The notes beneath the pieces were generated by a model. That model had not been told where the DNA came from, did no database searches, and saw only the letters and a program-made list of their open reading frames with translations. From Nitrosopumilus sp. (GTDB lineage: Archaea > Thermoproteota > Nitrososphaeria > Nitrososphaerales > Nitrosopumilaceae), in the NCBI GenBank assembly GCA_965205215.1, contig OZ242041.1, positions 192,001 through 256,000 on the forward strand: DNA of 64,000 nucleotides, read 5' to 3'. The translations under genes and the position numbers were made by a program. Below are positions 1-64,000 of this stretch, in pieces (within the stretch, counting starts at the first letter, position 1; the number at the start of each line of letters is the position of its first letter).

Positions 1-162
1 TGACAGCATCTGAGACTCGCGCGAGGTGCGCTGGCGCCTTATGCGCGCGTCCAGCTGCGGGACGCGGTAGCCCTTTGGCTTTCTGACCTTTAGTATTGCG
101 GCCCTTCCGTTCCACGAGCCGCGGTATATGTCGGCCTCGGCCCCTTTCTTTACCAGCTTCAT
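1..162 (-). CDS. bud32: KEOPS kinase Bud32, N-terminal part (runs off window start)
   Basis: Own translation from ATG at 162: MKLVKKGAEADIYRGSWNGRAAILKVRKPKGYRVPQLDARIRRQRTSRESQMLS. GAEA and K.R.PK.YR...LD..IR..RT.RE are Bud32 signatures; kae1 is nearby. Not in the ORF track. Confidence 0.9.
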   Translation of the reverse strand, partial: MKLVKKGAEADIYRGSWNGRAAILKVRKPKGYRVPQLDARIRRQRTSRESQMLS

Positions 163-204
163 CGCAAGTCACGGCGGGTTGCGTCAGCTATCATTATAAC
201 CATA

Positions 205-558
205 ATGATCCAAAGTCGGAGCATGGAGGACGGGGAGAAGAGAATAAGGCAGGAGGACTGCAGCGAGGACGGACTGGGGCCTGGCATACTGACCCTGACA
301 AACAGGCGTATCGCGTTTGACAAGACAAGGGCCCGCATAATGGACTTTAGCAAGAACGTGGGAGACACCGTGCTTGACGTCCCACTCAGGAGCGTCACCA
401 AGACGTGGAAGGAAGGGCTGCTCATGAAGAAGGTGTGCTTTACGGCGAGGACCGCACAGGGCGAGGACACATACAAGTTCGGCGTATTCAGCCCGGGAAG
501 CTGGAGGGACGCGATAAGCGAGGCAGTCGAGGACGACGCCAGTAGCCAGCAGGAATAG
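205..558 (+). CDS. Small PH/GRAM-like domain hypothetical protein
   Basis: G.L.LTNRRIAF ... V.L..V...WKEG..KK pattern typical of PH-like folds; start may be ATG 223. Confidence 0.6.
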   Translation: MIQSRSMEDGEKRIRQEDCSEDGLGPGILTLTNRRIAFDKTRARIMDFSKNVGDTVLDVPLRSVTKTWKEGLLMKKVCFTARTAQGEDTYKFGVFSPGSWRDAISEAVEDDASSQQE

Positions 559-1743
<1,185 letters not shown>

Positions 1744-1784
1744 CCTCCACCATACGCGTCACGCAGCCTGCTCCGTCACGATCA

Positions 1785-2999
1785 TCATCCCCTGCTCATG
1801 GTCGACACGATCTTTATCACGTCGCCGTCGCTTAGCTGCTTGTCCCCGCTTATCCGCTGCTTTGTCTTGCAGTCTATGGCGTGCAGGAGCCCCTCGGCCA
1901 GGTCCGCGTGGACTGAGGCGGCCAGGTCCCGGACGGTGGATCCGCGGGGCACCAGCCGGGAGTCGGGCAGCACCTGCCCGTCCTTGTTCGTAAGTCGGGT
2001 CTCGTCCTCCACCGGATAGACCACGATGTACCCCAGAATCTCAAAGACTGCCGTGTCAAGCAGTTTCTGCACGCCCGTGTCAGACATGCGGGACAGGATG
2101 GCGTCCGCCATGTCGAGCGCCTTTCTCTGCGGCGGCGCCAGCTTGTCCGCGGCGCCCGGCGCGATCTCAAACGAGCCGGCGCCCGGAGCGTACGTGATCA
2201 CACCAGCCTTGGCCGCCTTTCGCAGCAGCAGCTCCGTCTCGGCGCTGCACGGGACCACCCGCGCGCCGTCCGACGCACCGGCAAGGGCCGCTGCCGCGTC
2301 CCGGATGCCGCCGCTGCACAGGTCGGCCTTGTTTGCAGCGATTATCATCGGCTTTGCGTCTGCGCGCAGGCGGCGCGCAAAGGATACGGTGTCGGACTCG
2401 GACCACTCGGCGGGCCCGCGCCCCTCAAGGTTCATGCCCGCAAGGACGCGGTGCACGTCGGACGCGGTTAGGCCCAGCCCCGAGAACCGCTCGGCGATGC
2501 CGTCTGCCAGCTTTGTGCGCTTTTGGCCAACCTCGCGGATTATCCTGTCCCAGTCGCGCATCAGTATGTCTGCAAACCACAGGTCGAACTCGTCCCTCAC
2601 GAACCTGACGTCCTCGGCCGGGTCGTGCGTGCCGGCCGCGACCGGCTGCCCCTGTATGTCGGTGGTCCCGGCCGCGTCCACCACATGTATCAGGATCTCG
2701 GCCTGCCGCGCATTGTCAAGGAACTTGTTTCCAAGCCCCTTGCCCTCGTGCGCCCCGGGCACCAGCCCGGCCACGTCGATCAGCCGCACGGGCACCAGCC
2801 GGGTGCCGTCCCGGCACAGGTCGTTCTGGTGCTCGATCCCAAAGTGCGCGCAGGCGCACCTGGTCTCCACGTGCGCTACCCCCACGTTGGGCTCGATCGT
2901 AGTGAATGGAAAGTTTCCCGACGGTACGGCAACCTCCGTCGCGGCCGAGAAGAATGTCGACTTGCCCACGTTTGCCTTGCCCAGCAGCCCAATCTGCAT
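1785..2999 (-). CDS. ychF: YchF/Obg-family ATPase with TGS domain
   Basis: GKANVGKST, FPFTTIEPNVG, DVAGLVPGAHEGKGLGNKFL, ANKAD, C-terminal TGS (DGDVIKI). Confidence 0.93.
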   Translation of the reverse strand: MQIGLLGKANVGKSTFFSAATEVAVPSGNFPFTTIEPNVGVAHVETRCACAHFGIEHQNDLCRDGTRLVPVRLIDVAGLVPGAHEGKGLGNKFLDNARQAEILIHVVDAAGTTDIQGQPVAAGTHDPAEDVRFVRDEFDLWFADILMRDWDRIIREVGQKRTKLADGIAERFSGLGLTASDVHRVLAGMNLEGRGPAEWSESDTVSFARRLRADAKPMIIAANKADLCSGGIRDAAAALAGASDGARVVPCSAETELLLRKAAKAGVITYAPGAGSFEIAPGAADKLAPPQRKALDMADAILSRMSDTGVQKLLDTAVFEILGYIVVYPVEDETRLTNKDGQVLPDSRLVPRGSTVRDLAASVHADLAEGLLHAIDCKTKQRISGDKQLSDGDVIKIVSTMSRG

Positions 3000-3052
3000 A
3001 AGGCGACGGCGGCCGCCTGCTTCATATTAGTATCGCATCACAAAGTGCGCCA

Positions 3053-3793
3053 ATGGACAATGCGGACATCTCAGGGGAAGGAAGGGACCGCCGGCGCATC
3101 ATACTGATAACCGGCACTCCCGGGGTCGGCAAACATACCGTGGCCAGGGCCCTCCAGTCCCGGATGGCGCAGGCGGGGGACGCGGGCTGGCAGATTATCG
3201 ACATAAACGAGGTGGCGCGCGCGGAGGGGCTGCTTGATGCCGCGGGGAGCTACGACCCCGCGTCGGACACGACTGACGTGGATGCCAATACACTGTCAGG
3301 CGCGGCGCGCGGCGCACTCGCGGCCCCGGGCAGGTACATCGTCGTGGGGCACCTGGCGCCGTATGCGGTGCCGGCCGACGACGTGGTGCTTGCAGCCGTA
3401 CTGAGGAGAAACCCGTACGAGCTGATCAGGGTGTACGAGGAGAGGGGGTACTCGGAACGCAAGGCAAAGGAGAACGCGGGGGCCGAGATGCTCGGGACCA
3501 TATCGTTTGACACGTACGCTGCGCGGTACGGGGCGACGGGCCAGTACGACACCACCGGCAGGGAGGCGCAGGAGACTGCGCGCGTGATACTAGCCGATGC
3601 GGAGCGCATATGTCGCGTGGGCAACGGGAGCAAGGGCGGCGATGGCCGGGCGCCGCACGCAGTGTCGCCTGATTCACCGGACGCAAGTGGCACGTGGGAG
3701 CCCGGCGAGCGCATAGGCTGGCTTGCCGACAAAACCGCGTACGAGAAGATGCTCAGGGACATCGTGCCCGGCTGGCCCGGCGGCACGGTATGA
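3053..3793 (+). CDS. Archaeal adenylate kinase/Fap7-like (AK6) P-loop kinase
   Basis: ILITGTPGVGKHT P-loop, VVGHL, LRRNPYEL..ERGYSERKAKENAGAE. Confidence 0.8.
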   Translation: MDNADISGEGRDRRRIILITGTPGVGKHTVARALQSRMAQAGDAGWQIIDINEVARAEGLLDAAGSYDPASDTTDVDANTLSGAARGALAAPGRYIVVGHLAPYAVPADDVVLAAVLRRNPYELIRVYEERGYSERKAKENAGAEMLGTISFDTYAARYGATGQYDTTGREAQETARVILADAERICRVGNGSKGGDGRAPHAVSPDSPDASGTWEPGERIGWLADKTAYEKMLRDIVPGWPGGTV

Positions 3794-3823
3794 TTAATTA
3801 GCCAATCATGGCGCGACGACTCC

Positions 3824-5467
3824 ATGCGGTTTGAGATTCAAAAGACGGATCTGGCCGCCCGCATAGGCAGGATGCAGACGGGACACGGGACGGTGGAGAC
3901 CCCCGCGTACGTGCCGGTCATACATCCCGCAAAGCAGACCATTCCGGCATCCCGCATCAAGGAGATGGGCTTTGAGATCGTGATAACAAACGCATACATC
4001 ACAAGGAACACCTACGGCCACGACGAGGCCGTCAGGCGCGGCATACACGACATCATCAAGTACGACGGAGCCATAATGACTGACTCGGGCGGATACCAAG
4101 TGCTCGAATACGGCAAGGTCGGGGTCACCCCGCCGGAGATGGCCGAGTTTGAGAGGGGCATACGCACCGACTTTGCCATCCCGCTGGACAAGCCGACGGG
4201 GTTCGGCATGGGGCGCGATGCCGCAAAGTCGTACGTCAGGGACACGCTCAGGGTGTCAAGGGAGGCCCTGCGTGCTGCCGAGGGCGCAAACGGCGGCGAC
4301 AGCGGCCAGACGTGGATAGGCCCCATCCAGGGCGGGGAGCACCGGGACCTGGTGGCAAGGTCGACCAAGAGCCTGGTGAGGATGGGCTTTGAGATGCTGG
4401 CGCTCGGCAGCCCCGTGGAGTTCATGGAGTCGTACGAGTACAGGCTGCTGGCCGAGATGATCGCGACTGCAAAGCGCAGCATGCCTCATGGCATACCACT
4501 CCACCTGTTCGGGGCAGGCCACCCGCTTACGATACCGCTTGCCGTCGCGCTCGGATGCGACACGTTCGACTCGGCGTCGTACATACTGTACGCAAAGCAC
4601 GGCCGGTACATGACCGAGGACGGCACGCGCATGCTGGACGAGATCGAGTACTTTCCGTGCTGCTGCGCCGTGTGCTCCAAGTATGAGCCCGACGAGCTGC
4701 GCCTCATGCCGCAGGAGCAGAGGGTCAACAACATAGCGGTGCACAACCTGTACGCGATAAAGCTCGAGGTGGACAGGACAAAGCAGGCGATTACCGAGGG
4801 CAGGCTGTGGGAGTATGTCATGAAGAAGTCAAGGGCGCACCCCAGGTTGTACGAGGCCGTCACGCACCTGATGACGCCGTCGTCTTCTTCTTTGCCATTG
4901 TCGTCAGCGTCGCCGTCACCAACATCGGCGGCGGCGCCGCTGGATATCAGCGGCATGTTCAGGGCCGGAACGCCCCAGTACAAGCAAAAGGCCGCCTTCC
5001 TGTACGGGGCGGAGGACCAGCACAGGCCCGAGGTTGCCGCATACCACGACATCGTGCGCAAGTTCCGGACTAGGAAGAGCATCGTCGCGATAACCCCCGA
5101 GTCCCACACAAAGCCCGGATACATGTCACGCGAGTACAGGGAGCTGTACAAGCGGAGCAGAGAAAGTGATGACGTCCAGTTCTGCCAGTACAGCCCCATA
5201 CTTGGGATAATACCAATCGAGATATCCGACGTATACCCGGCGGCGCACCACGAACAGGCGCGCGTGCGCGTGGATCCGGCCGCGTGCACGGAGTTTGCCA
5301 AGACGTGGGACGCGTTCTTTGATAACAACGAATTTGCAGAGGTCTGGTACGACAAGGGCGACGCGTTCCTGGGCCATTTTGCAAAGAGGCTCAAGGGCGT
5401 GAAAAAGCGCAGCATGAAGGGGGCGGCAACAGCAGCCGCGGCACGCCGAACCGGCGCCGCGCCGTAG
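3824..5467 (+). CDS. tgtA: tRNA-guanine(15) transglycosylase (archaeosine TGT), lacking C-terminal PUA
   Basis: ETPAYVPV, MTDSGGYQ, GPIQGG, HLFGAGHP, GCDTFDSASY, Zn site CCCAVC...HNL. Confidence 0.93.
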   Translation: MRFEIQKTDLAARIGRMQTGHGTVETPAYVPVIHPAKQTIPASRIKEMGFEIVITNAYITRNTYGHDEAVRRGIHDIIKYDGAIMTDSGGYQVLEYGKVGVTPPEMAEFERGIRTDFAIPLDKPTGFGMGRDAAKSYVRDTLRVSREALRAAEGANGGDSGQTWIGPIQGGEHRDLVARSTKSLVRMGFEMLALGSPVEFMESYEYRLLAEMIATAKRSMPHGIPLHLFGAGHPLTIPLAVALGCDTFDSASYILYAKHGRYMTEDGTRMLDEIEYFPCCCAVCSKYEPDELRLMPQEQRVNNIAVHNLYAIKLEVDRTKQAITEGRLWEYVMKKSRAHPRLYEAVTHLMTPSSSSLPLSSASPSPTSAAAPLDISGMFRAGTPQYKQKAAFLYGAEDQHRPEVAAYHDIVRKFRTRKSIVAITPESHTKPGYMSREYRELYKRSRESDDVQFCQYSPILGIIPIEISDVYPAAHHEQARVRVDPAACTEFAKTWDAFFDNNEFAEVWYDKGDAFLGHFAKRLKGVKKRSMKGAATAAAARRTGAAP

Positions 5468-5509
5468 TACAATCGTCCAAGTAAAATAAAGAAGAAAGAA
5501 AAAGAGCGG

Positions 5510-5812
5510 TTATAGTGCCGCATCTTCGGCCCAGCCGTTTACGAAGACACCGTTCTTGTGGAGCGGTACCGGCTGACCGGCGGTATAGTTCATCGGCCTC
5601 ATCCAGAAGATGGACTTTGTCGGGCACACGCCAATGCATGCGCCGTCAGAGATGCATCTCTCCGGGTAAAAGACAAATGCCTTACCTCTCTTCCAGCCTT
5701 CGACTGGCTTTACTCTGAGGACATCGGGTCCCAGTGTTGTACAGATCTCCACGCACAGCGCGCAACCAATACACCTCTGCTCGTCAATGTCCGGCAGTAT
5801 TGCTATAGGCAT
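5510..5812 (-). CDS. 4Fe-4S dicluster ferredoxin
   Basis: CIGCALCVEIC and CISDGACIGVCP motifs. Confidence 0.9.
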   Translation of the reverse strand: MPIAILPDIDEQRCIGCALCVEICTTLGPDVLRVKPVEGWKRGKAFVFYPERCISDGACIGVCPTKSIFWMRPMNYTAGQPVPLHKNGVFVNGWAEDAAL

Positions 5813-5941
5813 TACAAACCATCTTCGGCTATTTACTATTTAAACTGTGAGCTGATATCATAACCCTGTTATGAAACGGATCCCAGCCCTTTGATGCACA
5901 CAAAACAAAAGAAAAGAGAAAACGGGCCCAAAGCCACGCTA

Positions 5942-6154
5942 TTACTTTCTCATTGCGTCGATCTGACCGGATGTGACCCAGTCAAGAAGTTCAGCAGAAC
6001 TCGGATTCAGGTCAGCCTTCTGATTCATCAGATTATTAACCCAGATCCAGTTAATTTGGTTCAGAAGGGGCTTGTTGTCCTCGTCGCCGGCACGGACCTT
6101 TTTTACAAGATCGGCGTCCTGCTGGGCAAGCCACTCTTCGAAGGTTCTACCCAT
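5942..6154 (-). CDS. Small conserved-looking hypothetical protein (70 aa)
   Basis: ATG start, upstream AT-rich promoter-like tract, protein-like composition, T-rich tract after the stop. Confidence 0.7.
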   Translation of the reverse strand: MGRTFEEWLAQQDADLVKKVRAGDEDNKPLLNQINWIWVNNLMNQKADLNPSSAELLDWVTSGQIDAMRK

Positions 6155-6327
6155 GAACAGCAGGAATAGATTATAGTAATTAAAGCTTTTGAAGATTTCA
6201 CGGTGTGCGTAATAAAGGGCCGCCGGGGCTGGGCTGCAGACGGGGCGCCGGCCGGTGCGATCTGCATTGCGCGCCGCACGAGGGCAAAAAAGAAGGTTTT
6301 AACGTAGACGTTTTTGGACGTTAATTC

Positions 6328-7623
6328 TTGGATGTGCGAGTACTGGGGGCGGCCGGCGAGGTAGGAAGGTCCGGCTTTCTTGTCAACTGCGAGGGCGCCA
6401 ACATACTGCTAGACTACGGGGTGATGTTCGGCAGGAGGGGATCCCCGCCCACGTACCCGCTGCACGTCAGGCCCAAGGACCTGGACGCCATAGTAATAAC
6501 GCACGCGCACCTGGACCACTCGGGGTGCGTCCCCTCCATGTTTGTCAGCGGCAGGACGGACGTCTACGCGACGCCGCCCACGCTCGACCTGTCCGAGCTG
6601 CTGATAGCGGACATGCTAAAGATAGAGAAGAACGCGCACCAGTTCGACATGCCGGAGCTCAACAGGATGATGAAGAGCGCAAAGGGCATCGGGTACAAGC
6701 AGCGCGTATCAAAGGGCGACGCGACGTTTGAGCTGCGCGAGTCGGGCCACGTCGTGGGCGGGAGCACGGTACTGGTAGAGTCGGGCAAAAAGAGGCTGTT
6801 TTACACCGGCGACATAAAGACCAACGGATCCCGGATGCTCCGCGAGGCGGACCTCGACGTGGGGGAGATTGACATGCTGATTACCGAAAGCACGTACTCG
6901 CAGACGGTGCAGACGCCCAGGGCCGAGTCCGAGCGCGATTTGGTGGATTTTGCAAACGAGGTGATGGATCGGAAGGGCGTCCTCTTCATACCGTCGTTCT
7001 CCGTGGAGCGGTCGCAGGAGATCGCCTGCGTACTGCGCGCCGCCAACTTCAAGCACAGGATAATCATGGACGGCATGGCGCTAAAGGTCAACGACATAAT
7101 ATTCAGGCACCCCGAGTATCTCCGCGACCCGGAAGTCTTCAAGAGCGCCATAAAGGACTCGGTCGCCATAAGGGACCACGGCCACCGCAAGCGCATCCTG
7201 AGGGACGCAAAGGCAGCCGACGGCAGCTACGCGGAGCCGTGCGTCGTGATATCGCCCGCGGGCATGCTGGTCGGGGGCAACGCGGTCTTTTACCTGCAGG
7301 AGCTGGCGTTTGAGAAGAGGAACGGGATAGCCCTCGTGTCGTACCAGGGAGAGGGCACGCCGGGCAGGATGCTGCTGGATACCGGCAAGGTGGAGGCGCG
7401 CGGCAAGGAGATCAAGGTGGAGGCCGAGGTCAGAAAGTTCGAGTTTTCGGGGCACGCGGACAGGAACGAGCTCTTTGCCATGCTAAAGAGGATAGAGGGC
7501 GACCCCAAGGTGCTCGCGGTGCACGGGGACGGTGAGTCCTGCACCGCGTTTGCGCAGGAGATCCACGACGAGTTCGGGTGGGAGGCGCAGGTCCCCGCCG
7601 CAAACGACACGATACCGGTCTGA
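6328..7623 (+). CDS. Beta-CASP metallo-beta-lactamase ribonuclease (aCPSF2-like)
   Basis: GAAGEVGRSG, THAHLDHSG, SGHVVG, YTGD, ESTY, FSGHAD, VHGD. Confidence 0.92.
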   Translation: MDVRVLGAAGEVGRSGFLVNCEGANILLDYGVMFGRRGSPPTYPLHVRPKDLDAIVITHAHLDHSGCVPSMFVSGRTDVYATPPTLDLSELLIADMLKIEKNAHQFDMPELNRMMKSAKGIGYKQRVSKGDATFELRESGHVVGGSTVLVESGKKRLFYTGDIKTNGSRMLREADLDVGEIDMLITESTYSQTVQTPRAESERDLVDFANEVMDRKGVLFIPSFSVERSQEIACVLRAANFKHRIIMDGMALKVNDIIFRHPEYLRDPEVFKSAIKDSVAIRDHGHRKRILRDAKAADGSYAEPCVVISPAGMLVGGNAVFYLQELAFEKRNGIALVSYQGEGTPGRMLLDTGKVEARGKEIKVEAEVRKFEFSGHADRNELFAMLKRIEGDPKVLAVHGDGESCTAFAQEIHDEFGWEAQVPAANDTIPV

Positions 7624-7624
7624 G

Positions 7625-8581
7625 ATGCGGCGTTCGGGTGGCTCAAGCAAGGGAGCGGGCCGCGCGGCAATCGACGTGGCAGACACAATGAACAGTGGGC
7701 AGGTGTTCCTGTGGAAAACCATACAGAAGAAAGGGAAAGGGATGTGGTGGTACGGCGTCCAGGGCCAGGAGATACTCAGGGTCGACGGGCGCACGGGAAG
7801 GACCAGCACGTACCACAAGGGCGGTAGGTGGGCCGCGTACAAAAAGGATTTGTTCAGGGACTCGGACAACCCAGGTCGCATACCGGAGTCGATGCCGCAG
7901 GACGACACAACTGTGGAGGCCGCGCGCAGGTACCGCAACCTGAGGATCATCAGGCAGGACCCGTACCAATGTATGATATCGTTCATCACGTCTGCAAACT
8001 CCAACATACGGCGCATAACAGACAATCTCTCGCGCATGGCGGAGACGTTTGGCAGGCCCGTGGATGCGGGGGGCAGCGCGGGTATGATGCATCGCTTTCC
8101 CGCGCCGTCGGCGCTCGCGGGCGCAACGATACGGGAGATACAAAAGTGCGGCGTCGGGTACCGCGCCGCGTACATCAAGGAGGCGTCGGAGATGGTCGAG
8201 TCAGGCGAGGTCGACTTTGGGCACATCAAGAAGATGAAAGACTATGATAACATGATGGACGCAATGCTCGCCATACCGGGCGTCGGAAACAAGGTGGCCG
8301 ACTGCATAATGCTGTTTTCGCTTGAGAGGTTGGACGCGTTCCCGCTTGACAGGTGGATGCTCCGCGTCCTGAACACGCACTACGGCGACGTGTTCGGGAG
8401 CCAGAGGTCTCATGCAGTATCGTCATCGTCGTCACCACTAGAACACCTGACCGACAAACGGTACAGGGCCGCGCACAGCAAAATCACAGAATACTTTGGG
8501 CCGTACGCAGGGTATGCACAACAGTGGCTCTTCAAGATGGCCAGGGACGACGCAGGTGCCTCTTGGAGGCAGAAGATATGA
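7625..8581 (+). CDS. 8-oxoguanine DNA glycosylase (Ogg1/HhH-GPD family)
   Basis: SGQVFLW, RQDPYQCMISFITSANSNI, GVGYRA, IPGVGNKVADC, FPLD.W, GPYAGYAQQWLF. Confidence 0.9.
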   Translation: MRRSGGSSKGAGRAAIDVADTMNSGQVFLWKTIQKKGKGMWWYGVQGQEILRVDGRTGRTSTYHKGGRWAAYKKDLFRDSDNPGRIPESMPQDDTTVEAARRYRNLRIIRQDPYQCMISFITSANSNIRRITDNLSRMAETFGRPVDAGGSAGMMHRFPAPSALAGATIREIQKCGVGYRAAYIKEASEMVESGEVDFGHIKKMKDYDNMMDAMLAIPGVGNKVADCIMLFSLERLDAFPLDRWMLRVLNTHYGDVFGSQRSHAVSSSSSPLEHLTDKRYRAAHSKITEYFGPYAGYAQQWLFKMARDDAGASWRQKI

Positions 8582-8619
8582 CATGGCACACTGATAGAAA
8601 CGAGGCCATGCTCTGATAC

Positions 8620-8910
8620 AGACGCGCCATGCAATCAAGCGACACGGCATACGGATGCACGCGGTTTGAAATGATTAGAATAGAGTCCTTTAACAAGAAC
8701 ATGCTGAGACATGGGGGGAAGGTGGTCAGAGAGCACAAGCGTGACGATTCCACGATCGTCAGAGGACTACAAAACTACCACAACTTCATACGGCTATACC
8801 CGGCATAGACGGGAACATGTTGGTGGACCAGGCAAGAACCAAGGTCATGGGAACCAACAAGGGGTTGACGATCATTCAGAATGCGGCCAAGTCGACAGAA
8901 TCAGCAGGGT
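8620..8910 (+). pseudogene. Degraded C-terminal fragment of a DDE-type (IS6/rve-like) transposase
   Basis: Own translation from 8671: ESFNKNMLRHGGKVVREHKRDDSTIVRGLQNYHNFIRL, then after a frameshift IDGNMLVDQARTKVMGTNKGLTIIQNAAK. This matches the remembered thaumarchaeal DDE integrase tail E..NG..R.REK..RG.K..DS.I..G...YHNF.RPH..L.G.TP...AG......NKW.T.IQNA. Confidence 0.65.
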
Positions 8911-8937
8911 TAAAAGTTCAACCTGTGCAATAACAGC

Positions 8938-9153
8938 ATGACCATACAAATCAAGATCTTTAGGGGGCAAACACATCTAGAAGAAAAGGTTAACGAGTTC
9001 TGCGGTTTACTGAATGACAAGCCTCACAACTACAAACTCAAAGACATATTGTTTCCAGACTCCGACACGTGTGTGGTTGTCTTTGAAGATCATAGAGTCC
9101 GCCATAGATTCGTCGGTTCCCAACGCTTTCCAGAGACGATCAAATTCAGCTAA
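8938..9153 (+). CDS. Small hypothetical protein (71 aa), low GC
   Basis: ATG start about 25 bp after a TTAAAA tract; IQIKIF...LEEKVNEF...L....KDI pattern resembles small alpha/beta DUFs. Confidence 0.55.
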   Translation: MTIQIKIFRGQTHLEEKVNEFCGLLNDKPHNYKLKDILFPDSDTCVVVFEDHRVRHRFVGSQRFPETIKFS

Positions 9154-9209
9154 CTTTCCAATACCTTGCCAAAAAAACCCTTAAAACCGCACGGGGTTGC
9201 AAGCTTCTT

Positions 9210-9284
9210 GGGCCCATAGCTCAGCATGGATAGAGTGTTGGACTTCTAATCCAATGGTCAAGGGATCGAAGCCCTTTGGGCCCG
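9210..9284 (+). tRNA. tRNA-Arg(TCT)
   Basis: Acceptor stem GGGCCCA/TGGGCCC, anticodon arm TTGGA-CTTCTAA-TCCAA, T arm AAGGG-ATCGAAG-CCCTT; no intron; CCA not encoded; TTAAAA box at 9181. Confidence 0.95.
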
Positions 9285-9491
9285 CTACTACCTTCGCGAG
9301 TCAGCCTCTTCTTGCTGCTCTCGTTCATGGACGATCCGTCGATCAATAAGCTTTTCTGCGATTGTTCATCATGAGTCAAAATTTTCAACGGGTACCACCT
9401 AGGCATGAAATTATTAAGTTAGATGTAGTTTTTCTTAATAGTTAATAATATTTACCAAAATCTTAATATATGGAGATACCTTGGCAGAGGT

Positions 9492-9686
9492 ATGAAAGAA
9501 TACGAAGCATATGACGTTAAGGCAAGAAAAAAAGTCAAAATTCTTGAACCAAAATTAGCCCAGCTCAAAAACAAACGTTGGGCGCTAAAAGGTAAGAGTT
9601 CTGCAACGGGTGGGACAGTATTTCGCATACTGGGGAAAGATGAAGCAGAAGAGCTGAAAAAACAACTAGAGAGTACTGAAACATGA
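9492..9686 (+). CDS. Small basic DUF5679-like protein, probable DNA-binding protein
   Basis: EAYDVKARKKV...PK...KN.R.A.KG....G..VFRI.G follows the DUF5679 pattern; Lys-rich; TTAATATA box upstream. Confidence 0.7.
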   Translation: MKEYEAYDVKARKKVKILEPKLAQLKNKRWALKGKSSATGGTVFRILGKDEAEELKKQLESTET

Positions 9687-9731
9687 AAGATAAGTCACAT
9701 GTCCTAATGGTTAATTTATTGCGGATCTAAA

Positions 9732-9857
9732 ATGACTATGCAAAATTCCACAAAAAAGAAAGACGTTCATCTTGATTCAAGAGGGACCGTCAGGTTCGTA
9801 TACGGTTACGAATACATCGTAGCACACCAGCATGACAGTTTCTACGGAACTCAATAA
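9732..9857 (+). CDS. Putative 41-aa small protein
   Basis: Own translation MTMQNSTKKKDVHLDSRGTVRFVYGYEYIVAHQHDSFYGTQ; co-oriented between two small genes; below the ORF-track cutoff. Confidence 0.4.
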   Translation: MTMQNSTKKKDVHLDSRGTVRFVYGYEYIVAHQHDSFYGTQ

Positions 9858-9886
9858 ATAAATATGGAGAGGTTGGTGCTAACAAT

Positions 9887-10141
9887 ATGACGAAAATGCT
9901 TCAAGTAAATCTTGAAACCGAAGGTATTGACAAGGATGAGGCACAGGAATGGGTACATGAAATTGCCAATGTCTACGCCGATATGGAAATATCTGACGTA
10001 AACATATCCGGAAATACAGTTTCTTTCCAAGCTGGTCTTTCCGGGATGGACGACACAACTTCTGAAGACATAAAACAAAAGATCGACGAATATAGTACCA
10101 TGACTGAAACGCTTCAGATTAAAAACATCTCATGCAGCTAA
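9887..10141 (+). CDS. Small acidic hypothetical protein (84 aa)
   Basis: ATG start, GGAGAGG upstream, alpha/beta-like pattern, T-rich tract after the stop. Confidence 0.7.
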   Translation: MTKMLQVNLETEGIDKDEAQEWVHEIANVYADMEISDVNISGNTVSFQAGLSGMDDTTSEDIKQKIDEYSTMTETLQIKNISCS

Positions 10142-10147
10142 ACCAAC

Positions 10148-10160
10148 TTTTTATCTTTTT
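10148..10160 (+). terminator. Archaeal oligo-T terminator
   Basis: TTTTTATCTTTTT immediately after the stop at 10141. Confidence 0.5.
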
Positions 10161-11000
10161 ATGACATAATACGATAGGGATATTTTTTAGTGCGCAGAAA
10201 CAATTTTGTGTCCAGAATCTGCTCGGAATGCAGTTTAGGTGATCTTAGTCAAAAAATCTATAAACAAACTTCATGAGTGTGGCACAGGATTGCAAGGTTA
10301 AAGGCCGGAGGAAAAAATGGTGGCAATATTCCTGTGTCAATGACGGCAAGGAAGAAAGGGATTGGCGATCTGACACGCCCGCCGCTGCCGATTCGATCGT
10401 GCTGAAGGATGCGTGGGACTCTGAACTGTTCCTTGCAGGCGTGAGAAGGGGGCTGGCGGCGGGTACAATGTTGCGCGCAATGACCGGGTACAGCGCGGAG
10501 AGTCTAGGAGGCCGTACGGGGCCTTTGCTGCCAGGCGGGAGGCCGTGGAGGCCAAGGAAATCGAACGGTGGAAGGAGTCGCTGACGCACTGCCTGCGGGC
10601 CGCTGCCGCCGGCGGCAGCCATCCAGAACACATCACGGAAAAAGCCGGCGCCTTGTCCGGGTTTTCCCGTGGCTGCAGTTACCACAACTGTCGGCATTCT
10701 CAAGATGGCTCTGTCATTTTCCGGACAAACCAGACGACGGGATTGGCTCACGGCTTCTACTGCGCGTGCCTGGATGTAACTAATTCCAAAAAACTCCGAA
10801 AATGGCCCCGGCAGCAGGCCATGGTGATCAGGTAGGCGCCACAGGACTCCTCGGCCGCGCGGCCCTAGTCGTTGTCCCGGCCTACCCGGCGCGCGATCTT
10901 GCCGCCTGAGCCGCGGGAAGAACTGAATGCAAGGCGCGCATACCCCAGAACGAACCCAGCATGATTTATGTTATATATTCAGCATGCAGCCTGACGATAG

Positions 11001-12521
11001 ATGAATTTCGCATATAGGTGGGGGCAGCTCACAGCGGGTTGGGCGGTCACTGCCGCGTCCATTGTAATTGTTGCGATGGCAGCGGGTGGCGGGCCCCTCC
11101 ACATGCAGGAGGCTTACGCGATCCCGCCGTCCGAGCCGTTCCAGCATATAGACAGGGTAGTAAAGATACACAACGGCACACTTGACGCTCTGTCGTTTGG
11201 CCCCAACGACGCGTTCGGGGCCAGCGTCGACGTAATCGGGGACATAGACGGGGACGGCACGCCCGATATCATGGTCGGCGCAAACGGGGACGATTCATAC
11301 GCCGAAGACGCCGGGGCCGCATACATGCTATTCATGAACAGAGACGGCACGCCCCGACACGTGGAAAAGATAACCGGTGCAACGCCCAACGGGCCTTCCC
11401 TCTCGGCCGGCGACTACTTTGGGGTGTCGGTGGCAGGAATAGGCGACCTTGACGAGGACGGCGTACCTGACGTCGTGATCGGCGCCGACGGCGACGACGT
11501 GGCAATAACCAACGGCGGGGCACTGCACGTGCTCTTCCTCAACGAAGACGGTACGGTAAAGCGCACGGCCGAGATCAACGGTAACACCGCCAACGGGCCC
11601 TCCACGGACCTGCACGATTACTTTGGATTCAGGGTGACCGACGCCGGCGACATAGACGGGGACGGCATAACGGACATCGCAGTAGGCAAGTTCAAGGCGC
11701 ACGGCTCCTACCTCTTCCTGAACCTTCCGTTCGAGGCACTTGATAATATCGACGAAGTGACAGAGGCCAATCCGAACGAGATGTTCTACGGTTCGATGGA
11801 TGTAATCCTGATGAACCGTGACGGCACGCCCAAGGATACCATAAGGATAGACCATAAGAGTCCGAACGTCCCGTATCTTGCCCCAGGCGCCGTCTTTGGA
11901 AGCTCGGTTGCCGACATTGGCGACTTTGACGGGGACGGCACGCCCGACCTACTGGTAGGCTCCGAAGCCACCGACTACATGCGGGTGGTGTCGTGCCTCA
12001 ATTCAAGGTCGTACGCCACCACCATCACTAACGCAGGCTCCGTACACATACTCCTGATGAATCCGGACGGGACCGTCAGGGGAGCCCACACAATAGACGG
12101 GAGAACATCCAACGGCCCGAGCCTCAATACATGGGACTTTTTCGGCATAGCGGCATCCGAATTCGGCGACATAGACAGGGACGGCGTCACGGATTTGGTG
12201 GGTGGCTCCAACCTCGGCGATGGAGGCGGCAAGGACAGGGGACACGCCCACGTCATGTTCATGAACGCGGACGGAACCGTCAAGGGGACGCAAGTCGTCA
12301 ACGACTTGGCGCCAAACGGGCCCGTCCTTACAGACTATGACTATTTTGGTTTCGCGATATCATCAAGCTCTGACTTTGACGACGACGGCCGGCCCGACAT
12401 CGTGATGGGCGCATACCTTGACAACTCCGCCCAAGGTGACGGGGGAAGGGCCACGACAGACGCGCTAGTCCCAGAGGAACAACCCAGCCTCGGGGCCATA
12501 TACGTCATATTCACAAGGTGA
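11001..12521 (+). CDS. Secreted FG-GAP/integrin-alpha beta-propeller repeat protein
   Basis: Signal peptide; six FG..V...GD.DGDG..D...G repeats, each with a DxDxDG Ca-binding loop. Confidence 0.9.
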   Translation: MNFAYRWGQLTAGWAVTAASIVIVAMAAGGGPLHMQEAYAIPPSEPFQHIDRVVKIHNGTLDALSFGPNDAFGASVDVIGDIDGDGTPDIMVGANGDDSYAEDAGAAYMLFMNRDGTPRHVEKITGATPNGPSLSAGDYFGVSVAGIGDLDEDGVPDVVIGADGDDVAITNGGALHVLFLNEDGTVKRTAEINGNTANGPSTDLHDYFGFRVTDAGDIDGDGITDIAVGKFKAHGSYLFLNLPFEALDNIDEVTEANPNEMFYGSMDVILMNRDGTPKDTIRIDHKSPNVPYLAPGAVFGSSVADIGDFDGDGTPDLLVGSEATDYMRVVSCLNSRSYATTITNAGSVHILLMNPDGTVRGAHTIDGRTSNGPSLNTWDFFGIAASEFGDIDRDGVTDLVGGSNLGDGGGKDRGHAHVMFMNADGTVKGTQVVNDLAPNGPVLTDYDYFGFAISSSSDFDDDGRPDIVMGAYLDNSAQGDGGRATTDALVPEEQPSLGAIYVIFTR

Positions 12522-12603
12522 CCGCAGCAGACGGCAACGTGTTAACGTGGAGCATGCGTCCACGTGTCTCCCGCCACGCCAGCCGCCGGATACGAAGCGG
12601 GCG

Positions 12604-14004
12604 TCACCCGAGGTACCGCTCGAGCCTGATCCGGTCAATGCCCGGAATTTTAGCAATCTCGAACCCCTCGGGGCGCTTTGAGCGTGGTATGGTGGCGTCC
12701 ACCCCCATCTTGGCCGTCCTCAGGTTCTTCTGGTCGCTTGACGGATCCAGGCTCGAGCCCCTCACGTCTCGGATTATGACGAGGTCCTTGTCGGCCTGGA
12801 ACCTGGTCGCCATCGCATACTCTACCGACTCGGCGCTCTCCGGGTCGATGTCCTCGTCAACCACGGTGACCTGCTTGAGCGAGCGGTGGGACGCAAACGC
12901 CTTCTTTATTATGCGTCGGGGATCGTCTGAGCGCCTCTTTGATATCTGGACCACGGCATGCAACCAGTTGCAGCCCCCGCCGGTCATCGAGACGCGCCTG
13001 ACCTGCGGAAACGCCGCTCCGAGCTCGCCGTTAAGCTTGGACTCGATGGGCATGCCCATCAGGAGGCGGTGCTCTGCATACCCGGAGAGTATGTCGTGGA
13101 ATATGGGGTCGTTCCGGTAGTGCAGCCGCTCCAGCTCAAACACGGGCTGACGCCTCTTGTGGTCGTAGGTCTGCAGCATCTCGACCATCCACTCCCTGTG
13201 CGTCACGTCGTGCAGTATGCGGCCCTCCAGTACGATCTCGGAGGCAGACGGCACGTACATGCCGGACCATCCCAGCTTGGCAAGCTCCAGCTTTCCGCCC
13301 AGAATGGAGTTTGCGATGTGCATCTCGTCCCGGCCCCACTCCGCCTGGTATGCGGCCGCGATCGATATGGCCGGGTGCACGCCTATCGTAATGGCCACCC
13401 TGAGGTCCTGCCCCAGCTCCTTGGCGGCCTCAAAGCACCGGTGCAGGTGCCGTCCCTCCACCATGCGGACGGAGCACCTCGTGGTCTTGTTGCCGCCACC
13501 CCCGCGGCCGCCGCTGCCTCCCCCCGCAACTGGCATGAGCCTGTGGAACGAAGAGTTCTGCGCCCCGGTCTCCGGGTTCTCTGCATATATCACGGAGGAC
13601 GTTACGAACGGCCCCGGCTCCTTCTCAAAGTGCGTCACTATGGGCAGCACGGACAGGTCGCGTGCATGGTTCTCCTCGTACAGCCCCGCGCGCCCGGATA
13701 TCCTGGGCCTCCTCGCCTTTGATATCGCCGATACGACCTTGTCATGTATGACATGCTCCGTCCTGGCCCCCACGGCCGTGGCAAACCTCGTGCGCGTTCC
13801 CACCAAATTCGAGACGAGCCGGAAGCCGGCGGCGGCGCTGCTGCTGCTGCCCCTAACGTTCTCAAACAATATGGCGGGGCCCCCGTCCGCCCGCGCCGTC
13901 ACGCCTGCGATCTCGAATTTTGCGGATACCGGCTTTGCGACGCGCTTCAGCTGGCCCGTCCTCTCGATTGCCGAGAGGTATCCGCGCAGGTCAGGCAGAA
14001 CCAT
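12604..14004 (-). CDS. UbiD-family prFMN-dependent decarboxylase
   Basis: QNSSFHR, GRHL, EIVLEG, VVDEDID, EYAMATRFQ, SSLDPS, KMGVDAT. Substrate uncertain (archaeal mevalonate or quinone pathway). Confidence 0.9.
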   Translation of the reverse strand: MVLPDLRGYLSAIERTGQLKRVAKPVSAKFEIAGVTARADGGPAILFENVRGSSSSAAAGFRLVSNLVGTRTRFATAVGARTEHVIHDKVVSAISKARRPRISGRAGLYEENHARDLSVLPIVTHFEKEPGPFVTSSVIYAENPETGAQNSSFHRLMPVAGGGSGGRGGGGNKTTRCSVRMVEGRHLHRCFEAAKELGQDLRVAITIGVHPAISIAAAYQAEWGRDEMHIANSILGGKLELAKLGWSGMYVPSASEIVLEGRILHDVTHREWMVEMLQTYDHKRRQPVFELERLHYRNDPIFHDILSGYAEHRLLMGMPIESKLNGELGAAFPQVRRVSMTGGGCNWLHAVVQISKRRSDDPRRIIKKAFASHRSLKQVTVVDEDIDPESAESVEYAMATRFQADKDLVIIRDVRGSSLDPSSDQKNLRTAKMGVDATIPRSKRPEGFEIAKIPGIDRIRLERYLG

Positions 14005-14428
14005 CCTTCTCCCCCCCAAGTGTAATCATCCCCACCAGGACCTCTAGCAGCTCCTTTGACGCCGGCGCGCCGATCTCGCCGTCGGCGTACACGGAGACGG
14101 CCGCGATTCCGCGCGTCCGCGAGCTGATCTGCTCGGCCGCCATCCTCATGAGGAACGCGCACGTGGGATCGCGCGGCGGGATTATCGTAGTCGTAACCGG
14201 GGCGGCCCCCGCCCGCGATACGAGCGACACTGCAAGCGAGCCGAGCCGGCGGCTGTTCTCGGATATCGCCGCAAACACCCCGTTCTCAAACCTGTGCACC
14301 TGCACGACAAAGGGGCGGCCCTGCGGACTTACCATACTCTCGGACATGACGTCCCTGCCCCCGGACACGCCCGGCGCGGGGCCTGCCGTCCCTTCCTCTG
14401 CATCCGTTGTTGCGGGCATTACCTTCAC
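13991..14428 (-). CDS. Hypothetical protein, PAC4-like (proteasome assembly chaperone-like) fold
   Basis: F.NG.F..ISE...LGSLAVS...TT.IP pattern; real start probably near 14347. Confidence 0.5.
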   Translation of the reverse strand: MKVMPATTDAEEGTAGPAPGVSGGRDVMSESMVSPQGRPFVVQVHRFENGVFAAISENSRRLGSLAVSLVSRAGAAPVTTTIIPPRDPTCAFLMRMAAEQISSRTRGIAAVSVYADGEIGAPASKELLEVLVGMITLGGEKDGSA

Positions 14429-14464
14429 CGTGGGGTGGGCGGCGCCGTCAATATCAATGCGCCC

Positions 14465-14917
14465 CTACGTGCTGCCGGACGCGGCGGGGTTATTCTTGCA
14501 GTTCTTCGCGTGGCGCTTGGGATATACGAACAGTCTGTCGCAGTACAGGCATGGCTTCTTCTCCCCCTTTGTCGCCCTGCCCTCGGCGGCGCCGGACTTG
14601 GAGGCGGCGGCCTTTTTGGCCCCGGCGGGTTTTAACGCCTTGGCGGCCTTGGACTTGGCTTTTTTTGCCTTGGAGGCGGCGGCGGCCAAGCTTGCCCGCG
14701 CCTCGGCTGCGCTCGCCTCCACCCTGGCGCGCAGCTTGGCCTTGTACTTGAGGTTGCGTGGCTTTGTGCGGAGCCTGTATCCGCAGCACGGGCACCACAG
14801 CCCTTCCCATTTTATGAATATCTCGCATATCTGACACCGACGCTGTCCCGAGGCGTACCTGCCCGTCCCGACCGGCTTCTGGGCCTTGTATCGAGTACAG
14901 ATTCCCTTGCACGTCAT
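14465..14917 (-). CDS. Thaumarchaeal Zn-finger protein with Lys/Ala-rich linker and second CxxC..H...C finger
   Basis: MTCKGIC.RY...RY..GQ.RCQIC..F....GLWCPCCG.RLR.KPR; AT-rich promoter tract near 14940. Confidence 0.85.
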   Translation of the reverse strand: MTCKGICTRYKAQKPVGTGRYASGQRRCQICEIFIKWEGLWCPCCGYRLRTKPRNLKYKAKLRARVEASAAEARASLAAAASKAKKAKSKAAKALKPAGAKKAAASKSGAAEGRATKGEKKPCLYCDRLFVYPKRHAKNCKNNPAASGST

Positions 14918-15091
14918 GTGTGATTGATAAACACGAAAGGTATTTAAGCCTAAAGCCAGAAAATTTTCAAAAAAACAGTCCAAAAGTATAAAACTTGCCA
15001 ATATGATATGAAAATTTGGAAGATACAGTAAAAACGGCGGGAATTCTTAAGAAAATATACAGTTATCGCGGCCGCAGGCGGCGTCGCGCCG

Positions 15092-15784
15092 TCAGCCGGT
15101 CATCGAGAGCGGCATGACGTCACGGTGCCTCCTCCTGCCGTCGCGGCGGGATATGTAGCGCGCAGACAGGATGTCGCGCCTGCCGCGGCGGTTAAAGTTC
15201 TTGAGCTTTGGGCTCGTCCGGCTCTCGTCGACGAGCTCAAACTCAAAGGAAGAGCAGAAGCGCAGGTTCAGCGTGCGGGCAATCTCGCAGGCCGTCTCGA
15301 CGTCGCCGTCCCCTATCTTGACGAGCCTGCGCCTTGCAGGCAGGCCCCCGAGCACGCGTATGACCATGGAGACCAGGCCGTCCACGGAGGAGTGTATCGA
15401 CGACCCTATCTCCCGCCCGCAGTACGATATTGCAAGCCCGCTGCGCTGCCCCGGGTCTATCCCCACTACGAGCTCCTCGGGCCCCGGATGCAGGCCGGAC
15501 TCCCGTACCATCAGGCCGCACACCACGGCGGGCGGGTGCCCCGAGACGTCCTCAAAGAACAGGGCGGGGCCCGGAAACGCGCGGGGCCCCGGGTGCTCCG
15601 GTATCGTGGTCATTACGAGGTGTCCCCCGTACGCGCCCATGCGCTCCGGCAGTATCGAGTCGAACCGGACGCCAAGCTCCCTGAGCAGCGACGAAAAGTA
15701 ATAGTAGGGCCTGCCGCGGGCAGTCGCCACCGCCACGCGCAGGCCGCTCGGAAACGGCGTATCCTGCAGCGGGTGGAGCGTCAT
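15092..15784 (-). CDS. Hypothetical protein with RNase H-like (YqgF/RuvC-type) domain
   Basis: VVGIDPGQRSGLA, VKIGDG, LVDESRTS, RDILSA. Confidence 0.7.
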   Translation of the reverse strand: MTLHPLQDTPFPSGLRVAVATARGRPYYYFSSLLRELGVRFDSILPERMGAYGGHLVMTTIPEHPGPRAFPGPALFFEDVSGHPPAVVCGLMVRESGLHPGPEELVVGIDPGQRSGLAISYCGREIGSSIHSSVDGLVSMVIRVLGGLPARRRLVKIGDGDVETACEIARTLNLRFCSSFEFELVDESRTSPKLKNFNRRGRRDILSARYISRRDGRRRHRDVMPLSMTG

Positions 15785-15931
15785 TGCACGCCACCGCGTC
15801 CTGAGCAGTAGCAGTAGTGGCAGCAGCAGCAACGGCGGCGGCAGCAGCAGGCGGCGCGTGCCGGCGGCCCTGCGGTATAGAAATATGCGACGGTACTGGT
15901 TGTTGTGACGTGTATGATCATAACGCACCGG

Positions 15932-16282
15932 TCATGGCTTCAAAATGGTCGATACCACGTCCTTCACCGCGCCCTCAAAGTTGCCGTCGACAGCGGATTT
16001 GATCTCGGCAAGCCTGGCCTCGCCGCGCTCCGTTATGCTTTTTGACTCGGCCTCCGCTGCCGCCTTTGACTCGTTGATGATAACCTCGGCCTCCTTTGAG
16101 GCCATCTCCCGCGTCTTTTCCATCATGGAATCGATCTGGGACTGGGCCCTTGCCGCGAGCTGCTTTTTCATGTCACCCACCTTGCCGCCCAGGGAGTCGA
16201 GGTCGTCCTCGAGCGCGCTGAGGGACTTTATGATGCCAGAAACGTTGGACTCGGCCGCCACACCTGCAGAACCCTTGCTCAT
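15932..16282 (-). CDS. Coiled-coil protein resembling A/V-ATPase subunit H/G
   Basis: All-helical, charged; C-terminal FEGAVKDVVSTIL. Confidence 0.55.
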   Translation of the reverse strand: MSKGSAGVAAESNVSGIIKSLSALEDDLDSLGGKVGDMKKQLAARAQSQIDSMMEKTREMASKEAEVIINESKAAAEAESKSITERGEARLAEIKSAVDGNFEGAVKDVVSTILKP

Positions 16283-16337
16283 ACGCTTGGGCTCACGCAG
16301 GCTATTACTTAAATCTTAATTCGGGGCCGGCGCCGAG

Positions 16338-16685
16338 CTACTGGTCGCCGAGCGCCAGTATGGCCCGCGCCAGGTCGCCGTCGGCCTCGGCCAGCGCGGC
16401 GGCCGCCCTCTCCCTGTCGACGCCGGTCTCCTCGCACACCATGTCGATGTCCTCGTCCGGGAACACCGGGATCTCCAGCTCGCGCTCCGAGTAGCCGCCG
16501 TCGGCGGCGGTCACGGTGAATATGGTGGCGTCCTTGCTCTTCATCTCCGAGACGGACGGATTCTCGACGATGATCTCCTTCTTGTCGGTCTTGATCACCA
16601 CCTCTCGGACGTTCTTTATCTCCTCCACGTCGAGTCCCATCTTGTCCATCATGCGCCGCATGCCGCGGTTTCCGCCACGCATCAT
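16338..16685 (-). CDS. nac: Nascent polypeptide-associated complex protein
   Basis: MRRMMDKMG, V.EVVIK....EIIV.NP.V, C-terminal UBA domain (EDI.MV...GV....A..AL....GDLARAI). Confidence 0.93.
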   Translation of the reverse strand: MMRGGNRGMRRMMDKMGLDVEEIKNVREVVIKTDKKEIIVENPSVSEMKSKDATIFTVTAADGGYSERELEIPVFPDEDIDMVCEETGVDRERAAAALAEADGDLARAILALGDQ

Positions 16686-16692
16686 GGCACGG

Positions 16693-17163
16693 TTACCCGC
16701 CGCGACCTTTTAAACCATCCCTGACCTTGACTGCGACCCCCCTGCTCATATCCGACATTATCTCGCACGACAGCAGCGCCCTGCCCACCGCGATCACCCT
16801 GCCGCCGCACGTGACGGGCACGTCGGAGGCGGCCCTGACGTTCCGGCCGCAGCGCACCACGTGCCTGCAGAAGACCGACCGGCCCTCCTCCACGAACGGG
16901 GCGGCATCAGGCGAGACCTCTACGCAGTACGACGCGAATGCGGCAGGGCGCCGGGCAAGCATAATCTCTGCCAGGCGCGTCGTGATCGCCAGCCCGCCGT
17001 CGGGCCTCAGGGTACAGAGCAGGTTCTGGCTGCCGTCGCGTATGCCCCTTATGCGCCCGGTCCGCCTCGAGCGCTCTATGACGGCGCCAGCCGGGACCGA
17101 CCTGTGCGCCCCGCGCCCGAACTGCGCGTCGATGGTATGGCGCACCTTTGAGGCCTCCTGCAT
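16693..17163 (-). CDS. Stand-alone TGT C2 + PUA domain protein
   Basis: D.QFG.G, SRRTGRIR, TLRPDGG, PFVEEGRSVFCRHV, VGRA, GVAVKVR. Confidence 0.85.
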   Translation of the reverse strand: MQEASKVRHTIDAQFGRGAHRSVPAGAVIERSRRTGRIRGIRDGSQNLLCTLRPDGGLAITTRLAEIMLARRPAAFASYCVEVSPDAAPFVEEGRSVFCRHVVRCGRNVRAASDVPVTCGGRVIAVGRALLSCEIMSDMSRGVAVKVRDGLKGRGG

Positions 17164-17271
17164 GCGGCCACGCGCCACGCCGCCACTATTAGACGTACGC
17201 GCGGCCGCGCACGCGATGCAGGCCATATGGGGCGGCATGTCTATATAGAATGGCCGGCCCGTATCATATAC

Positions 17272-18342
17272 ATGAGCGAGAATGAGGAGATGCGCAAGAT
17301 TCAATTTACCGGCAAGTCGTCGTATATAGTCACCCTGCCAAAGGACTGGATAACCGACCTGGGCCTCAAGAGGGGCGACCAGGTGAGGATAGTCCGCAAG
17401 GGGGCGACGGCCCTCGAGGTGCACCCCCCAAAGTACGAGCCGAGGACGCCGAAGAAGGAGGACGCCATACTGGAGATAGACGGCAGGGACGAGCCCTCAA
17501 GTATCGTGCGCAAGCTCATCTCGCTCTACTTTCTGGGGTTCAGGTCCATCACGGTAAAGCCGAGGGGGGACAGGCTCAGCCCGGGCCAGAGGAGCACCGT
17601 AAAGGAGTCCGTCAAGAGGATGCTCATGGGATCGGAGATAACCTCCGACTCGAGCAGCGGCATCACGGTTCAGGTGCTGGTGAACCTCCTCGAGCTGTCA
17701 GTCGACGGGGCGTTCAAGCGCATGATACACCTGGCAAAGTCCATGTGCAGCGACGCCATACTGGCCGTGCGCGAGAACAACGCGGAGCTCGCAAAGGAGG
17801 TGATCAGCACGGACGACGAGGTCGACAGGTTCGGCTTTTACATAATACGCCAGCTGAAGATAGCGATACAGAACGAGCACATACTGCAGGAGATCGGGTT
17901 TCGGAACGCCAGGAACTGCCTCGGGTACAGGCTGGTGGTGAAGAACATCGAGAGGACGGGGGACCACGCCACGCTCGTGGCAAAGGACGTCCTGGAGTTC
18001 CAGAAGAGCATAGGGCCGGAGTACCTGGACAGGCTGGAGAGGATGAGCCAGTTCTGCCTCTCGGTGCTTGATGACGCGTGCCTGGCCCTCTTCAAGGAGG
18101 ACCACGTCCAGGCGGAGGGTACCATAAATAGATGCGGCGAGATCTCGACGTACGAGAAGGACCTGCTTGACTCCGTAAGGGACCACAAGGACGACGAGGA
18201 GGTGTACCGCATAAGGAGGATGGCAGAGAACATCAGGAGGATAGCAGAGTACGCGAGCGACATATCGGAGATCGTACTGAACATGAACATAGAAAAGGCG
18301 CTCAAAAAGGGGAACGGGGACGCCGCCGCGCCAACGGCGTGA
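17272..18342 (+). CDS. AbrB-domain phosphate uptake regulator (PhoU family)
   Basis: RKIQFTGKSSYIVTLPKDW (AbrB), DDEVDRF, KNIERTGDH, ENIRRIAEYASDISE. Confidence 0.9.
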   Translation: MSENEEMRKIQFTGKSSYIVTLPKDWITDLGLKRGDQVRIVRKGATALEVHPPKYEPRTPKKEDAILEIDGRDEPSSIVRKLISLYFLGFRSITVKPRGDRLSPGQRSTVKESVKRMLMGSEITSDSSSGITVQVLVNLLELSVDGAFKRMIHLAKSMCSDAILAVRENNAELAKEVISTDDEVDRFGFYIIRQLKIAIQNEHILQEIGFRNARNCLGYRLVVKNIERTGDHATLVAKDVLEFQKSIGPEYLDRLERMSQFCLSVLDDACLALFKEDHVQAEGTINRCGEISTYEKDLLDSVRDHKDDEEVYRIRRMAENIRRIAEYASDISEIVLNMNIEKALKKGNGDAAAPTA

Positions 18343-18424
18343 CGGGCGCGCCCGGTGATAGAGATATTATGACTGCCAAGCCGCGGCGGTGTGCTACAAT
18401 GACAGGCAAGGAGATGGCGAGGGG

Positions 18425-19648
18425 ATGAAGACAGCTGTCCTGATCACGCGCAACAGGGAGGACGCCGTGGGCGAGGCGCTGGGCCTCTGCGACGCGGCCG
18501 GGTACGAGCCCGTACGCGTGATGAGGCAGCGTTATCTGGGGCACCCCAGGTATGGGATAGGGCGCGGGGCGCTCGAAAAGCTGCAGGAGATCGTAGAGGA
18601 GACGGGCCCCGACGTGGTGGTATACGACGAGATCCTAAAGCCGAGCCAGAACTATAATCTGGCGTCGGCCGTGCACATGGAGATACTCGACAGGGAGACC
18701 CTCATACTGGAGATATTCGAGAGGCGCGCGTCGAGCGCCGAGTCGAGGCTGCAGGTGAGGCTGGCGCAGCTCAGGTACGAGATGGCCAGGGCAAAGGAGA
18801 GGGTCAGGCTCGCGAGCATGGGGGAGCAGCCGGGGTTCATGGGGATCGGCAAGTTCGGGGTCGACGTATACTACAACGACATACGGAACCGGATGAACTC
18901 GACTAGGGCGAAGCTCGAAAAGTCCGGAAGGCAGCGCGAGCTGCACAGGAGTGCGCGCAGACGGGCGGGGTTCAAGACCGTCTCGCTTGCGGGGTACACG
19001 TCGGCGGGCAAGACCACGCTGTTCAACACAATGACGGGGGAGAACAACGAGAAGGGCGACGAGCTGTTCACCACGCTCTCCACCACCACGAGGCGCGCCC
19101 AGGTCGGCGGCAGGGCCGCGGAGCCGGTGCTGGTGTCGGACACGGTCGGGTTCATCAGCAAGCTGCCCGCGTATATGATAGAGGCGTTCCGCTCCACGTT
19201 GGAGGAGCTCGGGCACGCGGACGTGATAGTGTTGGTCGTGGACTTTGCCGAACCCGTGCAGGCGGCAAGGAGGAAGATTGCCAGCTGCCACGCCGCGCTC
19301 GGCGAGCTTGGAGTGAGGGAGGAGCGCGTCATATACGCGCTCAACAAGGCCGACATGGTCGCACCTAGCGCCGATGTCGCGAGGAGGAGGGCCGAGCGAC
19401 TGGGAATTGCGGGCGCGGACGACGACGATGGCGGCACGGGGAGGTGGGTCGCCGTATCGGCCAAGACTGGCGCGAATATCGACGGGCTGAAGGACATGAT
19501 AGCCGAGATGGCCTTTGGTCCGGCCGCGGGCGGCGCGTGGCGTCCCGGACGCCGGGACAAGAAGGGTTCACACATCCCAGAGGCCGTCACGGCAGCAGCA
19601 GCGGCGGAGACAACGGCAGCACGCGAGGAGGCGGACGGCCGCGCATGA
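18425..19648 (+). CDS. hflX: GTPase HflX
   Basis: [48 protein letters not shown]. Confidence 0.93.
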
Positions 19649-20268
19649 CCGCGACCATAGAGGTGCTCCGGATCGGCCAGCGCCCCGTCAGGGACGACAG
19701 GGTCACCACGCATGTGGCCCTGGTGGCCAGGGCCTTTGGGGCGTCCAGGATATACATGACTGAGGCGAACCCCGAGATCAGGCAGGGCGTACGCGCAATA
19801 AACGAGACGTGGGGGGGCAAGTTCGAAGTCGAGTACGTGGACGGATGGAGGCCCGTCCTGCGCGAAAAGGTGCGGCAGGGTTATACGGTAGTGCACCTGT
19901 CGATGTACGGCGAGTCCATAAACGACGTACAGGGCGAGCTGCGGCGGCGCGCCGAGGATGGCGCGGCCAGGATGCTTGTCGTAGTCGGCGCCAAAAAGGT
20001 GCCAAGGGAGGTGTACGACGCGGCAGACTACAACGTAAGCGTGGGGGGGCAGCCGCACTCGGAGATTGCGGCCCTGGCAGTCCTGCTTGACCGCATATAC
20101 CAGGGCGCCCAGCTCGGGCAGGATCGGTTCGGGGGAGCAAAGAGGCGCATAGTCCCGTCCCGTCACGGCAAGCGGGTCGAGTCGCGCGCGTACAGTGACG
20201 ACGATGACGACGACGGGGATGATGGCAATCGCGACGACGATCAGCCCGGGGCGCACAAGACGCAGTAA
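19645..20268 (+). CDS. trm56: tRNA (cytidine56-2'-O)-methyltransferase aTrm56
   Basis: [48 protein letters not shown]. Confidence 0.93.
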
Positions 20269-20304
20269 ACAACAGATTAATAGCCACATAACTGACCGCG
20301 CACG

Positions 20305-20820
20305 GTGGCAGAAAAGTACGAGGATCCGTTTGTAAAGATCGCGGCCATACTTGGAGGTGACGAGTACCTCAAGGTCGCCATATCCCTGCTAAAGTCCGAG
20401 GACGCCACCGACGAGGAGATTGCAAGCTCCACCGGATTGAGGATAAACATGGTGCGCAAGGTGCTCTACGACCTCTTTGGCAAGTCGCTGATAACCGGGA
20501 TAAAGGTCAAGGACGAGCGCAAGGGGTGGTTCGTATACAGGTGGAGGACCAGGCGCGAGGAGGTGGAGCAGTTCATCGAAAAGCAGAAGAAGAAGATAAC
20601 CGAGCGCCTGCAGCAGAGACTCGAGTACGAGAACGCATCAGAGTTCTACCACTGCGGCAACGACGAGTGCCTCCGTGTGACGTTTGAGGACGCGCTCGAC
20701 GGCATGTTCAAGTGCCCGTCGTGCGGGAGCATACTGAACTTTAAGAACAACGACAGGCCGAAAAAGGCGTACGCCAAAAAGATAGACGAGATAAAGAACG
20801 ACATGCAGCAGGTCTTCTAG
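20305..20820 (+). CDS. tfe: Transcription factor E (TFE alpha)
   Basis: TDEEIA...G..IN.VRKVLY.L, GWF.Y.W, Zn ribbon C..C / FKCPSCG. Confidence 0.93.
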   Translation: MAEKYEDPFVKIAAILGGDEYLKVAISLLKSEDATDEEIASSTGLRINMVRKVLYDLFGKSLITGIKVKDERKGWFVYRWRTRREEVEQFIEKQKKKITERLQQRLEYENASEFYHCGNDECLRVTFEDALDGMFKCPSCGSILNFKNNDRPKKAYAKKIDEIKNDMQQVF

Positions 20821-20970
20821 GCGCCGCCGTCGTTGTCGTCGTCGTCACCACTGCCGCTACAAAAAAAACACGGACAATACTGCCAGACATGGGGCGCGGG
20901 GCGGGCTGCCACTAGGCATGGTTCCGAGGCACGCCATACGCATAAATACAAAGCACAAACGCACCATGAA

Positions 20971-21462
20971 ATGTCACAGGGCGCCGGCACCGTATCGTTT
21001 ACGGACATAATAAAGGAGAACACGTCGAGGATGCTCAGGGAGATGGAGCTCCAGTCGCCGACCCACTTTCAGATATACTCAGACATGTACAAAGAGTACC
21101 TGCACATGCTGGACAACGTGTTCGGCATGCTTTTGCTCTCAGAGCGGGAGCTCCTAGACAGGATGGCGGGCGGCGCCGACCCGGGCTTTCTGGACAGGTT
21201 CGGGCGCTCAGCGGACAGGACGACGGACCACGTGCTGGCGCAGCTTGACGGATACGGCGACATCCTGCAGTGGTACGCAAAGGCCCGCTCGCAGGGCATG
21301 AAGGCGTTTGACAGGTACATGCACTCCATGATAGGCGCATACTCCGAGGCCCTGAGGGGCGCTACGTGGTGGGCGGCAGTCTACGGGCCCGCATCAGATG
21401 CGGCGCCAGGTACGCCGGCATCATCATCACCGCCATCACAGTCGAACTACAGGGGAGCCTGA
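20971..21462 (+). CDS. All-helical hypothetical protein
   Basis: ATG at 20971 about 27 bp after ATAAATA; amphipathic helical pattern (P..FQ.YSD.YKEYLH); ends 2 bp before the next gene. Confidence 0.7.
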   Translation: MSQGAGTVSFTDIIKENTSRMLREMELQSPTHFQIYSDMYKEYLHMLDNVFGMLLLSERELLDRMAGGADPGFLDRFGRSADRTTDHVLAQLDGYGDILQWYAKARSQGMKAFDRYMHSMIGAYSEALRGATWWAAVYGPASDAAPGTPASSSPPSQSNYRGA

Positions 21463-21464
21463 AG

Positions 21465-22892
21465 ATGCAGGGCGCCGAATTCAGCACCACCAACCCCGCC
21501 ACCGGCAGGGCCATAGACACCTATGCCGCGATGACGGGGCCTCAGGTCGCGGAGATAGTGGGCAGGGCGCAGCGCGTCTTTCCCGAATGGAAGAGGGACT
21601 ACGAGAGGAGGCGCGGGTACGTATACAATCTGGTCGAGTACCTGAGGAGCCACAAGGAGAAGCTGGCAAGGGTGGCCACGGCCGAGATGGGCAAGGTCAT
21701 AAAGGAGTCCATAGGGGAGATTGAAAAGTGCGCGTGGGTCCTCGAGTTTTACGCGGACCACGGAGACAGCTTCCTTTCCAACGAGGTGCTCACCACGGAC
21801 GCCAGAAAGAGCTTTGTCACGTTCGAGCCGCTCGGGACCATCGGATCCATAATGCCGTGGAACTTTCCGTACTGGCAGGCGCTCAGGTTCGCCGCCCCCT
21901 GCCTGATGGCCGGAAACGTCATCGTAATGAAGCCAGCAAGCATCACGCCGCAGTCCGGCATAGAGATAGAGACCGCGTTCAGGGAGTCGGGCGTGCCTGA
22001 CGGCGTGTTCCAATGCGTGATAGGAAGCACGGAGACGGCAAACCACCTGATAGACTCTGAAGGCGTCAACGCCGTCACGTTCACAGGGAGCGCGGTCGCG
22101 GGCGCCAAGGTGGGACAGAGGGCGGCCGCCGGACTCAAAAAGTGCGTGCTCGAGCTGGGCGGAAGCGACCCGTTTGTAGTGCTTGACGACGCGATGATCG
22201 ACGACGCGGCACAGGGGGCCGTAAAGGGTAGGTTCATCAACTGCGGCCAGAGCTGCGTGGCCTCAAAGAGGTTCTTTGTCCAGAAGGGAGTGGCAGAGGA
22301 GTTTATAGAAAAGTTCCTGAGCATGGCATCGAAGCTCGTGGTGGGCGATCCCATGAACATGGACACCGACCTGGGCCCCGTCTCAAGCAAGGCAGGGCTG
22401 GAGTCGATATCAGAGATGGTGGAGGACGCCAAGGCAAAGGGGGCAAACATACTGCTCGGGGGCGAAACGTGCGGAGATGGCGACGCTGCAGACGATGAAT
22501 CGGGCGGCGGGTACTTTTACAAGCCGACCGTGATATCCGGCGTCACCCAGGACATGATGATCGCAAGGGAGGAGACGTTTGGCCCAGTTGCGCCCATCAC
22601 CATAGTGGAGAACGAGGGCGAGGCAGTCAGGCTGGCAAACGACTCCGAGTACGGGCTTGGCGCCAGCATATGGACTAGGGACCTCTCAAAGGCAGAAAAG
22701 ATCTCCCACAGGATCGAGTCGGGAATAGTGAGCGTCAACAATGTGGTGGTGTCCGACCCGCGCGTGCCGTTTGGCGGCATAAAGCACAGCGGCTTTGGGC
22801 GGGAGCTCTCCAGGTACGGGATGCTCGAGTTTGTAAATGTAAAGTCAGTCAGGTTTTACGACAACCTGACGCAGCAGCACTATGTCGAGTGA
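21465..22892 (+). CDS. NAD(P)-dependent aldehyde dehydrogenase (succinate-semialdehyde dehydrogenase-like)
   Basis: IMPWNFP, FTGS, LELGGSDP, NCGQSC, EETFGPV, PFGGIKHSGFGRE. Confidence 0.93.
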   Translation: MQGAEFSTTNPATGRAIDTYAAMTGPQVAEIVGRAQRVFPEWKRDYERRRGYVYNLVEYLRSHKEKLARVATAEMGKVIKESIGEIEKCAWVLEFYADHGDSFLSNEVLTTDARKSFVTFEPLGTIGSIMPWNFPYWQALRFAAPCLMAGNVIVMKPASITPQSGIEIETAFRESGVPDGVFQCVIGSTETANHLIDSEGVNAVTFTGSAVAGAKVGQRAAAGLKKCVLELGGSDPFVVLDDAMIDDAAQGAVKGRFINCGQSCVASKRFFVQKGVAEEFIEKFLSMASKLVVGDPMNMDTDLGPVSSKAGLESISEMVEDAKAKGANILLGGETCGDGDAADDESGGGYFYKPTVISGVTQDMMIAREETFGPVAPITIVENEGEAVRLANDSEYGLGASIWTRDLSKAEKISHRIESGIVSVNNVVVSDPRVPFGGIKHSGFGRELSRYGMLEFVNVKSVRFYDNLTQQHYVE

Positions 22893-22979
22893 CCCGGTAA
22901 ACAGCCCCGGCATTCTGCAATCCAAGTCCGTAAAGTATTTGCGCAGCCGCCTTTGGCGCGCCTGCCGGCGCGGCGACAG

Positions 22980-23540
22980 TCATTGATGGCTGCGCCCAGA
23001 GGCGCCCCGCTCAAGATCGTCGGCCAGCCTCTCATAGTGGAGCCTGTCCTTGCCTACCGCGTCCAGCTGCTCTCCCTCTATGCGGCCAAGCTCGCCGTCT
23101 ACTTTTTCAGAGACGTACTGCAGGCGGGCGTCGGCCATGACAAACAGCCTGTTGTTCTCCTTCCACAGGTGCTCCGTGATGTGCTCCACGTACTCCTTCA
23201 TGTCCCGTACCAGCCCTGACGGGTCGCCGGACTCCAGATATGCGCGGGCAGACACCTCCATGCTCTGCCCGATCTCTCGCGAGCGCTGGTGGTCTGCCAG
23301 CATTACGGCGATGGGCCCCATGTTGGTCGGCATGCCGGCGTCTGCAAGGGCGGGAAATAACGACTTTTCTTCCTTTGTGTGGTGGCACACGTCCGTAAAG
23401 TTCTTTGTAAAGTCGACCACCTGCATCAGGACGGACTCGGGAACCTGCTTGCCGCCCTGCAGCACCTCTATGGTGGTGCCCATGGCCTTTGTCACCTTTT
23501 CGATGAGGTCGTGGTCTCGGCGCAGCGACGCAGTCGGCAT
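22980..23540 (-). CDS. Hemerythrin/HHE cation-binding domain protein
   Basis: H..I, HHTKEEKSLFP, MLADH, HITEHLWKENNRLF. Confidence 0.9.
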   Translation of the reverse strand: MPTASLRRDHDLIEKVTKAMGTTIEVLQGGKQVPESVLMQVVDFTKNFTDVCHHTKEEKSLFPALADAGMPTNMGPIAVMLADHQRSREIGQSMEVSARAYLESGDPSGLVRDMKEYVEHITEHLWKENNRLFVMADARLQYVSEKVDGELGRIEGEQLDAVGKDRLHYERLADDLERGASGRSHQ

Positions 23541-23609
23541 GTACGGACGGACGCAGGATACAGGGGTTATATCTCTTCACGGCCACACGGTGCCGCAACC
23601 TGACGGCAG

Positions 23610-24413
23610 TCAGGTGCGGGAGCCTGCGCGACGCGGCCTCCTAATGCTGCCGCCGCCGTTGCTGGTGCTGCTGCTGCTGCCGTTGTCACCATCCCACGCG
23701 CCAACGTCATAGGACAATATGACGTGATCACCAAGGCGCCTTGCAGACCTCAGCGACAGCTTGGGCGAGTCCGGCACGCTTGGGAACCCGGGGCCCTCCA
23801 CGAGCGAGACGGCGCCGCGCAACCCGCCCCCCAGCACGTAGGGGGATACGGCCACTACAATCTCGTCGACCAGGTTCCTGCGGAGAAATTCCCAGTTGGT
23901 GGTGCCGCCGCCCTCCACCAGAACGGATCTGATCCCGTCTTTTGCCAGACGGCTCAAGAGCCGCCGCACGTCGACTGCCTTTCGTCCCATCGTCACAACC
24001 TCCGCGCCCGTCCGCCGCAGAGCCAGGATGCGCCGCTCGGGCGCCGTTCCGGACACCACGATTATCGTTCTGGTCCCGGGGCTTGTCGATACCACCTTCG
24101 AGGCGGGCGGGGTTCTCGCCATAGAGTCCAGTACGATCCGGGTGGGCTGACTGGCGGTGGCGGCGGCGCCTTCGCCCCCCTTGCGCCCCGCGCGGGCATG
24201 CCGCACGGTAAGCAGCGGATCGTCGGAGAGGACCGTGTTGACCCCCACCAGTATCGCGTCGCATCTGGCCCTGAGCCTATGCACCCTTGACACGTCAGGT
24301 TCGGAGGAGAGCCTGGCGGGCGCGCGGGCGCGAGAACGCGGGCCGCGGCGGCCCCCCGCAAGCGAGATCTTGCCGTCCACCGATACGGCCGCGCTGAGGA
24401 TGACGCGGGGCAT
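23610..24413 (-). CDS. arfC: 2,5-diamino-6-ribosylamino-4(3H)-pyrimidinone 5'-phosphate reductase (RibD C-terminal/ArfC)
   Basis: SVDGKI, VHRLRA..DAILVG..TV..DDP.LTVR, VLVEGGG; located in the rib operon. Confidence 0.9.
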   Translation of the reverse strand: MPRVILSAAVSVDGKISLAGGRRGPRSRARAPARLSSEPDVSRVHRLRARCDAILVGVNTVLSDDPLLTVRHARAGRKGGEGAAATASQPTRIVLDSMARTPPASKVVSTSPGTRTIIVVSGTAPERRILALRRTGAEVVTMGRKAVDVRRLLSRLAKDGIRSVLVEGGGTTNWEFLRRNLVDEIVVAVSPYVLGGGLRGAVSLVEGPGFPSVPDSPKLSLRSARRLGDHVILSYDVGAWDGDNGSSSSTSNGGGSIRRPRRAGSRT

Positions 24414-24456
24414 GGCCGGTCGGTTGCTGCTGCTGCTGTTATTGTTTTTGTTGCGC

Positions 24457-25707
24457 CTAGTCAAGCGAGCCATGCACCATCCTGCCCCCTATCATCACGG
24501 CCCTTATTGACGATGCCGACGCCCTGTGGACAACCGCCGCATGGGGATTGTGCACCGGTTCCAGATCGATTGCGTGCTTGTCCAGAAAGACGCAGTCGGC
24601 GAGCATGCCGGGCGCGACCTGCCCTATCCTTCTGCCCAGTATCATGCCGGCGTTCACGGTCGCCATCCGCAGTATCTCGGCGGGATCCACCCGTTCCCTG
24701 TCCATGCCCATGGCCGCCTTCCACGTGTAGTCCATCTCCCTGAACATGTCAGGTGTATTGACCATGACGTTGTCGGTGCCGAGCGCCAGCCTGCGGTTCG
24801 ACAGGCGCCTCATGGACGTGATGTCCGGCATCCCCTCTGCCAGGGCGGCGTTGGCCCTCGGGCACACCACAATGCCCCTCACGTCGGGAGAGTCTGCGAC
24901 TGCCGCCAGATCGCCCTTTGACGCATGGGTCATGTGCACCAGAAAATGAGGCCGGAGCCCCAAGGCCCTGGCGGTCTCAGAGGCGCCGGTCATCTGCTCC
25001 GAGCGGGATACACTTTCCGCGGTTTCTGACGCGTGTATGGCGCGCAGCGCGTCGCACTTGGAGTATCGTTCAAGCATGGCATCACTGTTCTCGTTTGCCC
25101 CGCTGACGCCCAGCCCGTCGCAGCGCCGCATGACATCGCCCAGCTCGCCCTCGCCGGATACCGAGAGCGGTGCGTTGCGGCGTATGCCATCCTCGTCGCT
25201 GTAATGGTTCGTGCGGCCCATTATGACGCAGCGTATAGGAACCCTTGAGAGGGCCCTTCTGAGCAGCGCGACTCCCTCAGCACCGCCCTCCCTAAAGTCC
25301 ACAAAGGTTGTTGTCCCACTCCGAACCATCGAGGAGCACGAGTTTGCCATGAAATCTACCAGTACGTCAGGGGGGGTCTCCGAGAGTATCTTGGACTTTA
25401 GCCCGAACACGGGGTGTATCTTGTAGTCCACCGTCCCCTCGAGCCGGGCATCCTTTCCCACGGAATCTCCGACGTGGGTGTGGCAGTTCACCAGTCCCGG
25501 GATTACAAGAAGCCCGGTGCAGTCATGGGTCGAGGGAGCCGCATCCGCGTCGCCGGCATCGCGGCCCGGATCCTGCCGCGGCCTGCTACCGGCAGGCCCC
25601 ACGTATTCAAACGTGTCATTTGAAACTGCAATGTCGGCGTCCCGCACGTACCTGAGCTCGGGGCCCGCCAAGACCGACGCGTTCTTGAACAGACGTGTGT
25701 GTGCCAT
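24457..25707 (-). CDS. Metal-dependent amidohydrolase/deaminase
   Basis: PGLVNCHTH, IHASE (HxxE), VH, LGTDN. Confidence 0.88.
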   Translation of the reverse strand: MAHTRLFKNASVLAGPELRYVRDADIAVSNDTFEYVGPAGSRPRQDPGRDAGDADAAPSTHDCTGLLVIPGLVNCHTHVGDSVGKDARLEGTVDYKIHPVFGLKSKILSETPPDVLVDFMANSCSSMVRSGTTTFVDFREGGAEGVALLRRALSRVPIRCVIMGRTNHYSDEDGIRRNAPLSVSGEGELGDVMRRCDGLGVSGANENSDAMLERYSKCDALRAIHASETAESVSRSEQMTGASETARALGLRPHFLVHMTHASKGDLAAVADSPDVRGIVVCPRANAALAEGMPDITSMRRLSNRRLALGTDNVMVNTPDMFREMDYTWKAAMGMDRERVDPAEILRMATVNAGMILGRRIGQVAPGMLADCVFLDKHAIDLEPVHNPHAAVVHRASASSIRAVMIGGRMVHGSLD

Positions 25708-25763
25708 TCACATCACCGTCGTCGTTACCATCATCATCATCATCATAATCAGATACCCACGGG

Positions 25764-26594
25764 TCAGAGGCGCCGCCCGGTCGCGTGCTCGTACACGCGC
25801 GGCCACTCTCCCTCCGATCCTGCGCTGCTGCTGCTGCCACTCTCATCGCGCATCTTTCTTATCATGTCAAGCGACTCGGTCGCGCGCATGGCAGCCTCCC
25901 GTCCGTTTCTGCCGCTGCCTATTCCGCAGTTCAGGCGTATGCCGTCCTGCCGCTCCGCCGCGTCCACGAACCCTCGGCCGCCAGACTCCCTGGCCTCGTC
26001 TGAGCATATAATCATAAAGTTGTCCCCGCCCATGAAAAACGCAAGCGACTCGTATTCGCGGTAAAAGTATTCGGACATCTTGTGGTACAGCCCGAACATC
26101 AGAAGGGAGATCTCGTACGGGCTTGCGCCGCGTCGACGGAGGCCGCTCAGTTCGTCTATGTCCATGTGCATTATGCTTACGTCGTCGCCTGAATCCGATT
26201 GTGCCGCAGCATCCCCGCCGAATATCATGTCGGTGCGTTCGCCGTTGCCGCCGCCGTTGCGCGTACCGGCCGTACGCGTTGCGTCGGCGGCGGCCGCGTC
26301 GGCGGCGGCCGGCGTCCGGCCGCTCCCAATCGACATCCGCACGCGGATGTCGGCAAACTCTGCTGCCAGCGCATCCTGTATTGCGACGTGCCCGTCCACG
26401 GCAAGCCCGGAGCTGAGGGCGAACAGCTCATCGGCACGGTTTGCAAACACAAGGCAGTCGCGCTCAGAAAACAGACTCTGGACCCTGTTGTAAAGCCGCG
26501 ACTGGAGCATCTGGAGTTCGTGCTCCCTGTCGCTCCCAAGCGTGAGCGTCCACGGCCCGTACTCCTCAATCTTGAGGACGCTCAGCTGTACCAT
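25764..26594 (-). CDS. gch3: GTP cyclohydrolase III (IIa)
   Basis: YGPWTLTLGSDREHELQ, H.DID, FFMGGDNF, GIG; start taken at MVQLS. Confidence 0.9.
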   Translation of the reverse strand: MVQLSVLKIEEYGPWTLTLGSDREHELQMLQSRLYNRVQSLFSERDCLVFANRADELFALSSGLAVDGHVAIQDALAAEFADIRVRMSIGSGRTPAAADAAAADATRTAGTRNGGGNGERTDMIFGGDAAAQSDSGDDVSIMHMDIDELSGLRRRGASPYEISLLMFGLYHKMSEYFYREYESLAFFMGGDNFMIICSDEARESGGRGFVDAAERQDGIRLNCGIGSGRNGREAAMRATESLDMIRKMRDESGSSSSAGSEGEWPRVYEHATGRRL

Positions 26595-26679
26595 CTTGCC
26601 ACACCCCTCGTAGTTGCTGCCGCCGTCATTGTAGCCGTCATCGTAACCACCATCATAACTGTCATCGTAGCCGCACCAG

Positions 26680-27096
26680 TCACATGCGTATCTTTGCAAG
26701 CTCCCCGTCTATCTTCAGCAGCGCCTCCACGGCGCGTTCCGCGACGGGCCTGATCCGCGCAAACGCGTGCCTCTCCTGCATGCCGGGCCCCGTCACGCCG
26801 AGCGACACGGGCTTGCCGTGCTTCACGGAGAGGTCTGCAAGGGCGCGCGTGGTGGAGTGGGCTATGACCTCGTCATGCTTGGTCTGCCCCTTTATTACGG
26901 CCCCAATCGCCGCCACCCCGTCCACGTCGTCCCGGCGCAGCAGCGCGTCGGCCACCACGGGCATGTCAAACACGCCCGGCACCCAGGCGGTGTGCACTAT
27001 CTCAAGGTTCAGGGCAGCGGCCCTCTCCTTTGCCACCTCGTACATCCGAGACGTCACGTCATAGTTGAACTCGGCCACTACGATTGATATCCTCAA
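26680..27096 (-). CDS. ribH: 6,7-dimethyl-8-ribityllumazine synthase
   Basis: IVVAEFN, VPGVFDMP, GAVIKGQTKHD, KPVSLGVTGPG. Confidence 0.95.
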   Translation of the reverse strand: MRISIVVAEFNYDVTSRMYEVAKERAAALNLEIVHTAWVPGVFDMPVVADALLRRDDVDGVAAIGAVIKGQTKHDEVIAHSTTRALADLSVKHGKPVSLGVTGPGMQERHAFARIRPVAERAVEALLKIDGELAKIRM

Positions 27097-27098
27097 TT

Positions 27099-27773
27099 TC
27101 AGTGCACCCTGGCATATTCGGCCAATTCCCTGCCGTCGACAAGCGGCATGCCGTGCTGCGCGGCGAACCTGGATGCCTTGTCAACTGACAGCGCCGCGTA
27201 CGTCTGCGCGTCCATCATCTCGCACATTGCCATTACGGGCCGGAGTCCGGCGGCCTTTGCCAGATAGATTGACATCTCGGTGTGCCCCTGGCGCTCCTCC
27301 AGCAGGTTCTTTGACGCGATAAGCAACGGGACGTGCCCCGGCGTCCGGAACGACTTTGCAAACGCCCCCGCCATGTCGTCGGCGTCGTACACGCGCGCAA
27401 TGTCCGATATGGTGGCGGAGCGGTCCCTGTCGGTTATGCCGGTGTACGTGCGCCTGGAGTTTACCGATATCGAGAACGTGGAGCGGTCCCCGTACGGGGC
27501 GAGCCCCATTATCATGGACTTGTCGCATGCGGCGGCCCCCGAATCGGCCAGTATGTCGTGCATGTACCGTATCCCGACTGAGCGGGCAAACTCGTGGTCC
27601 ACCGCGACGCACAGCAGTCCGCCGGCGCGCTGCCGCATCCTTGCCACGTGCTCCGGGCTTGCCGTCCCGGCGTACGCCACCATGTCGACCTCGTCCTCCC
27701 TGCCCTCCGAGTCGTGCAGCAGTACGAACTCGCCGCGCCTCAGGGATGCGAGCGCGTCATCAAGGGATGCCAT
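27099..27773 (-). CDS. ribB: 3,4-dihydroxy-2-butanone 4-phosphate synthase
   Basis: D..GREDE.D, TGITDRDR, F..PGHV, RQGHTE, CEM. Confidence 0.95.
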   Translation of the reverse strand: MASLDDALASLRRGEFVLLHDSEGREDEVDMVAYAGTASPEHVARMRQRAGGLLCVAVDHEFARSVGIRYMHDILADSGAAACDKSMIMGLAPYGDRSTFSISVNSRRTYTGITDRDRSATISDIARVYDADDMAGAFAKSFRTPGHVPLLIASKNLLEERQGHTEMSIYLAKAAGLRPVMAMCEMMDAQTYAALSVDKASRFAAQHGMPLVDGRELAEYARVH

Positions 27774-27847
27774 GCGGGGAATCCGCATGATCCGACTATA
27801 AAGCTTACCAACATATTGGTAATTACCCACATGTGGGTTATGACCGG

Positions 27848-28432
27848 TCAGTCCAGGATGTACTTGCCCAGCACGTCGGTCTCGATATTTAGCTTGTCAC
27901 CCGCCTTCTTGGCAGACAGGTTTGTCACCTGCACCGTATGCGGTATGAGCGAGACTGAGGCGGTGCGGTCCCTGACTGACACTATGGTCAGGCTTATGCC
28001 GTCAAGCGCGACGGAGCCCTTCTTCACCACGTACTTGGCAAGGCGCTTTGGTATGCGGAACCACATGCGCACCTCGCCGGGCTTTTTCTGCATCTTGGTG
28101 ATGGTGGCCCTGCCGTCGACGTGCCCTAGCACAAAGTGCCCCTCGAGCCTGTCGCCCACCTTGAGGCTGCGCTCCACGTTTATGATGCTGCCCGCCTTCA
28201 GGCCCCCGAGGCTGGTCTTCTTGATCGTCTCCTCTACAAGCTCAAAGGTGCACTCGGAGCCGTCTATGGCCACGGCCGTGAGGCACACGCCGTTGAGAGC
28301 CACGCTCTGCCCCTCCTTCAGTCCCCTGGGTTTCTTCTGCAGGTCCACCACGAGCTTGGCCGCGCTCCGGCCGGACGTGCTCGCGGTGATGCTCTTGACC
28401 AGGCCGGTATTCTCTATGATTCCAGTGAACAT
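27848..28432 (-). CDS. Riboflavin synthase, bacterial-type alpha chain
   Basis: MFTGII, SVALNGVCLT, NVERSL, GHFVLGHVDG, KGSVALDGISLT, NIETD. Confidence 0.95.
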   Translation of the reverse strand: MFTGIIENTGLVKSITASTSGRSAAKLVVDLQKKPRGLKEGQSVALNGVCLTAVAIDGSECTFELVEETIKKTSLGGLKAGSIINVERSLKVGDRLEGHFVLGHVDGRATITKMQKKPGEVRMWFRIPKRLAKYVVKKGSVALDGISLTIVSVRDRTASVSLIPHTVQVTNLSAKKAGDKLNIETDVLGKYILD

Positions 28433-28515
28433 TTTGGTGACGTGTATGCGGCGGGGGCAAATATAATCAAAGTGACGCCGGCGCACGCGGAGCGTCTTGT
28501 GGTGCCGTCACGCCG

Positions 28516-29232
28516 TCAGGTGTCGCCTGACGTCATCTCAGAGTACTCTTTGTCGCAGAACTGGTGGAACACGGAGCAGTTGCTGTTTTTCGCGTCAGAT
28601 ATTATGCGCGCCATGTCTCCGTCCCGCACGCCCTGGGCCGCCAGAAACGCCTCGTCGTCCCTTCCCAGCTTGGAGAAGATCCGGGAGCGGGCGGCAGAGA
28701 CGTCCCTTGCAACCTGCTTGTCCACCCTTCCACCTGCCGCGTCATACAGCCGCAGGGCGTCCACGTACCTGCCAAGGTACGTCATAGAGAGCGCCTTGTT
28801 GAGCAGGGCCGTCACGTCACCCGGCGACGCCTCAAGGGCCCTGTCGTAGTACGGGAGGGACTCTGCGTGCCGGCCCGTCCGGGTGAGCGCAAGCGCGACC
28901 CCCGTAAGCGCCGTCACGTCGCCGGGGTTTGACTGCAGCATCTGCTTGCACGTGTCGATCGCCTCATCGTGCATATCAAGGGCCTCGAGCGCGGACAGCC
29001 TGTTTCTGAGCGCATACTCGTCGTACGGCCTCAGCTTTAGCACCCTGTCACAGTACGACAGGGCCTCCCCGTGGCGCCCCATGCATATGAGCGCGAGCGC
29101 GATGTTCTGCAGGGCGGTCATGTCATCCGGGTCTCGTGCGAGCATCTGCTTGCAATAGTCGTGCATCTTCTCGTACCGGCCCGCGTCAAACATGGACCTT
29201 ATCACGTTTGAGGGGTCGAGCAGGTTTACCAT
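28516..29232 (-). CDS. TPR-repeat protein
   Basis: About five repeats of AL..G...EA..YD.AL...P.D..AL. Confidence 0.85.
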   Translation of the reverse strand: MVNLLDPSNVIRSMFDAGRYEKMHDYCKQMLARDPDDMTALQNIALALICMGRHGEALSYCDRVLKLRPYDEYALRNRLSALEALDMHDEAIDTCKQMLQSNPGDVTALTGVALALTRTGRHAESLPYYDRALEASPGDVTALLNKALSMTYLGRYVDALRLYDAAGGRVDKQVARDVSAARSRIFSKLGRDDEAFLAAQGVRDGDMARIISDAKNSNCSVFHQFCDKEYSEMTSGDT

Positions 29233-29342
29233 CTGTCACACAAGGGGCGTGTCAAATTAACATGTTGTTGTTGTTGGAGACGTATGTCGTCCAACCTCCC
29301 GTGACGCCGCCCATGTAACGACGATGGTGGAAAGGCGCATGC

Positions 29343-30230
29343 TCAGCCGGCGGGATCCGCGGCCAGGTCGAGGACCGCCCTGGCCTGCTTGTAGTGGACC
29401 TCGTCGATCATCCGCCCCTCCACCGCGGTGGCTCCCCTGCCCTTTGCTGCAGACTTTGCGTACGCGTCGGCGACCTTGCGCGCCCAGTCCACCTCCGACC
29501 TCGTGGGGTGGAACACCCTGTGCACCGTGTCGATCTGATCCGGATGGATCACGCTCTTGCCGGCGAATCCAAGCGACCTGCCAAGCATGCAGTCGCGCTC
29601 AAGCCCCTTGGCGTCCTTGAGGTTCTGCCATATGCCGTCGATCGCGGGCACGCCTGCCGCCCTCGCGTCAAGCGCCACCCTTGCGCGCGCGTACCTGGCG
29701 GCGTCCGACTGCGCCGTATACTCTATCCCCATGTCGGCAAGCAGGTCAAAGACCCCGAATATCACGCAGTCTATCCTGGAATGCCTGCTGCTGCCACCGG
29801 ACGAGGCAATCTCGTACGCCTTTACCACGCCCTCGGCCGACTCGATTGACGGCATCACGCCGACCGGCCCCAGGCGGCGGCGGCGCTCCAGGTCCTCCAG
29901 CACCTTTACTATTCTCTTGAGCTGGGCCTTGTTGTCCAGCTTTGGGATCACTACGCCGTCTATCCCGCGTCGAACCACCTCCCCCAGGTCCGACGGTATG
30001 AGCCCGGAGGCGGGCGAGTTTGTCCGCACGTACACTGCGCCGGCCGCGTACGAGTCTCGGTCGCGGAGCGCCTGCCGTATCATCTGCCGGGCCTCCCTCT
30101 TCTGGACGTCCGGGACCGAGTCCTCGAGATCAAAGCAGACGATGTCGGCCCTCAGGCTCTTTGCCTTTTCAATAAACCTCGGGTTATTTCCAGGAACAAA
30201 GCAGAGACTGCGGAATAGCCGCGGCTGCAA
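29343..30230 (-). CDS. CitE/HpcH-family CoA-ester lyase
   Basis: RSLCFVPG, FDLEDSV, YVRTN, IESAEG, GFAGKSVIHPDQ, GRMID. Confidence 0.9.
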   Translation of the reverse strand: MQPRLFRSLCFVPGNNPRFIEKAKSLRADIVCFDLEDSVPDVQKREARQMIRQALRDRDSYAAGAVYVRTNSPASGLIPSDLGEVVRRGIDGVVIPKLDNKAQLKRIVKVLEDLERRRRLGPVGVMPSIESAEGVVKAYEIASSGGSSRHSRIDCVIFGVFDLLADMGIEYTAQSDAARYARARVALDARAAGVPAIDGIWQNLKDAKGLERDCMLGRSLGFAGKSVIHPDQIDTVHRVFHPTRSEVDWARKVADAYAKSAAKGRGATAVEGRMIDEVHYKQARAVLDLAADPAG

Positions 30231-30236
30231 CTGCGA

Positions 30237-31313
30237 TCAGCCCTGCGACTTTAGGAGTATCTTTCCAAAGAGTCCCTTGCCGGTGAGCATCTTTGTGTGT
30301 GCCTCGGCCGCCTGCTCGTACGAGTATACGGAATCGATCTGGGACTTGATCTTGCCCTGGCCCATCCAGTAGAGGCCCTGGTCAAACTCGGCCTTTGTGC
30401 CCTGCGTGGAGCCCAGTATGTTGGTGCCCTTGAAGAATATGTGACGCAGGTCGGTATGGGCGTCATACCCGGTGGTGGCGCCGCACGAGACCAGCGTCGC
30501 CCCGTACTTCAGCAGGGTAAGCTGCTTGTTCCAGTGCGTCTGGCCTATGTGATCGAATGAAATGTCAATGCCCGGCGCCTCGCCCTTTCTCTTTGCGATC
30601 TCCTTGGAGATTGCGCGGACCTCCTTGTGCCAGTCCTCCTTGCGGTGGTCCACCGCATAGTCGGCCCCGAGCTCGCGGCACTTGTCGAGCTTGTCGGGGC
30701 TCGCGGTCGCGATGACATCGCAGTTGTACAGTTTTGCAATCTGAATCCCAAAGCTCCCGACTCCGGAGCCGCCGCCCATTATCAGCACGGTCTGCCCCGG
30801 CGTTATCTTCGCCCTGCCCACCAGCATGTGCCACGACGTCAGGAGCGTCATGGAGGACGCGGCCGCCTCGTCGTACGACACGGACTCTGGTATTTTTGAG
30901 ACGTTGACCTCCGGCAGGTGCGTCACCTCCTGGTATGCGCCCCACGTGGGCCCCGTCTGGAAGCCCCATATGGTGCGCCTCGTACAGTCAAACTCGCGCC
31001 CGTCGGTGCACGCTGTGCAGACCCTGCAGGCCATGTTGGAGTGCGATACGACGCGGTCGCCCACCTGTATGTCCCGGACGTCGTCGCCCACAGCGATCAC
31101 GTCGCCGGCCGCGTCAGAGCCTGACACGTGCGGCAGCGGGACTGCCACGGGCTGGCCCCTCATGCCCCAGATGTCGTTGTAGTTCAGGGCCGCCGACTTT
31201 ACCTCAAACACGACCTCGTTGGACTTTGGCTTTGGCTCGTCAATATCCTTGACCTGCAGTATGCGGGCATAGTTGTCGTCAGGTGCGTACTCCTCGTACA
31301 CCACAGCCTTCAT
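30237..31313 (-). CDS. MDR-family (zinc-binding) oxidoreductase
   Basis: ALNYNDIW, PHVSGSD, CRVCTAC.......C, GGGSGVG, CGATTG. Confidence 0.9.
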   Translation of the reverse strand: MKAVVYEEYAPDDNYARILQVKDIDEPKPKSNEVVFEVKSAALNYNDIWGMRGQPVAVPLPHVSGSDAAGDVIAVGDDVRDIQVGDRVVSHSNMACRVCTACTDGREFDCTRRTIWGFQTGPTWGAYQEVTHLPEVNVSKIPESVSYDEAAASSMTLLTSWHMLVGRAKITPGQTVLIMGGGSGVGSFGIQIAKLYNCDVIATASPDKLDKCRELGADYAVDHRKEDWHKEVRAISKEIAKRKGEAPGIDISFDHIGQTHWNKQLTLLKYGATLVSCGATTGYDAHTDLRHIFFKGTNILGSTQGTKAEFDQGLYWMGQGKIKSQIDSVYSYEQAAEAHTKMLTGKGLFGKILLKSQG

Positions 31314-31677
31314 AACGACACCGGCAAAAATCCCATAAATATAGCTTATCTGTCGAGCACGGGCCACGCATGCGAGTTGTGTCCTGAGCGTTTCCGCCAT
31401 TTTCCCGAGCCCCTCAGCCGCCCGCTGCAGTCCTGCACCTGGCGTCCCACGGCTCCCATCCGACTCGGCCCCCTCGAGATCCCTGCGTAGGATCCTTACC
31501 TCTGAGCCTGCCATGCGCATGGCGCAAAGAGGATGGGAAAGGAAGGATTGTGACCTGATTCTGCAGGTGTGCCGGCCAAGCACCTTTCATAGATGCGGCC
31601 GACGGCGTGCCAGACGCGCCCCTGCTGCCGCATGCCGTCTTGGCGTTGCCCATTGGACGGGCCCCCACACCGGCAGT

Positions 31678-33399
31678 CTAGTCCGGAATCGGATGTATGG
31701 TCACGATGGCATTCTTGATTTGCTTCCTAACGGAGTGCTCTATGTCAATGAGAAGATCGTGCGACTCCGCGATGGTAAGCTTGCCGTCAAAGGAGCATTC
31801 GATGTCAATCTTTGAGACGTTGCCAAACTTTAGGGACAGTATACGGCCGACGCCCCTGACAGCTTCGTGGCGGAACAGGATCTCCCGGATTAGATCCTCC
31901 TCGTCCATGGACTTTTCCCCGGCATCGTCAGACTTGCCTTCCTCAAAGGGTTCGAGTCTGGCCGTCACGTCCTTGACGCTCGGCAGTTCCTCGGCGATCT
32001 TTTTCTTGATCGCCCTTGAGATCTTGTAGGTGTTTTGCAGTTTTAGATTCCCGTCTATCATGACGTGCAGGTCCGCATAGAGACTCTTGCCCATCTTGTG
32101 TGTGCTTGGGCTGTGCGCTGCCTTTACCCCCTCGACCGTGTTTGCAATATCGACGAGCCTGTTGTCGATGGGAACGTTCTCCCAGTCGGGCTCGACATGT
32201 ATTGTTATCTGGGCGTCCTTGATGTGGTCGTTCCCGTGATCATGGTCGTGCACGAAAAAGCTCAGGATGCCGTGCTTGTGTTCGTGTTCGTGGTCGTGGC
32301 CATGGTCGTGGCCATGTCCGTGTTCGTGGTCGTGGCCATGGTCGTGGCCATGGTCGTGGCCATGTCCGTGCTCGTGGCCGTGCTCGTGGCCGTGCTCGTG
32401 GCCGTGCTCGTGGCCGTGCTCGTGGCCGTGCTCGTGGCCGTGCTCGTGGCCGTGCTCGTGGCCGTGCTCGTGGCCGTGCTCGTGGCCGTGCTCGTGGCCG
32501 TGCTCGTGGCCGTGCTCGTGGCCGTGCTCGTGGCCGTGCTCGTGGCCGTGCTCGTGGCCGTCGTCCTCAGGCTTGTCAACAACGTGGTCCTTTATTGCAG
32601 CCTCAACGCTGCGATTGATTCGGGAGACCGAGTCAAAGTTGGCGTCGCCGCGCACAGAGATAAGCACGTCGGCAAACAGCGTGTCGCCTGAGCGGCGCAA
32701 GAACACATAGCCCACCCGGAGCACGCCCGGAACTGCCAACACAATCTCCGTGATGTCCGACACGAGCTTTGGAGGTATGGCATCCGTCAGGTCGAGCGCA
32801 GTCTTGTGTATCAGTTTCACACTGATTATCACCAGCAGTACGCCCAATACGAGAGCCGCCACAAAGTCCATGTAGTAGAAACCAAGGGACGCCAGGATGA
32901 TTCCTATTATGGCCACCATGGTGGAACCCGCATCCATAAAGGCGTGGTACAGGTCGGCCCTCAGGGTGTGCCCCCCGAGTCCCCGCAGTGCCTTTCTCAG
33001 TATAGCAATGCGTAAAAAGTCGATGCCGATCGTGTACAGCCCCCCTACAAGTCCTATCAGGCTCGGCAGGACATCCGGTGCGGGGCCTGTCAGATGTATG
33101 GCCGACTCGTATATGAAAAAGCAGGCAAGCAGCAGTATCGATATGCCGCCCACAAAGCCGCCCAGCGGTTCCATCTTGCCGTACCCGTATGTGTGCCCTA
33201 CGGTGGCTGGCCTCATTGCGATCCGGGCGGCGATCAGCAGGATTACGGTGGTGGCGGAGTCCATGAGCGCGTGGATACTGTCTGTAATCAGGGCCAGGCT
33301 GTTTGAGATTAACCCGAATACAAGCTCGACTACGAACGCCGAGAATATTGATATGAGTGATATCTGGAGGACTTTGGTGCGCTGCTCAAAGATTCCCAT
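31678..33399 (-). CDS. Cation diffusion facilitator (CDF) transporter with multiple C-terminal domains and a long His-rich insert
   Basis: SLALITDSIHALMD, HTYGYGK.E, ADLYHAFMD; C-terminal domains ending TIHVEP, TARLEP, TIHPIP. Confidence 0.92.
   Translation of the reverse strand: MGIFEQRTKVLQISLISIFSAFVVELVFGLISNSLALITDSIHALMDSATTVILLIAARIAMRPATVGHTYGYGKMEPLGGFVGGISILLLACFFIYESAIHLTGPAPDVLPSLIGLVGGLYTIGIDFLRIAILRKALRGLGGHTLRADLYHAFMDAGSTMVAIIGIILASLGFYYMDFVAALVLGVLLVIISVKLIHKTALDLTDAIPPKLVSDITEIVLAVPGVLRVGYVFLRRSGDTLFADVLISVRGDANFDSVSRINRSVEAAIKDHVVDKPEDDGHEHGHEHGHEHGHEHGHEHGHEHGHEHGHEHGHEHGHEHGHEHGHEHGHEHGHEHGHEHGHEHGHGHDHGHDHGHDHEHGHGHDHGHDHEHEHKHGILSFFVHDHDHGNDHIKDAQITIHVEPDWENVPIDNRLVDIANTVEGVKAAHSPSTHKMGKSLYADLHVMIDGNLKLQNTYKISRAIKKKIAEELPSVKDVTARLEPFEEGKSDDAGEKSMDEEDLIREILFRHEAVRGVGRILSLKFGNVSKIDIECSFDGKLTIAESHDLLIDIEHSVRKQIKNAIVTIHPIPD
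32368..32560. repeat. 12-bp tandem repeat x~16 encoding (GHEH)n
   Basis: Unit CTCGTGGCCGTG read directly; degenerate GHDH units continue to about 32275. Confidence 0.95.
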
Positions 33400-33419
33400 A
33401 TACAGGGGGCCAAGAGGTT

Positions 33420-33435
33420 TGAATATAAATATTCA
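33420..33435. promoter_or_regulatory. Palindromic site overlapping the CDF TATA box
   Basis: TGAATAT-AA-ATATTCA, 21-36 bp upstream of the CDF start; contains TTTATA on the minus strand. Confidence 0.55.
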
Positions 33436-33736
33436 TAAATATTAATATCACACTAGAGGGTCTCCTGCCTGCGGAACCCGAGGACGCAGAACGGCAGGCA
33501 CATTGTCCAATGGGCCAGAGGCCACACTATTAACACGAATGCGCAGGCCGGCTGCGGCTGTACCCAGAACGGCCGGACCCCGGGCTTTTGCGCATGCGGC
33601 ATCAAACCCGGGCATGTACAATGGCGCGGATCAGCCTCCTGAGAACTCACCCATGGCGGCCTGATCCCCGGATCCCACGGGCGGGGGCCGGATCCGTACT
33701 CAACACGCATGCAAAACGGCGTGGGAGACGGGCATG

Positions 33737-34063
33737 TCAGATCCGGTTTATCTTGAAATCACGTCGGGGCTGCTGTATTGACGAGAGCATCTGCCGGAGC
33801 TGCTCGTCGGTGAGTCTGGATTGTATGCGTCCCTGGGTGGCCAGGGCGATGAGCTGCTGCTCCACCATGCCTGCAAGCTCCGGCTTTACCATTCTGATGT
33901 TGTTGAGCCTCATCCTGGCCTCGGGCATCAGTATCTGCCTGAGCAGCTGCTCCTTCTGCGCTGCAACTTCGGCCCCGGCATCGGGTGCGCCGGCGCCCCG
34001 ACTGTCATCGGCGCTGCCGCTTGGATTCCCACCTCCAAATTCGTCAGGTTCCCTAAAGCCCAT
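33737..34063 (-). CDS. PDCD5-like dsDNA-binding protein
   Basis: [27 protein letters not shown]...G.I....TDEQL; adjacent to rps19e. Confidence 0.92.
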
Positions 34064-34083
34064 TTCAGATCCGCTGGCATGAT

Positions 34084-34536
34084 CTAGGCATATATCTTTA
34101 GATGAGGCGCCTGTTTCGACATTTCGTGCAGTATCTCCGTTGCAAGCACGTCAAGCTTCTTCATGCCGGTCTTTGACACAACCCTGCCGTGCCGTCCCGA
34201 CTTTTGGACGTATCCAAGCTTTTCAAGCTCGTGTACCGCGTTTCGTATAATCGCACCTCCTGCATAGCGATGATGTGCCGCGCCGTATCCTGACGGCTTG
34301 CCTCCCCCGTACTCGCTACGCAGTCCGTTAATCCCTATGGGGCCATGGAGGTATACCTTGCGCAGTATGGACGCGCACCTGACGTGCCACCAGTCCCGGT
34401 TCTGCGGGGGTTTGTCGGCATGCGCGCCTGTCTTTACGAACGGAACCCATGCGGGCGCCTCGACGCCCTCCTTTCGGAGTATCTCAGTGAGCCTCTCGAC
34501 CAGCACGTCGGCGGGCACGTCGTACACCTTGGCCAT
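34084..34536 (-). CDS. rps19e: 30S ribosomal protein S19e
   Basis: VYDVP, PAW..FVKTG.H...P...DWW..R.ASILRK.Y, YGG, LEKLGYV. Confidence 0.97.
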
Positions 34537-34642
34537 GTTGAAGAAAGCTTGGGGGTCGTTTTATAAACCCTTGAAGCCAGCATGCCCGGCCGGACCGCGG
34601 GCGGGACGTGGCGGGGGGCAGTTCCGCGCGACTGCGGCCGGG

Positions 34643-34972
34643 TCAGGATGACGACGGCGGGGACGGCAGCATCTTGCGGTATACAAACCCGCAAAAGCCG
34701 CACGTCGTCCTTATGGAGCGAATGTTAGAGCCCCCTATCCTTACGCGCGACGAGACGCCGGGCACGATAAGCGACTTGCACCTGCGGCAGAACATCATGC
34801 GGAGATGATACGGCATGCGGACGCGGTGCCTCGAACACAGCCTGCGCGCGACGGACGCCTGCCTGTATGCAAGGGCGGGGTTAGTGCCGGCTATTGACGA
34901 GGCGCTTGCCATCAGTATCTCCATGCGCTCCAATACGACTACCCTGCGGCGCGCCGTGTTTTTCCGGCCCAT
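34643..34972 (-). CDS. rnp4: RNase P protein component 4 (Rpp21)
   Basis: ERM..L, FCRRC...IVPG...RVR, CGFCG...R. Confidence 0.88.
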   Translation of the reverse strand: MGRKNTARRRVVVLERMEILMASASSIAGTNPALAYRQASVARRLCSRHRVRMPYHLRMMFCRRCKSLIVPGVSSRVRIGGSNIRSIRTTCGFCGFVYRKMLPSPPSSS

Positions 34973-35203
34973 AACGGTGCAAAGTGCGGCCGCAAAAAAT
35001 TCTTTGCGCCTGCAGTGGCCGAACCCCCCGGCGCATGGTGCCGCACTGCAGCCGGCCCGCTACAGGCACGGGGCGTCTGTAATTCAGGGCCGTCATGGGA
35101 GATGCCCAAGCAGTCCATAAGACAGGCAGGCAGGACGCAAGTTACTCCCAAGCTGCGTGCCATCGGCATGCCGGCGTGGAAATGAGGCATTGGGATCTGC
35201 AGG

Positions 35204-35280
35204 TGGTGCAGTCAGCGGGATTCGAACCCGCGTTACGGGGTTGGAAACCCCGAATACTAACCAGGCTATACAATGACTGC
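35204..35280 (-). tRNA. tRNA-Gly(TCC)
   Basis: Reverse complement GCAGTCA...CGGGG-TTTCCAA-CCCCG...GCGGG-TTCGAAT-CCCGC-TGACTGC-A-CCA; CCA encoded. Confidence 0.96.
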
Positions 35281-35302
35281 GACATGCAGGCAGGCAGTCG
35301 TC

Positions 35303-36127
35303 TTACATAAATGGCTTTTTTTCATACTCGTACAGGATGCGCGCGATCACCACATGGGCCTCTAGCGGCGACGTGTCGACTGCATACACCTCGTCAAGGT
35401 GCCCGCTTATCCCGTCTGAGAAGTGCCCCTTTTGGAAGCCGCCTATCACGATGGCGGCGTCATCCGGGACGCGCTGCGTCACGTACTCGTAGGGGTGGGG
35501 CGAGTCGGGAAGCGTCCCAAGGGAGGAGAGTCCCACCACTTTTGAGAACTTTTTGGCGCGCACCAGATCGGCAAAGGTGCGATTGCGCTCAAGACGCATC
35601 AGCACGGTCTCCTCCCGTGCAGGTGCTCCATCTTTGCCGCTGTGATGTACAGTGTTGTTGTCATTGCCATTGCCATTGCCATTGCCATCGCCATCGGTAC
35701 GACAACTCGCGTCTTTGGAACCGCCGCTGGCATGACTATCGCGCGTCGTCGCCTCTATCACGCCGGTCTCATACAGAGTCTCGACCAGTCCGGCAAACCT
35801 GTGGTATGATTTTGGAATGCGCACGCCAGGACCCAGGCTGATCATGCAGCCGTCCGCGGTATGCACGTACACCTCGAGGGCGCGGCGCAGTCGGTACAGG
35901 GGGGCCGACGTAGCTGTAACCAGCGCCAGGTGCACCAAGTCGGGCCTGCCGCGTCTTGCAGCATCCGGCATGTCTTTCATGGCGGCATAGTGCCAAGAGT
36001 TGTCAAGCAGCATGTGCTGACGTTTTCCGCCGCGCGTCCGGCGCGCATGCGCCCTGACTGCCGGGTGCCCGTACAGTTCAGGGGGCACCATCTCCAGGGC
36101 CGACTCTGCAATAACCAGCGATATCAT
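35303..36127 (-). CDS. nep1: 16S rRNA pseudouridine methyltransferase Nep1/Emg1
   Basis: ESALE.VP, LLD.S.H..AM, RGRPDLVH, RIPKSYHRF.GL, IGGFQKGHF. Confidence 0.93.
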   Translation of the reverse strand: MISLVIAESALEMVPPELYGHPAVRAHARRTRGGKRQHMLLDNSWHYAAMKDMPDAARRGRPDLVHLALVTATSAPLYRLRRALEVYVHTADGCMISLGPGVRIPKSYHRFAGLVETLYETGVIEATTRDSHASGGSKDASCRTDGDGNGNGNGNDNNTVHHSGKDGAPAREETVLMRLERNRTFADLVRAKKFSKVVGLSSLGTLPDSPHPYEYVTQRVPDDAAIVIGGFQKGHFSDGISGHLDEVYAVDTSPLEAHVVIARILYEYEKKPFM

Positions 36128-36254
36128 GCGGCCGTCCCCCGTGCAACTGCGCAGACGGCGCCATTGCCACTCGGCCTGCCGGCGGCAATCGCGACAGCCT
36201 CTAGTGAAAACGTTCCTGTCGCGCGTGGCGGCCGCGGCGGCCAGACGTACGTGT

Positions 36255-38978
36255 TCAACCCGACGTGCAGCCGCTGTACCCGCACTCTATGCAGATGCAG
36301 CACCCCTCTACAAACACGAGCCCGTTCTTGCAGGTGGGACAGAGCTGCTCCTCGGGTATGTCCCCGTGTCCGGGCGCCTGCTGGGCGGAGTCTTGGTCGG
36401 ATCCAGACGCAACGATCTCCTGATCGTGCGGCTTTATCGCGAGCGCCGCGTCGATCTGTCCCGATATGTACCGGTTGGTTATATTGGAGCGCACAAAGTC
36501 CATCACCCACCGGCTCGGCCTCACCTCAAAGTTCTTTTCCGCATTCTCGCTTGTCATGTGCAGCACCTGCTTTTGCCTCGAGCCGTCCCTGTACACGGTG
36601 ATTCCCTTGAGCCCCATCTCGTGCGCAAGCAGGTAGGCGGCCTTTACGTCATCGGCGGTGACGTCGTACGGCATGTTTATCGTCTTTGCGATCGCGTTGC
36701 CGATCCAGTTCTGCCACACGGACTGAGCCATCAGGTGGTCGGCCCAGTGTATGTCCATCGCAGTGACAAACACGTCCTGCATCCACTGCGGAATCTCCGG
36801 AATTCCGCGCAGAGACCCGTAATTGTCGGCAATCTTCTCTATAATCTCGTCAGAGTACAGTCCCTCCTCCATGAGGGCCCGCTTTACAATCTCGTTGGTG
36901 TAAAAGAACTTGCCCACCGTCACCCGCTTCTCAAAGACCAGCGCGAACGCGGGCTCCATGCCGTTTGAGCAGTTTGCAATCATCGACAGCGTGCCGGTGG
37001 GGGCCACCGTGGTGGTCAGCACGTTGCGTATGCCGTACTGCCTGATGTTCGATACGAGCGCGTCCCACTCGCAGGAGTGACGGCCCGTGGGCATCTCATA
37101 ATATGCGGCGACGGGTATCCGGCCCTCCGGATACTCGGACTTTGAGCAGAGCGGGAACTCGCCCCTTGACCTTGCAAGCGCCACGCTCTCGTCCATCGAA
37201 TAGTACGTGAGGGCCTCCGACAGCCTGGACTGCATCTCGTATCCCTCCTGCGAGTTGTACGGTATGCGCAGCTTGTAAAGCAGGTCGGCCACGCCCATCA
37301 CGCCGAGCCCGATGCGCCTAGACTCCTTGGAGGCCTCGTCGATCTCCGGCACCGGGTACAGGTTCACGTCAATCACGTTGTCAAGGAAGCGGGTGGTCTT
37401 CCGGATCACCTCCTCGTACCGCTGCCAGTCAAACTCGTACGAGCCGTCGGCCTGCTTTTTGACCAAGTTGGCCAGGTTTATCGATCCCAGGTTGCACGAC
37501 TCGTACGGGTACAGGCTCTGCTCGCCGCACGGGTTCGTCGCCCGCAGGGGCCCCTGCCGCGCCTTTGCAAACACGTTGTACTTGTTTATCTGGTCAAAGA
37601 ATATCAGCCCCGGCTCGGCGCTCCTCCACGCCGACATGGCTATCATATCTATGAGGTTGTGCGCCCTCACCTCCTTTACGGGCTTTTTGGTCTTGGGGCT
37701 GCGCAGCATGTAGGCGCCGCCGGTCCCGCCCTCCTCCGAGTCGTTCACCAGCGCCTCCCAAAAGTCCTCCCATATCCCGACTGACACGTTGAAGTTTTCT
37801 AGCACGCCAGGCTCTGTCTTGTTTGTGATGAACTTCTCAACGTCCGGATGCCACACCTCCATTATGCCCATGTTGGCCCCGCGGCGCTTGCCGCCCTGCT
37901 TTACCACCTCCGTTACGGTGTTTATTATGTTCATAAAGGACACGGGGCCGGACGCCACGCCGGACGTAGACGCCACTATGTCGCCCTCCTGGCGCAGGTC
38001 CGAGTAGTTTATGCCCACGCCCCCGCCGGACTTGAATATCATGGCGGCGTCCGACGTCGACTTCATTATGTGCTCCATGTCGTCGTCCATCCCAAGTACA
38101 AAGCACGCCGACAGCTGCCCGAGCCGGCCGCCTGCGTTCATCATGGTGGGCGAGTTTGGCAGAAAGTCCTGCGACACCATCAGGTTGTAGTACTCTTGGA
38201 TCTTGTCCGCGTACGCGTCAAGCCTCTTGCCGGCCAGCATAGTCAGCAGCTCCTTGAAGCTGGCCTTCATCTGGTTCTTCCTTGCCAGGTGCACGTAGTG
38301 GTTTATGAGAGCCCGAAAGTGCCACCTGTTGAGATGGAACTGCCCGATCCTGAACTTGCAGTCAAAGGCGTCCAGCTTGTCCAGGTACGACTCGGCCTCT
38401 GCCACATCCTGGTGCGAGCTGCCCGCCCTGTCAAACAGCTCCGAGTCATATAGCATGTCCCCGAGCCCGACCAGGATGGCCACCCGCTCGAACATCTGCG
38501 TGGGCGTCTCGACAATCTCGTTTTTGTTGTTGCGAAACAGATAGCGCGACGCCAGCACCCTCAGGCAGCTTATGTCGAAATCCTTTGAGACGGGATCAAG
38601 GGTCTTTAGGTTCAGCACCTTCATCTTCTCGTTGCGCACCTTGCGCCTCTCGTGCCGATACACGATGTACGCCTTTGCGATCTCGCTGTATCCCTTGTCG
38701 ATCAGGGTCGACTCGACCATGTCCTGTATGTCCTCCACGGAGGGCGGCATGGCGTTGGTAAAGCCCTGCTCTGCCAGCTTTGTGACGACGTGCCCGGACA
38801 GGGCGGCGGCAAGATCGCGGTCCGGCTTCGAGGTCGCGGCGAGCGCCATGTATATGGCGTTCGCGATCTTGTTCTGGTCAAAGTCCGTGATCTCCCCGTT
38901 GCGCTTGCGTATGACACTGATACCGGTACCCACCTGTGAATTATCCAAATTGCTACTCCCCGAAAGGGTTGAAAACAT
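36255..38978 (-). CDS. nrdJ: Class II (adenosylcobalamin-dependent) ribonucleotide reductase with N-terminal ATP cone
   Basis: ATP cone (RKRNG...FD..KI), PNSPT.MNAG, SACFV, QGG.RRGANM, TNPCGEQ, CNLGS, APTGT, KG.T.YRDGS, C-terminal CxxC/CxxC. Start may be TTG 38948. Confidence 0.96.
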   Translation of the reverse strand: MFSTLSGSSNLDNSQVGTGISVIRKRNGEITDFDQNKIANAIYMALAATSKPDRDLAAALSGHVVTKLAEQGFTNAMPPSVEDIQDMVESTLIDKGYSEIAKAYIVYRHERRKVRNEKMKVLNLKTLDPVSKDFDISCLRVLASRYLFRNNKNEIVETPTQMFERVAILVGLGDMLYDSELFDRAGSSHQDVAEAESYLDKLDAFDCKFRIGQFHLNRWHFRALINHYVHLARKNQMKASFKELLTMLAGKRLDAYADKIQEYYNLMVSQDFLPNSPTMMNAGGRLGQLSACFVLGMDDDMEHIMKSTSDAAMIFKSGGGVGINYSDLRQEGDIVASTSGVASGPVSFMNIINTVTEVVKQGGKRRGANMGIMEVWHPDVEKFITNKTEPGVLENFNVSVGIWEDFWEALVNDSEEGGTGGAYMLRSPKTKKPVKEVRAHNLIDMIAMSAWRSAEPGLIFFDQINKYNVFAKARQGPLRATNPCGEQSLYPYESCNLGSINLANLVKKQADGSYEFDWQRYEEVIRKTTRFLDNVIDVNLYPVPEIDEASKESRRIGLGVMGVADLLYKLRIPYNSQEGYEMQSRLSEALTYYSMDESVALARSRGEFPLCSKSEYPEGRIPVAAYYEMPTGRHSCEWDALVSNIRQYGIRNVLTTTVAPTGTLSMIANCSNGMEPAFALVFEKRVTVGKFFYTNEIVKRALMEEGLYSDEIIEKIADNYGSLRGIPEIPQWMQDVFVTAMDIHWADHLMAQSVWQNWIGNAIAKTINMPYDVTADDVKAAYLLAHEMGLKGITVYRDGSRQKQVLHMTSENAEKNFEVRPSRWVMDFVRSNITNRYISGQIDAALAIKPHDQEIVASGSDQDSAQQAPGHGDIPEEQLCPTCKNGLVFVEGCCICIECGYSGCTSG

Positions 38979-39106
38979 ATGCTATATTAATTGTCTAGGC
39001 AAAAATCCCCACAATGTTTGGCCAAAAATATCGCGCCAACCGCGGATCGCGCCATGCCGGACTGCGAATATCATAATATGGACATGTGAATGCAGGGCCA
39101 GGGGGC

Positions 39107-39125
39107 GGTTTGTATATAACAAACC
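39107..39125. promoter_or_regulatory. Inverted repeat enclosing a TATA-like core
   Basis: GGTTTGT-ATATA-ACAAACC upstream of nrdJ. Confidence 0.45.
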
Positions 39126-39151
39126 CGGGCAGGATCGGGCGGGCCGGACCG

Positions 39152-39174
39152 CGTGTTGCGATAATCGCAACACG
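39152..39174. promoter_or_regulatory. Perfect 11-1-11 palindrome, candidate operator
   Basis: CGTGTTGCGAT-A-ATCGCAACACG between the NrdD-like gene and nrdJ. Confidence 0.5.
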
Positions 39175-39272
39175 GCACGCAAGCGGCACTGTATATTGGC
39201 TGGCCGCCTGTCTTTCAGGCAGAATGAACCATGGCGTGCACGGGAGAACGGGCGGCGTCATACCAAGCGGCG

Positions 39273-41402
39273 TCATACCGGGACGCGGCGCGGCGTCTGG
39301 CACTTGGGGCATTTTGAGTCAAACGGCCTGTCCTTGAAGCCGCACTCGGCGCACACGATAACCTCCTTTGAGGGGGAGAACGTCGGAACTAGGGCGGCCA
39401 TCTTCTCGATCGCCTTCCGTACCACGTCGGGATCCGTCTCCGTCTCCGGTATGCGCAGCACGACCTGGAGCCCCGCGTTGAGGGAGCGGCTCATCCTGTT
39501 GGACAGCGTAATGGGGGGGCTCTTGTTCGTGTACTTTTCAATGTCAGATACCTCAAACACCAGCCCTTGCGTGTAGGGTTTCGTCTGGCCCGGGCCCGTG
39601 ACATGCTTGCCGTACTTTTTGCCGTCGAGCCTGGCAAAGCGCTCGCCGGCCTCCGGCGCGTCCGCGATGCATATGGTCACCCGCTCGCCGGCCTCCCTTG
39701 CCCCGTTTGTCCCGGCATCCACCGCATGCGTGATTATCTTCTGGACTGTCTCCCTGCCCTTGCGGTTGTACTCGAACCCCAGGCCCTCAAAGACCGCCTC
39801 GCGGAGGCCCACCAGGTTTATGGTAAGCGACGCATAGCCGTACTGCATGTACTGCGTGTTTCTTGCAATGAGCGGGTTGAGGCCGCGGCGCGTGTTCTCA
39901 AACAGCTCCTTTTTGCGCGTTATTATGGCGTCCACCACGGGCTTTAGCAGTAGCACCAGCCTGGCCATAAAGTACTCGGCGTCGCCCCTGCCCACCTCGT
40001 ATGCCAGTCCCGCCAGATTGACGGACACCGACTGGAGCGCCATCGACATCTTGGAGTCGGTCTTGTTGAGGCTGCCGCCTGAGACGCCCCTGCTTGAGAC
40101 CTGCTGCGACTTTGTGAGCAGTACGCGTCCTCCGGCGATTACGATGTCGGCCAGGCGGCCGGAGACGGACTCTATACTGCCCTTGTCATAGCCTATGACG
40201 AGTCCTATGCGGGGCCTGGGAGTCAGCCTCACGTATCTAGAATAGGCGTTTATGATGCAGTCTACCAGCCGGGCATCGTCGTGCCCCATGTTGAGCCGTA
40301 TGGACGTTATGTTGCCGCCCTCCTTGGTGTGGGCGGGCACGACGGAGGAGGCGGCAAGCATCCACAGCAGTCCCGCCTCCATCTCGGCATCGCCTGCATC
40401 GGGGCACCTCTTTGCAAGCAGCCGGGGCAGGCCCGACACGACGACCTCCTCGGATGCCTCCCGTGATAGCAGGTGCAGCATGATGCATACAGAGGCCATT
40501 GCATCTGACGGCCCGCCAGACCTCGGAATGCGGGATGCCGACGCGTGCTTGCCGCCGATGTTCATGCCGCCGTCAAGAAGATCCTTTATGTTGACAAATA
40601 TCACGTCGGGCAGGGCAAACCACGTGCCGACATTTGATATGTGGATGGTGCCTGCCATGTGCCTGTCGGCGACGTCCTTCTGCAGCGAGCCGAACATGGT
40701 ATTCTCAACGAAGACGTTGCGGCCGGCCCTGCTGATCAGGCTCTCCATGCCGCCGTCCACCTCGTCCAGATTGTATAGCATCTGCTGCACGTCGTGCAGC
40801 GGCATGCCGAGGCGGACCAGCTTGTTACGGTACTCTTCGTTGTTTGTCTCCAACAAGACGGAGTTCACCATGTCCCTGATCAGAGAGCCCGTGATGTACG
40901 ATATCTCGTACTTGTGGATCTTGTTCTCCACCTCTTTTGTTATCTTTTCCGCCAGCTCATGGGGCATGTTTCCCTCCTTGACCAGCGACTGGACAATGCG
41001 GTGCTTTTTGAACTCGTCAATGGACGCAGACGACGAGCGCACCTGCAGTTTTCCGCTCTCCATGAACGCATTCTCCTCTATCTTTCCGGCAAGCTCCAGT
41101 ACGAGCTTGCCCTGGTTTGTAATGTTGTAACGGCGCTCGGACTTGTTGCGCTCTACGAGTGCCAGGGCCGTCAAGTCGCGCAAATGGTATGCAAACTTGC
41201 CGCTCTCCTTTTTGGATCCAAACCCCGCGAGGGCCTTTAGGTCGGTGTACGAGGTAGAGCCCTTCGAGTACAGCACCTTTAGTATTTCGAGCCGGCTTAT
41301 GTTGGACATAGACCGGAATATCGAGCTCATGCGTTTTTCAGTGGCCTTGGTGTGGTTTTTTTTCACGGGCCGGGACGGCGTAACTGTTTTTTTTAACTCC
41401 AT
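39273..41402 (-). CDS. ArsR-like wHTH + ATP cone + degenerate class III RNR (NrdD-like) fusion protein
   Basis: N-terminal SRLEILK.L......Y.DLK...G.FAYHL..L (wHTH); FKKHRIVQSL.KE...A..I...VE (ATP cone); NrdD-like GTIHISN, SVSVNL..LAYE, NLVGL.EAV, RFARLD.KKYG, PYTQG, C..CG...CPKC; no C-terminal R..GY radical loop. Confidence 0.85.
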   Translation of the reverse strand: MELKKTVTPSRPVKKNHTKATEKRMSSIFRSMSNISRLEILKVLYSKGSTSYTDLKALAGFGSKKESGKFAYHLRDLTALALVERNKSERRYNITNQGKLVLELAGKIEENAFMESGKLQVRSSSASIDEFKKHRIVQSLVKEGNMPHELAEKITKEVENKIHKYEISYITGSLIRDMVNSVLLETNNEEYRNKLVRLGMPLHDVQQMLYNLDEVDGGMESLISRAGRNVFVENTMFGSLQKDVADRHMAGTIHISNVGTWFALPDVIFVNIKDLLDGGMNIGGKHASASRIPRSGGPSDAMASVCIMLHLLSREASEEVVVSGLPRLLAKRCPDAGDAEMEAGLLWMLAASSVVPAHTKEGGNITSIRLNMGHDDARLVDCIINAYSRYVRLTPRPRIGLVIGYDKGSIESVSGRLADIVIAGGRVLLTKSQQVSSRGVSGGSLNKTDSKMSMALQSVSVNLAGLAYEVGRGDAEYFMARLVLLLKPVVDAIITRKKELFENTRRGLNPLIARNTQYMQYGYASLTINLVGLREAVFEGLGFEYNRKGRETVQKIITHAVDAGTNGAREAGERVTICIADAPEAGERFARLDGKKYGKHVTGPGQTKPYTQGLVFEVSDIEKYTNKSPPITLSNRMSRSLNAGLQVVLRIPETETDPDVVRKAIEKMAALVPTFSPSKEVIVCAECGFKDRPFDSKCPKCQTPRRVPV

Positions 41403-41687
41403 CCAGAATATGCTCCAAACCGGAGTAAATAAGAATTATGACGTGCCGCATGCCAAACAGTGGATGATCACATGCCAGAGCTGCAGATCTTTTGCGCCGT
41501 TGTCGAAGAGCCCGCGGGCGGCAGGCCGGACTGACGGCCGTTTAAGAACTGACCGCTGCGGGCACGGATGGCAGGCTTCAGGCAGGAGTGCTGTTTTCCT
41601 CCAGACCGCACGTTGCGCCCAGGACAGTTCTTGCATGGGGCAGGCCGTCGTCCTGCATGTCGCGCCCGCCGCCGTTCCTGGCGCGTG

Positions 41688-41849
41688 TCACTTTTCCCTG
41701 GCGTCGAGCTCAAACTCGGAAGACGACAGCTTTTCGCCGCATGCGGGGCACTTGCCGTTGTTCGAGGCCATCGCGTCTTTGAGGGACTTTAGCATCTTCA
41801 TGTTTGTGATCTTTTCGCCGCACTTGCCGCATACCACATTCACAGACAT
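41688..41849 (-). CDS. 53-aa CxxC...CxxC zinc-ribbon protein
   Basis: Own translation MSVNVVCGKCGEKITNMKMLKSLKDAMASNNGKCPACGEKLSSSEFELDAREK; TTTTATTT box about 25 bp upstream; not in the ORF track. Confidence 0.8.
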   Translation of the reverse strand: MSVNVVCGKCGEKITNMKMLKSLKDAMASNNGKCPACGEKLSSSEFELDAREK

Positions 41850-41901
41850 GATACACCGGTCGGAGGGCGCAAAATAAAATTGTTGTCGCGCGGCGGGCCG
41901 T

Positions 41902-42279
41902 TCAGGAAGCGCCGTCGTCCTTTGAGATTACTATGCCGCGCTCATCAAAGCCGGTAATCTTGGCCCTGGTACCGACGGGCAGATCAGCCGGAGTCGCAAT
42001 GTCCGCCATGAACCCCGATATGCGGAGCTCGGAATCGTCGAGGCGCAGCACGACAAACGCGTACGGGGTATACCCTTCGAATCCCGCGGGGGGGACGGTA
42101 ATTATCGTGTACGTAGCAACGCTGCCGCGCCCTTCCAGCACGACGGGCTCAAAGCCCTTTGCCCCACAGCCCTGGCAAAAGTAGACCGTGCTCAGGTGCA
42201 GGCGCCCGCAAGCGGTGCACTTGTGCGTAAACACCTTGCCCTCTCTGGCGTAATTTATCATCTGTTCCTTTGCAGACAT
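41902..42279 (-). CDS. DUF35 Zn-ribbon/OB-fold thiolase partner
   Basis: CTACG...FCQGCG, G.V.TYT.I...P.GF...PY; directly downstream of the thiolase. Confidence 0.9.
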   Translation of the reverse strand: MSAKEQMINYAREGKVFTHKCTACGRLHLSTVYFCQGCGAKGFEPVVLEGRGSVATYTIITVPPAGFEGYTPYAFVVLRLDDSELRISGFMADIATPADLPVGTRAKITGFDERGIVISKDDGAS

Positions 42280-42285
42280 CTCTTC

Positions 42286-43443
42286 TTACACGCCTTGGAA
42301 TATGTGGACTGCGCAGCTGGCGCCCGTGGCGCCAAAGTTGTGCGTGAGTCCTATGTGGGCGTCCTTCACGGTACGCTCTCCTGCGCGCCCCGTCAGCTGG
42401 TCGTACACCTCGACCACCTGCCCGACGCCGGTGGCTCCAATCGGGTGGCCCTTGGACTTTAACCCCCCGGACGGGTTTATCGAAATTTCAGAGTTGAGGC
42501 TCGTCCTTCCCTCGCGCACCGCCTGTACGCCCTCCCCCTTTTTGAAGAATCCCAGATCTTCCGTGTCAACCACCTCCGCTATCGTAAAGCAGTCGTGCAC
42601 CTCGGCAAAGTCCACGTCCTTTGGGGTTATGCCGGCCATCTTGTATGCCGCGTCCGCGGCTATCCTGGTGCTGGGGATCGTGGTGAGGTGCTCCCGGCCC
42701 TGCAGCGCCGCGGGCGAGCCGCCCCGGCCCGAGCCTGAAACCTCTACATAATCGCCCCCGTGCTCCTTGGCAAACTTTTCAGAGCACAGGATTACAGAGC
42801 TGGCGCCGTCAGAGAACGGGCAGCAGTCAAACAGCTTTAGCGGGCTTGCGATCACGGGGGAACCCATCACGTCGTCGACCGTAATGCGCTTTTTGAGGTG
42901 CGCCTTTGGGTTCAGGAACCCGTTTTCGTGGTTCTTGACGGCGACCCTGGCAAAGTCCTCCTCGGTCGCGCCAAACTCGGTCAGGTATGCGCGCGCCATG
43001 GACGCAAACAGCCCCGGAAACGACGCGCCGGCCTGGCCCTCGTAGAAGAAGTCAGAACAGTACGCAAAGTAGGTCGTGGTCCACTCGGTGCCGGTATGCG
43101 TCACCTTTTCGACTCCCGTGACCACAAGGCAGTCGTAGAATCCGGCGGCCACGTTTGCATACGCCTCCCGGAACGAGACTGATCCGCTGCCGCACGCCGA
43201 CTCTATTGACAGGGACGGGCGGTCCGATATCCCCAGGTTGCTCATCAGGACGGGGCCTATGTGCACCTGCTTGTCCGCCACGCCGAACACGTTTGAGATG
43301 TAGGCGGCCTTTACCTCCTTGGGGTCTACGCCCGCATCCTCGATTGCCGCAACGGAGGCCTGTGTGGTAATGTCCACAATGCTGTCATTGGCCAGGTTTC
43401 CATACTTTGTGCTTCCCGCTCCAAGGACGCAGACCTTCTCCAT
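42286..43443 (-). CDS. Acetyl-CoA acetyltransferase (archaeal thiolase)
   Basis: ESACGSG, NPKAH, DCCPFSDGA, EVHDCFTIAE, NPSGGL.SKGHP.GATG. Confidence 0.94.
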   Translation of the reverse strand: MEKVCVLGAGSTKYGNLANDSIVDITTQASVAAIEDAGVDPKEVKAAYISNVFGVADKQVHIGPVLMSNLGISDRPSLSIESACGSGSVSFREAYANVAAGFYDCLVVTGVEKVTHTGTEWTTTYFAYCSDFFYEGQAGASFPGLFASMARAYLTEFGATEEDFARVAVKNHENGFLNPKAHLKKRITVDDVMGSPVIASPLKLFDCCPFSDGASSVILCSEKFAKEHGGDYVEVSGSGRGGSPAALQGREHLTTIPSTRIAADAAYKMAGITPKDVDFAEVHDCFTIAEVVDTEDLGFFKKGEGVQAVREGRTSLNSEISINPSGGLKSKGHPIGATGVGQVVEVYDQLTGRAGERTVKDAHIGLTHNFGATGASCAVHIFQGV

Positions 43444-43492
43444 GCGGCGCGTAATCAGAATCCCTATAAAAATCGTAATAGCAACATATCTC

Positions 43493-44095
43493 ATGAAAGA
43501 AGCCGCCAAGCGCCGCGCCGGGCCTGCAAGTGGCAAGAAGGGCGGCAGCACTGGTACCAAGATCACAAGAAAGGCGGCGGCGGCGGCAAAGAAGGGATCC
43601 GGGCAGGCAGGCAGAAAAAGGCGCGCCAAGGCCGGCGCCGGATCCGCGGCGGCAGGACGGGGGCGGCGTCACTCAGACAGGCACTCGGTTCACGCCACAA
43701 AGCCGGAGGCCGAGACGCTCAGAAGACAGCTCGTGCAGTATATGGACTCCGGCGGGTACGTCTCGTGGTCCGCAAAAAAGCGCCAATACATGATACTCGG
43801 GACGAGTTCCACGGCGGGCGGGCTGGTCCCGTGCCCCGACTGCGGCATAGGCCAGCTACTCGTAATAAAGTCGCCAAGGACCGGCAAGCGCTTTATGGGG
43901 TGCTCCAACTTTTACGGCGGGTGCGACGCCTCGTCGCCGCTCCTGCAGAGGGCGCGGCTGCGCGCCACGAAGAAGGCATGCGGAACGTGCGCGTGGCCCG
44001 AGGTGATATTCCGCTACTCCTCAAAGCAGAAATGGACGAGGCAGTGCTCCAACATCGCGTGCCCCACGAGGGGTCAGGCGCGCAAGGACGGATAG
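43493..44095 (+). CDS. Topoisomerase-type C4 zinc-finger protein with basic Lys/Ala/Gly N-tail
   Basis: CPDCG.G.L.VI.S..TGKRFMGCSNF...C and CGTC.....CSN..CP; no topoisomerase catalytic core. Confidence 0.82.
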   Translation: MKEAAKRRAGPASGKKGGSTGTKITRKAAAAAKKGSGQAGRKRRAKAGAGSAAAGRGRRHSDRHSVHATKPEAETLRRQLVQYMDSGGYVSWSAKKRQYMILGTSSTAGGLVPCPDCGIGQLLVIKSPRTGKRFMGCSNFYGGCDASSPLLQRARLRATKKACGTCAWPEVIFRYSSKQKWTRQCSNIACPTRGQARKDG

Positions 44096-44886
44096 ATGTC
44101 GGTCCTGCGGTTCTTCAAGAGCGGGAGGGCCTTGCGCGTCTCCCTTACCTTTGATATGTCAACGTCCACGTATCCTATCCCCTCCCTCTGCTTCATGTCA
44201 AGGAGCACCTTGCCGTACGGATCCACTGCCATGCTGTGCCCACAGTATACGTGGCCCACCTGGTCGGGCGCAATCACGTAGCATCCGTTCTCTATTGCGC
44301 GCGTGCGGTTCAGCGTGCGCCAGTGCTCCTTTTTCATGTACCCCCCGACCCACGCCGAGGGCGCGACCAGCACCTCGGATCCGGCCGCGGCAAGCGAGCG
44401 CGACATCTCCGGGAACCTCAGGTCGTAGCAGACCATCATGCCGATTCTTCCTATCGCGGTCCTGACCGGTTTTGCCATGCCAGAGCCGGGCGCCATCTTG
44501 TCGGACTCCTTGAACCCGAGCGCGTCGTACAGGTGGATCTTTCTGTACGTGGAGATTATCCTCCCCCTCTTGTCGGATACGAACAGCGTGTCATACACAC
44601 GGTCGGGCCGCGGACTCGTCTCGTATATGGAGCCGACGACCTGTATGCCGTTCTTCCGGGCCGCCTCCGCTATACAGGAGACAAACTCGCCCGTAACCGG
44701 CTCGGCTTCCGACGCAAGCTGCTCGGGGGTCTGCGATGAGCTCGTATACAGCATCATGAACTCTGGAAATGCGCACAGGGAGGCCCCCCGGCCTGCCGCC
44801 CTCTCGACGTACGAGAGTATGCGGCCTAGGTTCCTCTGCTTTGACGTGGATGCCTTGAACTGGACTATGGCAGCCTTCAACGCCAC
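44074..44886 (-). CDS. Carbon-nitrogen hydrolase (Nit1/Nit2-like)
   Basis: FPE, YRKIHLYD, VCYDLRFPE, RAIENG.Y, GHSM.VDP.G. Confidence 0.92.
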   Translation of the reverse strand: MALKAAIVQFKASTSKQRNLGRILSYVERAAGRGASLCAFPEFMMLYTSSSQTPEQLASEAEPVTGEFVSCIAEAARKNGIQVVGSIYETSPRPDRVYDTLFVSDKRGRIISTYRKIHLYDALGFKESDKMAPGSGMAKPVRTAIGRIGMMVCYDLRFPEMSRSLAAAGSEVLVAPSAWVGGYMKKEHWRTLNRTRAIENGCYVIAPDQVGHVYCGHSMAVDPYGKVLLDMKQREGIGYVDVDISKVRETRKALPLLKNRRTDIYPSLRA

Positions 44887-44941
44887 GGGGCGCGCGCCGC
44901 GCAATAAAGGTTTAATCAAAAAAACGGTTACGGGGTTTCAC

Positions 44942-45118
44942 TCAGAGCTGCTTTCCGGCAAGGAACCAGTTCTCCTGTGGATTCTCGTCAAACACCACGA
45001 TGACGTGCTCTTTCTTCGTGCCCAGTATCTCCACGGCGGATTCGGTCAGGGCCCTTGCAAACTCGTCCTTCTGCTCCTGCGTCCTGCCGGGATACATCGA
45101 GACTGTAACCAGTGGCAT
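44942..45118 (-). CDS. 4-oxalocrotonate tautomerase family protein
   Basis: Pro1 (MPLVTV), GRTQEQK, V.V.F.E...NW..AG. Confidence 0.9.
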   Translation of the reverse strand: MPLVTVSMYPGRTQEQKDEFARALTESAVEILGTKKEHVIVVFDENPQENWFLAGKQL

Positions 45119-45143
45119 GGCCGCGATTCTGCGCACGCGGGAT

Positions 45144-45914
45144 TTATTCGTAATAGTCCGGCCTGTACCCGTACCTGGTCCCGTACAGCGGGGGCGGATC
45201 GAACGCCCTCCTGTACGCGTACGCCGTGATCAGCCCGATCGCAAACCCCCCGATGTGCGCAAGGTACGCGACGCCGCCGCCTGCCACGCCGAACCCCCCC
45301 ACCAAGTACGGGAGCAGGTTCTGCATGATGAGCCAGAACGGCATGAACCACTTTGCCTGTATGTGCAACATGAAATAGCCCACAAACGTGAGGATGCGGA
45401 CCCTCGGGAACAGCACCAAGTACGCCCCCATTATGCCCGATATGGCGCCCGACGCGCCGACTGCCGGAATCGGGCTTGTGGCGTCGCCGTATATGTGGAC
45501 CAGGCCCGCCACGACCCCCCACATCAGGTATATTCCCAGAAACTTGAACTTGCCGAACTTTTGCTCTATGTTGTCCCCAAAGACCCACAGAAACAGCATG
45601 TTGCCGCCAAAGTGCAAGAGTCCGCCGTGCATGAATATAGAGCTGAGCAGCGACGTATACTGCATGTCGGGACACGGTATCGACACGGCGCCCGCCCCGA
45701 AGTTTATCAGCGACTCGCTGGCGCCCGTGACGCAGTTGGGCACGGCCCCCCAGCTGTAGAACATCGCAAACGCGTTGCGGTTTGTAAAGTCAAAGAACTG
45801 GCCCGTATACAGCACCTCAAATACGAAGACGATGGAGTTTGCAATTATCAGTATGATCGTCATGACGGGACGGAATCCCGGTGGGTGCGGGTTCTCGTCC
45901 TTTAGTGGGATCAT
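45144..45914 (-). CDS. Rhomboid intramembrane serine protease
   Basis: MIPL.D.NP, FMHGG..H..GNMLFLWVFGDNIE, VGASGAISG, VAYLAHIGGF. Confidence 0.95.
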   Translation of the reverse strand: MIPLKDENPHPPGFRPVMTIILIIANSIVFVFEVLYTGQFFDFTNRNAFAMFYSWGAVPNCVTGASESLINFGAGAVSIPCPDMQYTSLLSSIFMHGGLLHFGGNMLFLWVFGDNIEQKFGKFKFLGIYLMWGVVAGLVHIYGDATSPIPAVGASGAISGIMGAYLVLFPRVRILTFVGYFMLHIQAKWFMPFWLIMQNLLPYLVGGFGVAGGGVAYLAHIGGFAIGLITAYAYRRAFDPPPLYGTRYGYRPDYYE

Positions 45915-46017
45915 ATCAAAGCTGTTGGAGGAAAATTGACTAAATAAGATTTGTCAAGCCAGAGCGGGCAGGGCCGCTCCGTGTCTGTAATTTGAGAAAC
46001 TGTCGCGCGGCCTACCG

Positions 46018-48426
46018 TCAGGGCCGGGTCTTGGCACGGGAGCTCAGTCGGGCCCGTGCCAGCCGCGCGCACCCCACGGCCGCAAACGCTGGAATGCCCA
46101 CGTACATTCCAATGTTCAGGAGTATTACCGACATGCCGTACCCCAGCATCTCCGCTTCCGTGTCGATGCCCGCATGCTCCAACAGCGAGAGTGACGACAG
46201 CATTGGCGTCAGCAGAACCTTGGTTGCCTCCCTGATTGCCGGGTTCTCCCTCTGAATGTCTGCCACAGACGGGGAGAACGTATAGTATATGGAATTGAAG
46301 CCAGACATGAATGCGGTTCCGGATGAGGTTGCAAGTACGGTGCTGTCCCTCAGCTCCCTGAGCTGCTGGACTTGGGGCGCAAGCTCGGAACCAAATGCGG
46401 CAGTCGCGATAAGGCAGCCGCCGCCTTCGTCTGCGGGAATCTCGACGGCATCATCCATCATCGTGACGTGTTTCTGCCTCATCGTCTCGTGGTCGGCCCG
46501 CATCATGTCGTGGTCGTCACTCATTGCCTTGTGATCCTTCACCATAGTCTCGTGCAGGCCCATCATTTCATCGTGCATCTGCGCCATCATCATCATCATC
46601 CCGTCGTCACCCATGCCCGTACCGTGCCTGTCCATTACCTGCATGTGCTGCTGCATGACCGTCTCGTGGGCCTCGACCATCTCTCCATGCCCTGATATCT
46701 TCGCCTCATGGTCCTTGATCATCCTCATGTGCGCATCAATGTCCATGGGATCGCTGTCGTCGCTCATCATGGCCTCGTGCTCCTTCATCATGGCCTCGTG
46801 CTCCTTCATCATGGCCTCGTGCTCCTTCATCATGGTCTCCATCTCGTTGTTCATGGCGGCCATCTCGTCTTGTTCCGTGTCGCCGCCCATCATCATGCCG
46901 CCGTGGTCCATGCTGTCGCCGTCGCCGTCGCCGCCCATCATCATGCCGCCGTGGTCCATGCTGTCGCCGTCGCCGTCGCCGCCCATCATCATGCCGCCGT
47001 GGTCCATGCTAGACATGTCGTGCGGCTCGCTGATCACAAAGGAGATCCTAACAGACGAGGAGGTTCCCTCTATGTTTGCCACCTCGAGTGTTGCAATACC
47101 CGTCTCATCAAACGTGGCCGTAATGCGGTCACCCCCCTCGGGCGCCTCGCGTCCGGCCTCGGACAGCACGACATCGTCGCCTAGTGACAGTCTCATGTCG
47201 TACGTGGCCCCCGGAATATGGTCGTCAGAGCCCTCATGACGGATCACAAGTGACAGCGTCAGCTCGTTTCCGGGATGCAGCATGCCCGCAGGCTCAGCCG
47301 ACACGCGCACGTCATAGTTCCCGTCGGCGCCCCCAGTCGACCTCGTTATTACCGCGTCCCCCGCCTCAATTGACGCGTCGCCGCTTATCTGGTGCTGGCG
47401 CTCGGCGCCGGCCCTTATCTCAAACACCATCCTGTCAAGATACCCGGGTTCCAGATTTTGCATCATCTCAAGCAGCTTGCCAGAGGACAACAGGTAATGC
47501 ACCACCGTCTCATCACTGCCGGAGCGGTCCACCGTGCCGAAATAGTCCATTCCGTTTACTGCAAGCAGTATGTCATGGTTCTCAAAGAGATCAATTGATT
47601 TCGGGATGAAGAACTCGGCGTGGATGAACGATGCCGCCTCTATGTACTCCTCGGTCCAGACAAACGGCATCTCTACTGAGACACTCCTGGCCTGTTCGTC
47701 GTATGAAAATTTGTCAACCCTGTCAAAATAAGTGGCAAATGTGATATCCGACGGCATGCCGTCAATCTCGACTGTAAACGGAACATACTGGCCCATGCTG
47801 AACATCACCTCGAAGGTGGAATCCTCGCCAGCGGACACGGGCTGCGAGTCAATTGACTTGACTGTCGCATGTACGTAGACTATGCCTCCCTCCAGAAATA
47901 CAGGGGCCTTCAACGTGGCCGGGGAGTCGTCGGATGCCAACCAAGATCCCTCCTTGGCGCTCTCGCCGGATACCTCGACGGGTGCATCCGTGGAAGGTTG
48001 GATCAGGATACTCAGACTTTCACCAGGCGAGTACGCGTCAAGGGATGCAAGCGAGGCGTCCCTGTCACTGCCATCGACAAACGTCAGGCTGTACTCTACG
48101 CCGGACACTGAGATGGCAGGTTCCGCGTCCACATTCACCAAGGATATGGTCATTGCGACATGCTCCTCGTCACCGCTCAATATTGCAGGGTTGGTCGTGA
48201 TCTTGAGCATGTGATAGTCGCCGTTTATCAGCAAGAGTTCACTGTCAGCTGAACCGGAACTTCCCGCATAAGCCTCCTCAAACATGCCGTCATACGCAAA
48301 GAGTACGGATGCCGACACAAGCGTCGCCACAAGCATGAACGACAGTGCAGTATGTCCAGACCCATGCCGTTGCAACACAGTACCATATGGAACGGACGCA
48401 GTATAACTGTCAATCGCAGCGCTCAT
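46018..48426 (-). CDS. Secreted CFI-box-CTERM protein with Met/His-rich repeat region
   Basis: Signal-like hydrophobic segment, beta-rich domains, Met/His tracts, GGGCLIATAAFGSELAPQVQQLRELRD, C-terminal TM plus basic tail; start uncertain. Confidence 0.88.
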   Translation of the reverse strand: MSAAIDSYTASVPYGTVLQRHGSGHTALSFMLVATLVSASVLFAYDGMFEEAYAGSSGSADSELLLINGDYHMLKITTNPAILSGDEEHVAMTISLVNVDAEPAISVSGVEYSLTFVDGSDRDASLASLDAYSPGESLSILIQPSTDAPVEVSGESAKEGSWLASDDSPATLKAPVFLEGGIVYVHATVKSIDSQPVSAGEDSTFEVMFSMGQYVPFTVEIDGMPSDITFATYFDRVDKFSYDEQARSVSVEMPFVWTEEYIEAASFIHAEFFIPKSIDLFENHDILLAVNGMDYFGTVDRSGSDETVVHYLLSSGKLLEMMQNLEPGYLDRMVFEIRAGAERQHQISGDASIEAGDAVITRSTGGADGNYDVRVSAEPAGMLHPGNELTLSLVIRHEGSDDHIPGATYDMRLSLGDDVVLSEAGREAPEGGDRITATFDETGIATLEVANIEGTSSSVRISFVISEPHDMSSMDHGGMMMGGDGDGDSMDHGGMMMGGDGDGDSMDHGGMMMGGDTEQDEMAAMNNEMETMMKEHEAMMKEHEAMMKEHEAMMSDDSDPMDIDAHMRMIKDHEAKISGHGEMVEAHETVMQQHMQVMDRHGTGMGDDGMMMMMAQMHDEMMGLHETMVKDHKAMSDDHDMMRADHETMRQKHVTMMDDAVEIPADEGGGCLIATAAFGSELAPQVQQLRELRDSTVLATSSGTAFMSGFNSIYYTFSPSVADIQRENPAIREATKVLLTPMLSSLSLLEHAGIDTEAEMLGYGMSVILLNIGMYVGIPAFAAVGCARLARARLSSRAKTRP
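46765..46835. repeat. 21-bp tandem repeat x3 encoding (MMKEHEA)n
   Basis: Unit CATCATGGCCTCGTGCTCCTT. Confidence 0.9.
46879..47010. repeat. 48-bp tandem repeat x2.75 encoding SMDHGGMMMGGDGDGD
   Basis: Read directly from the sequence. Confidence 0.9.
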
Positions 48427-48442
48427 ACCAACCAAGCCTCCA

Positions 48443-50416
48443 TTATGACGGGATCTCCACGAATATCTCAGAACCGTCGTCGCCCGCAGAGGTGCCCGTG
48501 TCCAGCACCAGCGCCCGTGTAACGATATCCAGTGAGTCGGCAGTCGTATACGGATCTGGGAGTGTAAGATCCTCATATTCGATGTATATGGTGTCGCCGT
48601 CCGACACGCGCAGCCTGTCCTGACTGTCGGAGCGATCCGTAGTGGTCATGATGAACTCACCCTCCAGATAGTTGTAGTGGTGGGGGTGATCATATCCCTC
48701 GAGGTAGTCAGGCACGTTTCCCTCCTCAAACGAGTCGTGTCTGGGCACGACTTCCTTGATTACTGCCTCCGGAGCCACTTGGAATGAAAAGTTGACCTGC
48801 TGTGATGCATCATCAAAGATGTCCTTTATTACGATACGGACGGATCCTCGCTCGTCAAACCGGATTGGCTCGAGGCCCTGTCCGTCCGCAAATGAGCGGT
48901 CGGCACGGGTCTCGACAAGCTCGCCGTTGAGGTATACCTCCATCGTATATGTCAGGCCCATCTCGTGCACGTCGGTCATACCGTCGTGCGCCATGAGGTT
49001 GACTACATAGTCCTGGCCGACTCCGAGCAGCCCCCCAGGCTCCCACCAAAAGTAGACCTTCCACCTGCCGTCTTCCGTATATTTCGTAAGCGAGCTTGCG
49101 GCAGGCTCCGTAAGGTGTCTGTCACTGAATCCGTCTTGGATGGTGGCGTGCTCCATAAATGGAGTAAATTGTACACCCACATGAATTCCGGTAAGATCAG
49201 TATCAGAATATACACGGACATAATTGGTGTGGAATTCGGCGTGATGTATCCACAGATCCTTGTCGCGCAAGAAGAACGTGACCTTTTCATTGACATCATA
49301 TACCGGTTTGTGGAATTGAACCTCTCCAATCTCCCATTCGTATGTCGCAGATTTTTGTATGATCGTATCCTCGTTTGGTTCCCAGGATACGGTAATCCGT
49401 CCGTCTTGCGGTTCTGTTGCTATCAGAACGGCGCGGTCATGAGATGAGATCTCGGCGCCGCTGTTGTGCTGGGGCGCGGTCATGTCGGGCGCGGTCATGC
49501 CGCCGTGGCCTCCGCCGTGCTGGGGCGCGGTCATGTCGGGCGCGGTCATGCCGCCGTGGCCTCCGCCGTGCTGGGGCGCGGTCATGTCGGGCGCGGTCAT
49601 GCCGCCGTGGCCTCCGCCGTGCTGGGGCGCGGTCATGTCGGGCGCGGTCATGCCGCCGTGGCCTCCGCCGTGCTGGGGCGCGGTCATGTCGGGCGCGGTC
49701 ATGCCGCCGTGGCCTCCGCCGTGCTGGGGCGCGGTCATGTCGGGCGCGGTCATGCCGCCGTGGCCTCCGCCGTGCTGGGGCGCGGTCATGTCGGGCGCGG
49801 TCATGCCGCCGTGGCCTCCGCCGTGCTGGGGCGCGGTCATGTCGGGCGCGGTCATGCCGCCGTGGCCTCCGCCGTGCTGGGGCGCGGTCATGCCGCCGTG
49901 GCCGCCTGAATGTCCCCCGCCATGGGCGGGAGGCCCGTTTTCGGTGGAACCGGTCACGCCATGGGTGGATATACTAGTATGAAACGAATCGTGTACGAGA
50001 TAGTTAGGCGCTCCGGTCATCTTGACAACACCCATAAATATTCCAGTATCAAATCCGGTCTCCGAAAAGTCCACCTCCGTGACTCTCTGCGGGCCGGTAT
50101 ACACCTTGATTGGGTTCTCCGGCGTGCCGATAACGTCTATCTTGTCAGAGTCGTCGTTCCAGCCCGGCGCGTATATCAGGACGTTTATACGATCCGTCCA
50201 TCCTAGCCCCTCATACCTTTCGTTACAGTCCTGCAGGGTGAACGCCTCGTTTGTACAAAATTTCATTATAATTCCAGTAGTCTTTTTTACAATCGTAAAA
50301 CCTGTCTCAGCTGATGCAGACTGCAACAGCGTCGGGGCGATCGCAGCAGTGCCTATAATCAATATTGCCGCAACAGTAGCGCCGGCCAGAACTGTTTTGT
50401 CCGGCATACCTACCAT
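48443..50416 (-). CDS. Secreted S-layer-protein-related protein with His/Met tandem repeats
   Basis: Signal peptide; WTD.I.V.I.AP..N.DSD.ID.IG, ETG.DTGIF.G, W.IGEVQ, V.SD.D..GI, RLRVSDGDTI..EYED.TLPDPYTTAD.LDI resemble the remembered Nitrosopumilus S-layer protein C-terminal domains. Confidence 0.75.
   Translation of the reverse strand: MVGMPDKTVLAGATVAAILIIGTAAIAPTLLQSASAETGFTIVKKTTGIIMKFCTNEAFTLQDCNERYEGLGWTDRINVLIYAPGWNDDSDKIDVIGTPENPIKVYTGPQRVTEVDFSETGFDTGIFMGVVKMTGAPNYLVHDSFHTSISTHGVTGSTENGPPAHGGGHSGGHGGMTAPQHGGGHGGMTAPDMTAPQHGGGHGGMTAPDMTAPQHGGGHGGMTAPDMTAPQHGGGHGGMTAPDMTAPQHGGGHGGMTAPDMTAPQHGGGHGGMTAPDMTAPQHGGGHGGMTAPDMTAPQHGGGHGGMTAPDMTAPQHNSGAEISSHDRAVLIATEPQDGRITVSWEPNEDTIIQKSATYEWEIGEVQFHKPVYDVNEKVTFFLRDKDLWIHHAEFHTNYVRVYSDTDLTGIHVGVQFTPFMEHATIQDGFSDRHLTEPAASSLTKYTEDGRWKVYFWWEPGGLLGVGQDYVVNLMAHDGMTDVHEMGLTYTMEVYLNGELVETRADRSFADGQGLEPIRFDERGSVRIVIKDIFDDASQQVNFSFQVAPEAVIKEVVPRHDSFEEGNVPDYLEGYDHPHHYNYLEGEFIMTTTDRSDSQDRLRVSDGDTIYIEYEDLTLPDPYTTADSLDIVTRALVLDTGTSAGDDGSEIFVEIPS
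49467..49874. repeat. 51-bp perfect tandem repeat x8 encoding APQHGGGHGGMTAPDMT
   Basis: Eight identical units with no spacers, plus a partial unit extending to about 49925. Confidence 0.95.
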
Positions 50417-50465
50417 ATATCACATAGCAGATTTGCCTATAAAAAATAAGGCGCGTATTTGAAAT

Positions 50466-51929
50466 ATGTACCAATTCAGTCATAGTCAGAGGACGCGGAT
50501 ATTGATCATGCACCAGCTGATGTCAGGGCCCGTTATGGTAATGGTGGCCGCAGTAACGCTTGCTGTCATGCTGGCAGCACAGGTGTCCGTCGTTGTGGCA
50601 CAGGAAGAACATAATGCTGAAATTCCGGACTGGGTCAGGGAGGCGGCCGAGAGGTGGCTCGAGGGCAAGATTTCCGACGGCGATTTCTGGGACGCGCTCA
50701 CCGTACTGGCTAAATCCGAACTGGCAAGGGATGACGTGCCCGGCTCCATGAACGTTCCGACTGCGAAAGCAGGCACGGCCTCTATGGCGGCCCCTCTCAC
50801 GCCGCGGGTGATCGAGTGGATCGAAACTAGGACGGCATGGTGGTTGGATGGGAAGATCACCGACGGGCAGTTTGTGAGCGCCATACATCACTTTGGTAAG
50901 GCAGGGTATCTCAGCCGGGACGGCATGCAGGGCATGGAATTTGACATAGAGGCGGAGGCGCGTCAGACATTGGAGGAGACGCCCATAACAAGCCTCCTCC
51001 TAACAGAGCGTGAGATAGACAGGATAACAAAGGTGTCAAAATGGAGGTTTGTTTCCACGGAGGAGGGATTTGACAAGACGGAGGGGGTGGAGGATTCTGC
51101 CAGGGTCCTGATGAGGGACATCAGCAGGACATACGATCCCGTATTCAACAAGTACCAGATTCCCACCATGTACATGAGCATTACGCGACTCTCCGACCAG
51201 GCAGGCGCCTACGACTATTGGGCCGATTACACAAACCAGACCATACAATCCCTTTTTGAATCGGCGCACATGACGGGGCGCGTATCAGACGGCATCGAAT
51301 GCATCTTTGGATATTCAGACGAGGGGGCGGTCACCACCTGCGCGTACAATGACCTGGTAATACAGGCCGTCATATTTGACGCGTATGGCGAGCATTACCT
51401 GTACAGGACGCCGGACATCGAGATTGACAGGACGGAACCCACCACGAACATCATGGATGGAATAATCAGAAAGATATTTGCCATCAGCGGCAACGACTCA
51501 TATTCCGCGGGCATGCTCGTCCGCGCGCTGCAGGAAAATCCCCTAGTACATGATGATGTCGGGGCTCCAACCCAAAACAAACCGAGCGCGGACGTTGCGG
51601 ACACCGTGAATGATACAGGGGGCGATGTTGTTGCGGCCACGGGCCAGCAGCAGCAGCAATGGACGGATCCAGAAACGTCTCCCAGATACGGAATGTCGGG
51701 GCTTTTCTGCTCGCGCGACGACTTTGGCACCATAACGATCACGGGCGCATACACCAACGACGAAAGTCCTCGAAACGTAACCAATGTGGACATAGTATTC
51801 GTGGACTGGGACGAAAACATCATAGGCAGGACGTCGATATCGTTTGCAGACCTAGGCGAGTTTGAGACAAAGCGGTTTTACGGACACGTAAAATGGGACG
51901 GGAACTTTGCCCTTTGCAAGACACCGTAG
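50466..51929 (+). CDS. Secreted protein with two IP.W....A.WW-type surface modules and a C-terminal FxLYD-like Ig domain
   Basis: Signal peptide; IPDWVREAAERW.EG.ISD..F and EWIETRTAWW.DG.ITD..F; VFVD.D.NIIG....L...ETK.F. Confidence 0.7.
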   Translation: MYQFSHSQRTRILIMHQLMSGPVMVMVAAVTLAVMLAAQVSVVVAQEEHNAEIPDWVREAAERWLEGKISDGDFWDALTVLAKSELARDDVPGSMNVPTAKAGTASMAAPLTPRVIEWIETRTAWWLDGKITDGQFVSAIHHFGKAGYLSRDGMQGMEFDIEAEARQTLEETPITSLLLTEREIDRITKVSKWRFVSTEEGFDKTEGVEDSARVLMRDISRTYDPVFNKYQIPTMYMSITRLSDQAGAYDYWADYTNQTIQSLFESAHMTGRVSDGIECIFGYSDEGAVTTCAYNDLVIQAVIFDAYGEHYLYRTPDIEIDRTEPTTNIMDGIIRKIFAISGNDSYSAGMLVRALQENPLVHDDVGAPTQNKPSADVADTVNDTGGDVVAATGQQQQQWTDPETSPRYGMSGLFCSRDDFGTITITGAYTNDESPRNVTNVDIVFVDWDENIIGRTSISFADLGEFETKRFYGHVKWDGNFALCKTP

Positions 51930-51939
51930 GGTTCAGGGC

Positions 51940-52007
51940 CTCCTGCCCTCTCCACCCTCCTGCCCTCTCCACCCTCCTGCCCTCTCCACCCTCCTGCCCT
52001 CTCCACC
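51940..52007. repeat. 17-bp intergenic tandem repeat x4
   Basis: Unit CTCCTGCCCTCTCCACC between convergent genes. Confidence 0.92.
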
Positions 52008-52052
52008 CTCCCTTCCCCCGTTCGTCGGCGGGCGGGGCACGCAGGATACGCG

Positions 52053-53567
52053 CTAGTCCTCTGCCGACCCTGCCAGCACACCGGAGAACTCGTCCACAAC
52101 GTCGGCAAATCTTCTGGAATCCGGCCTGTGTCGTGCATACTCGACGCTGCCGCACGCTACAAGCCACCTCCTGACCGTCTCGTATTCTACACTGGAGGAG
52201 CCAAGCTTCTGCCGCATGCGCGCGAGCAGCTCCTCGTTTGTGGGCCGCCCCTGCAGTCCCGTACGGTGTGCATAGAAGAGCCGGATCGCATGCCCGAGCG
52301 CCTCGTGGGCCTCTTTGTGCCGCCCCGCGTCATAAAGGTCGCGCGCATGCGACAGCATCCGACCCGTCAGCCCCCTATAGTTGTATGAGGTTTCAGGTTC
52401 TACCTCACCGGCCGCTACCAGCAGCGATTCCTCGGGCTCGGCATGCCTTTTTTGGAGCATCCTCCACGCGGCATAGCCGGCGGCGGCGGCCAGTCCCGCG
52501 GCCGCGGATGCGGCTAGTATAATGGCAAGCTGGACATTCCCGTCCCGGTCCTGCGCGGGGAATGCCGGCGTTTTTGCATCGAGGTTTTCCAGGCCCACAC
52601 GGACGCGCCCCGCATCCTCAAAGCCAGGCCGCGGCCTGTCGTCAAACAGGTCGCCTATTATCGGAACGGCAGGCTGCTGCAACTCGTCCGTGTCGGGCGG
52701 GAGCGGCTCCGGACTCGACAGGCTGTACAGCTCGGGCTCCGGTTCTGGTTTGTCCGGGGCAAGGAGGACCTGCCCTATTATGCCAGACGCCTGTTCCGAG
52801 AGGGACTCTATCATCCGGGATTCCAGCTGAGACTCGTCAAATACCATATGGTTTGGGGAATACGCGCGCAGGTCGCCTGCTCCCGCCCCCATCAGGGCCG
52901 ACTCCCCGAGCAGTTCGCGTCCGAACGTAAACTCCATCGGCGAGAAGATGTCGTTCGGTATGGCCTGCAGGTTGTCTAGCGAGTAGCCGCGCTCCAGCAC
53001 AAAGATCTCCAGGTTGGAGTTTACAGGATAGTCGTATGCGGATCCCGCTATGAGGTACATCTGCTTGCTGATAGGATCCAGCAGGGCCTCGGCAATCTCC
53101 ACATAGCCGTCGGAGAACCTGTCATAGTATTTGATCTTGTGGCGAAAGCTCTCGGCCTGCAGCTCCTGCTGGTCTATTATGATCTGGTTGAGCAGCTGCC
53201 CCTCCTCAGAGAATATGGATATCCTGTAGTCGCCCACAGAGTACTGGTTGCCAGTGACAAACCTGTCGTATCTGAATTCCCGTTCCAGTCCCGGCAGCGA
53301 CGCGGCTAGGGGATCGTCATATGTGGGGCCGCCGTCGGCTCCAGCAGCCGCATCATCATCATCGGCGTGCCTCTCGACTACCACTGTCACGTCTCCATTG
53401 TCACCCCCTTCGCCCCCCACGGCGCCCGACTCCGTACGTGGGTGCGGCTGCCCCTCTATCGACCAGCGGACTACAAGGTCATCGGCCTGCGCGTGTACAG
53501 ATGATATCATGGCGGCAGCGACAACCAAAAGCACGGCGGCCGTTGCAGTTGCAACGGGCAGGCTCAT
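52053..53567 (-). CDS. Membrane-anchored protein with cytoplasmic DUF4129/DUF4381-like C-terminus
   Basis: Signal peptide, late TM helix, then A..L...IR.F......TNEELL....L..C..V.YA; divergent from moxR. Confidence 0.7.
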   Translation of the reverse strand: MSLPVATATAAVLLVVAAAMISSVHAQADDLVVRWSIEGQPHPRTESGAVGGEGGDNGDVTVVVERHADDDDAAAGADGGPTYDDPLAASLPGLEREFRYDRFVTGNQYSVGDYRISIFSEEGQLLNQIIIDQQELQAESFRHKIKYYDRFSDGYVEIAEALLDPISKQMYLIAGSAYDYPVNSNLEIFVLERGYSLDNLQAIPNDIFSPMEFTFGRELLGESALMGAGAGDLRAYSPNHMVFDESQLESRMIESLSEQASGIIGQVLLAPDKPEPEPELYSLSSPEPLPPDTDELQQPAVPIIGDLFDDRPRPGFEDAGRVRVGLENLDAKTPAFPAQDRDGNVQLAIILAASAAAGLAAAAGYAAWRMLQKRHAEPEESLLVAAGEVEPETSYNYRGLTGRMLSHARDLYDAGRHKEAHEALGHAIRLFYAHRTGLQGRPTNEELLARMRQKLGSSSVEYETVRRWLVACGSVEYARHRPDSRRFADVVDEFSGVLAGSAED

Positions 53568-53815
53568 GCGCTTCAGATTAAACCGCGCGGGCGTGCAGGA
53601 CACGTATGAATATATCGCGCCGCCGTCTTTTAACTGCGCCGTCGCGCGCCACGCGTCGCGGCGCAGCGCCGCCCCGACGCGGCCACAGGTGCCGGCCGCC
53701 ACTGCGCGCCAGTACGATCTTGGTAACAGTGAGTTTTGCGAAAACAGGCGCGGCGGCCCACACCTGCGCAACATGCGCGCCGGTCAGTACACGATAACGC
53801 GTCAGCTGTTTGTCA

Positions 53816-53870
53816 AAGCAAAACAAAGTAACGCAAAGTAACGCAACGCATCGCAAAATAAAGCAACGCA
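53816..53870. repeat. Degenerate pentamer array (11 x AMRYA)
   Basis: AAGCA AAACA AAGTA ACGCA AAGTA ACGCA ACGCA TCGCA AAATA AAGCA ACGCA. Confidence 0.7.
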
Positions 53871-53969
53871 AAAAAATTAGAGGGCCCGGTTTTTTACGCG
53901 ACTGCCAACGTTGGTACATCTTGAGAATCGGCGACGGTATTAATTAAGGGCTGGCCCTGCAACAATGCA

Positions 53970-55019
53970 ATGCAGGATGCTGAGGTAAGATATTCCATGT
54001 CGGACGACAGAATGATCGAGCTCAATGAGCGCGCCCAAAAGTACGGCGGCATACTGCGCAGCATACTTGACGAGTCCCACAAGAGGATAACGGGGCAGCA
54101 CCACGCGCTGGAGCGCATGCTGATCGGGGTCATAACAGACGGACACGTGCTAGTCGAGAGCGTCCCGGGCCTTGCAAAGACGCTCATGGTAAAGACGATG
54201 TCCCAGATATTTGGCGCCGACAGCGTGAGGATACAGTTCACGCCCGACCTGCTACCCGCTGACATCATAGGGACCAAGATTTATGCCGGGAGGAGAGAAG
54301 GTGACGCGGGAGGGACGGCCTCCGGCAGTCCGTTTGTAACCGAAAAAGGCCCCATATTCCACAGCTTTGTGCTGGCCGACGAGATAAACAGGGCGCCCCC
54401 AAAGGTCCAATCCGCCCTGCTGGAAGCCATGCAGGAGAGGCAGGTGAGCATACACGGGGACACGTACGAGCTTGGCAAACCGTTCCTGGTGTTTGCAACG
54501 CAGAATCCCATAGAGAACGAGGGAACCTACAGGCTTCCCGAGGCGCAGATAGACAGGTTCGCGATGAAGCTGGCAATGACGTACCCCACCAAGGAGGAGG
54601 AGATGGAGATCATAAGCAAGAATGCGACGGGCAGCCCGGGAGACGCCCCGGCCGTATCAAGCCCAGAAGAGGCTGCAGAGATACAGGGGTTCTGTGAGGG
54701 CATTTACGTCGACGAGCTGGTCTCAGAGTACGTGACCGACGTGGTACGGGCGACCAGAAACCCAGACGAGTATGGCATCAAGGGCATGTCGGGAACTGTA
54801 GAGCTTGGCGCCTCTCCGAGGGCCTCAATATGGCTTGTCAGGACGGCAAGGGGCCGCGCGCTGATAAACGGCAGGGGATTTGTGACGCCAGAGGACGTAA
54901 AGGAGATGGCACACGACGTGTTGCGGCACAGGATAATACCGACGTTTGAGGCGGAGGAGAGGGGGATCACGCCGGATGCGGTGATAAGCGGCATACTGGA
55001 AGGCATCAGTCCGCCATAA
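53970..55019 (+). CDS. moxR: MoxR-family AAA+ ATPase
   Basis: GHVL.E.VPGLAKT, RIQFTPDLLPADI.G, LADEINRAPPKVQSALLEAMQE, ATQNPIE.EGTY.LPEAQ.DRF, GASPRA, VLRHRI. Confidence 0.95.
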   Translation: MQDAEVRYSMSDDRMIELNERAQKYGGILRSILDESHKRITGQHHALERMLIGVITDGHVLVESVPGLAKTLMVKTMSQIFGADSVRIQFTPDLLPADIIGTKIYAGRREGDAGGTASGSPFVTEKGPIFHSFVLADEINRAPPKVQSALLEAMQERQVSIHGDTYELGKPFLVFATQNPIENEGTYRLPEAQIDRFAMKLAMTYPTKEEEMEIISKNATGSPGDAPAVSSPEEAAEIQGFCEGIYVDELVSEYVTDVVRATRNPDEYGIKGMSGTVELGASPRASIWLVRTARGRALINGRGFVTPEDVKEMAHDVLRHRIIPTFEAEERGITPDAVISGILEGISPP

Positions 55020-55037
55020 CACCGCATACTGCAATCG

Positions 55038-56057
55038 ATGGTACGGTGGGTGGAAAAACTGATGTCGGGGACAGATCAGGCGACGGTGACATCCACAGAA
55101 AAGGAAGAGTCGGAGAAGAGGTTTCGCGACGTGGTTGCGGGCGCAAAAAAATTAAACATAGGCGCGTGGTTGCGGCCAAGCTACACGTCGGGGGACCGCG
55201 GCCGGCGACGGCCGGGCGGGGGAATAGAATTCTCGGAGGTCCGGGAATACGCGGCCGGCGACGATCCGCGCCGCATAGACTGGAACGTCTCTGCCAGGCA
55301 CGGCGGGCTGTTCGTAAAGGAGTTTGTCGAGGAGAGCGACCTTGACATATACGTGGCAGTCGACTATTCGGGCAGCACCTCGTTTGGAAGCGGCCCCAAA
55401 AGCAAGAGGGACGTCATGGTCGAGATCGCAGCGTCCGTCGTACTCTCCGCGCTAAACGGCAGGGACGGCGGCAGGATCGGCATGGCGCTGTTTGCAGAGT
55501 CGTTAGAGTCGTTCACAGGGGCAAGAAGGGGCAGGCGGCACGCAATGGGAATGATAAGAAAGATGGTGCTTGATGGGCTCTCCGAGTCGTACCGGCAGGG
55601 CAAAACCGGCATTGCAAGATCAATGTCGCGTCTTGCGCGTGCGGCGGGGCGCAGGAGCGTCATGTTTGTAATATCTGACCTTGAGACGGGCGAACCTCTC
55701 GCCGAGGCACTGCGGGGCGCATGCGCCAGGCACGAGGTCGTAATGATCCGCGTGCACGATCCGCACGAGCGCATACTGCCGGACATCGGATACGCGTATC
55801 TGGAGGACATGGAGACGGGCGGACAGATCCTGGTCAACACGTCAAGCAGGGAGGTCAGGGACGCGTACCGTGCCGCGGCGCGGCAGGCGGCCGGGCGTGC
55901 AAGGGAGGAGGCGCTCAGGGCGGGCGCTGCATACATCGACATTGCAACAGGTGAACCGTTTGACGCGGCGTTCAACAGGTACGCGGGGACGGTTGCGGCG
56001 GCAGCGGCCATGACGACGGGCGCATCCAGAAGTGCGGCAAGGAGGAGGAGGCGATAA
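55038..56057 (+). CDS. DUF58 domain protein
   Basis: G.EF.EVREY..GDD.R.IDWNVSAR, VKEF.EE, D.SGS..FG, VISD, V.DP.E. Confidence 0.92.
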   Translation: MVRWVEKLMSGTDQATVTSTEKEESEKRFRDVVAGAKKLNIGAWLRPSYTSGDRGRRRPGGGIEFSEVREYAAGDDPRRIDWNVSARHGGLFVKEFVEESDLDIYVAVDYSGSTSFGSGPKSKRDVMVEIAASVVLSALNGRDGGRIGMALFAESLESFTGARRGRRHAMGMIRKMVLDGLSESYRQGKTGIARSMSRLARAAGRRSVMFVISDLETGEPLAEALRGACARHEVVMIRVHDPHERILPDIGYAYLEDMETGGQILVNTSSREVRDAYRAAARQAAGRAREEALRAGAAYIDIATGEPFDAAFNRYAGTVAAAAAMTTGASRSAARRRRR

Positions 56058-56062
56058 CAGAC

Positions 56063-57028
56063 GTGCAGTTTGAACACGCACACATGCTGTTGCTGCTTTT
56101 TGCACTGCCGGGCCTGTATATCCTGTATTCGAGGTATAACGCGGGAAGAAAAGAGTCCGTCCTGAGGTTCAGCTCCATCGAGACGGTTACAAGGGCGGTG
56201 GCAGGAAGGCAGGGCGCGTGGCGCAGGCACCTGCCGTTCACGCTAATGGCTGCGGCGGTCGCAATGGCCGCGGTCGCAATGGCCGACCTGCAGGTTCCAG
56301 TCGTCACAACAGACGTGCCACCGGATACGAGGGACGGCAGAAGCATCAGCATAGTGCTTGATATCTCTGAGAGCATGTCGGCCACAGACTATGCGCCAAG
56401 CCGACTGGACGCGGCAAAACAGTCGATAACGAGGCTGATTCAGGGATCGGATCCCCAGGACTATGTCGGCGTGATACTCTTTGAGACGGGCGCCACCACG
56501 GCATCCTACCTGACTGACAACAAGCAAAAGGCGTCTGAGGCCGTAATGTCCATAGGCCAGAGCGGAGGGGCCACGGCCATCGGGGACGGGCTTGCGCTCG
56601 GAGTCGACATGGCGATCTCCATACCAGACAGGCGGGGGGTGGTGATACTGCTCAGCGACGGCGTGCACAACTCGGGGCAGATCACCCCGCAGGAGGCCGT
56701 CGAGTACGCGCAGAGGGCCGGCGTGCGGGTCCACACCGTAGGAATAGGATCGGTGGAGCCGGCCTTTGTCAAAAATGACGTGTTCGGCCAGCCGCAGTAT
56801 GCAGAGCTTGACGAGGCGACGCTCGCACACATTGCAAACGCGACGGGCGGCACATTCTCAAAGTCCCTTGACGAGCAGACGCTTGGAGGCACGCTCGCCG
56901 AGATAGGCGCCGCGCTTGGGGGGGAGGTGAGATACCAGAGCGTCAGCGACTGGTTTGTCGCGTCGTCCCTCGCGCTACTGGCATCGGCCATGTACACCAT
57001 ATATGGAAGGTACAGGATTGCCGCATGA
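56063..57028 (+). CDS. BatA-like VWA domain membrane protein
   Basis: N-terminal F.H...LLLL BatA segment, MIDAS DISESM, TAIGDGL, LLSDG, LDE..L..IA..TGG, C-terminal TM. Confidence 0.92.
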   Translation: MQFEHAHMLLLLFALPGLYILYSRYNAGRKESVLRFSSIETVTRAVAGRQGAWRRHLPFTLMAAAVAMAAVAMADLQVPVVTTDVPPDTRDGRSISIVLDISESMSATDYAPSRLDAAKQSITRLIQGSDPQDYVGVILFETGATTASYLTDNKQKASEAVMSIGQSGGATAIGDGLALGVDMAISIPDRRGVVILLSDGVHNSGQITPQEAVEYAQRAGVRVHTVGIGSVEPAFVKNDVFGQPQYAELDEATLAHIANATGGTFSKSLDEQTLGGTLAEIGAALGGEVRYQSVSDWFVASSLALLASAMYTIYGRYRIAA

Positions 57029-57066
57029 CCCGAGCTGCGTCCCCCGCCACGCCCCGCACAACCGTG

Positions 57067-57591
57067 CTAGGAGGAGCCCAGTGGGTTTATCATGTCCTCA
57101 AAGTTCGAGGCGTACCTGCCAACCAAGCTCGGACCGTGATCCTCAAGCAGGCGGTCTACGCGCTCCCGATCCCGGAGCCGGTAGTGCTTTTTGAGCTTGG
57201 GCATACGCACGTCCACCAAGCTCTCCCTTACCAGCTGCGACAGATACAGGGACACAGTAGAGGGGGATTTTTTTACCCTCTCCACCAGCTCTGCAAACGA
57301 GAGCCCGTTCACGTTTTTGGGATCCTCGTGCAAAAGCGCGATTAGCAGCGCGCGGGGGGTGGGCCTGCGCAGTGCCCGGATTATGGCATGATCTGACTCT
57401 GGTATCCGCACGGAATAGAACCGGGCGGTGCGCGGCCGGCGCCTTGCAATTATCAGATTGTTGTTCTCCAGCTTGGCAAGATGGTACGACAGCACGCCGT
57501 TCATGAGTCCGGTCTTGCGCATGATTCCCCTAAAGTTTATGCCGGGGTTTGACTCTATGGCCTCTAGTATCACATCGGACTTGTCAGTCAT
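57067..57591 (-). CDS. Double winged-helix transcriptional regulator
   Basis: I..NPGI.FR.I...G..NG.L.YHL..LE, and a second wHTH (F.EL...V.KSPSTVS.YL..L). Confidence 0.88.
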   Translation of the reverse strand: MTDKSDVILEAIESNPGINFRGIMRKTGLMNGVLSYHLAKLENNNLIIARRRPRTARFYSVRIPESDHAIIRALRRPTPRALLIALLHEDPKNVNGLSFAELVERVKKSPSTVSLYLSQLVRESLVDVRMPKLKKHYRLRDRERVDRLLEDHGPSLVGRYASNFEDMINPLGSS

Positions 57592-57979
57592 TTCGCAGCG
57601 CCCCCAGAGCCAGCAGTCCCAGCGTGACGAACATCAGCAGGTGTCCCACCTCGTATATGTACACGTCCCCCAGGTTGATAATCGAGAGATCCAGCACGTA
57701 GGCAAGCAGCAGGGCCTCTGTAAACACAAAGTTTGCAAATGCAATCGTGGTCAGCAGCAGGCGTCTTGAGCGCAGCGTGCGGTACGAGATGGTGGCCAGC
57801 GTCGTGATAAACAGCGCGAGTATCATGCCGCCCGTGTGAAGCAGTATGTGGGCCGCGTGGAACCCGTGCATAAGGTGCGGAAACGCCATCGGGATCAAGA
57901 ACGTCAGCGCGATGCCCAGAACCGCAACCGGAAACAGGTTGGTCAGGCTGGAGCGTAGCGACTGGACGTATGCTACCAT
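57584..57979 (-). CDS. Small 4-TM membrane protein with His cluster
   Basis: Four hydrophobic segments, PHLMHGFHAAHILLH, EVGH; overlaps the regulator start by 8 bp. Confidence 0.75.
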   Translation of the reverse strand: MVAYVQSLRSSLTNLFPVAVLGIALTFLIPMAFPHLMHGFHAAHILLHTGGMILALFITTLATISYRTLRSRRLLLTTIAFANFVFTEALLLAYVLDLSIINLGDVYIYEVGHLLMFVTLGLLALGALRND

Positions 57980-58110
57980 ACATAGGGTAGGCCTTGTTCT
58001 AATTTAAGACACGTGGTTCGAACGCCAGTCTGCAGGCGCGGCGGCCTGCGATGCCGCGTCAAAAAGGCGGAGTCAAGCGCCCGCACGGAAGGCGCGCCAT
58101 ACCGTAAGAC

Positions 58111-58869
58111 TCAGACCTGTATGATTCCGGCCGTAATCAGAAACTGCAGGGCGCCCACGAACGTGGCGTCGTCTATCAGGCCGTCGGCCCACCACCCGGC
58201 GTTGGTCTTGACCCACGGCGGGATCTGCGGCCCCGGCGCGTCCTCTCCTTCCCCTCCGCCGCCGTCCGCATCACTCCCTGGGTCACTGGCAGCGTCGTCG
58301 GCGGCGGGAACGACCAGTATGCCGCTCCGTATCAGGTACTCGATTCCGGATACGAACGTGGCGTCGTCTATCAGGCCGTCGGCCCACCACCCGGCGTTGG
58401 TCTTGACCCACGGCGGGATCACCGCCACGTCCGGCGCTGCGGGTGCCGACGCATCCTCCCCCACCGGTATCTCAAAGGATACGGCCTCGGCTGGAATGGG
58501 CTGGAAGAGTATTCCCTCCACTGTAAAGCCCAGGGAGTGGACGCCTGGATTCTGGAACTGTACAGGGAGCGTTATGGTGCCGGGAGACGTATGTATGAGA
58601 TTGGTGGGTCCGAATACCTGCTCCCCGTCTCTGGTGATCGTAATCGTATAGTCTATGTGCTCCTGAGTCCTACCGGTTACGGGATTCAGAAAATCCACCT
58701 TGATCTTTGTCTCCTCGCCCGGCATTATCACGTCATCATACACGAGATGGACGTCTATGGTTCCCTGCTCGGTGGGCAGGGTCTGGGTCTCTGCATGCGC
58801 CTGGTGCCCGGCGGCAAGCACGCATACGGCAACAAGCACCAGGGCAACCAAGACTGCCTTCATAGACAT
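58111..58869 (-). CDS. Secreted Ig-like protein with two IPPWVKTNAGWW modules
   Basis: Signal peptide (..AHA/ETQ), QEHIDY...LIHTS domain, duplicated C-terminal module. Confidence 0.82.
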   Translation of the reverse strand: MSMKAVLVALVLVAVCVLAAGHQAHAETQTLPTEQGTIDVHLVYDDVIMPGEETKIKVDFLNPVTGRTQEHIDYTITITRDGEQVFGPTNLIHTSPGTITLPVQFQNPGVHSLGFTVEGILFQPIPAEAVSFEIPVGEDASAPAAPDVAVIPPWVKTNAGWWADGLIDDATFVSGIEYLIRSGILVVPAADDAASDPGSDADGGGGEGEDAPGPQIPPWVKTNAGWWADGLIDDATFVGALQFLITAGIIQV

Positions 58870-58995
58870 GATACGTGTTACACAGATAAAAAACGTTCCA
58901 ACGCGGGGCCCGACGGCGGGCGTAACCGCGCATAGGCAAAGGCGCACGCACGCGCCTCTTTGATCTTTAAATATAGTGTGAAATTATTTACAATA

Positions 58996-60744
58996 TTGCA
59001 CAACAGGCTCGCACTGCTAGCGGCCATGGCCGCCATTGTCGTAATTCCGGCGGCCGCCCAGTCGGTCTCGGGGCACGGACTCGGGGGCGACCAAGCGCCG
59101 CCCATCAGCTTTTCGGGGATGGAGGTGACCGTCCGCACGGACCTCACGCCGTCGGACATCACGATAGGTGACATAGACGACGTCAACATGAAGATCAGGT
59201 TCTTCGACACGCTGACGGACACCACGCTTGAAAAGGTCACATACAGGATAGAGATGTGGCGCAGCGGGGAGCTGCTGGCAAGAAACCTGTTTTACGATCC
59301 CGACGGCAGACTCGACGTGGAGATACGCCCCAATCCGGACTGCGACAGTGCGGAGCTGTGGAGATGCAGCGTGTACGGCGGATCGGAGGACATAAGCTCG
59401 CCTGGCGCCCTGTTCGTGTACGGGGAGCCGTGCACCGGCGACAACTACGACGTATGCGCAAGGCCCACCATAACAGGGCCCATATTCGAGAAGGGCGGGC
59501 TGTACCACGTACGCGTCGACATAGAGGGCGCGACCAGCCCCAGGGTGCAGCTTGCAGAGAGGCTGAGCTATGACACGTTTGTCAGCGTGGCCCAGGAGCA
59601 GAACTTTGCAATACAGACAGCCCATGCCGAGGAGATTCCCGTAATAATCAAGACGTACTACGATGATGTAAAGAACTTTGCATTCGAACCGTCGGACAAC
59701 TCCATCACGTTCGACATGGCCTTTGACTGGACGCCGGACTATGTCGACCTGGTGGAGGTGGTGCACGAGGAGGTCAGGATCCCCAAGGACTTTGTGCCGT
59801 ATGCGGAAGGCAAGCAGTTCAGGGGATACGTAAACGGGGTGGAGGTGGACCAGCGCGCCCTGCTAAACGATCCGTACTCGTACGAGGACACGAACGTGGT
59901 ACACTTTCTGATAACCAACAGCGAGCTGCAAAAGATCAGCGAGAACATGGAGGACGACAGGTTCGAGAGCAAGAACATGAACCTGAAGCTAGTTCCCGTC
60001 GAGGAGGCGGAGGTCAGCTCCGTGGAGTTCTATTTGGTGGACCTTGAAACCATGCAGGAGAGGGCTCCTACCACCGTAACCATAGAGTGGGAAGGACAGT
60101 ACGGCGCGGGCGACGAGATCCCGTTTGAGTTCACGTTCCTGGACCGGGACAACAAGCTGATCAAGGACGTCTGGTACGGGTACATAGTGAGCGACGAGTC
60201 AGGCAACGAGATAGCAAGGTTCTCCGGAAGCGACCCGCTCAATACGGGCATAGCATCGCCGGAAGGCATAGACGTGCAGGACATCAGGATACCGTCTGAG
60301 GGGCTGATCAGGGTGGACGTGATAGTATACGGAACCGGCCTCGACTACGACCCCACGTACTCGGGAATCGGGTCAGGACTCATAGAGATCGGGCCCGGGG
60401 CGCCCGCGGGCGGCACTCCCCCAGGCGACGTGAACGAGCCGGCACCAAGCACGGAGGCGGCGGAGATACCGTCGTGGATAAAGACCAACGCGGGCTGGTG
60501 GGCCGAGGGCCTGATAGACGACGCCACGTTTGTGACCGGCATACAGTACCTGATACAGAGCGGGGTGCTCGTGGTGCCGGCAGCCGGCAGCGGCGACCCT
60601 GGCCAGGACGGTGAGGCGGCGGCGGGGATACCGCCGTGGATAAAGACCAACGCGGGCTGGTGGGCCGAGGGCCTGATAGACGACGGATCTTTTGTGTCAG
60701 GCCTGCAGTACCTGATAAAAGAGGGAATAATACGCGTGAGTTGA
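58996..60744 (+). CDS. Secreted thaumarchaeal surface protein (predicted mature N-terminus HGLGG) with two WIKTNAGWW modules
   Basis: TTG start after TTTAAATA; signal peptide; TYYD, VHEE..IP, VHF domain. Confidence 0.85.
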
Positions 60745-60787
60745 CGGCAGTGGCTGCATGCGATAAGCTTTAACACGGAAGACGAGA

Positions 60788-61003
60788 GTGACGGCAATGA
60801 GGGACATAAACGAGATAATGCCAAAGATCGACAACATGAAGTGGGGGGCCCTGACAAACAGGCCGCCTACCAAGGACAGGGTACGGGAGATGGACAGGAT
60901 ATTCCCCGACAACGGCAAGTGGCACACGGTCTTTGAGCACGACGATCTCATATCGATTGACGGAAAGCATATCAGAAGAAAGAGTCCTGACAAGTGGACA
61001 TGA
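60788..61003 (+). CDS. Small hypothetical protein (~70 aa)
   Basis: TTTAA box upstream; Trp/Pro-containing globular pattern (MKWGAL.N..PT, FP.NGKWH). Confidence 0.7.
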   Translation: MTAMRDINEIMPKIDNMKWGALTNRPPTKDRVREMDRIFPDNGKWHTVFEHDDLISIDGKHIRRKSPDKWT

Positions 61004-61006
61004 CTG

Positions 61007-62983
61007 ATGGCAAGCATGGCGGCCATAACTACGACAACGGCAGGACCGATACCCGCGACAAATGGATGGCTGCGATGGCGGCGTCCGGCCCGGCAGCAAC
61101 GGCCACAGCCGTCGTCACGCGGGTACCTTGCCGCAGTTCTTGTCCTGATGGCAGTATGCGCTGCGGCGATGGCCGCATCCGGCGTGCAGCCTGCCGCAGG
61201 CCACGGCACGTCGAGCGAGACGTTTCCCCCGGTAGAACTGAACGGGCAGCAGGTTGCCCTAGAGATATCGTCATCTGCCCCCCCACCTCCGGAGACGACG
61301 GGGCGGCCGCCGGCAGGAATCGCGCCGGGCGAGGACCTGCAGATAGGGATAGCCCTCGTCGACTTTGACTCGAAAGTCACGCTCCGTGACGTGACGTTCC
61401 ACATCAGGGCCGAGCTTGGGAACAAGTTCCTCTTTGAGCAAGAATTCAGGGCCGACAACGGGTTTCTAGTCTTTAATTTTGCATCAGACGACAGCGCGGG
61501 CGGCGAGATAACGGTCCACGACGGAGGGAAGGGAGACGATCAGTATGACATTGTCTCGTACCTGCTCGGAGTCGAGAGCAGGAACGTACGCGTGGCGGGG
61601 CCAAGCCTTGCAGACGGCGGACTCTACAAATTTGGCATTGCCATAACTACGGCAGGCGACTACTCAGAGCGCCTGGATGCACCGATAGAGTACGACTCTG
61701 GGATATCCATACCGATGATAACCACGTACGGCGTAAAGGATCCCAACTTTGGGGATCAGTACATCAGGGCCATTACATACTACGACAAGATAACCGACTT
61801 TGAGTACGACTCCGAGGCGAGGGAGATCAGGTACTCTATGCCGTTTGAGTGGAGCGACTCTAACATAGACCAGTCATACGTGGTGCACGAGGAGCTCTCG
61901 ATTCCGGACACGTACGGGGATCTCCTGCTGTCGGGATTCGAGCTCTACATAAACGGCGTAAGGCTGCCAGAGGAGACGATCCTGATTGACGACTTTTTCA
62001 CGGGGGAGAGAATAGTACACTTTATCGTACCCCAGGAGCAGCTCTACAGCATACGGGACGGCGGCGGCCGGGAGGACGGCATCATGAACTTTGTAATCAG
62101 GCCCGACACCAACCATACGCGCATAGCGTCAGTGACGGAGAACGGCCAGTTCCGGATATTCGCCTCGTGGGAACCGGAGGATCTGAGGTCCGGCCAGAAC
62201 GCTAGGATAATCTTCGAGGTAACAGACGTCTTTTTGAAGGGCGCGCCCATTGCAGCAGAGTACCATTTCTCTGTGACGACGAATGACGGCAGTACCATCT
62301 TTGAGCAGTCAGGTGTCAGCACGGACTCGAGGGACGATCCCACAAACGTGGCCGAGTTTGAGATACCCCAGGACGTCTCTGGAATAGCATATCTCAACTT
62401 TGAGAGGCTGCAGGACAACGAGCGCGCCAGAACATCCATGCCTATCGTAATAGACAGGGTGGCAGGCAGCGCCATCATAGACGACGGCACGATAGGCATA
62501 GCAGCAAGTGAGAACGGGGCGGGAGGGGCAGCCAACAATGGCGGCGGTAACGACGACAATGGCGGCGGCTGCCTCATTGCGACTGCCGCATACGGCTCGG
62601 AGCTTGCCCCGCAGGTGCAGCAGCTCAGGGAGCTGAGGGACAATACCATACTGAGAACCTCGTACGGCACGGCATTCATGTCAGGATTCAACTCCATATA
62701 CTACACGTTCTCCCCAACAGTGGCCGACCTCCAGAGGGAGCACCAAACGCTGCGCGACGCAACCAAGATCGCACTGACGCCCATGCTGGCATCGCTCACG
62801 CTGCTTGACGGCGTCAGCATAGGGACCGAGCACGACATGCTGGCATACGGCATCCTCATTATCGCGCTGAACGTGGCAGTCTACGTGGCATGCCCCATTG
62901 CAGCCATGACCATGGCGTACACGGGGCTAAAGAGGCGAACAGGCGGCAGAAAGACGGCAGCGTGGCGAACCATGATCAACTGA
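61007..62983 (+). CDS. Secreted CFI-box-CTERM protein (predicted mature N-terminus HGTSS)
   Basis: Signal peptide, TYYD/VHEE/VHF domain, GGGCLIATAAYGSELAPQVQQLRELRD, C-terminal TM plus basic tail. Confidence 0.88.
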   Translation: MASMAAITTTTAGPIPATNGWLRWRRPARQQRPQPSSRGYLAAVLVLMAVCAAAMAASGVQPAAGHGTSSETFPPVELNGQQVALEISSSAPPPPETTGRPPAGIAPGEDLQIGIALVDFDSKVTLRDVTFHIRAELGNKFLFEQEFRADNGFLVFNFASDDSAGGEITVHDGGKGDDQYDIVSYLLGVESRNVRVAGPSLADGGLYKFGIAITTAGDYSERLDAPIEYDSGISIPMITTYGVKDPNFGDQYIRAITYYDKITDFEYDSEAREIRYSMPFEWSDSNIDQSYVVHEELSIPDTYGDLLLSGFELYINGVRLPEETILIDDFFTGERIVHFIVPQEQLYSIRDGGGREDGIMNFVIRPDTNHTRIASVTENGQFRIFASWEPEDLRSGQNARIIFEVTDVFLKGAPIAAEYHFSVTTNDGSTIFEQSGVSTDSRDDPTNVAEFEIPQDVSGIAYLNFERLQDNERARTSMPIVIDRVAGSAIIDDGTIGIAASENGAGGAANNGGGNDDNGGGCLIATAAYGSELAPQVQQLRELRDNTILRTSYGTAFMSGFNSIYYTFSPTVADLQREHQTLRDATKIALTPMLASLTLLDGVSIGTEHDMLAYGILIIALNVAVYVACPIAAMTMAYTGLKRRTGGRKTAAWRTMIN

Positions 62984-63040
62984 CCGCATATGTGAACAAT
63001 CAGATAAAAATTTTTAAAACCCAGCGAGTCAAACCATGCA

Positions 63041-64000
63041 ATGAAGACTAGAACAGTCAGTTCATTCTTTTTACTGTCTGTACTCGTAGCGGGAATGATT
63101 GCAACTACCCCCTCAGCGTCTGCAGATCATCCGAACGTAGTGCTTGAGCCCCTTCCGGGGTCGGCCACTGCAGGATGTCAGGATACCGACGAGGGCTGTT
63201 ACAACATACCCATACTGACAGTAGCTCCGGGAACTACCATAACGTTCTCAAACACAGACAACGCAGCACACACGCTGACATCAGGCTCTCCAGCAGAGGG
63301 CATGACCGGCGTGTTTGACAGCGGTTTGGTAATGGTCGGGGCCACGTACGAGTTCACGATAGATGAAGAAGGAGAATACAATCATTACTGCATTGTCCAC
63401 CCGTGGATGACGGGCCAGATCATAGTAGAGGCGGCACACGGTGAGGAAGCAACGATGATGGAAGAGGACGACTCCATGATGATGGAAGAGGACGACTCCA
63501 TGATGATGGAAGAGGACGACTCCATGATGATGGAAGAGGACGACTCCATGATGATGGAAGAGGACGACTCCATGATGATGGAAGAGGACGACTCCATGAT
63601 GATGGAAGAGGACGACTCCATGATGATGGAAGAGGACGACTCCATGATGATGGAAGAGGACGACTCCATGATGATGGAAGAGGACGACTCCATGATGATG
63701 GAAGAGGACGACTCCATGATGGACGAGACGTCAGCGGCAGACGAGGAGACTGGTGGTTGCCTTATTGCAACTGCGGCATTTGGCTCCGAGCTTGCGCCAC
63801 AAGTTCAGCAACTTAGAGAGCTGAGAGACAACACGGTACTTGCCACAGAGTCCGGTACGGCATTTATGTCCGGATTCAACAGCATATACTACACGTTCTC
63901 CCCAGCGGTGGCAGATCTCGAAAGAGAGAACCCGGCGTTCAGGGAGGCAGTCAAGGTGGCACTGACCCCAATGCTCTCCACACTCTCACTGCTAAACCAT
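63041..64000 (+). CDS. Plastocyanin-like blue copper protein with Met-rich stalk and CFI-box-CTERM (runs off window end)
   Basis: Own translation: signal peptide, N.D.AAHT.TSG, FDSG, type-1 Cu ligands YCIVHPWM, (MMMEEDDS)n, GGCLIATAAFGSELAPQVQQLRELRD. Not in the ORF track. Confidence 0.92.
   Translation, partial: MKTRTVSSFFLLSVLVAGMIATTPSASADHPNVVLEPLPGSATAGCQDTDEGCYNIPILTVAPGTTITFSNTDNAAHTLTSGSPAEGMTGVFDSGLVMVGATYEFTIDEEGEYNHYCIVHPWMTGQIIVEAAHGEEATMMEEDDSMMMEEDDSMMMEEDDSMMMEEDDSMMMEEDDSMMMEEDDSMMMEEDDSMMMEEDDSMMMEEDDSMMMEEDDSMMMEEDDSMMDETSAADEETGGCLIATAAFGSELAPQVQQLRELRDNTVLATESGTAFMSGFNSIYYTFSPAVADLERENPAFREAVKVALTPMLSTLSLLNH
63455..63721. repeat. 24-bp perfect tandem repeat x11 encoding MMMEEDDS
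   Basis: Unit ATGATGGAAGAGGACGACTCCATG read directly. Confidence 0.95.

Follow-up and report, generated by a model that had tools for sequence, protein, structure and literature searches.

Known systems and comparison with the locus

Little is known about the control of ribonucleotide reductase (RNR) expression in archaea. Repressors of the ArsR/SmtB type are dimers that act on inverted repeats, and their sensor is a metal site within the dimer of winged helix-turn-helix (wHTH) domains. The RNR-specific repressor of bacteria, NrdR, is described as a Zn ribbon joined to an ATP-cone (PMC9110341, PMC12176259); the corresponding protein model, TIGR00244, comprises the Zn ribbon and then one ATP-cone in about 150 aa. 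In class III RNR (NrdD), the thiyl Cys is defined by the finger-loop motif MGCR or MCCR, and a Cys in the beta-A strand is reported to be conserved in 92.6% of class III sequences (PMC9669993). A homolog of NrdD without the radical residues, GlyXL, is described as aerobic and active in glycine synthesis (PMC13759103).

We analyzed a gene of Nitrosopumilus sp. that lies within a 64,000-nucleotide stretch of DNA (the window); we found no published description of a wHTH-ATP-cone-pseudoNrdD protein such as the one it encodes. Like NrdR, this protein joins an ATP-cone to a DNA-binding module and is encoded beside RNR genes, and by analogy the nucleotide state of the cone would presumably set RNR transcription. 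It differs from NrdR in that the DNA-binding domain is an ArsR-like wHTH rather than a Zn ribbon, about 500 residues of a dead NrdD barrel are attached, and the cone is without the canonical K-R. With NrdD it shares the fold, the N-terminal ATP-cone, the dimer-interface helices, the Asn of the NLPR motif and the C-terminal Zn ribbon; in contrast to NrdD, it has an extra N-terminal wHTH and no glycyl Gly, thiyl Cys, beta-A Cys or NrdG, and the window protein scored far below the NrdD equivalog cut-off. Its residues 27-103 match ArsR/SmtB proteins by profile, but the presumed sensor is the fused cone and barrel instead of a metal site, and dimerization is predicted to occur through the barrel. 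GlyXL, compared by its description only, is likewise an NrdD homolog that lost the radical residues; however, it is enzymatic and has an ACT-domain protein (GlyXS) as its partner, and the available part of its description mentions neither a wHTH nor an ATP-cone (PMC13759103). AmzR, a recent archaeal family of ligand-binding transcription factors, was also considered; as described, it is a basic-zipper protein and is unrelated.

Domain architecture and fold

The gene occupies positions 39273..41402 on the minus strand (stop codon at 39273-39275) and encodes a protein of 709 aa, whose domains are all on the same strand. An ArsR/SmtB-like wHTH (residues 27-103, positions 41094..41324; Pfam DUF7347, E 2.4e-8) is followed by a divergent ATP-cone (residues 120-191, 40830..41045; PF03477, E 4.3e-7, 30.8 bits with the cut-off at 25.8), an NrdD-type alpha/beta barrel (residues about 201-680, 39363..40802) and a retained C-terminal Zn ribbon with four Cys residues (C684, C687, C698 and C701; 39300..39353), which are invariant in our alignment A2. 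Pfam searches of 41 diverse family members detected DUF7347 in 40, HTH_5 in 26 and the ATP-cone in all. The HTH_metalloreg model NF033788 matched the 709-aa protein under its cut-off (1.2e-3). The probable recognition helix of the wHTH, within the segment '..SGKFAYHLR..', contains the family-invariant residues G68, F70 and H73.

The Pfam NRDD match covered residues 424-703, corresponding to profile positions 263-529 of 562 (E 4.5e-22). When the whole protein was searched against PDB as a single sequence, only chance-level matches were returned (family B DNA polymerases and others), and the profile search alone worked. A profile of 111 family sequences matched all five solved NrdD sequences across the entire barrel (9d3x, 4.8e-47; 8p23, 8.6e-45; 4u3e, 4.3e-42; 4coi, 4e-42; 1h78, 7.9e-35), and its N-terminus matched the ArsR/SmtB repressors NolR (1.4e-5), NmtR, HlyU, ArsR, SmtB and CadC, with E-values from 1.4e-5 to 1e-2. 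An AlphaFold2 model of the 709-aa protein had a pLDDT of 92.6 and a pTM of 0.87, and Foldseek placed class III RNRs throughout ranks 1-36 of its PDB matches (TM <=0.66 on target). By PDB profiles, AlphaFold2 and Foldseek, the barrel belongs to the ten-stranded alpha/beta type of NRDD; a protein atlas lookup returned NRDD clusters and nothing further. The arrangement proposed in an earlier, sequence-only reading of the locus, an ArsR-like wHTH, then an ATP-cone, then a full NrdD-like barrel, was thus borne out by Pfam, the PDB profiles and both structural approaches, and the NrdD landmarks that it had listed (GxIHI, NLPR.A.E, GL.EA, R..LD..KYG, Y(S/T) and CxxC..CxxC) were reproduced in order when the family profile was compared with the solved NrdDs.

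Loss of catalytic residues and of the activase

The finger loop of NrdD is represented by a remnant, QQVSSRGVSGGSL (residues 433-445, positions 40068..40106, minus strand), in which the Cys is absent. No Cys occurs in residues 425-470, the stretch that holds this loop and in which NrdD has MGCR or MCCR. Alignments differ in the residue that they place at the position of the thiyl Cys: A2 has V440, beside the invariant G439, and an alignment of 41 members with true NrdDs has G443. The protein ends in CPKCQTPRRVPV, 8 residues past the Zn ribbon, and beyond the stop codon the same frame reads RRLV and a second stop; a glycyl loop is therefore not hidden behind the first one.

To compare residues across the family, 41 members (the window protein and 40 from other archaeal families) were aligned with five neighboring true NrdDs. 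The finger-loop Cys was present in one of the 41 members and the glycyl Gly in three, and the two never occurred together; the beta-A Cys was found in none. All five true NrdDs had each of these three residues. The tail was deleted in nine members, and the Gly and Arg flanking the finger-loop Cys were kept in 29 and 26, respectively. In the broad alignment A1, the beta-A Cys column was occupied by I, V, L or F. Pfam Gly_radical matched 0 of the 41 members. On the NCBIfam NrdD equivalog model (TIGR02487, cut-off 326.35), the window protein scored 62.7 bits; a less decayed member, L100, reached 304.2 bits, still under the cut-off, and the true NrdD encoded next to it scored 520.5.

No NrdG activase adjoins the gene, which lies between a 53-aa Zn-ribbon ORF on its upstream side and nrdJ on its downstream side. 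The best NrdG scores in this genome, 33.1 bits for TIGR02491 (cut-off 126.1) and 36.9 for TIGR02495 (cut-off 131.15), were well below threshold, and TIGR02495 was above its cut-off in none of 61 genomes that contain the family (best, 57.6 bits). Since the glycyl Gly, the thiyl Cys, the beta-A Cys and the activase are all missing, ribonucleotide reduction by the NrdD mechanism is impossible for this protein.

These results agree with the sequence-only reading, which had noted SSRGV in the region of the finger-loop Cys (the right stretch), a stop directly after the Zn ribbon with the R..GY loop missing, and no adjacent NrdG. The in-frame stops confirm the second point, and the absence of NrdG extends from the neighborhood to the genome and to 61 relatives. 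The loss of both radical sites, for which structure prediction and alignment to NrdD had been suggested as checks, was confirmed, and the beta-A Cys has gone as well. Of the observations accessible in silico that would speak against a pseudoenzyme regulator (catalytic residues, a cognate NrdG, missing linkage to nrdJ), none was made.

ATP-cone and predicted dimer

The cone opens with VRSS in the window protein and with VRTS in the family, where canonical cones have K-R. An hhalign comparison with the NrdJ cone (93% probability) aligned the canonical phosphate-binding K-R with T-S in the family and S-S in the window. True archaeal NrdDs encoded next door to family members have cones that likewise begin with VRTS. 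Arg122 of the cone is invariant, and conserved residues Y191, R192 and R197 lie just past the Pfam match (residues 191-197, bases 40812-40832). Searched against PDB alone and as a single sequence, the cone matched no solved cone.

A homodimer prediction with two copies of barrel residues 195-690 gave a score of 0.87 (best of three controls, 0.00). The runs agreed in >=94% of contacts, with a partner pLDDT of >=88, and the helices predicted to form an NrdD-like dimer interface are residues 195-238 and 282-315. Of 30 proteins solved as same-chain pairs, 20 came up to the mark applied here, as did 1 of 23 whose structures are single chains; these counts are only rough because a custom alignment was used. 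As NrdD dimers have already been solved, the pass shows a likeness of the predicted pair to NrdD dimers.

Genomic neighborhood and upstream regions

Immediately downstream, and likewise on the minus strand, is nrdJ (36255..38978), the gene of a class II RNR that depends on adenosylcobalamin and has a canonical ATP-cone of its own (TIGR02504, 734.6 bits, cut-off 400; also recognized by Pfam). No other class I/II RNR barrel is encoded in the genome (a single PF02867 match); the wHTH-containing gene is the sole NRDD-like gene and nrdJ the sole other RNR, and the latter is the presumed target of the regulator. The linkage to nrdJ that the sequence-only reading had pointed to is conserved: in a synteny survey, 73 of 80 Nitrosopumilaceae loci had nrdJ as the next gene downstream in the same orientation, and of the seven exceptions six break off 236-561 nt past the regulator gene. 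Directly upstream of the regulator is a 53-aa ORF with a four-Cys Zn ribbon (41688..41849, minus strand), which has no match to a Pfam family above its cut-off and was present in 77 of the 80 Nitrosopumilaceae loci and in none of 40 loci from other families.

Among these 40 diverse loci, an RNR gene was directly downstream in nine: nrdJ in three and a true nrdD in six. Four of the six downstream NrdDs were inspected, and they contained QCC(R/A) and R(I/V)TGY; one is the NrdD equivalog of 520.5 bits mentioned above. The regulator is thus tied to the genes of two RNR classes.

The spacer between the regulator and nrdJ (38979..39272, minus strand) is a candidate operator region. Of 74 spacers between regulator and nrdJ, 45-58 contained conserved blocks; none of 78 regions preceding the regulator did. 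In AT-rich relatives, these blocks are CGATCATCG, the palindrome TATGAAnTTCATA and GTyAA-N5-7-TTGA, with motif counts of 53, 51 and 45 of the 74 spacers. The copies in the window, which belongs to a G+C-rich lineage, are degenerate (TATGATATTCGCA at 39063-39075), and a TATA-like element, TTAATATA, is located at 38983-38990. Closed genomes had 0-2 perfect copies of the palindrome, one of which was in the spacer in three of five genomes; in the other two, no copy within one mismatch was present at the locus. Rfam returned no RNA family at E <= 1 for positions 38700-42000, and thus no riboswitch in the spacer.

The region upstream of the regulator itself (41403..41687, minus strand) contains a conserved promoter-like element, CGTCATAATTCTTATTTACTCC, at 41422-41443 and two GATC boxes (41486-41489 and 41466-41469). 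Corresponding regions of relatives carry AAAnTGATCwAAA arrays, with 17.2 GATC per kb versus 3.2 per kb in controls. As a regulon marker these boxes were rejected: TGATCWAAA had 179 matches in one closed genome compared with 102 for the reversed control, so the boxes are not specific for the locus. Another element, GCGATCATCG, is likewise not specific for the locus, being absent from the nrd spacer of all five closed genomes that were searched; G001 has one copy ~320 nt upstream of the regulator and G036 has 16 repeats.

The excess of such boxes elsewhere in the genome is one of several observations that could favor a nucleotide-sensing DNA-binding regulator whose targets are mainly outside ribonucleotide reduction (pyrimidine biosynthesis, replication or a wider nucleotide regulon), with the nrd adjacency as inherited synteny. 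No RNR gene adjoins the regulator in 31 of the 40 diverse loci, and five genomes of this kind have their RNRs located elsewhere, where regulation would therefore need to act in trans. The aspartate carbamoyltransferase genes pyrB and/or pyrI (TIGR00670, 387 bits; Pfam PyrI) are close to the regulator in 20 of the 40 loci and often abut its 3' end; loci L091, L103 and L123 were excluded from this count, as the carbamoyltransferase encoded there is ornithine carbamoyltransferase and not PyrB. However, pyrB and pyrI are mostly convergent with the regulator and thus have no promoter in common with it. In loci with an nrdD gene, the genes are arranged as regulator, nrdD, pyrB, pyrI (L099, L100, L109 and L115), and the pyr adjacency therefore looks like a remnant left after nrdD loss. 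Moreover, an RNR gene of one class or the other directly follows on the same strand in 73 of 80 plus 9 of 40 loci. We consider mainly non-RNR targets unlikely.

Canonical NrdR also bears on this point. It was detected neither in this genome nor among the NCBIfam matches of the 709-aa protein (TIGR00244); among the 301 genomes sampled from the phylum, only 16, all from one archaeal family (f12), had a match above the cut-off. In all 16 it coexists with the wHTH-cone-pseudoNrdD protein, an observation that fits other targets for the latter. Because both proteins occur together in f12, an analog of NrdR may not be a substitute for NrdR everywhere. In one genome (G077), NrdR is encoded about 380 nt upstream of a true nrdD on the same strand.

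Conservation and distribution

The wHTH and the cone are the most constrained parts of the protein. In alignment A2, mean pairwise identity was 0.66 for the wHTH, 0.59 for the cone, 0.29 for the barrel and 0.27 for the C-terminus; in the broad set A1, it was 0.50 for the cone, 0.38 for the wHTH and 0.21 for the barrel. R588, D593 and Y610 are invariant in A2, and the Asn of NLPR is retained in 39 of 41 members, although the motif has become NLAG in the window protein. Scores on NRDD fell to 78.9 bits in the window's lineage, compared with 176-253 bits elsewhere, and some lineages have no tail or no Zn ribbon.

These residues, the retained fold, the high confidence of its model and the precedent of GlyXL (PMC13759103) would suit a barrel that is still an enzyme of non-radical chemistry, with the wHTH and cone as additions that make it a bifunctional enzyme-regulator. 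Such a role is improbable given how much less conserved the barrel is than the N-terminal domains (0.29 versus 0.59-0.66), the decay of NLPR in the window and the loss of the tail or Zn ribbon in several lineages; in addition, no GlyXS-like ACT-domain partner is encoded by the flanking genes. Action at the protein level appears more improbable still. The protein might associate with NrdJ or NrdD, or act as a nucleotide buffer; one version would be a poison subunit that heterodimerizes via the NrdD dimer interface, which is predicted to be retained, and a true nrdD adjoins the gene in 6 of 40 loci. However, Nitrosopumilaceae have no NrdD to serve as partner, and a pure protein-protein role leaves unexplained why the wHTH is the most conserved part. 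A functionless, decaying relic of an anaerobic RNR, to which the missing catalytic residues and the further decay in the window's lineage (NLAG, the low NRDD score) might point, is highly implausible in view of intact full-length ORFs in 204 of 301 genomes, the strong conservation of wHTH and cone, 2965 database relatives and, as weak evidence, metatranscriptome contigs from two studies.

The family, followed by its N-terminal module, was present in 204 of the 301 sampled genomes of the phylum and in 84 of 122 genera, and thus extends over much of the phylum and beyond ammonia oxidizers; the database relatives were counted at E <= 0.001. The metatranscriptome contigs, from sponge samples (two runs), match portions of nrdJ and of the regulator with 95-99% likeness; the presence of a contig in an RNA library is no proof of transcription and gives neither ends nor strand.

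Proposed function and origin

The protein is probably an NrdD-derived, nucleotide-sensing one-component regulator of the transcription of ribonucleotide reduction, with putative DNA and ligand binding. A role as a gene switch is likely because the catalytic residues were lost, a DNA-binding domain was gained and true enzyme genes adjoin. The proposal of the sequence-only reading, a pseudoenzyme that regulates the B12-dependent RNR, gains support from the architecture, the catalytic loss, the conservation and the nrdJ linkage.

We suggest that the regulator was built from a duplicated class III RNR. It would dimerize via the NrdD-type helical interface, and a dimer would therefore present two wHTH domains per particle, which may bind inverted repeats in the promoter region of the adjoining RNR gene; in Nitrosopumilaceae, candidate sites upstream of nrdJ include TATGAAnTTCATA. 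Occupancy of the ATP-cone could alter the conformation or oligomeric state, such that RNR transcription would be set by the (d)NTP pool, and the barrel may add to sensing through its relic pockets for effector and substrate. The conserved blocks are located 60-140 nt upstream of nrdJ and upstream of the TATA box; because of this position, an activator or a looping or oligomerizing repressor fits better than a simple repressor that occludes the TATA box.

The pair of regulator and nrdD is likely ancestral. Aerobic ammonia oxidizers may then have lost nrdD and nrdG and kept the regulator, which is now in front of nrdJ. A broader version of this proposal is more tentative, and we put it forward as a possibility: the dead barrel would be kept as a sensor, with dNTP effectors at the specificity site of the dimer interface, NTPs in the relic active site and ATP/dATP in the cone, and in a large part of the TACK archaea, the abundant marine ammonia oxidizers among them, the protein would serve as the principal RNR/dNTP regulator, passed down from an anaerobic ancestor with its control shifted from nrdD to nrdJ. 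If so, the protein that sets RNR transcription would perceive the nucleotide pool in much the same way as an RNR. The presence of the family in 204 of 301 genomes provides a concrete, testable candidate regulator with a defined promoter fragment and defined candidate ligands. It would also be a clear case in which the catalytic subunit of a radical enzyme was recycled whole into a transcription factor, and genomes offer a graded series, from an active nrdD next door, through loss of the Gly or the Cys, to deletion of the tail.

Annotation of family members

Mis-annotation as an anaerobic RNR, which had been anticipated from the sequence, is evident in the source names of the relatives: 'anaerobic ribonucleoside-triphosphate reductase', 'ribonucleoside-triphosphate reductase (formate)' and 'helix-turn-helix domain-containing protein'. 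Many entries of the first kind in aerobic archaea would be mis-annotations, and metabolic reconstructions can be misled by them, for instance into assigning anaerobic DNA synthesis to ammonia oxidizers.

Loss of radical catalysis in an NrdD homolog

The intact 709-aa ORF on the minus strand (39273-41402) encodes a protein with wHTH, ATP-cone and NrdD-like barrel regions (hereafter, the regulator or wHTH protein), the sole NRDD-like sequence in this 2.10-Mb, single-contig genome. It scored 62.7 bits against the NCBIfam NrdD equivalog, whose cut-off is 326.35, and a PDB search with the single sequence gave no meaningful match. A profile of the broad family alignment (A1, 111 members) matched all five solved NrdD sequences over the entire barrel (E 4.8e-47 to 7.9e-35), and its N-terminal part matched ArsR/SmtB repressors in the PDB. 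An AlphaFold2 model derived from A1 (pLDDT 92.6, pTM 0.87) retrieved class III RNRs at ranks 1-36 of a Foldseek search against the PDB, followed by class I enzymes. The NrdD landmarks noticed in the sequence-only reading therefore reflect true homology rather than chance.

That reading also held that the radical sites of this NrdD fold were gone, which comparative analysis confirmed. No Cys occurs in residues 425-470, the finger-loop stretch, and the protein ends eight residues past the fourth Zn-ribbon Cys, where the frame continues with RRLV and a stop; thus, no glycyl loop is concealed by a sequencing error or read-through. We aligned the catalytic sites of 41 members (this protein and 40 orthologs from 40 genomes outside its family) with five true NrdDs encoded directly beside some of them. 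All five true NrdDs possessed the finger Cys (within C-C-R), the radical Gly and the beta-A Cys. Among the 41 members, Cys was present in the finger-loop column of one, Gly in the radical column of three, and the beta-A Cys in none; no member combined finger Cys and radical Gly. The finger-loop flanks were partly preserved (Gly in 29/41, Arg in 26/41), the C-terminal tail was deleted in nine members including the window's copy, and the Pfam Gly_radical model matched 0/41. The Asn of the NLPR motif was kept in 39/41 members, and the motif has decayed to NLAG in the window's lineage. According to PMC9669993, the finger loop of class III RNRs reads MGCR or MCCR, and 92.6% of their sequences have the beta-A Cys. 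An NrdG activase is absent as well: the best TIGR02491 score over the genome was 33.1 bits (cut-off 126.1), and TIGR02495 was above cut-off in none of 61 genomes of the regulator family. The regulator is not an RNR.

Linkage to ribonucleotide reductase genes

The gene located 294 nt downstream on the same minus strand is nrdJ (36255-38978; TIGR02504, 734.6 bits), whose product has its own canonical ATP-cone and is the single class I/II RNR barrel of the genome. Its C-terminus (36255-36330) is a Cys-rich tail containing CPTCKNGLVFVEGCCICIECGYSGC. Conserved synteny with nrdJ had been expected, and a same-strand nrdJ was indeed present 183-626 nt downstream of the regulator in 73 of 80 named Nitrosopumilaceae loci; six others stop 236-561 nt past the regulator gene, and in one (L018) nrdJ lies ~5 kb upstream on the opposite strand.

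For the 40 loci of other families, an RNR gene was found directly 3' on the same strand in nine: three nrdJ, all in archaeal family f2, and six true nrdD, of which four were verified by QCC(R/A) and R(I/V)TGY motifs and one by NCBIfam (520.5 bits). The best argument for a role in ribonucleotide reduction is that the regulator is linked to RNRs from two classes with different mechanisms. Half of these loci (20/40) had pyrB and/or pyrI nearby. Where nrdD is present the gene order is regulator, nrdD, pyrB, pyrI, suggesting that the pyr adjacency may persist from this arrangement following relocation or loss of nrdD. Neither RNR nor pyr neighbors were seen in 12/40 loci, several of the 40 being cut by contig ends, and five genomes without an RNR beside the regulator encode RNRs elsewhere.

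Taken as far as computation reaches, these data support the pseudoenzyme interpretation, and the protein is probably a transcription regulator of RNR genes that derives from NrdD and senses nucleotides, with DNA and ligand binding predicted. The further suggestion of an archaeal NrdR analog fits the linkage to RNR genes, but the distribution of NrdR itself speaks against a simple counterpart. Of 301 sampled genomes, 16 had an NrdR above cut-off; all of these belong to family f12, and all 16 also encoded the wHTH protein; therefore, the two regulators are not mutually exclusive. In one of these genomes (G077:C46:5966-8493), a true nrdD (655 bits) is immediately preceded by the gene for a canonical NrdR (154 bits, over cut-off), whereas the wHTH protein is located elsewhere, beside pyrB (L088).

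A 53-aa ORF with a CxxC...CxxC pattern (41688-41849, minus strand) lies directly upstream of the regulator. It was present in 77/80 Nitrosopumilaceae loci (73-100% identity among the matches listed) and in none of the 40 loci of other families, and matched no Pfam family at its cut-off. NrdR binds DNA through a Zn ribbon, so by analogy it is conceivable that this ORF is a separate Zn-ribbon partner of the regulator. Further along, an 852-aa minus-strand ORF (46018-48576) has long Met/His/Asp-rich repeats (DHGGMMMGGDGDGDSM three times, and MKEHEAMM repeats). Its C-terminal segment is hydrophobic, and the product might be a metal-binding surface protein.

Candidate operators and promoters

Comparison of 74 regulator-to-nrdJ spacers, including the window's, revealed three blocks whose distance to nrdJ is fixed: CGATCATCG at ~-110 to -140 (53/74 spacers), a 6-1-6 palindrome of the TATGAAnTTCATA type at ~-80 to -90 (51/74), and GTyAA-N5-7-TTGA at ~-60 to -70 (45/74). 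All three were absent from the 78 regions 5' of the regulator gene. The perfect palindrome had 0-2 copies in each of five closed genomes, and coordinate comparison placed a copy inside the spacer in three. These candidate operator motifs are degenerate in the window's G+C-rich lineage. In archaea, repressors most often bind over the BRE/TATA or start site and activators bind upstream; the block positions are therefore compatible with either sign of regulation. A TATA-like TTAATATA is only 5-12 nt 5' of the annotated nrdJ ATG (38976-38990), and the true start may be an in-frame GTG 15 codons downstream, giving a leaderless mRNA; homologs align from residue 4-11 onward.

The tetranucleotide GATC was approximately five-fold enriched in both flanking regions (16.0 and 17.2 per kb, compared with 3.2 per kb for the remaining non-ORF DNA of these loci). 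Upstream of the regulator gene (41403-41687, and equivalent regions of L008-L084), AAAnTGATCwAAA boxes form arrays, typically with 3-7 GATC per 300 nt, that are followed by a highly conserved promoter-like AGTCAyAAGTCTTATTTAC. GATC boxes are also present elsewhere and are not unique to this locus. A closed relative (G001:C1:449794-451886) has six TGATCWAAA boxes in ~2 kb, four of which are direct TGATCTAAA repeats 100-170 nt apart; this cluster could be a further target region or a replication origin.

Conservation, ATP-cone and predicted dimer

Mean pairwise identity in the close-subfamily alignment (A2, 25 sequences) fell from 0.66 (wHTH) and 0.59 (cone) through 0.38 in the helical region (201-285) to 0.29 (barrel) and 0.27 (C-terminus); cone and wHTH likewise ranked above the barrel in A1. 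Invariant residues include G68, F70 and H73 in the presumed recognition helix, R122, F131, I136, E143, R176, R192 and R197 in the cone, and D246 and G251 at the barrel start.

Profile-profile alignment of the family cone with the NrdJ cone (93% probability) placed VRTS under I-R-K-R-N-G of NrdJ, such that the canonical phosphate-binding K-R pair is replaced by T-S (S-S in the window) and an invariant Arg is one position earlier. Nucleotide contacts described for P. copri NrdD include Lys7, Arg8, Tyr83, Arg87 and Arg91 (PMC11226230). An aromatic/basic cluster (Y191, R192, R197) is kept on the last cone helix of the family, and ligand binding is plausible. VRTS-type cones were also found in two neighboring true NrdDs; thus, this cone type is also found in apparently competent enzymes.

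Two barrel copies (residues 195-690, A1 alignment) were predicted to pair via helices 195-238 and 282-315 with a score of 0.87, the best of three controls scoring 0.00; runs agreed in at least 94% of contacts, with partner pLDDT of at least 88. Of 30 proteins with structures solved as pairs of one chain, 20 reached the score mark, as did 1 of 23 with single-chain structures; these counts hold only roughly here, a custom alignment having been supplied. The prediction shows likeness to solved NrdD dimers and is not proof that the window's copy binds; such a dimer would fit a dimeric wHTH regulator on inverted repeats.

Distribution and annotation

A search of the protein database at E <= 0.001 yielded 2965 relatives. 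Identity was 48-98% for the best 120, and the named ones among them belonged to Nitrosopumilus or related archaea. Their names, 'anaerobic RNR' or 'HTH domain protein', include the misannotation that had been anticipated. A 50%-identity library contained 906 representatives. Longer forms of the protein (740-800 aa) are from Bathyarchaeia, and one of 568 aa is from Aigarchaeota. Of 301 genomes sampled from the phylum, 204 (84 of 122 genera) had the wHTH and cone module (first 285 residues, E <= 1e-10). It was present in all 43 other sampled genomes of the window's family and in zero sampled genomes of several other families.

This large archaeal family is apparently undescribed. The full-text literature searched (subscription journals and supplementary tables being outside its reach) contained no description of an HTH-fused or catalytically dead archaeal NrdD and no mention of 'DUF7347'. 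A survey that covers insertions and extensions in RNRs (PMC9669993) lacks the words helix-turn-helix, winged, HTH, DNA-binding and transcription, and Nitrosopumilus, Cenarchaeum and Thaumarchaeota are all absent from PMC3019208. Among non-radical NrdD homologs, GlyXL comes closest as a precedent (PMC13759103); it is an enzyme and not a regulator.

In many AT-rich relatives (L008-L084), DNA just 5' of the aligned start would encode an acidic D/E-rich stretch, such as MKMSDEELELDIDDD; a basic tail begins the window's protein. Whether this tail belongs to the protein depends on which start codon is used (697 vs 715-757 aa). The window has ~60% G+C and the loci of most relatives ~35%; high G+C was shared only with L005-L007 (96-98% protein identity). 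Sponge metagenome libraries were among the runs with near-identical DNA.

Follow-up and report, generated by a model that had tools for sequence, protein, structure and literature searches.

The 18 kb studied, part of a 64,000-nt window (the whole stretch of DNA analysed) from a sponge-associated ammonia-oxidizing archaeon, consist of two adjoining modules, a core cluster and an accessory block (Table 1). Judging by sequence comparison and analogy, we see an even chance that these are envelope modules in which the core cluster is an archaeal counterpart of the copper-acquisition genes ycnKJI of Bacillus subtilis, enlarged with additional carriers, and the Met/His tract of protein A is a Cu(I) buffer. 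Several uncharacterized envelope proteins encoded beside the copper importer gene have acquired long methionine- and histidine-rich tracts that look suited to holding copper. The evidence for the cluster is drawn from gene content, homologies, synteny, repeat structure and the conservation of His and Met positions. All seven items listed in the initial annotation, which had described a single island, were located where it had placed them; however, the block from A to G forms an accessory unit that can be separated from the core cluster, with B found in 14 of 61 genus genomes. Conservation of the cluster, which the annotation had set as a test, is borne out in all 10 same-genus relatives examined, and the neighbourhood is also kept in one genome of another family.

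Table 1 Features of the two modules and of one further metal-transport gene (positions in the window unless marked as genome positions)
Feature	Position	Strand	Description
Accessory block	46018-57028		A, B, C, D and MoxR-DUF58-VWA
Core cluster	57067-64000, running 9 kb beyond the window to genome position 265200		In the window: His-ladder membrane protein I, double-wHTH regulator H, J, K, L, M; past its end: N250, CopC-CopD fusion, ZnuABC
A	46018..48336	-	K-family multi-Ig ectodomain, then 200-aa Met/His tract, then CFI-box-CTERM membrane anchor
Met/His tract of A	46423..47025	-	47 Met and 19 His in 200 aa
B	48443..50416	-	657 aa; NmSLP-like, with 150-aa His/Met repeat inserted in a loop
51-bp tandem repeat in B	49466..49892	-	8.4 copies, 100% identical, encoding GGGHGGMTAPDMTAPQH
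C	50466..51929	+	Membrane or secreted protein; two N-terminal WW-type repeats and a globular domain
D	52053..53567	-	Bitopic membrane protein
E	53970..55019	+	MoxR-type AAA+ ATPase; AAA_3 PF07726, 193 bits
F	55038..56057	+	DUF58 protein; PF01882, 192 bits
G	56063..57028	+	Membrane VWA protein, BatA type; PF13519 68.9, PF00092 68.2, PF07584 31.6 bits
H	57067..57591	-	Two winged-helix domains, HVO_0163-type N-terminal HTH
I	57584..57979	-	Small polytopic membrane protein with His ladder
J	58111..58863	-	One beta-sandwich domain, then two WW repeats
K	58960..60744	+	Multi-Ig ectoprotein; predicted mature N-terminus His-Gly; two C-terminal WW repeats
L	61007..62983	+	K paralog; predicted mature N-terminus His-Gly; CFI-box-CTERM anchor (NF041770, 74.9 bits)
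M	63041..64000	+	Amicyanin-like type-1 cupredoxin, then (MMEEDDSM)n, then CFI-box-CTERM anchor
24-bp tandem repeat	63454..63721	+	Met-rich stalk of M; 11.2 copies as assembled, 100% identical, MMEEDDSM
CDF transporter	31678-33399		Carries (GHEH)n

The initial annotation had proposed looking for synteny with copC and copD beyond the window, and a CopC-CopD fusion lies 1.2 kb past its end (L027 2212-5310), with both domains above cut-off (PF04234 46.4 bits, PF05425 51.6 bits) and with H88 and D171-G-H173 of the CopC domain invariant in 11 of 11 sequences. Adjoining the fusion and divergent from it in 10 of 10 relatives is N250, a membrane-tethered protein whose N-terminal His1 is invariant in 35 of 35 sequences. 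Its architecture (signal peptide, N-terminal His, beta-sandwich and C-terminal membrane helix, beside CopCD) is YcnI-like. The best fold match of N250 is CrdA (Z 9.2, rmsd 2.5, 94 residues aligned of the 108-residue chain, from model residue 1); further matches are Cu-binding HftA (Z 8.7) and P19 (Z 8.3), and in the Atlas the closest cluster bears the name YtkA-like (0.96). No Pfam family matched N250 at E values up to 5, neither DUF1775 (PF07987) nor YtkA, and YcnI is missing from its top 50 VIA fold matches. For comparison with the cupredoxin-like YcnI fold and its His-Glu-Trp site, E12, W15 and E18 of N250 are invariant. N250 begins with His, like CopC, but conserves no equivalent of the brace's second His, and His1 is its single invariant His.

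In the portion of PMC8424229 consulted, YcnJ is described as CopC-CopD-YtkA, YcnI as DUF1775 with a TM helix and YcnK as the regulator. The archaeal cluster shares with ycnKJI a CopC-CopD fusion in which the His1 and D-x-H ligands of CopC are kept, an adjoining membrane-tethered beta-sandwich protein with an invariant His at its mature N-terminus, and a winged-helix regulator nearby. It differs in pairing a double-wHTH regulator with a His-ladder membrane protein, in a CopCD fusion that ends in a beta-propeller, and in K, L, J and cupredoxin genes that are without a Bacillus counterpart. Excerpts of PMC7785015 report for N. viennensis CopC/D clusters with unknown exported proteins and an HTH-ArsR gene induced under Cu limitation; excerpts of Reyes et al. 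report that the N. maritimus CopC/D fusion is downregulated under Cu limitation. The other-family genome, G032, holds within 12 kb a CopC-CopD-YtkA-propeller fusion (YtkA domain, 34.2 bits), two K-family genes, an N250 homolog, a J-like gene, CtaA, a cupredoxin, COX1 and COX2. Three other-family genomes contain K-family genes as well as CopD, and in 2 of these 3 the K-family genes lie away from CopD.

On the window side of the cluster, I lies upstream of H with an 8-nt overlap between the genes, and the pair occupies this site in 6 of 10 relatives. H matches the HVO_0163 N-terminal HTH (PF24266, 36.9 bits; cut-off 31); its assignment as an ArsR/SmtB metalloregulator was rejected, NF033788 scoring 45.2 bits, under the cut-off of 55. 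The PHLxHGxHxAHIxLH ladder of I is invariant in 7 of 7 sequences, and I and H may act as membrane sensor and regulator, respectively.

The AF2 model of K (pLDDT 93) is wholly Ig-like beta-sandwich, and its whole-model fold matches are complement MG domains, arrestin and a Haloferax S-layer protein. NCBI labels K orthologs 'peptidase', a label we rejected: no peptidase family was found in Pfam or NCBIfam, nor a peptidase fold in the model, in agreement with the initial annotation, which had seen no protease motif. The last domain of K has CrdA as its best fold match (Z 11.6, rmsd 2.4, 104 residues aligned of the 108-residue chain); for models of this kind Z values of 7-10 are common, and generic MG and FN3 domains are scattered among the Ig-like matches. 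Unlike the CopC/PcoC/CrdA family, this domain is without a Met-rich loop, and in its sequence there is no His or Cys and one Met. The likeness of both N250 and the K domain to that family is one of fold only; a sequence-level match to it was not found for either. J is related to the final domain of K-family proteins (hhalign probability 96.7%, E 3.5e-10), and all 11 of 11 sequences keep its H97 and H119. L has an ortholog in 24 of 24 genus genomes.

Two proteins with a predicted His1 had been noted earlier, and for K and L themselves the prediction stands: the signal peptide, with its cleavage site read by eye, is followed by A-x-G/A and then H-G in all 11 sequences of both ortholog alignments. 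It does not extend to the whole K family: of 94 representatives, 56 are predicted to begin the mature protein with His and 29 with Asp. Those with Asp carry Arg at position 223, which suggests, from sequence, that the N-terminal residue is a structural contact rather than a ligand. Residues D197, W219, H231, E233, N254, D266 and H277 are near-invariant across the family; H231 and H277 bear on a comparison with histidine-brace copper proteins (LPMO, CopC and PmoB type), which combine a family-wide N-terminal His with another His nearby in space.

The anchors of these proteins are generic. CFI-box-CTERM (NF041770, cut-off 40 bits) is found in A (69.7 bits), L and M (73.7 bits), in each at the C-terminus and followed by a visible hydrophobic tail, and has seven copies in the genome; both the CFI box and the WW repeats also occur on unrelated proteins. 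In relatives, J has a CFI box in place of its WW repeats, and an inversion has swapped anchors with both reading frames staying open.

The start of A was set at Met81 of an 852-aa ORF (772 aa remaining) by alignment to the G003 ortholog, the longest ORF reaching 48576. Its ectodomain matches the K-family HMM (E 1.2e-60), and in G000 (PF00127, 37 bits) and G003 ectodomains of this type form fusions with a cupredoxin and WW repeats. SilE and PcoE are periplasmic metal 'sponges' of the enterobacterial sil and pco operons, and the tract of A resembles them: it is disordered-looking, rich in His and Met, extracytoplasmic and encoded among copper genes, and it shows their HxxMxxxHxxM and MxxH...HxxM spacing. 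A holds seven copies of HxxMxxxHxxM, a motif absent from the remaining 1753 ORFs, and three of MxxHx(5-6)HxxM, and HxxM/MxxH motifs number 19 in 186 aa of the tract, compared with 0.118 per 100 aa in the proteome. Both motif definitions follow the available text of PMC5008109 on SilE, where folding of SilE with Zn and Ni, weaker than with Ag, is also described. Unlike those free 14-kDa proteins, the A tract is an internal module of a membrane-anchored protein from an archaeal host and consists partly of perfect tandem repeats (48 bp and 21 bp); A has no sequence homology to SilE/PcoE, and its Pfam and NCBIfam matches are limited to the CFI box. In the gap-free columns of five aligned tracts, 17 of 17 His, 36 of 38 Met and 75 of 110 other residues are invariant (Fisher p 1.7e-5, His/Met versus others; the homologs compared are 78-94% identical), and by this alignment His and Met positions are constrained more than other residues. 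Because SilE/PcoE-type motifs are present, we read the tract as a putative membrane-tethered Cu(I) buffer, a "sponge".

M runs off the window by 156 nt, the full protein having 371 aa. It matches PF00127 (26.0 bits; cut-off 21.2), and its sequence holds the ligand pattern H, C, H, M (AAHT(LTSG)...YCIVHPWM), by which it is a genuine type-1 cupredoxin; it is taken as a member of the fold family only, because the amicyanin equivalog scores 31 bits, below the cut-off of 110. No contig bridging the 24-bp array of M was found among 32 listed of 234 from four runs. Met/acidic repeats with different units occupy the same cupredoxin linker in G002 and G018.

Ranking a greedy set of 1754 ORFs placed 6 of the 8 most Met+His-rich 60-aa segments at genome positions 223.7-265.2 kb (42 kb, about 2% of the genome), a concentration above chance that arises because nearby Zn proteins also carry His/Asp repeats. 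Genes for ZnuB, ZnuC and two ZnuA paralogs, the latter bearing repeats of DDDDHGMEAM type, follow 4-9 kb beyond the window, and an unrelated protein at genome position 1571193 has a Met/Glu linker. The earlier proposal of repeat expansion holds in that the Met/His repeats are lineage-specific and sponge metagenome runs hold the genome. Expansions also occur in the Zn proteins and the unrelated linker, and therefore may be a tendency of the whole genome or relate to metals at large rather than to copper. The original copper reading is partly supported: the link to copper stands, through M, the CopC-CopD fusion and synteny, while the repeat theme may be a broader one of metals.

The S-layer-like label given to B was apt: B is homologous to the membrane-proximal, Ig-like domains of the N. 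maritimus S-layer protein (NmSLP, Nmar_1547; PDB 8c8k), aligning with residues 1376-1614 (E 3e-23). Its assignment as an NmSLP-type archaeal S-layer protein, defined by homology over lattice-forming domains 1-8, was rejected, the alignment being confined to those residues; the Kustd1514 S-layer model gave B 15.7 bits (cut-off 1400). Unlike NmSLP (1734 aa), the much shorter B is without domains 1-7, which form the lattice, and carries, where NmSLP residues 1466 and 1469 adjoin in the alignment, a His/Met insertion that is missing in 2 of 2 orthologs aligned. G000 has two other proteins of about 2468 aa, separate from B, which are more likely its true S-layer proteins.

As a plausible mechanism, the CopC-CopD fusion would correspond to YcnJ and N250, in architecture, to YcnI, while K, L and J would be pseudo-periplasmic, tethered proteins of Ig-like build and M a membrane-tethered cupredoxin. 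The N-terminal His sites would bind Cu(II), which could pass between the tethered proteins and then be delivered to CopD or to cuproproteins (cupredoxins, complex IV). The accessory block contains the S-layer-base-like B, C and D, a putative MoxR-DUF58-VWA remodelling set and A. In A, B and M of this sponge-associated lineage, loops and linkers have expanded into Met/His-rich tracts. We infer all the metal-binding and metal-transfer steps, and a relay running one way, from S-layer to cuproproteins, would be pure conjecture.

The same genes could form a generic envelope-architecture cluster, in which S-layer-associated, spacer or adhesion Ig-like proteins carry interchangeable anchors, the Met/His tracts are neutral expansions of low-complexity linkers, as is typical of this high-GC symbiont, and the copper genes are uncoupled neighbours. 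K, as a string of Ig-like domains with MG, arrestin and S-layer fold matches, suits this explanation, as do the S-layer-like B, the generic, inversion-swapped anchors, the 100% identical repeat units, which point to recent expansion, and the Met/Glu linker of the unrelated protein. We nevertheless consider it rather unlikely: it leaves aside the higher conservation of His and Met in the A tract among such similar homologs, the cluster's linkage to CopCD and N250, maintained in two families though gene order differs, the two fusions of K-type domains with cupredoxins and the strong clustering of Met/His-rich segments in one region.

Homeostasis of divalent metals in general, mainly Zn, with the His-rich tracts buffering Zn, Ni or Co for the flanking ZnuABC and CDF transporters, is distinctly unlikely in our view. 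It would account for the repeat-bearing Zn genes past the window, the (GHEH)n of the CDF transporter, the abundance of His and Gly in the B repeat and the folding of SilE with Zn and Ni; but Met, which in coordination chemistry serves Cu(I) and Ag(I), though not Zn, as a soft ligand, dominates the A and M tracts, the repeats of the Zn proteins are visibly different in composition, and the genes conserved alongside encode a cupredoxin and CopCD. Very unlikely, too, is an electron-transfer module in which the K, L and A ectodomains are docking scaffolds or redox partners of tethered cupredoxins in the respiratory or ammonia-oxidation chain, with Met tracts as sacrificial antioxidants. The ectodomain-cupredoxin fusions, the COX1, COX2, CtaA and cupredoxin genes adjoining the G032 cluster and the near-invariant K-family residues, which suggest a functional site, fit such a module, yet the K family is without Cys ligands, no family known to bind a cofactor was recognised, COX1 of G000 is unlinked (about 450 kb from the cluster), and N250 and CopCD are left unexplained.

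Within the accessory block, C has no Pfam, NCBIfam or PDB relative and D no family or PDB match; in G003 and G014, C orthologs adjoin those of B and D, and D orthologs sit within the same block. The MoxR AAA+, DUF58 and VWA genes are adjacent, with Pfam matches above cut-off, and are present as first noted, but the copper role then implied for them is not supported here. They share with Bat-type chaperone operons the identical three families in identical order, differing in their partners B, C and D, proteins that only these archaea have; in G014 the trio is co-directional with D, C and B.

Searches by tblastn and blastp against ten same-genus genomes (40 kb per genome) reveal a backbone present in all ten: thiolase, C-N hydrolase, rhomboid protease, a variable block, the orthologs of L and K (multi-Ig ectoproteins with a predicted N-terminal His), a divergent J (a two-His beta-sandwich protein), the cupredoxin, N250 (a 250-aa N-terminal-His membrane-tethered protein) and CopCD, a CopC-CopD fusion. 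The rhomboid gene borders the cluster in the genome under study (G000) and in every relative. ZnuB-ZnuC follows CopCD in seven of the ten and a ZnuA match is found in five, these genes being absent from the stretches fetched for G002, G006 and G018. The pair formed by I (a His-ladder membrane protein) and H (a double-wHTH regulator) precedes the L ortholog in 6/10 relatives, and the L ortholog itself occurs in all 24 genus genomes searched. The variable block, MoxR-DUF58-VWA followed by the envelope proteins D, C and B, occupies the same position in G003 and G014 and survives as remnants in G009; B was found in only 14/61 genus genomes (9/46 of those of high quality). In G009, where the block seems to be in decay, the MoxR matches fall into two overlapping pieces, likely through a frameshift, and the match to the VWA protein is confined to its first 54 residues. 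On this distribution, 46018-57028 is an accessory insertion, and 57067-64000 is part of a core cluster. The initial annotation had proposed a single copper capture, storage and delivery island with a relay from the S-layer to cuproproteins. All seven features that it listed are present in the sequence, the one-island idea gives way to the division into insertion and core, and neither the role assigned to MoxR nor that of the S-layer relay is supported as stated.

Past M, the amicyanin-like cupredoxin on a Met-rich stalk (371 aa at full length), lie N250 on the opposite strand, CopCD, ZnuA, ZnuB, ZnuC and a second ZnuA. The synteny with copC/copD suggested as a check on the copper role is thus found beyond the window, in a 1032-aa protein that joins CopC (46.4 bits) and CopD (51.6 bits) to a Vgb-lyase-type beta-propeller (140 bits). 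H88 and D171-G-H173, the ligands of its CopC domain, are unchanged in 11/11 sequences. COX1 is unlinked to the cluster in G000, about 450 kb off. In Pfam (E up to 5), B, C, D, J, K, L and N250 are without a family, and the matches to A (the fourth envelope protein of the block) and I are below threshold and attributed to chance; in NCBIfam (E up to 0.01), C, D, I, J, K and N250 have none, and A and L match only the CFI box, a C-terminal anchor type. C and D are likewise without matches in the PDB sequence search. Two intergenic repeats occur in the block. The short spacer separating the convergent genes C and D contains a perfect 17-bp tandem repeat (CCTCCTGCCCTCTCCAC), and the 400-nt AT-rich spacer from which D and MoxR diverge contains imperfect 10-bp repeats (CAAAGTAACG-like) that may be a regulatory site.

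Features of the region and of related loci. Positions are window coordinates unless the genome (whole contig) or a fetched stretch (L027, running past the window end; L031, from G032; L017+L018, concatenated, from G009) is named.
Feature	Position	Strand	Detail
CDF cation-efflux transporter	31678-33399	-	PF01545, 129 bits
Repeat encoding the CDF loop	32278-32561		12 bp, 24 copies
Ribonucleotide reductase, class II type	within 36255-41402	-	907 aa
Neighbour of the ribonucleotide reductase	within 36255-41402	-	709 aa; DUF7347 HTH, ATP-cone, NrdD-like domain
Rhomboid protease	45144-45914	-	cluster border
Accessory insertion	46018-57028		A-D, MoxR, DUF58, VWA
C/D spacer repeat	51939-52011		17 bp, 4.3 copies
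D/MoxR spacer repeats	53824-53870		10 bp, about 4 copies
Part of core cluster	57067-64000
Inverted segment	58111-62983		inverted against 10/10 relatives
Two ZnuA paralogs	L027 5435-6991 and 8686-10200 (genome 260435-265200)		around ZnuB and ZnuC
Large proteins sharing B's C-terminal domains	genome 570334-577737 and 594144-601553		~2468 aa each
Protein with Met/Glu-rich linker	genome 1571193-1573475	-	760 aa
Fifth K-family member	genome 1763246-1765339		ectodomain-cupredoxin fusion
G009 MoxR matches	L017+L018 ~21860-23918		two overlapping pieces
G032 secreted/membrane proteins	L031 10752-11282 and 14125-14655		176 aa each

The orthologs of K assigned to Nitrosopumilus by NCBI are 61-66% identical to it and labelled "peptidase", a label that we reject for K, as it matches no peptidase family in Pfam or NCBIfam. 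With E up to 0.001 as the limit, an exhaustive search with the K ectodomain gathers 379 representative clusters, forming a family without a Pfam model, and the AlphaFold2 model of K (from a 94-row alignment; pLDDT 93, pTM 0.89) consists of beta-sandwich domains throughout. Foldseek on the whole model gives generic multi-Ig matches only (TM-scores 0.22 or less), and the family profile against the PDB gives only weak alpha-2-macroglobulin MG matches (E 0.0045); both were set aside. Using VIA-align on the last domain alone (residues 312-440), the closest structure is the H. pylori copper resistance protein CrdA (Z 11.6, rmsd 2.4, 104 aligned of a 108-residue chain), which PMC9182242 describes as CopC/PcoC-like, with PmoD (Z 9.4), HftA (8.7), P19 (8.2) and CopC (7.2) further down, interspersed with MG and FN3 domains. 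This last domain of K contains neither His nor Cys; J is homologous to it (hhalign probability 96.7%) and adds two invariant His. Of 94 family representatives, 56 have His as the predicted mature N-terminal residue and 29 have Asp, the latter group carrying Arg at position 223; D197, W219, H231, E233, N254, D266 and H277 are near-invariant. Of the six members that G000 encodes at full length, four fall within genome 238-267 kb. A fifth joins an A-like ectodomain with both a cupredoxin (PF00127, 37 bits) and a pair of WW repeats, a second C-terminal anchor type, and the same ectodomain-cupredoxin fusion is found in the G003 ortholog of A. Compared with J by hhalign, the second domain of the G021 cupredoxin is not significantly related (4%); their EHxxH/Y registers look alike by eye.

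N250 retains His1, E12, W15 and E18 in all 35 sequences. Its model, of moderate quality (pLDDT 70), comprises a beta-sandwich (residues 1-110), a helix and a membrane helix (174-200), and the top-ranking structures in the fold search are CrdA (Z 9.2, from residue 1), DUF4426 (9.2), HftA (8.7), P19 (8.3) and Tp34 (7.8). The nearest Atlas cluster is named YtkA-like, and the N250 profile has no match among PDB sequences. In architecture and in position beside CopCD, N250 matches YcnI as described in PMC8424229; membership in DUF1775 is rejected by sequence, and relatedness to the K family or to J is not significant (hhalign probability 11% and 2%, respectively). Complex prediction for the CopC domain (CopCD residues 88-190) with N250 (residues 1-115) scores 0.00 against a mark of 0.32, which speaks neither for nor against an interaction.

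G032 is a genome of another taxonomic family. Within 12 kb of its fetched stretch (42% GC) lie genes for a 954-aa CopC-CopD-YtkA-propeller protein, an N250 homolog (E 6e-39) whose mature N-terminus is His, two K-family members, a J-like protein, COX15/CtaA, a cupredoxin, COX1 (464 bits) and COX2. Two 176-aa secreted or membrane proteins without an assigned family also lie in this cluster, one with a predicted N-terminal His (AYA then HQLF). In G027 and G038, also of other families, K-family genes occur away from CopD, and the query used detected no N250 homolog.

When the 60-aa windows of a greedy set of 1754 ORFs are ranked by Met+His, six of the top eight fall within genome 223.7-265.2 kb, in the CDF transporter, A, B, M and the two ZnuA paralogs. 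A ranks first in the proteome for HxxM/MxxH motifs (21) and B second (10), the next-best protein having 5. The A tract (residues 438-638, counted from Met81 as the start) has 47 Met and 19 His in 200 aa, including seven copies of the SilE motif HxxMxxxHxxM, which is absent from the other 1753 ORFs (motifs as given in PMC5008109). Only five other proteins in a 5.8-billion-sequence collection share this tract (78-94% identical, 734-860 aa), one with the module duplicated. Over five tracts (G000 and four relatives), invariant gap-free columns comprise 17/17 His, 36/38 Met and 75/110 other positions (p 1.7e-5), a test that overstates the conservation because the sequences are close kin. Perfect tandem repeats occur in B (51 bp x 8.4), M (24 bp x 11.2) and A (48 bp x 2.8); the copy number of the M array is that of the assembly, none of the contigs listed from four runs bridging it. 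The B repeat, in a loop at residues 156-306, is an insertion missing from both aligned orthologs, at the junction of residues 1466/1469 of the N. maritimus S-layer protein. In low-GC relatives, the cupredoxin orthologs combine a short DDHGDDHGDEMMM-type linker with a second, His-rich domain and a PEFG-CTERM signal (49 bits); other Met/acidic repeats occupy this linker in G002 and G018. Elsewhere in the genome, a 760-aa protein with repeated unassigned domains has a Met/Glu-rich linker of MMPQEEEAMMAQEEEE repeats, so Met/acidic linkers are not limited to copper-linked genes. The CDF transporter has an internal (GHEH)n loop of ~100 aa. Each G000 ZnuA has a long His/Asp/Met repeat loop of the DDDDHGMEAM type; relatives have a single ZnuA with a far shorter loop.

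G000 is a single contig of 2,098,239 bp, of which the window takes up positions 192001-256000, with 60% GC, compared with 33-51% for the homologous region in same-genus relatives, and its GC and size agree with the pattern described in PMC11812461, in which sponge-associated ammonia oxidizers have larger genomes and higher GC than free-living relatives. For window 54001-64000, 24 runs are listed, of which 20 contain the stretch at least in part and 8 contain at least half of its sampled words. One of these eight, X3, carries the sponge-metagenome label; the remaining seven go by coded organism names. Across the 20, that label is attached to six rows that are not RNA libraries. Two studies supply RNA-library contigs covering J-K and M; contigs are silent on transcription level and strand.

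According to PMC7785015, ammonia-oxidizing archaea have a copper-run energy metabolism, and the account given there of the route of copper to extracytoplasmic enzymes goes no further than naming CopC/D. From association, motifs and folds, a copper role is the best single reading of the cluster, and one to which we give roughly even credence; this part of the initial proposal is partly supported. The cluster would then offer concrete candidates for the copper route among abundant "hypothetical" and "peptidase" Nitrosopumilus proteins beside CopCD, namely a YcnI-like N-terminal-His protein, an uncharacterized multi-Ig family twice fused to cupredoxin, and a tethered cupredoxin. A bolder proposal, which we consider improbable, is that the K/L/A multi-Ig family (predicted mature N-terminus His-Gly), N250 and J form a previously unrecognised class of copper proteins in the pseudo-periplasm of ammonia-oxidizing archaea. 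They would dock tethered cupredoxins and, jointly with CopCD, metallate or wire archaeal cuproenzymes, and sponge symbionts would have added SilE-like Met/His sponge modules to them. The cuproenzymes served would be complex IV and possibly unidentified copper enzymes of ammonia oxidation. The lineage-specific Met/His tracts, a putative archaeal analogue of the SilE/PcoE metal sponges, may represent in this sponge-associated genome a natural experiment in metal capture at the archaeal cell envelope. Among the literature matches listed, no paper joins Nitrosopumilus, methionine-rich and copper.

Relative to all ten relatives, G000 carries an inversion that comprises the N-terminal part of L, K and the N-terminal part of J, with breakpoints in linkers. 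As a result, J has gained the WW repeats of L, and L the CFI box of J, with both frames open; the inversion is thus a natural swap of C-terminal anchors. At the breakpoints, no convincing inverted repeat was found, only WW-repeat arms. The 35-aa WW repeat occurs in 16/1754 ORFs and has only chance-level PDB matches (E 0.37 or worse). The CFI box is found elsewhere in G000 on unrelated domains, e.g., cyclophilin, and the term "CFI-box-CTERM" was not found in the literature searched. For the S-layer-like protein B, NCBIfam (E up to 0.01) gives a single, far sub-threshold S-layer match and the Atlas search unnamed clusters only; weak low-complexity matches to TAL-repeat proteins in the PDB sequence search (E above 0.06) were treated as chance. 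Two ~2468-aa proteins elsewhere in the genome share the C-terminal domains of B, and this paralogous pair likely represents the true S-layer proteins of G000.

What the first reader, a model, noticed from the sequence alone, without database searches (positions are those of the whole stretch)
46450..47022. Heptad His/Met ladders: candidate new copper-storage helical bundle
Seen: three helical segments with His at exact 7-residue spacing and usually Met at +3/+4: (MMKEHEA)x3; H-MRMIKD-H-EAKISG-H-GEMVEA-H-ETVMQQ-H-MQVMDR-H; and H-DEMMGL-H-ETMVKD-H-KAMSDD-H-DMMRAD-H-ETMRQK-H. They are joined by short Gly/Asp/Pro turns and preceded by SMDHGGMMMGG repeats. The last two ladders are diverged in sequence yet keep the register, which implies selection rather than slippage. 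Established: SilE/PcoE use HxxM motifs, and Csp proteins store Cu(I) in Cys-lined bundles. Inference: a Cys-free, membrane-tethered three-helix bundle holding a column of Cu(I).
Basis: partly seen in the sequence, partly recalled or inferred. Interest (0 to 1): 0.75.

Follow-up and report, generated by a model that had tools for sequence, protein, structure and literature searches.

The report
Histidine-methionine three-helix bundle, likely copper-binding
A surface protein of an ammonia-oxidising archaeon carries a small helical rod whose whole interior is made of histidine and methionine, sits where related proteins carry a blue-copper domain, and so most likely binds copper, though nobody has tested this.

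Summary
The finding lies on the minus strand, in an 802-aa gene (46018-48426) of a high-GC Nitrosopumilaceae archaeon. Of 14 consecutive His gaps in the module, 12 are exactly 7 residues (0 of 100,000 shuffles reach this). All 15 His sit at heptad position a, and Met fills d/e. The 152-aa module has 34 Met, no Cys or aromatic residues, and only 11 Leu/Ile/Val. AlphaFold2 predicts three long helices (pLDDT 83.6, pTM 0.74); structure searches return only generic three-helix bundles. In 10 diverged orthologues His columns are 72% identical, Met 49%, other columns 15%.

The protein reads: signal/TM, a roughly 420-aa beta-sandwich ectodomain, a Met/His/Gly linker, the bundle, then a CFI-box-CTERM anchor. 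At the same syntenic locus in other Nitrosopumilaceae, a plastocyanin-type cupredoxin follows the ectodomain instead.

I read it as an extracytoplasmic, membrane-anchored copper buffer or relay (confidence about 0.55). Metal binding is inferred, not shown. The idea of a Cys-free His/Met-lined helical copper binder has a precedent in CopM. I therefore rate this a new, non-homologous variant of a known kind. It is rare: 2 of 301 family genomes searched.

The parts
46018..48426 (-). Whole gene, 802 aa from M51 of ORF 46018-48576: a surface protein carrying the His/Met module
   Evidence: ORF list and translation. The upstream gene stops at 48443. Orthologue N-termini match the M51 start. 31 homologues found.
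48289..48345 (-). N-terminal hydrophobic segment (signal peptide or TM), followed by the conserved AYAGSSGSA
   Evidence: Kyte-Doolittle 19-residue peak of 2.04 at residues 76-94. The AYAG(S/G)SGSA motif is conserved in the alignment. Cleavage there is inferred.
47023..48279 (-). Conserved ectodomain of about 420 aa, all-beta (tandem beta-sandwich domains)
   Evidence: AlphaFold2 on alignment A2: pLDDT 84.1, pTM 0.60, nearly all strands. Foldseek best hits are adhesin, pilin and Ig/FN3-like multi-domain chains (E 4e-4, TM about 0.2). Found in 31 Nitrosopumilaceae loci.
46882..47022 (-). Flexible Met/His/Gly/Asp linker, (SMDHGGMMMGGDGDGD) x about 3
   Evidence: Translation. Perfect 48-bp tandem repeat, 2.8 copies, at 46879-47010. 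Copy number varies among orthologues.
46762..46878 (-). Helix 1 of the bundle (residues 567-605): Met/His at a, Met at d and e; includes (MMKEHEA) x3
   Evidence: AlphaFold2 helix at module residues 2-40. Register table. 21-bp tandem repeat, 3.6 copies, 98% matches.
46618..46740 (-). Helix 2 (residues 613-653): six His at position a
   Evidence: AlphaFold2 helix 48-88. Register table. No tandem-repeat row in this helix. H51, H58 and H72 are conserved in 9-10 of 10 diverged orthologues.
46447..46605 (-). Helix 3 (residues 658-710): six His at a, Met at all seven d positions
   Evidence: AlphaFold2 helix 93-145. Register table. H124, H131 and H138 are conserved in 9-10 of 10 diverged orthologues.
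46201..46416 (-). CFI-box-CTERM domain (residues 721-792), starting GGGCLIATAAFGS
   Evidence: NCBIfam NF041770, E 1.3e-19, 69.7 bits against a cut-off of 40. Seven such domains in the genome.
46072..46128 (-). C-terminal hydrophobic helix (residues 817-835) followed by a basic tail: the probable membrane anchor
   Evidence: Kyte-Doolittle 19-residue peak of 1.91 at residue 817. Function as an anchor is inferred.
48443..50416 (-). Context: upstream co-directional gene, 16 bases away, with (QHGGGHGGMTAPDMTAP) x8 in a loop; probably co-transcribed
   Evidence: Translation. Perfect 51-bp repeat, 8.4 copies. Orthologues carry different His/Met-rich inserts at the same place. Conserved synteny.

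Best explanation
**What it is.** The finding is the C-terminal part of a cell-surface protein of an ammonia-oxidising archaeon (Nitrosopumilaceae, about 60% GC, DNA found in sponge metagenomes). After a signal/TM segment and a beta-sandwich ectodomain come three parts:
- a floppy Met/His/Gly/Asp repeat linker;
- a 150-aa antiparallel three-helix bundle;
- a CFI-box-CTERM domain ending in a membrane-spanning helix.

**How I think it works.** In the bundle every heptad a position is His, or Met at the helix starts. Positions d and e are mostly Met, and b, c, f and g are mostly charged or small. The only possible core is therefore a stack of His and Met side chains. I propose that these layers form a series of soft nitrogen/sulfur sites that bind Cu(I), with the His and flanking carboxylates possibly also binding Cu(II). 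The Met/His linker would catch ions. The module would then act as a membrane-proximal copper buffer or relay in the space between membrane and S-layer, where the copper enzymes of ammonia oxidation are loaded. It may instead be a protective copper sponge.

**Shown:** the periodicity, its conservation, the predicted fold, the anchoring signals, and replacement of a cupredoxin at the same locus.

**Inferred:** inward-facing ligands, metal binding, which metal, how many ions, and the physiological role.
For: **Periodicity far beyond chance.**
- 12 of 14 His gaps equal 7; 0 of 100,000 shuffles reach this.
- All 15 module His are at a, and 26 of the 33 Met counted in the three ladder segments are at a/d/e (register table).

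**Composition.** The 152 residues hold 15 His and 34 Met. They hold no Cys, Phe, Trp or Tyr, and only 1 Leu, 4 Ile and 6 Val.

**Fold.**
- AlphaFold2 on 15 sequences gives three helices (2-40, 48-88, 93-145), pLDDT 83.6, pTM 0.74.
- Structural matches are three-helix bundles such as spectrin, syntaxin Habc and designed bundles, at Z 10-12.4.

**Selection on the ligand residues.**
- In 10 orthologues only 25-41% identical to the module, identity is 72% at His columns, 49% at Met columns and 15% elsewhere. His is replaced by Met, Tyr or Phe where it changes.
- The whole three-helix unit is duplicated in P0003, P0007, P0008 and P0009.
- dN/dS is 0.31-0.41.
- The 4 population indels listed are all multiples of 3.

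**Copper context.**
- 9 of the 12 most distant homologues carry PF00127.
- In 10 low-GC loci the gene between the upstream-gene orthologue and the rhomboid gene is the form flagged cupredoxin-like by a crude motif test. PF00127 scores above its cut-off in all 4 such ORFs that I scanned (L006, L007, L010, L018), beginning about residue 460, where the His/Met part begins here.
- The same genome has a cupredoxin paralogue.
- A nearby CFI-box protein is a plastocyanin-like domain followed by (MEEDDSMM) x11.
- The upstream gene family carries variable His/Met inserts.
- A CopC-CopD fusion gene lies about 17 kb away.

**Established knowledge.**
- HxxM and MxxH motifs bind Ag(I) in SilE (abstract of PMC11904771, seen in the listing).
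- CopM binds Cu(I) tightly (abstract), and its models bring His and Met together inside a bundle (abstract).
- AOA enzymes rely heavily on copper, and their copper uptake is unresolved (passages of PMC7785015).
Against: - There are no experimental data.
- There is no sequence or profile match to any characterised metal-binding family. Pfam gives only generic helical families at E 0.03 or worse, and the PDB sequence search gives a best E of 0.66.
- I could not inspect model coordinates, so inward-facing His and Met are inferred from the register.
- The model is an apo prediction from a shallow alignment of 15 sequences.
- Helix 1 and the linker are young DNA tandem repeats, so part of the pattern comes from slippage.
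- Several His columns are not conserved: position 103 in 0 of 10 orthologues, 117 in 4 of 10 with Phe in 5, and 79 and 86 deleted in 6 of 10.
- Constraint is looser than on the ectodomain (dN/dS 0.31-0.41 against 0.15-0.17, on few substitutions).
- The module was found in only 2 of 301 family genomes searched, so it is not core AOA physiology.
- Replacing a redox cupredoxin does not prove that the replacement binds copper.
- The nearest copper and zinc uptake genes are about 17-25 kb away and not in one operon.
Confidence: 0.55

Rival explanations
1. It binds metal, but not specifically copper. It would be a general His-driven sponge or reservoir for Zn(II), Ni(II), Co(II) or Fe(II) on the cell surface.
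For: There are 15 His flanked by acidic residues: D/E at His-1 and His+1 in 10 of 19 cases each. A ZnuA/ABC-3/ABC transporter cluster with two long ZnuA-like proteins lies about 22-27 kb from the gene. P0038, a bacterial lipoprotein-like protein with the same three His ladders, has Leu or Ile rather than Met at d.
Against: Met makes up 22% of the module and is the second most conserved residue class. Thioether ligands are typical of Cu(I) and Ag(I) sites, not Zn or Ni sites (established knowledge, recalled). The domain it replaces, and a neighbouring CFI-box protein, are blue-copper domains.
Confidence: 0.12
2. It is a purely structural stalk or spacer between the ectodomain and the membrane anchor. 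The His/Met composition would be a by-product of repeat expansion and drift, with no ligand function.
For: Other CFI-box proteins in the genome have simple Gly/Ser or Pro/Thr linkers at this position. Helix 1 and the linker are slippage-type repeats. The module is swapped or strongly diverged between close relatives: in L004 the ectodomain is 91% identical while the module has dN 0.63. The module is rare.
Against: Drift does not explain 72% and 49% identity at His and Met columns against 15% elsewhere. Nor does it explain retention of the His-a/Met-d register in both module types and in a 38%-GC relative, P0019. A stalk would be more stable with a Leu/Ile core.
Confidence: 0.12
3. It is a pH switch. 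Protonation of the buried His ladder below about pH 6 would unfold or open the bundle and so report or respond to acidification caused by ammonia oxidation.
For: His fills every core a position. One structural match is a designed monomeric helical bundle for pH-controlled membrane lysis (8gl3, Z 10.5). That ammonia oxidation releases protons outside the membrane is established knowledge, recalled.
Against: It does not explain the Met enrichment and conservation, the Met/His linker, or the swap with a cupredoxin. The 8gl3 match lies within the generic range for helical bundles.
Confidence: 0.05
4. It is a sacrificial methionine shield or a heme-binding bundle. In the first case Met residues scavenge oxidants at the surface. 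In the second, His/Met pairs ligate heme as in b562-type cytochromes.
For: There are 34 Met in 152 residues. His/Met axial ligation of heme in helical bundles, and methionine residues acting as oxidant scavengers, are established knowledge, recalled.
Against: Neither idea needs a strict 7-residue His register with Met at +3/+4. There are no CxxCH motifs and no Cys at all. I saw no heme-handling or methionine sulfoxide reductase genes among the neighbours scanned. The copper context points elsewhere.
Confidence: 0.05

Closest known systems
CopM (Synechocystis; described in the preprint as a domain of unknown function)
   Same: It is an extracytoplasmic, membrane-anchored or periplasmic helical bundle without a Cys-lined core. 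Models bring His and Met side chains together inside the bundle as copper sites. It binds Cu(I) with KD about 3e-16 and is proposed to act as a 'metal sponge' (abstracts of PMC4335983 and bioRxiv 10.1101/013581).
   Different: CopM is a four-helix bundle; this module is predicted to have three helices. I found no sequence relation: Pfam and PDB sequence searches list nothing of that kind. CopM is not reported to have a strict heptad ladder. This module is fused to a large ectodomain and a CFI-box anchor, in an archaeon.
SilE / PcoE periplasmic 'molecular sponges'
   Same: Both are His- and Met-rich with HxxM and MxxH motifs that bind Ag(I)/Cu(I) and form helices. This region has 14 HxxM and 6 MxxH. 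SilE motifs and helix formation are taken from abstracts in the listing (PMC5008109, PMC11904771, PMC12931370).
   Different: SilE is a small, free, intrinsically disordered protein in an efflux operon. This module is predicted to be ordered (pLDDT 83.6), has an exact heptad register, is part of an anchored 802-aa protein, and has no efflux pump beside it. No family match was found.
Csp1 / Csp3 copper storage proteins
   Same: Both are helical bundles whose core is lined with metal ligands and could hold many Cu(I) ions (Csp description from abstracts in the listing).
   Different: Csps use Cys in a four-helix bundle. This module has no Cys and three helices. PF03860 was not found in this protein or anywhere in the genome.
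Cupredoxin-bearing positional orthologues and paralogue in Nitrosopumilaceae (PF00127)
   Same: They share the ectodomain (39-44% identity) and the same gene neighbourhood, and the C-terminal module starts at the same point.
   Different: Those proteins carry a single type-1 copper redox domain plus PDWIKxNAxWW-type repeats and lack the CFI-box. This one carries the His/Met bundle plus the CFI-box-CTERM.
Spectrin-repeat and syntaxin-Habc type three-helix bundles, and designed His3 three-helix metallopeptides (the last recalled, not searched)
   Same: They share the up-down-up three-helix topology with a/d heptads (VIA Z 10-12.4, rmsd 2.2-3.7 over 115-152 residues).
   Different: Natural examples have Leu, Ile or Phe cores and no metal role. 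The Z values lie within the range the tool calls generic for helical bundles.

Membership tests
CFI-box-CTERM domain proteins (NCBIfam NF041770) | Profile match above the curated cut-off at the C-terminus | tested here: met
   69.7 bits against a cut-off of 40, E 1.3e-19, residues 721-792. Orthologue P0019 also matches at 71 bits.
Csp copper storage proteins | Cys-lined core | tested here: not met
   No Cys in residues 516-717.
Csp copper storage proteins | Four-helix bundle and a match to PF03860. That PF03860 is the Csp family is my recollection; the tool names it only DUF326. | tested here: not met
   Three helices predicted. No PF03860 hit in the protein or in the genome, while the control rang in Bacillus subtilis.
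SilE / PcoE | HxxM and MxxH metal-binding tetrapeptide motifs | tested here: met
   14 HxxM and 6 MxxH in residues 516-717. HxxM enrichment is reached by 0 of 100,000 shuffles.
SilE / PcoE | Sequence-family membership, and location in a sil/pco efflux operon | tested here: not met
   No Pfam or NCBIfam family other than CFI-box at E <= 0.1. Whether these libraries hold SilE/PcoE models is recalled, not checked. Neighbours are a rhomboid protease, a tautomerase, a CN hydrolase and surface proteins, with no efflux pump.
SilE / PcoE | Intrinsically disordered without metal, folding on binding | not testable with these tools
   AlphaFold2 predicts ordered helices, but a prediction cannot separate the apo state from the metal-bound state.
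CopM / DUF305 (accession PF03713 recalled) | Profile match to the family | tested here: not met
   Not listed for the whole protein at E <= 0.1 or for the module at E <= 10. No CopM chain appeared in the PDB sequence search at E <= 10.
CopM / DUF305 | Four-helix bundle with buried His/Met copper sites | tested here: inconclusive
   Three helices are predicted rather than four. A buried His/Met core is inferred from the register only. CopM was not among the structural rows shown, which does not exclude similarity.
Cupredoxin / plastocyanin (PF00127) | Profile match; type-1 site His...Cys...His...Met | tested here: not met
   No PF00127 hit in this protein. It is present in the positional orthologues and the paralogue.
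Three-helix bundle fold class | Three antiparallel helices with an a/d heptad core | tested here: met
   AlphaFold2 secondary structure and pTM 0.74. Best structural matches are three-helix bundles. This is a fold class only and implies no homology.

The most novel reading that the evidence does not exclude
This would be a natural 'copper zipper': a three-helix bundle whose entire core consists of metal ligands in strict heptad register (His at a, Met at d/e). It would hold a linear column of roughly 8-12 Cu(I) ions outside the cell, fold around the metal, and serve as the first Cys-free extracytoplasmic copper store of an archaeon. Because it took the place of a cupredoxin, it could even be a copper-based conduit that passes copper or electrons between the ectodomain and the membrane.
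Probability: 0.22. Interest if true: 0.85.

Novelty: new variant of a known kind. Interest (0 to 1): 0.62.

Why it matters
Ammonia-oxidising archaea run their energy metabolism on copper enzymes, yet how they capture, buffer and deliver copper outside the membrane is unresolved (PMC7785015, passages read). This gene gives a concrete, testable candidate. It is a compact 150-residue domain that can be expressed alone.

For bioinorganic chemistry it would be a natural counterpart of designed metal-binding helical bundles, with almost no conventional hydrophobic core.

For evolution it shows a clean module swap, blue-copper domain against His/Met bundle, at one conserved locus. Two very different bundle 'cassettes' occur among close relatives.

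The organism's DNA is held by sponge metagenomes. The module may therefore reflect copper conditions inside an animal host.

Tried and rejected
- **PDB sequence search with the module:** nothing significant. Best hits were spectrin at E 0.66 and a designed helical protein at E 1.3.
- **Foldseek against the PDB:** no match at E <= 0.001. The wide VIA search gave only generic helical bundles at Z <= 12.4, within the range the tool itself calls unspecific.
- **phmmer of the module against 1.84 billion representatives:** 13 hits at E <= 0.001. Read by eye, most are other heptad repeat proteins with Leu or Ile rather than Met. The exceptions are P0045, a perfect (SHELMMR)n repeat, and P0038, noted separately. 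The window's own orthologues did not appear, so this search is insensitive for this composition.
- **Word-based searches of 5.8 billion proteins with the module:** only orthologues. One truncated fragment, P0047, came up among near-length proteins, and 5 orthologues among longer ones. These searches need shared 5-residue words, so distant analogues would be missed.
- **ESM Atlas:** best score 0.77, below the level the tool treats as meaningful.
- **Earlier findings of this scan:** nothing relevant by place, sequence or words.
- **Literature:** full-text searches for 'CFI-box' and for histidine + methionine-rich + copper + ammonia-oxidizing archaea each returned 0 papers. I found no description of this module in the held library.
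- **Collection-wide census for the degenerate His-x2-Met-x3 ladder at DNA level:** not carried out. Whether such ladders occur in other lineages remains open.
- **Rhomboid as a CFI-box-specific processing protease:** rejected. The rhomboid gene is equally conserved beside the cupredoxin forms that lack a CFI-box.
- **RNA evidence:** one sponge metatranscriptome run holds contigs 90-95% alike over 29 of 30 bins. The tool warns that this does not show transcription, and the contigs belong to a relative.
Full report
**1. What is at the coordinates**

The feature lies on the minus strand. ORF 46018-48576 translates to 852 aa, and window 46450-47022 corresponds to its residues 519-709. The upstream co-directional gene ends at 48443 and orthologues start near the internal Met, so the real start is most likely M51 at 48426, giving 802 aa. 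Residue numbers below follow the 852-aa ORF.

- His lies at 586/593/600, at 616-651 (six His) and at 668-703 (six His).
- Of the 19 His in residues 516-717, 14 have Met at +3, 11 at +4 and 11 at -4. Asp or Glu flanks His at -1 and at +1 in 10 cases each.

**2. More than chance**

- In residues 566-712, 12 of 14 consecutive His gaps are exactly 7. None of 100,000 shuffles of the same residues reached 12; the maximum was 7.
- The 11 HxxM motifs there were also reached by 0 of 100,000 shuffles.
- With His set as heptad position a, all 15 module His fall at a. Helices 1 and 3 start with Met at a.
- Met fills d in 5 of 5, 2 of 6 and 7 of 7 heptads of the three ladders. Position e holds Met, Val or Ile in most heptads, with Arg, Ser, Asn and Ala in some.
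- Positions b, c, f and g are mostly Glu, Asp, Lys, Gln, Ala or Thr.
- The 152-aa module holds 15 His, 34 Met, 20 Asp and 19 Glu. It has no Cys, Phe, Trp or Tyr, and only 1 Leu, 4 Ile and 6 Val. Outside this region the protein has 3.3% Met and 2.2% His.
- If the module folds, its core can hardly be made of anything other than His and Met.

At DNA level the (MMKEHEA) run is a 21-bp tandem repeat (3.6 copies, 98% matches). The SMDHGGMMMGGDGDGD linker is a perfect 48-bp repeat (2.8 copies). Ladders 2 and 3 have no heptad-length DNA repeat; the only repeat row there is a 16-bp CAT run at the start of helix 3.

**3. Fold**

- AlphaFold2 on an alignment of the module with 14 orthologues predicts three long helices at module residues 2-40, 48-88 and 93-145. 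They are joined by DDSDPMD and TGMG turns. Mean pLDDT is 83.6 and pTM 0.74.
- Foldseek against the PDB gave no match at E <= 0.001. The best rows were a spectrin repeat and a syntaxin-Habc-derived scaffold (TM 0.55/0.64).
- A Foldseek-independent search gave Z 10-12.4 to single-chain three-helix bundles, Habc, spectrin repeats and designed bundles. The tool calls this range common for helical bundles.
- The fold class is thus an up-down-up three-helix bundle, with no specific relative.
- I could not read coordinates. The inward orientation of His and Met rests on the register and the composition.

**4. The rest of the protein**

- There are two hydrophobic segments: residues 76-94 (Kyte-Doolittle 2.04), followed by the conserved AYAGSSGSA, and residues 817-835 (1.91), followed by a basic tail.
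- Residues 721-792 match NCBIfam NF041770, CFI-box-CTERM (69.7 bits against a cut-off of 40). The genome has seven such domains.
- Residues of about 100-518 form an all-beta ectodomain (pLDDT 84.1). Its best structural matches are adhesin, pilin and Ig/FN3-like multi-domain chains with low global TM, that is, generic tandem beta-sandwiches.
- Pfam finds nothing significant in the whole protein.

**5. Relatives and selection**

- The full-length search returned 31 proteins.
- P0003-P0020 share the ectodomain, a His/Met helical module and the CFI-box. P0003, P0007, P0008 and P0009 carry the whole three-helix unit twice. This argues that the unit is an independent domain.
- There are two module types. 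Type A is the one in this window (also P0004-P0006 and P0014). Type B is in P0007-P0013 and P0015.
- In L004 the ectodomain is 91% identical to the window's, yet the module is barely alignable (dN about 0.63). Type B nevertheless keeps His every seventh residue with Met at +3/+4.
- Across 10 orthologues whose modules are only 25-41% identical, the query's His columns are 72% identical, Met columns 49% and all others 15%. Substitutes for His are Met, Tyr or Phe, which fits a core position.
- Not all positions are kept. Position 103 is conserved in 0 of 10, position 117 in 4 of 10, and positions 79 and 86 are deleted in 6 of 10.
- Against L001 and L003, dN/dS is 0.31-0.41 for the module and 0.15-0.17 for the ectodomain, on few substitutions.
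- The 4 insertions or deletions listed among population contigs are all multiples of three.

**6. Copper context**

*Domain swap at one locus*
- Of the 12 most distant homologues (P0022-P0033), 9 carry precomputed PF00127. My own scans put P0024 and P0033 above the cut-off.
- A genome-collection scan found 31 loci, all Nitrosopumilaceae or Thaumarchaeota by record title.
- Five of them (L001-L005) encode the ladder form. A crude motif test flagged 22 others as cupredoxin-like. Two loci gave no ORF with my motif test and two gave short ORFs without a flag.
- The neighbourhood is conserved: MoxR, two hypothetical genes, the upstream-gene orthologue, the ectodomain gene, then rhomboid, tautomerase, CN hydrolase and thiolase.
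- In 10 low-GC loci (L006, L008-L011, L013-L015, L017, L018) the gene between the upstream-gene orthologue and the rhomboid is of the form that the motif test flagged. In L001 and L003, with the same full synteny, it is the ladder form.
- PF00127 scored above its cut-off in all 4 such ORFs scanned (L006, L007, L010, L018). It starts near residue 460, which is where the His/Met segment begins in this protein counted from M51.
- The window's genome keeps a cupredoxin paralogue elsewhere, 42.5% identical in the ectodomain, with PF00127 at 37.1 bits.

*Other copper-related features nearby*
- The ORF starting at window 63008 is a plastocyanin-like domain (PF00127 at 25.5 bits and 29.5 bits), then (MEEDDSMM) x11, then a CFI-box-CTERM.
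- The upstream gene carries (QHGGGHGGMTAPDMTAP) x8. The four orthologues examined (five printed, one a near-copy of the window's) carry different His/Met-rich inserts in the same loop: (ADNTADAHSGHMQ) x6, (QMHGHMPSTD) x4 and Met-rich stretches.
- About 17 kb beyond the gene lies a CopC-CopD-beta-propeller fusion, followed by a ZnuA/ABC-3/ABC cluster.
- PF03860 was not found in the genome.

**7. Distribution and source**

- The genome is one contig of 2,098,239 bases at 60% GC.
- The ladder is unique in it.
- With the single-protein query the module was found in 2 of 301 genomes of the family, the window's own genome included. This query may miss type B modules.
- Twenty of 24 listed sequencing runs hold part of the gene. 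The rows with an uncoded organism label, including the RNA run, are labelled sponge metagenome.
- One sponge metatranscriptome holds contigs 90-95% alike over 29 of 30 bins. This is at most a weak hint of expression of a relative's gene.

**8. Interpretation**

His at i, Met at i+3/i+4 and His at i+7 form one stripe on each helix. Three such stripes facing each other would give successive mixed His/Met layers. I recall coordination of this kind for Cu(I) in CusF, CopC/PcoC and Ctr1; I did not search for it here.

The same HxxM and MxxH motifs bind Ag(I) and induce helices in SilE (abstracts seen in the listing). CopM is the closest precedent: a periplasmic bundle that gathers His and Met into buried sites and binds Cu(I) with KD about 3e-16 (abstracts).

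Combined with the cupredoxin swap and the copper dependence of these archaea, the best reading is a membrane-anchored extracytoplasmic copper buffer or relay. I put this at about 0.55.

Whether it supplies or detoxifies copper, how many ions it holds, and whether the apo form is folded all remain open. The rivals are another metal, a plain stalk, a pH switch, a heme binder and a methionine shield. All are listed with their tests.

**9. Novelty**

The module belongs to no described family. I found no paper on it in the held library.

The functional idea is not categorically new because of CopM and SilE/PcoE. The new features are:
- a three-helix, strictly heptad-regular form with a core made almost entirely of ligand residues;
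- its archaeal, CFI-box-anchored setting;
- its exchange with a cupredoxin.

I rate it a new variant of a known kind, with interest 0.62.

Noticed in passing
window 48443-50416 (-): The upstream gene has a perfect 51-bp tandem repeat, 8.4 copies, encoding (QHGGGHGGMTAPDMTAP)n inside a conserved surface protein. Orthologues carry unrelated His/Met-rich inserts at the same loop: (ADNTADAHSGHMQ) x6 in L005, (QMHGHMPSTD) x4 in L023, and Met-rich stretches in L007 and L010. Its C-terminal part is distantly similar to the end of the ectodomain of the finding's protein.
   Followed up: partly
window 63008-64000 (+), continuing to G000:C1:256156: A CFI-box-CTERM protein made of a signal peptide, a plastocyanin-like domain (PF00127 above its cut-off), (MEEDDSMM) x11 and the anchor. 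This Met-rich acidic linker sits beside a bona fide blue-copper domain.
   Followed up: partly
G000:C1:257212-260310 and 260435-265200 (just beyond the window end): A 1032-aa fusion of CopC, CopD and a Vgb-lyase/SGL-type beta-propeller. It is followed on the other strand by a metal ABC uptake cluster with two long ZnuA-like binding proteins (504 and 518 aa), an ABC-3 permease and an ATPase.
   Followed up: partly
L004 and proteins P0007-P0013, P0015: There are two very different His/Met bundle 'cassettes' (types A and B) among close relatives. In L004 the ectodomain is 91% identical but the module is almost unalignable, while both types keep the His-7 register. This suggests module exchange or very fast divergence. 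P0003 and P0007-P0009 carry the three-helix unit twice.
   Followed up: partly
protein P0038 (171 aa, from the representative library): A small protein with a lipoprotein-like signal and three helices carrying His every 7 residues, but with Leu, Ile or Phe rather than Met at +3/+4. It has no Pfam or NCBIfam family. It may point to a wider, undescribed class of His-ladder three-helix bundles in bacteria. The ESM Atlas lead (score 0.77, a Bacteroidota cluster) may be related.
   Followed up: no
window 45144-45914 (-): A rhomboid-family protease lies directly downstream. The synteny is conserved across Nitrosopumilaceae whether or not the neighbouring gene has a CFI-box, so it is probably not a dedicated CFI-box processing enzyme.
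   Followed up: partly
window 58960-60744 (+) and 61007-62983 (+): Two further secreted proteins have distant copies of the same ectodomain (24-27% identity). One ends in [22 protein letters not shown] repeats and the other in a CFI-box-CTERM. The region is an island of related surface proteins.
   Followed up: no
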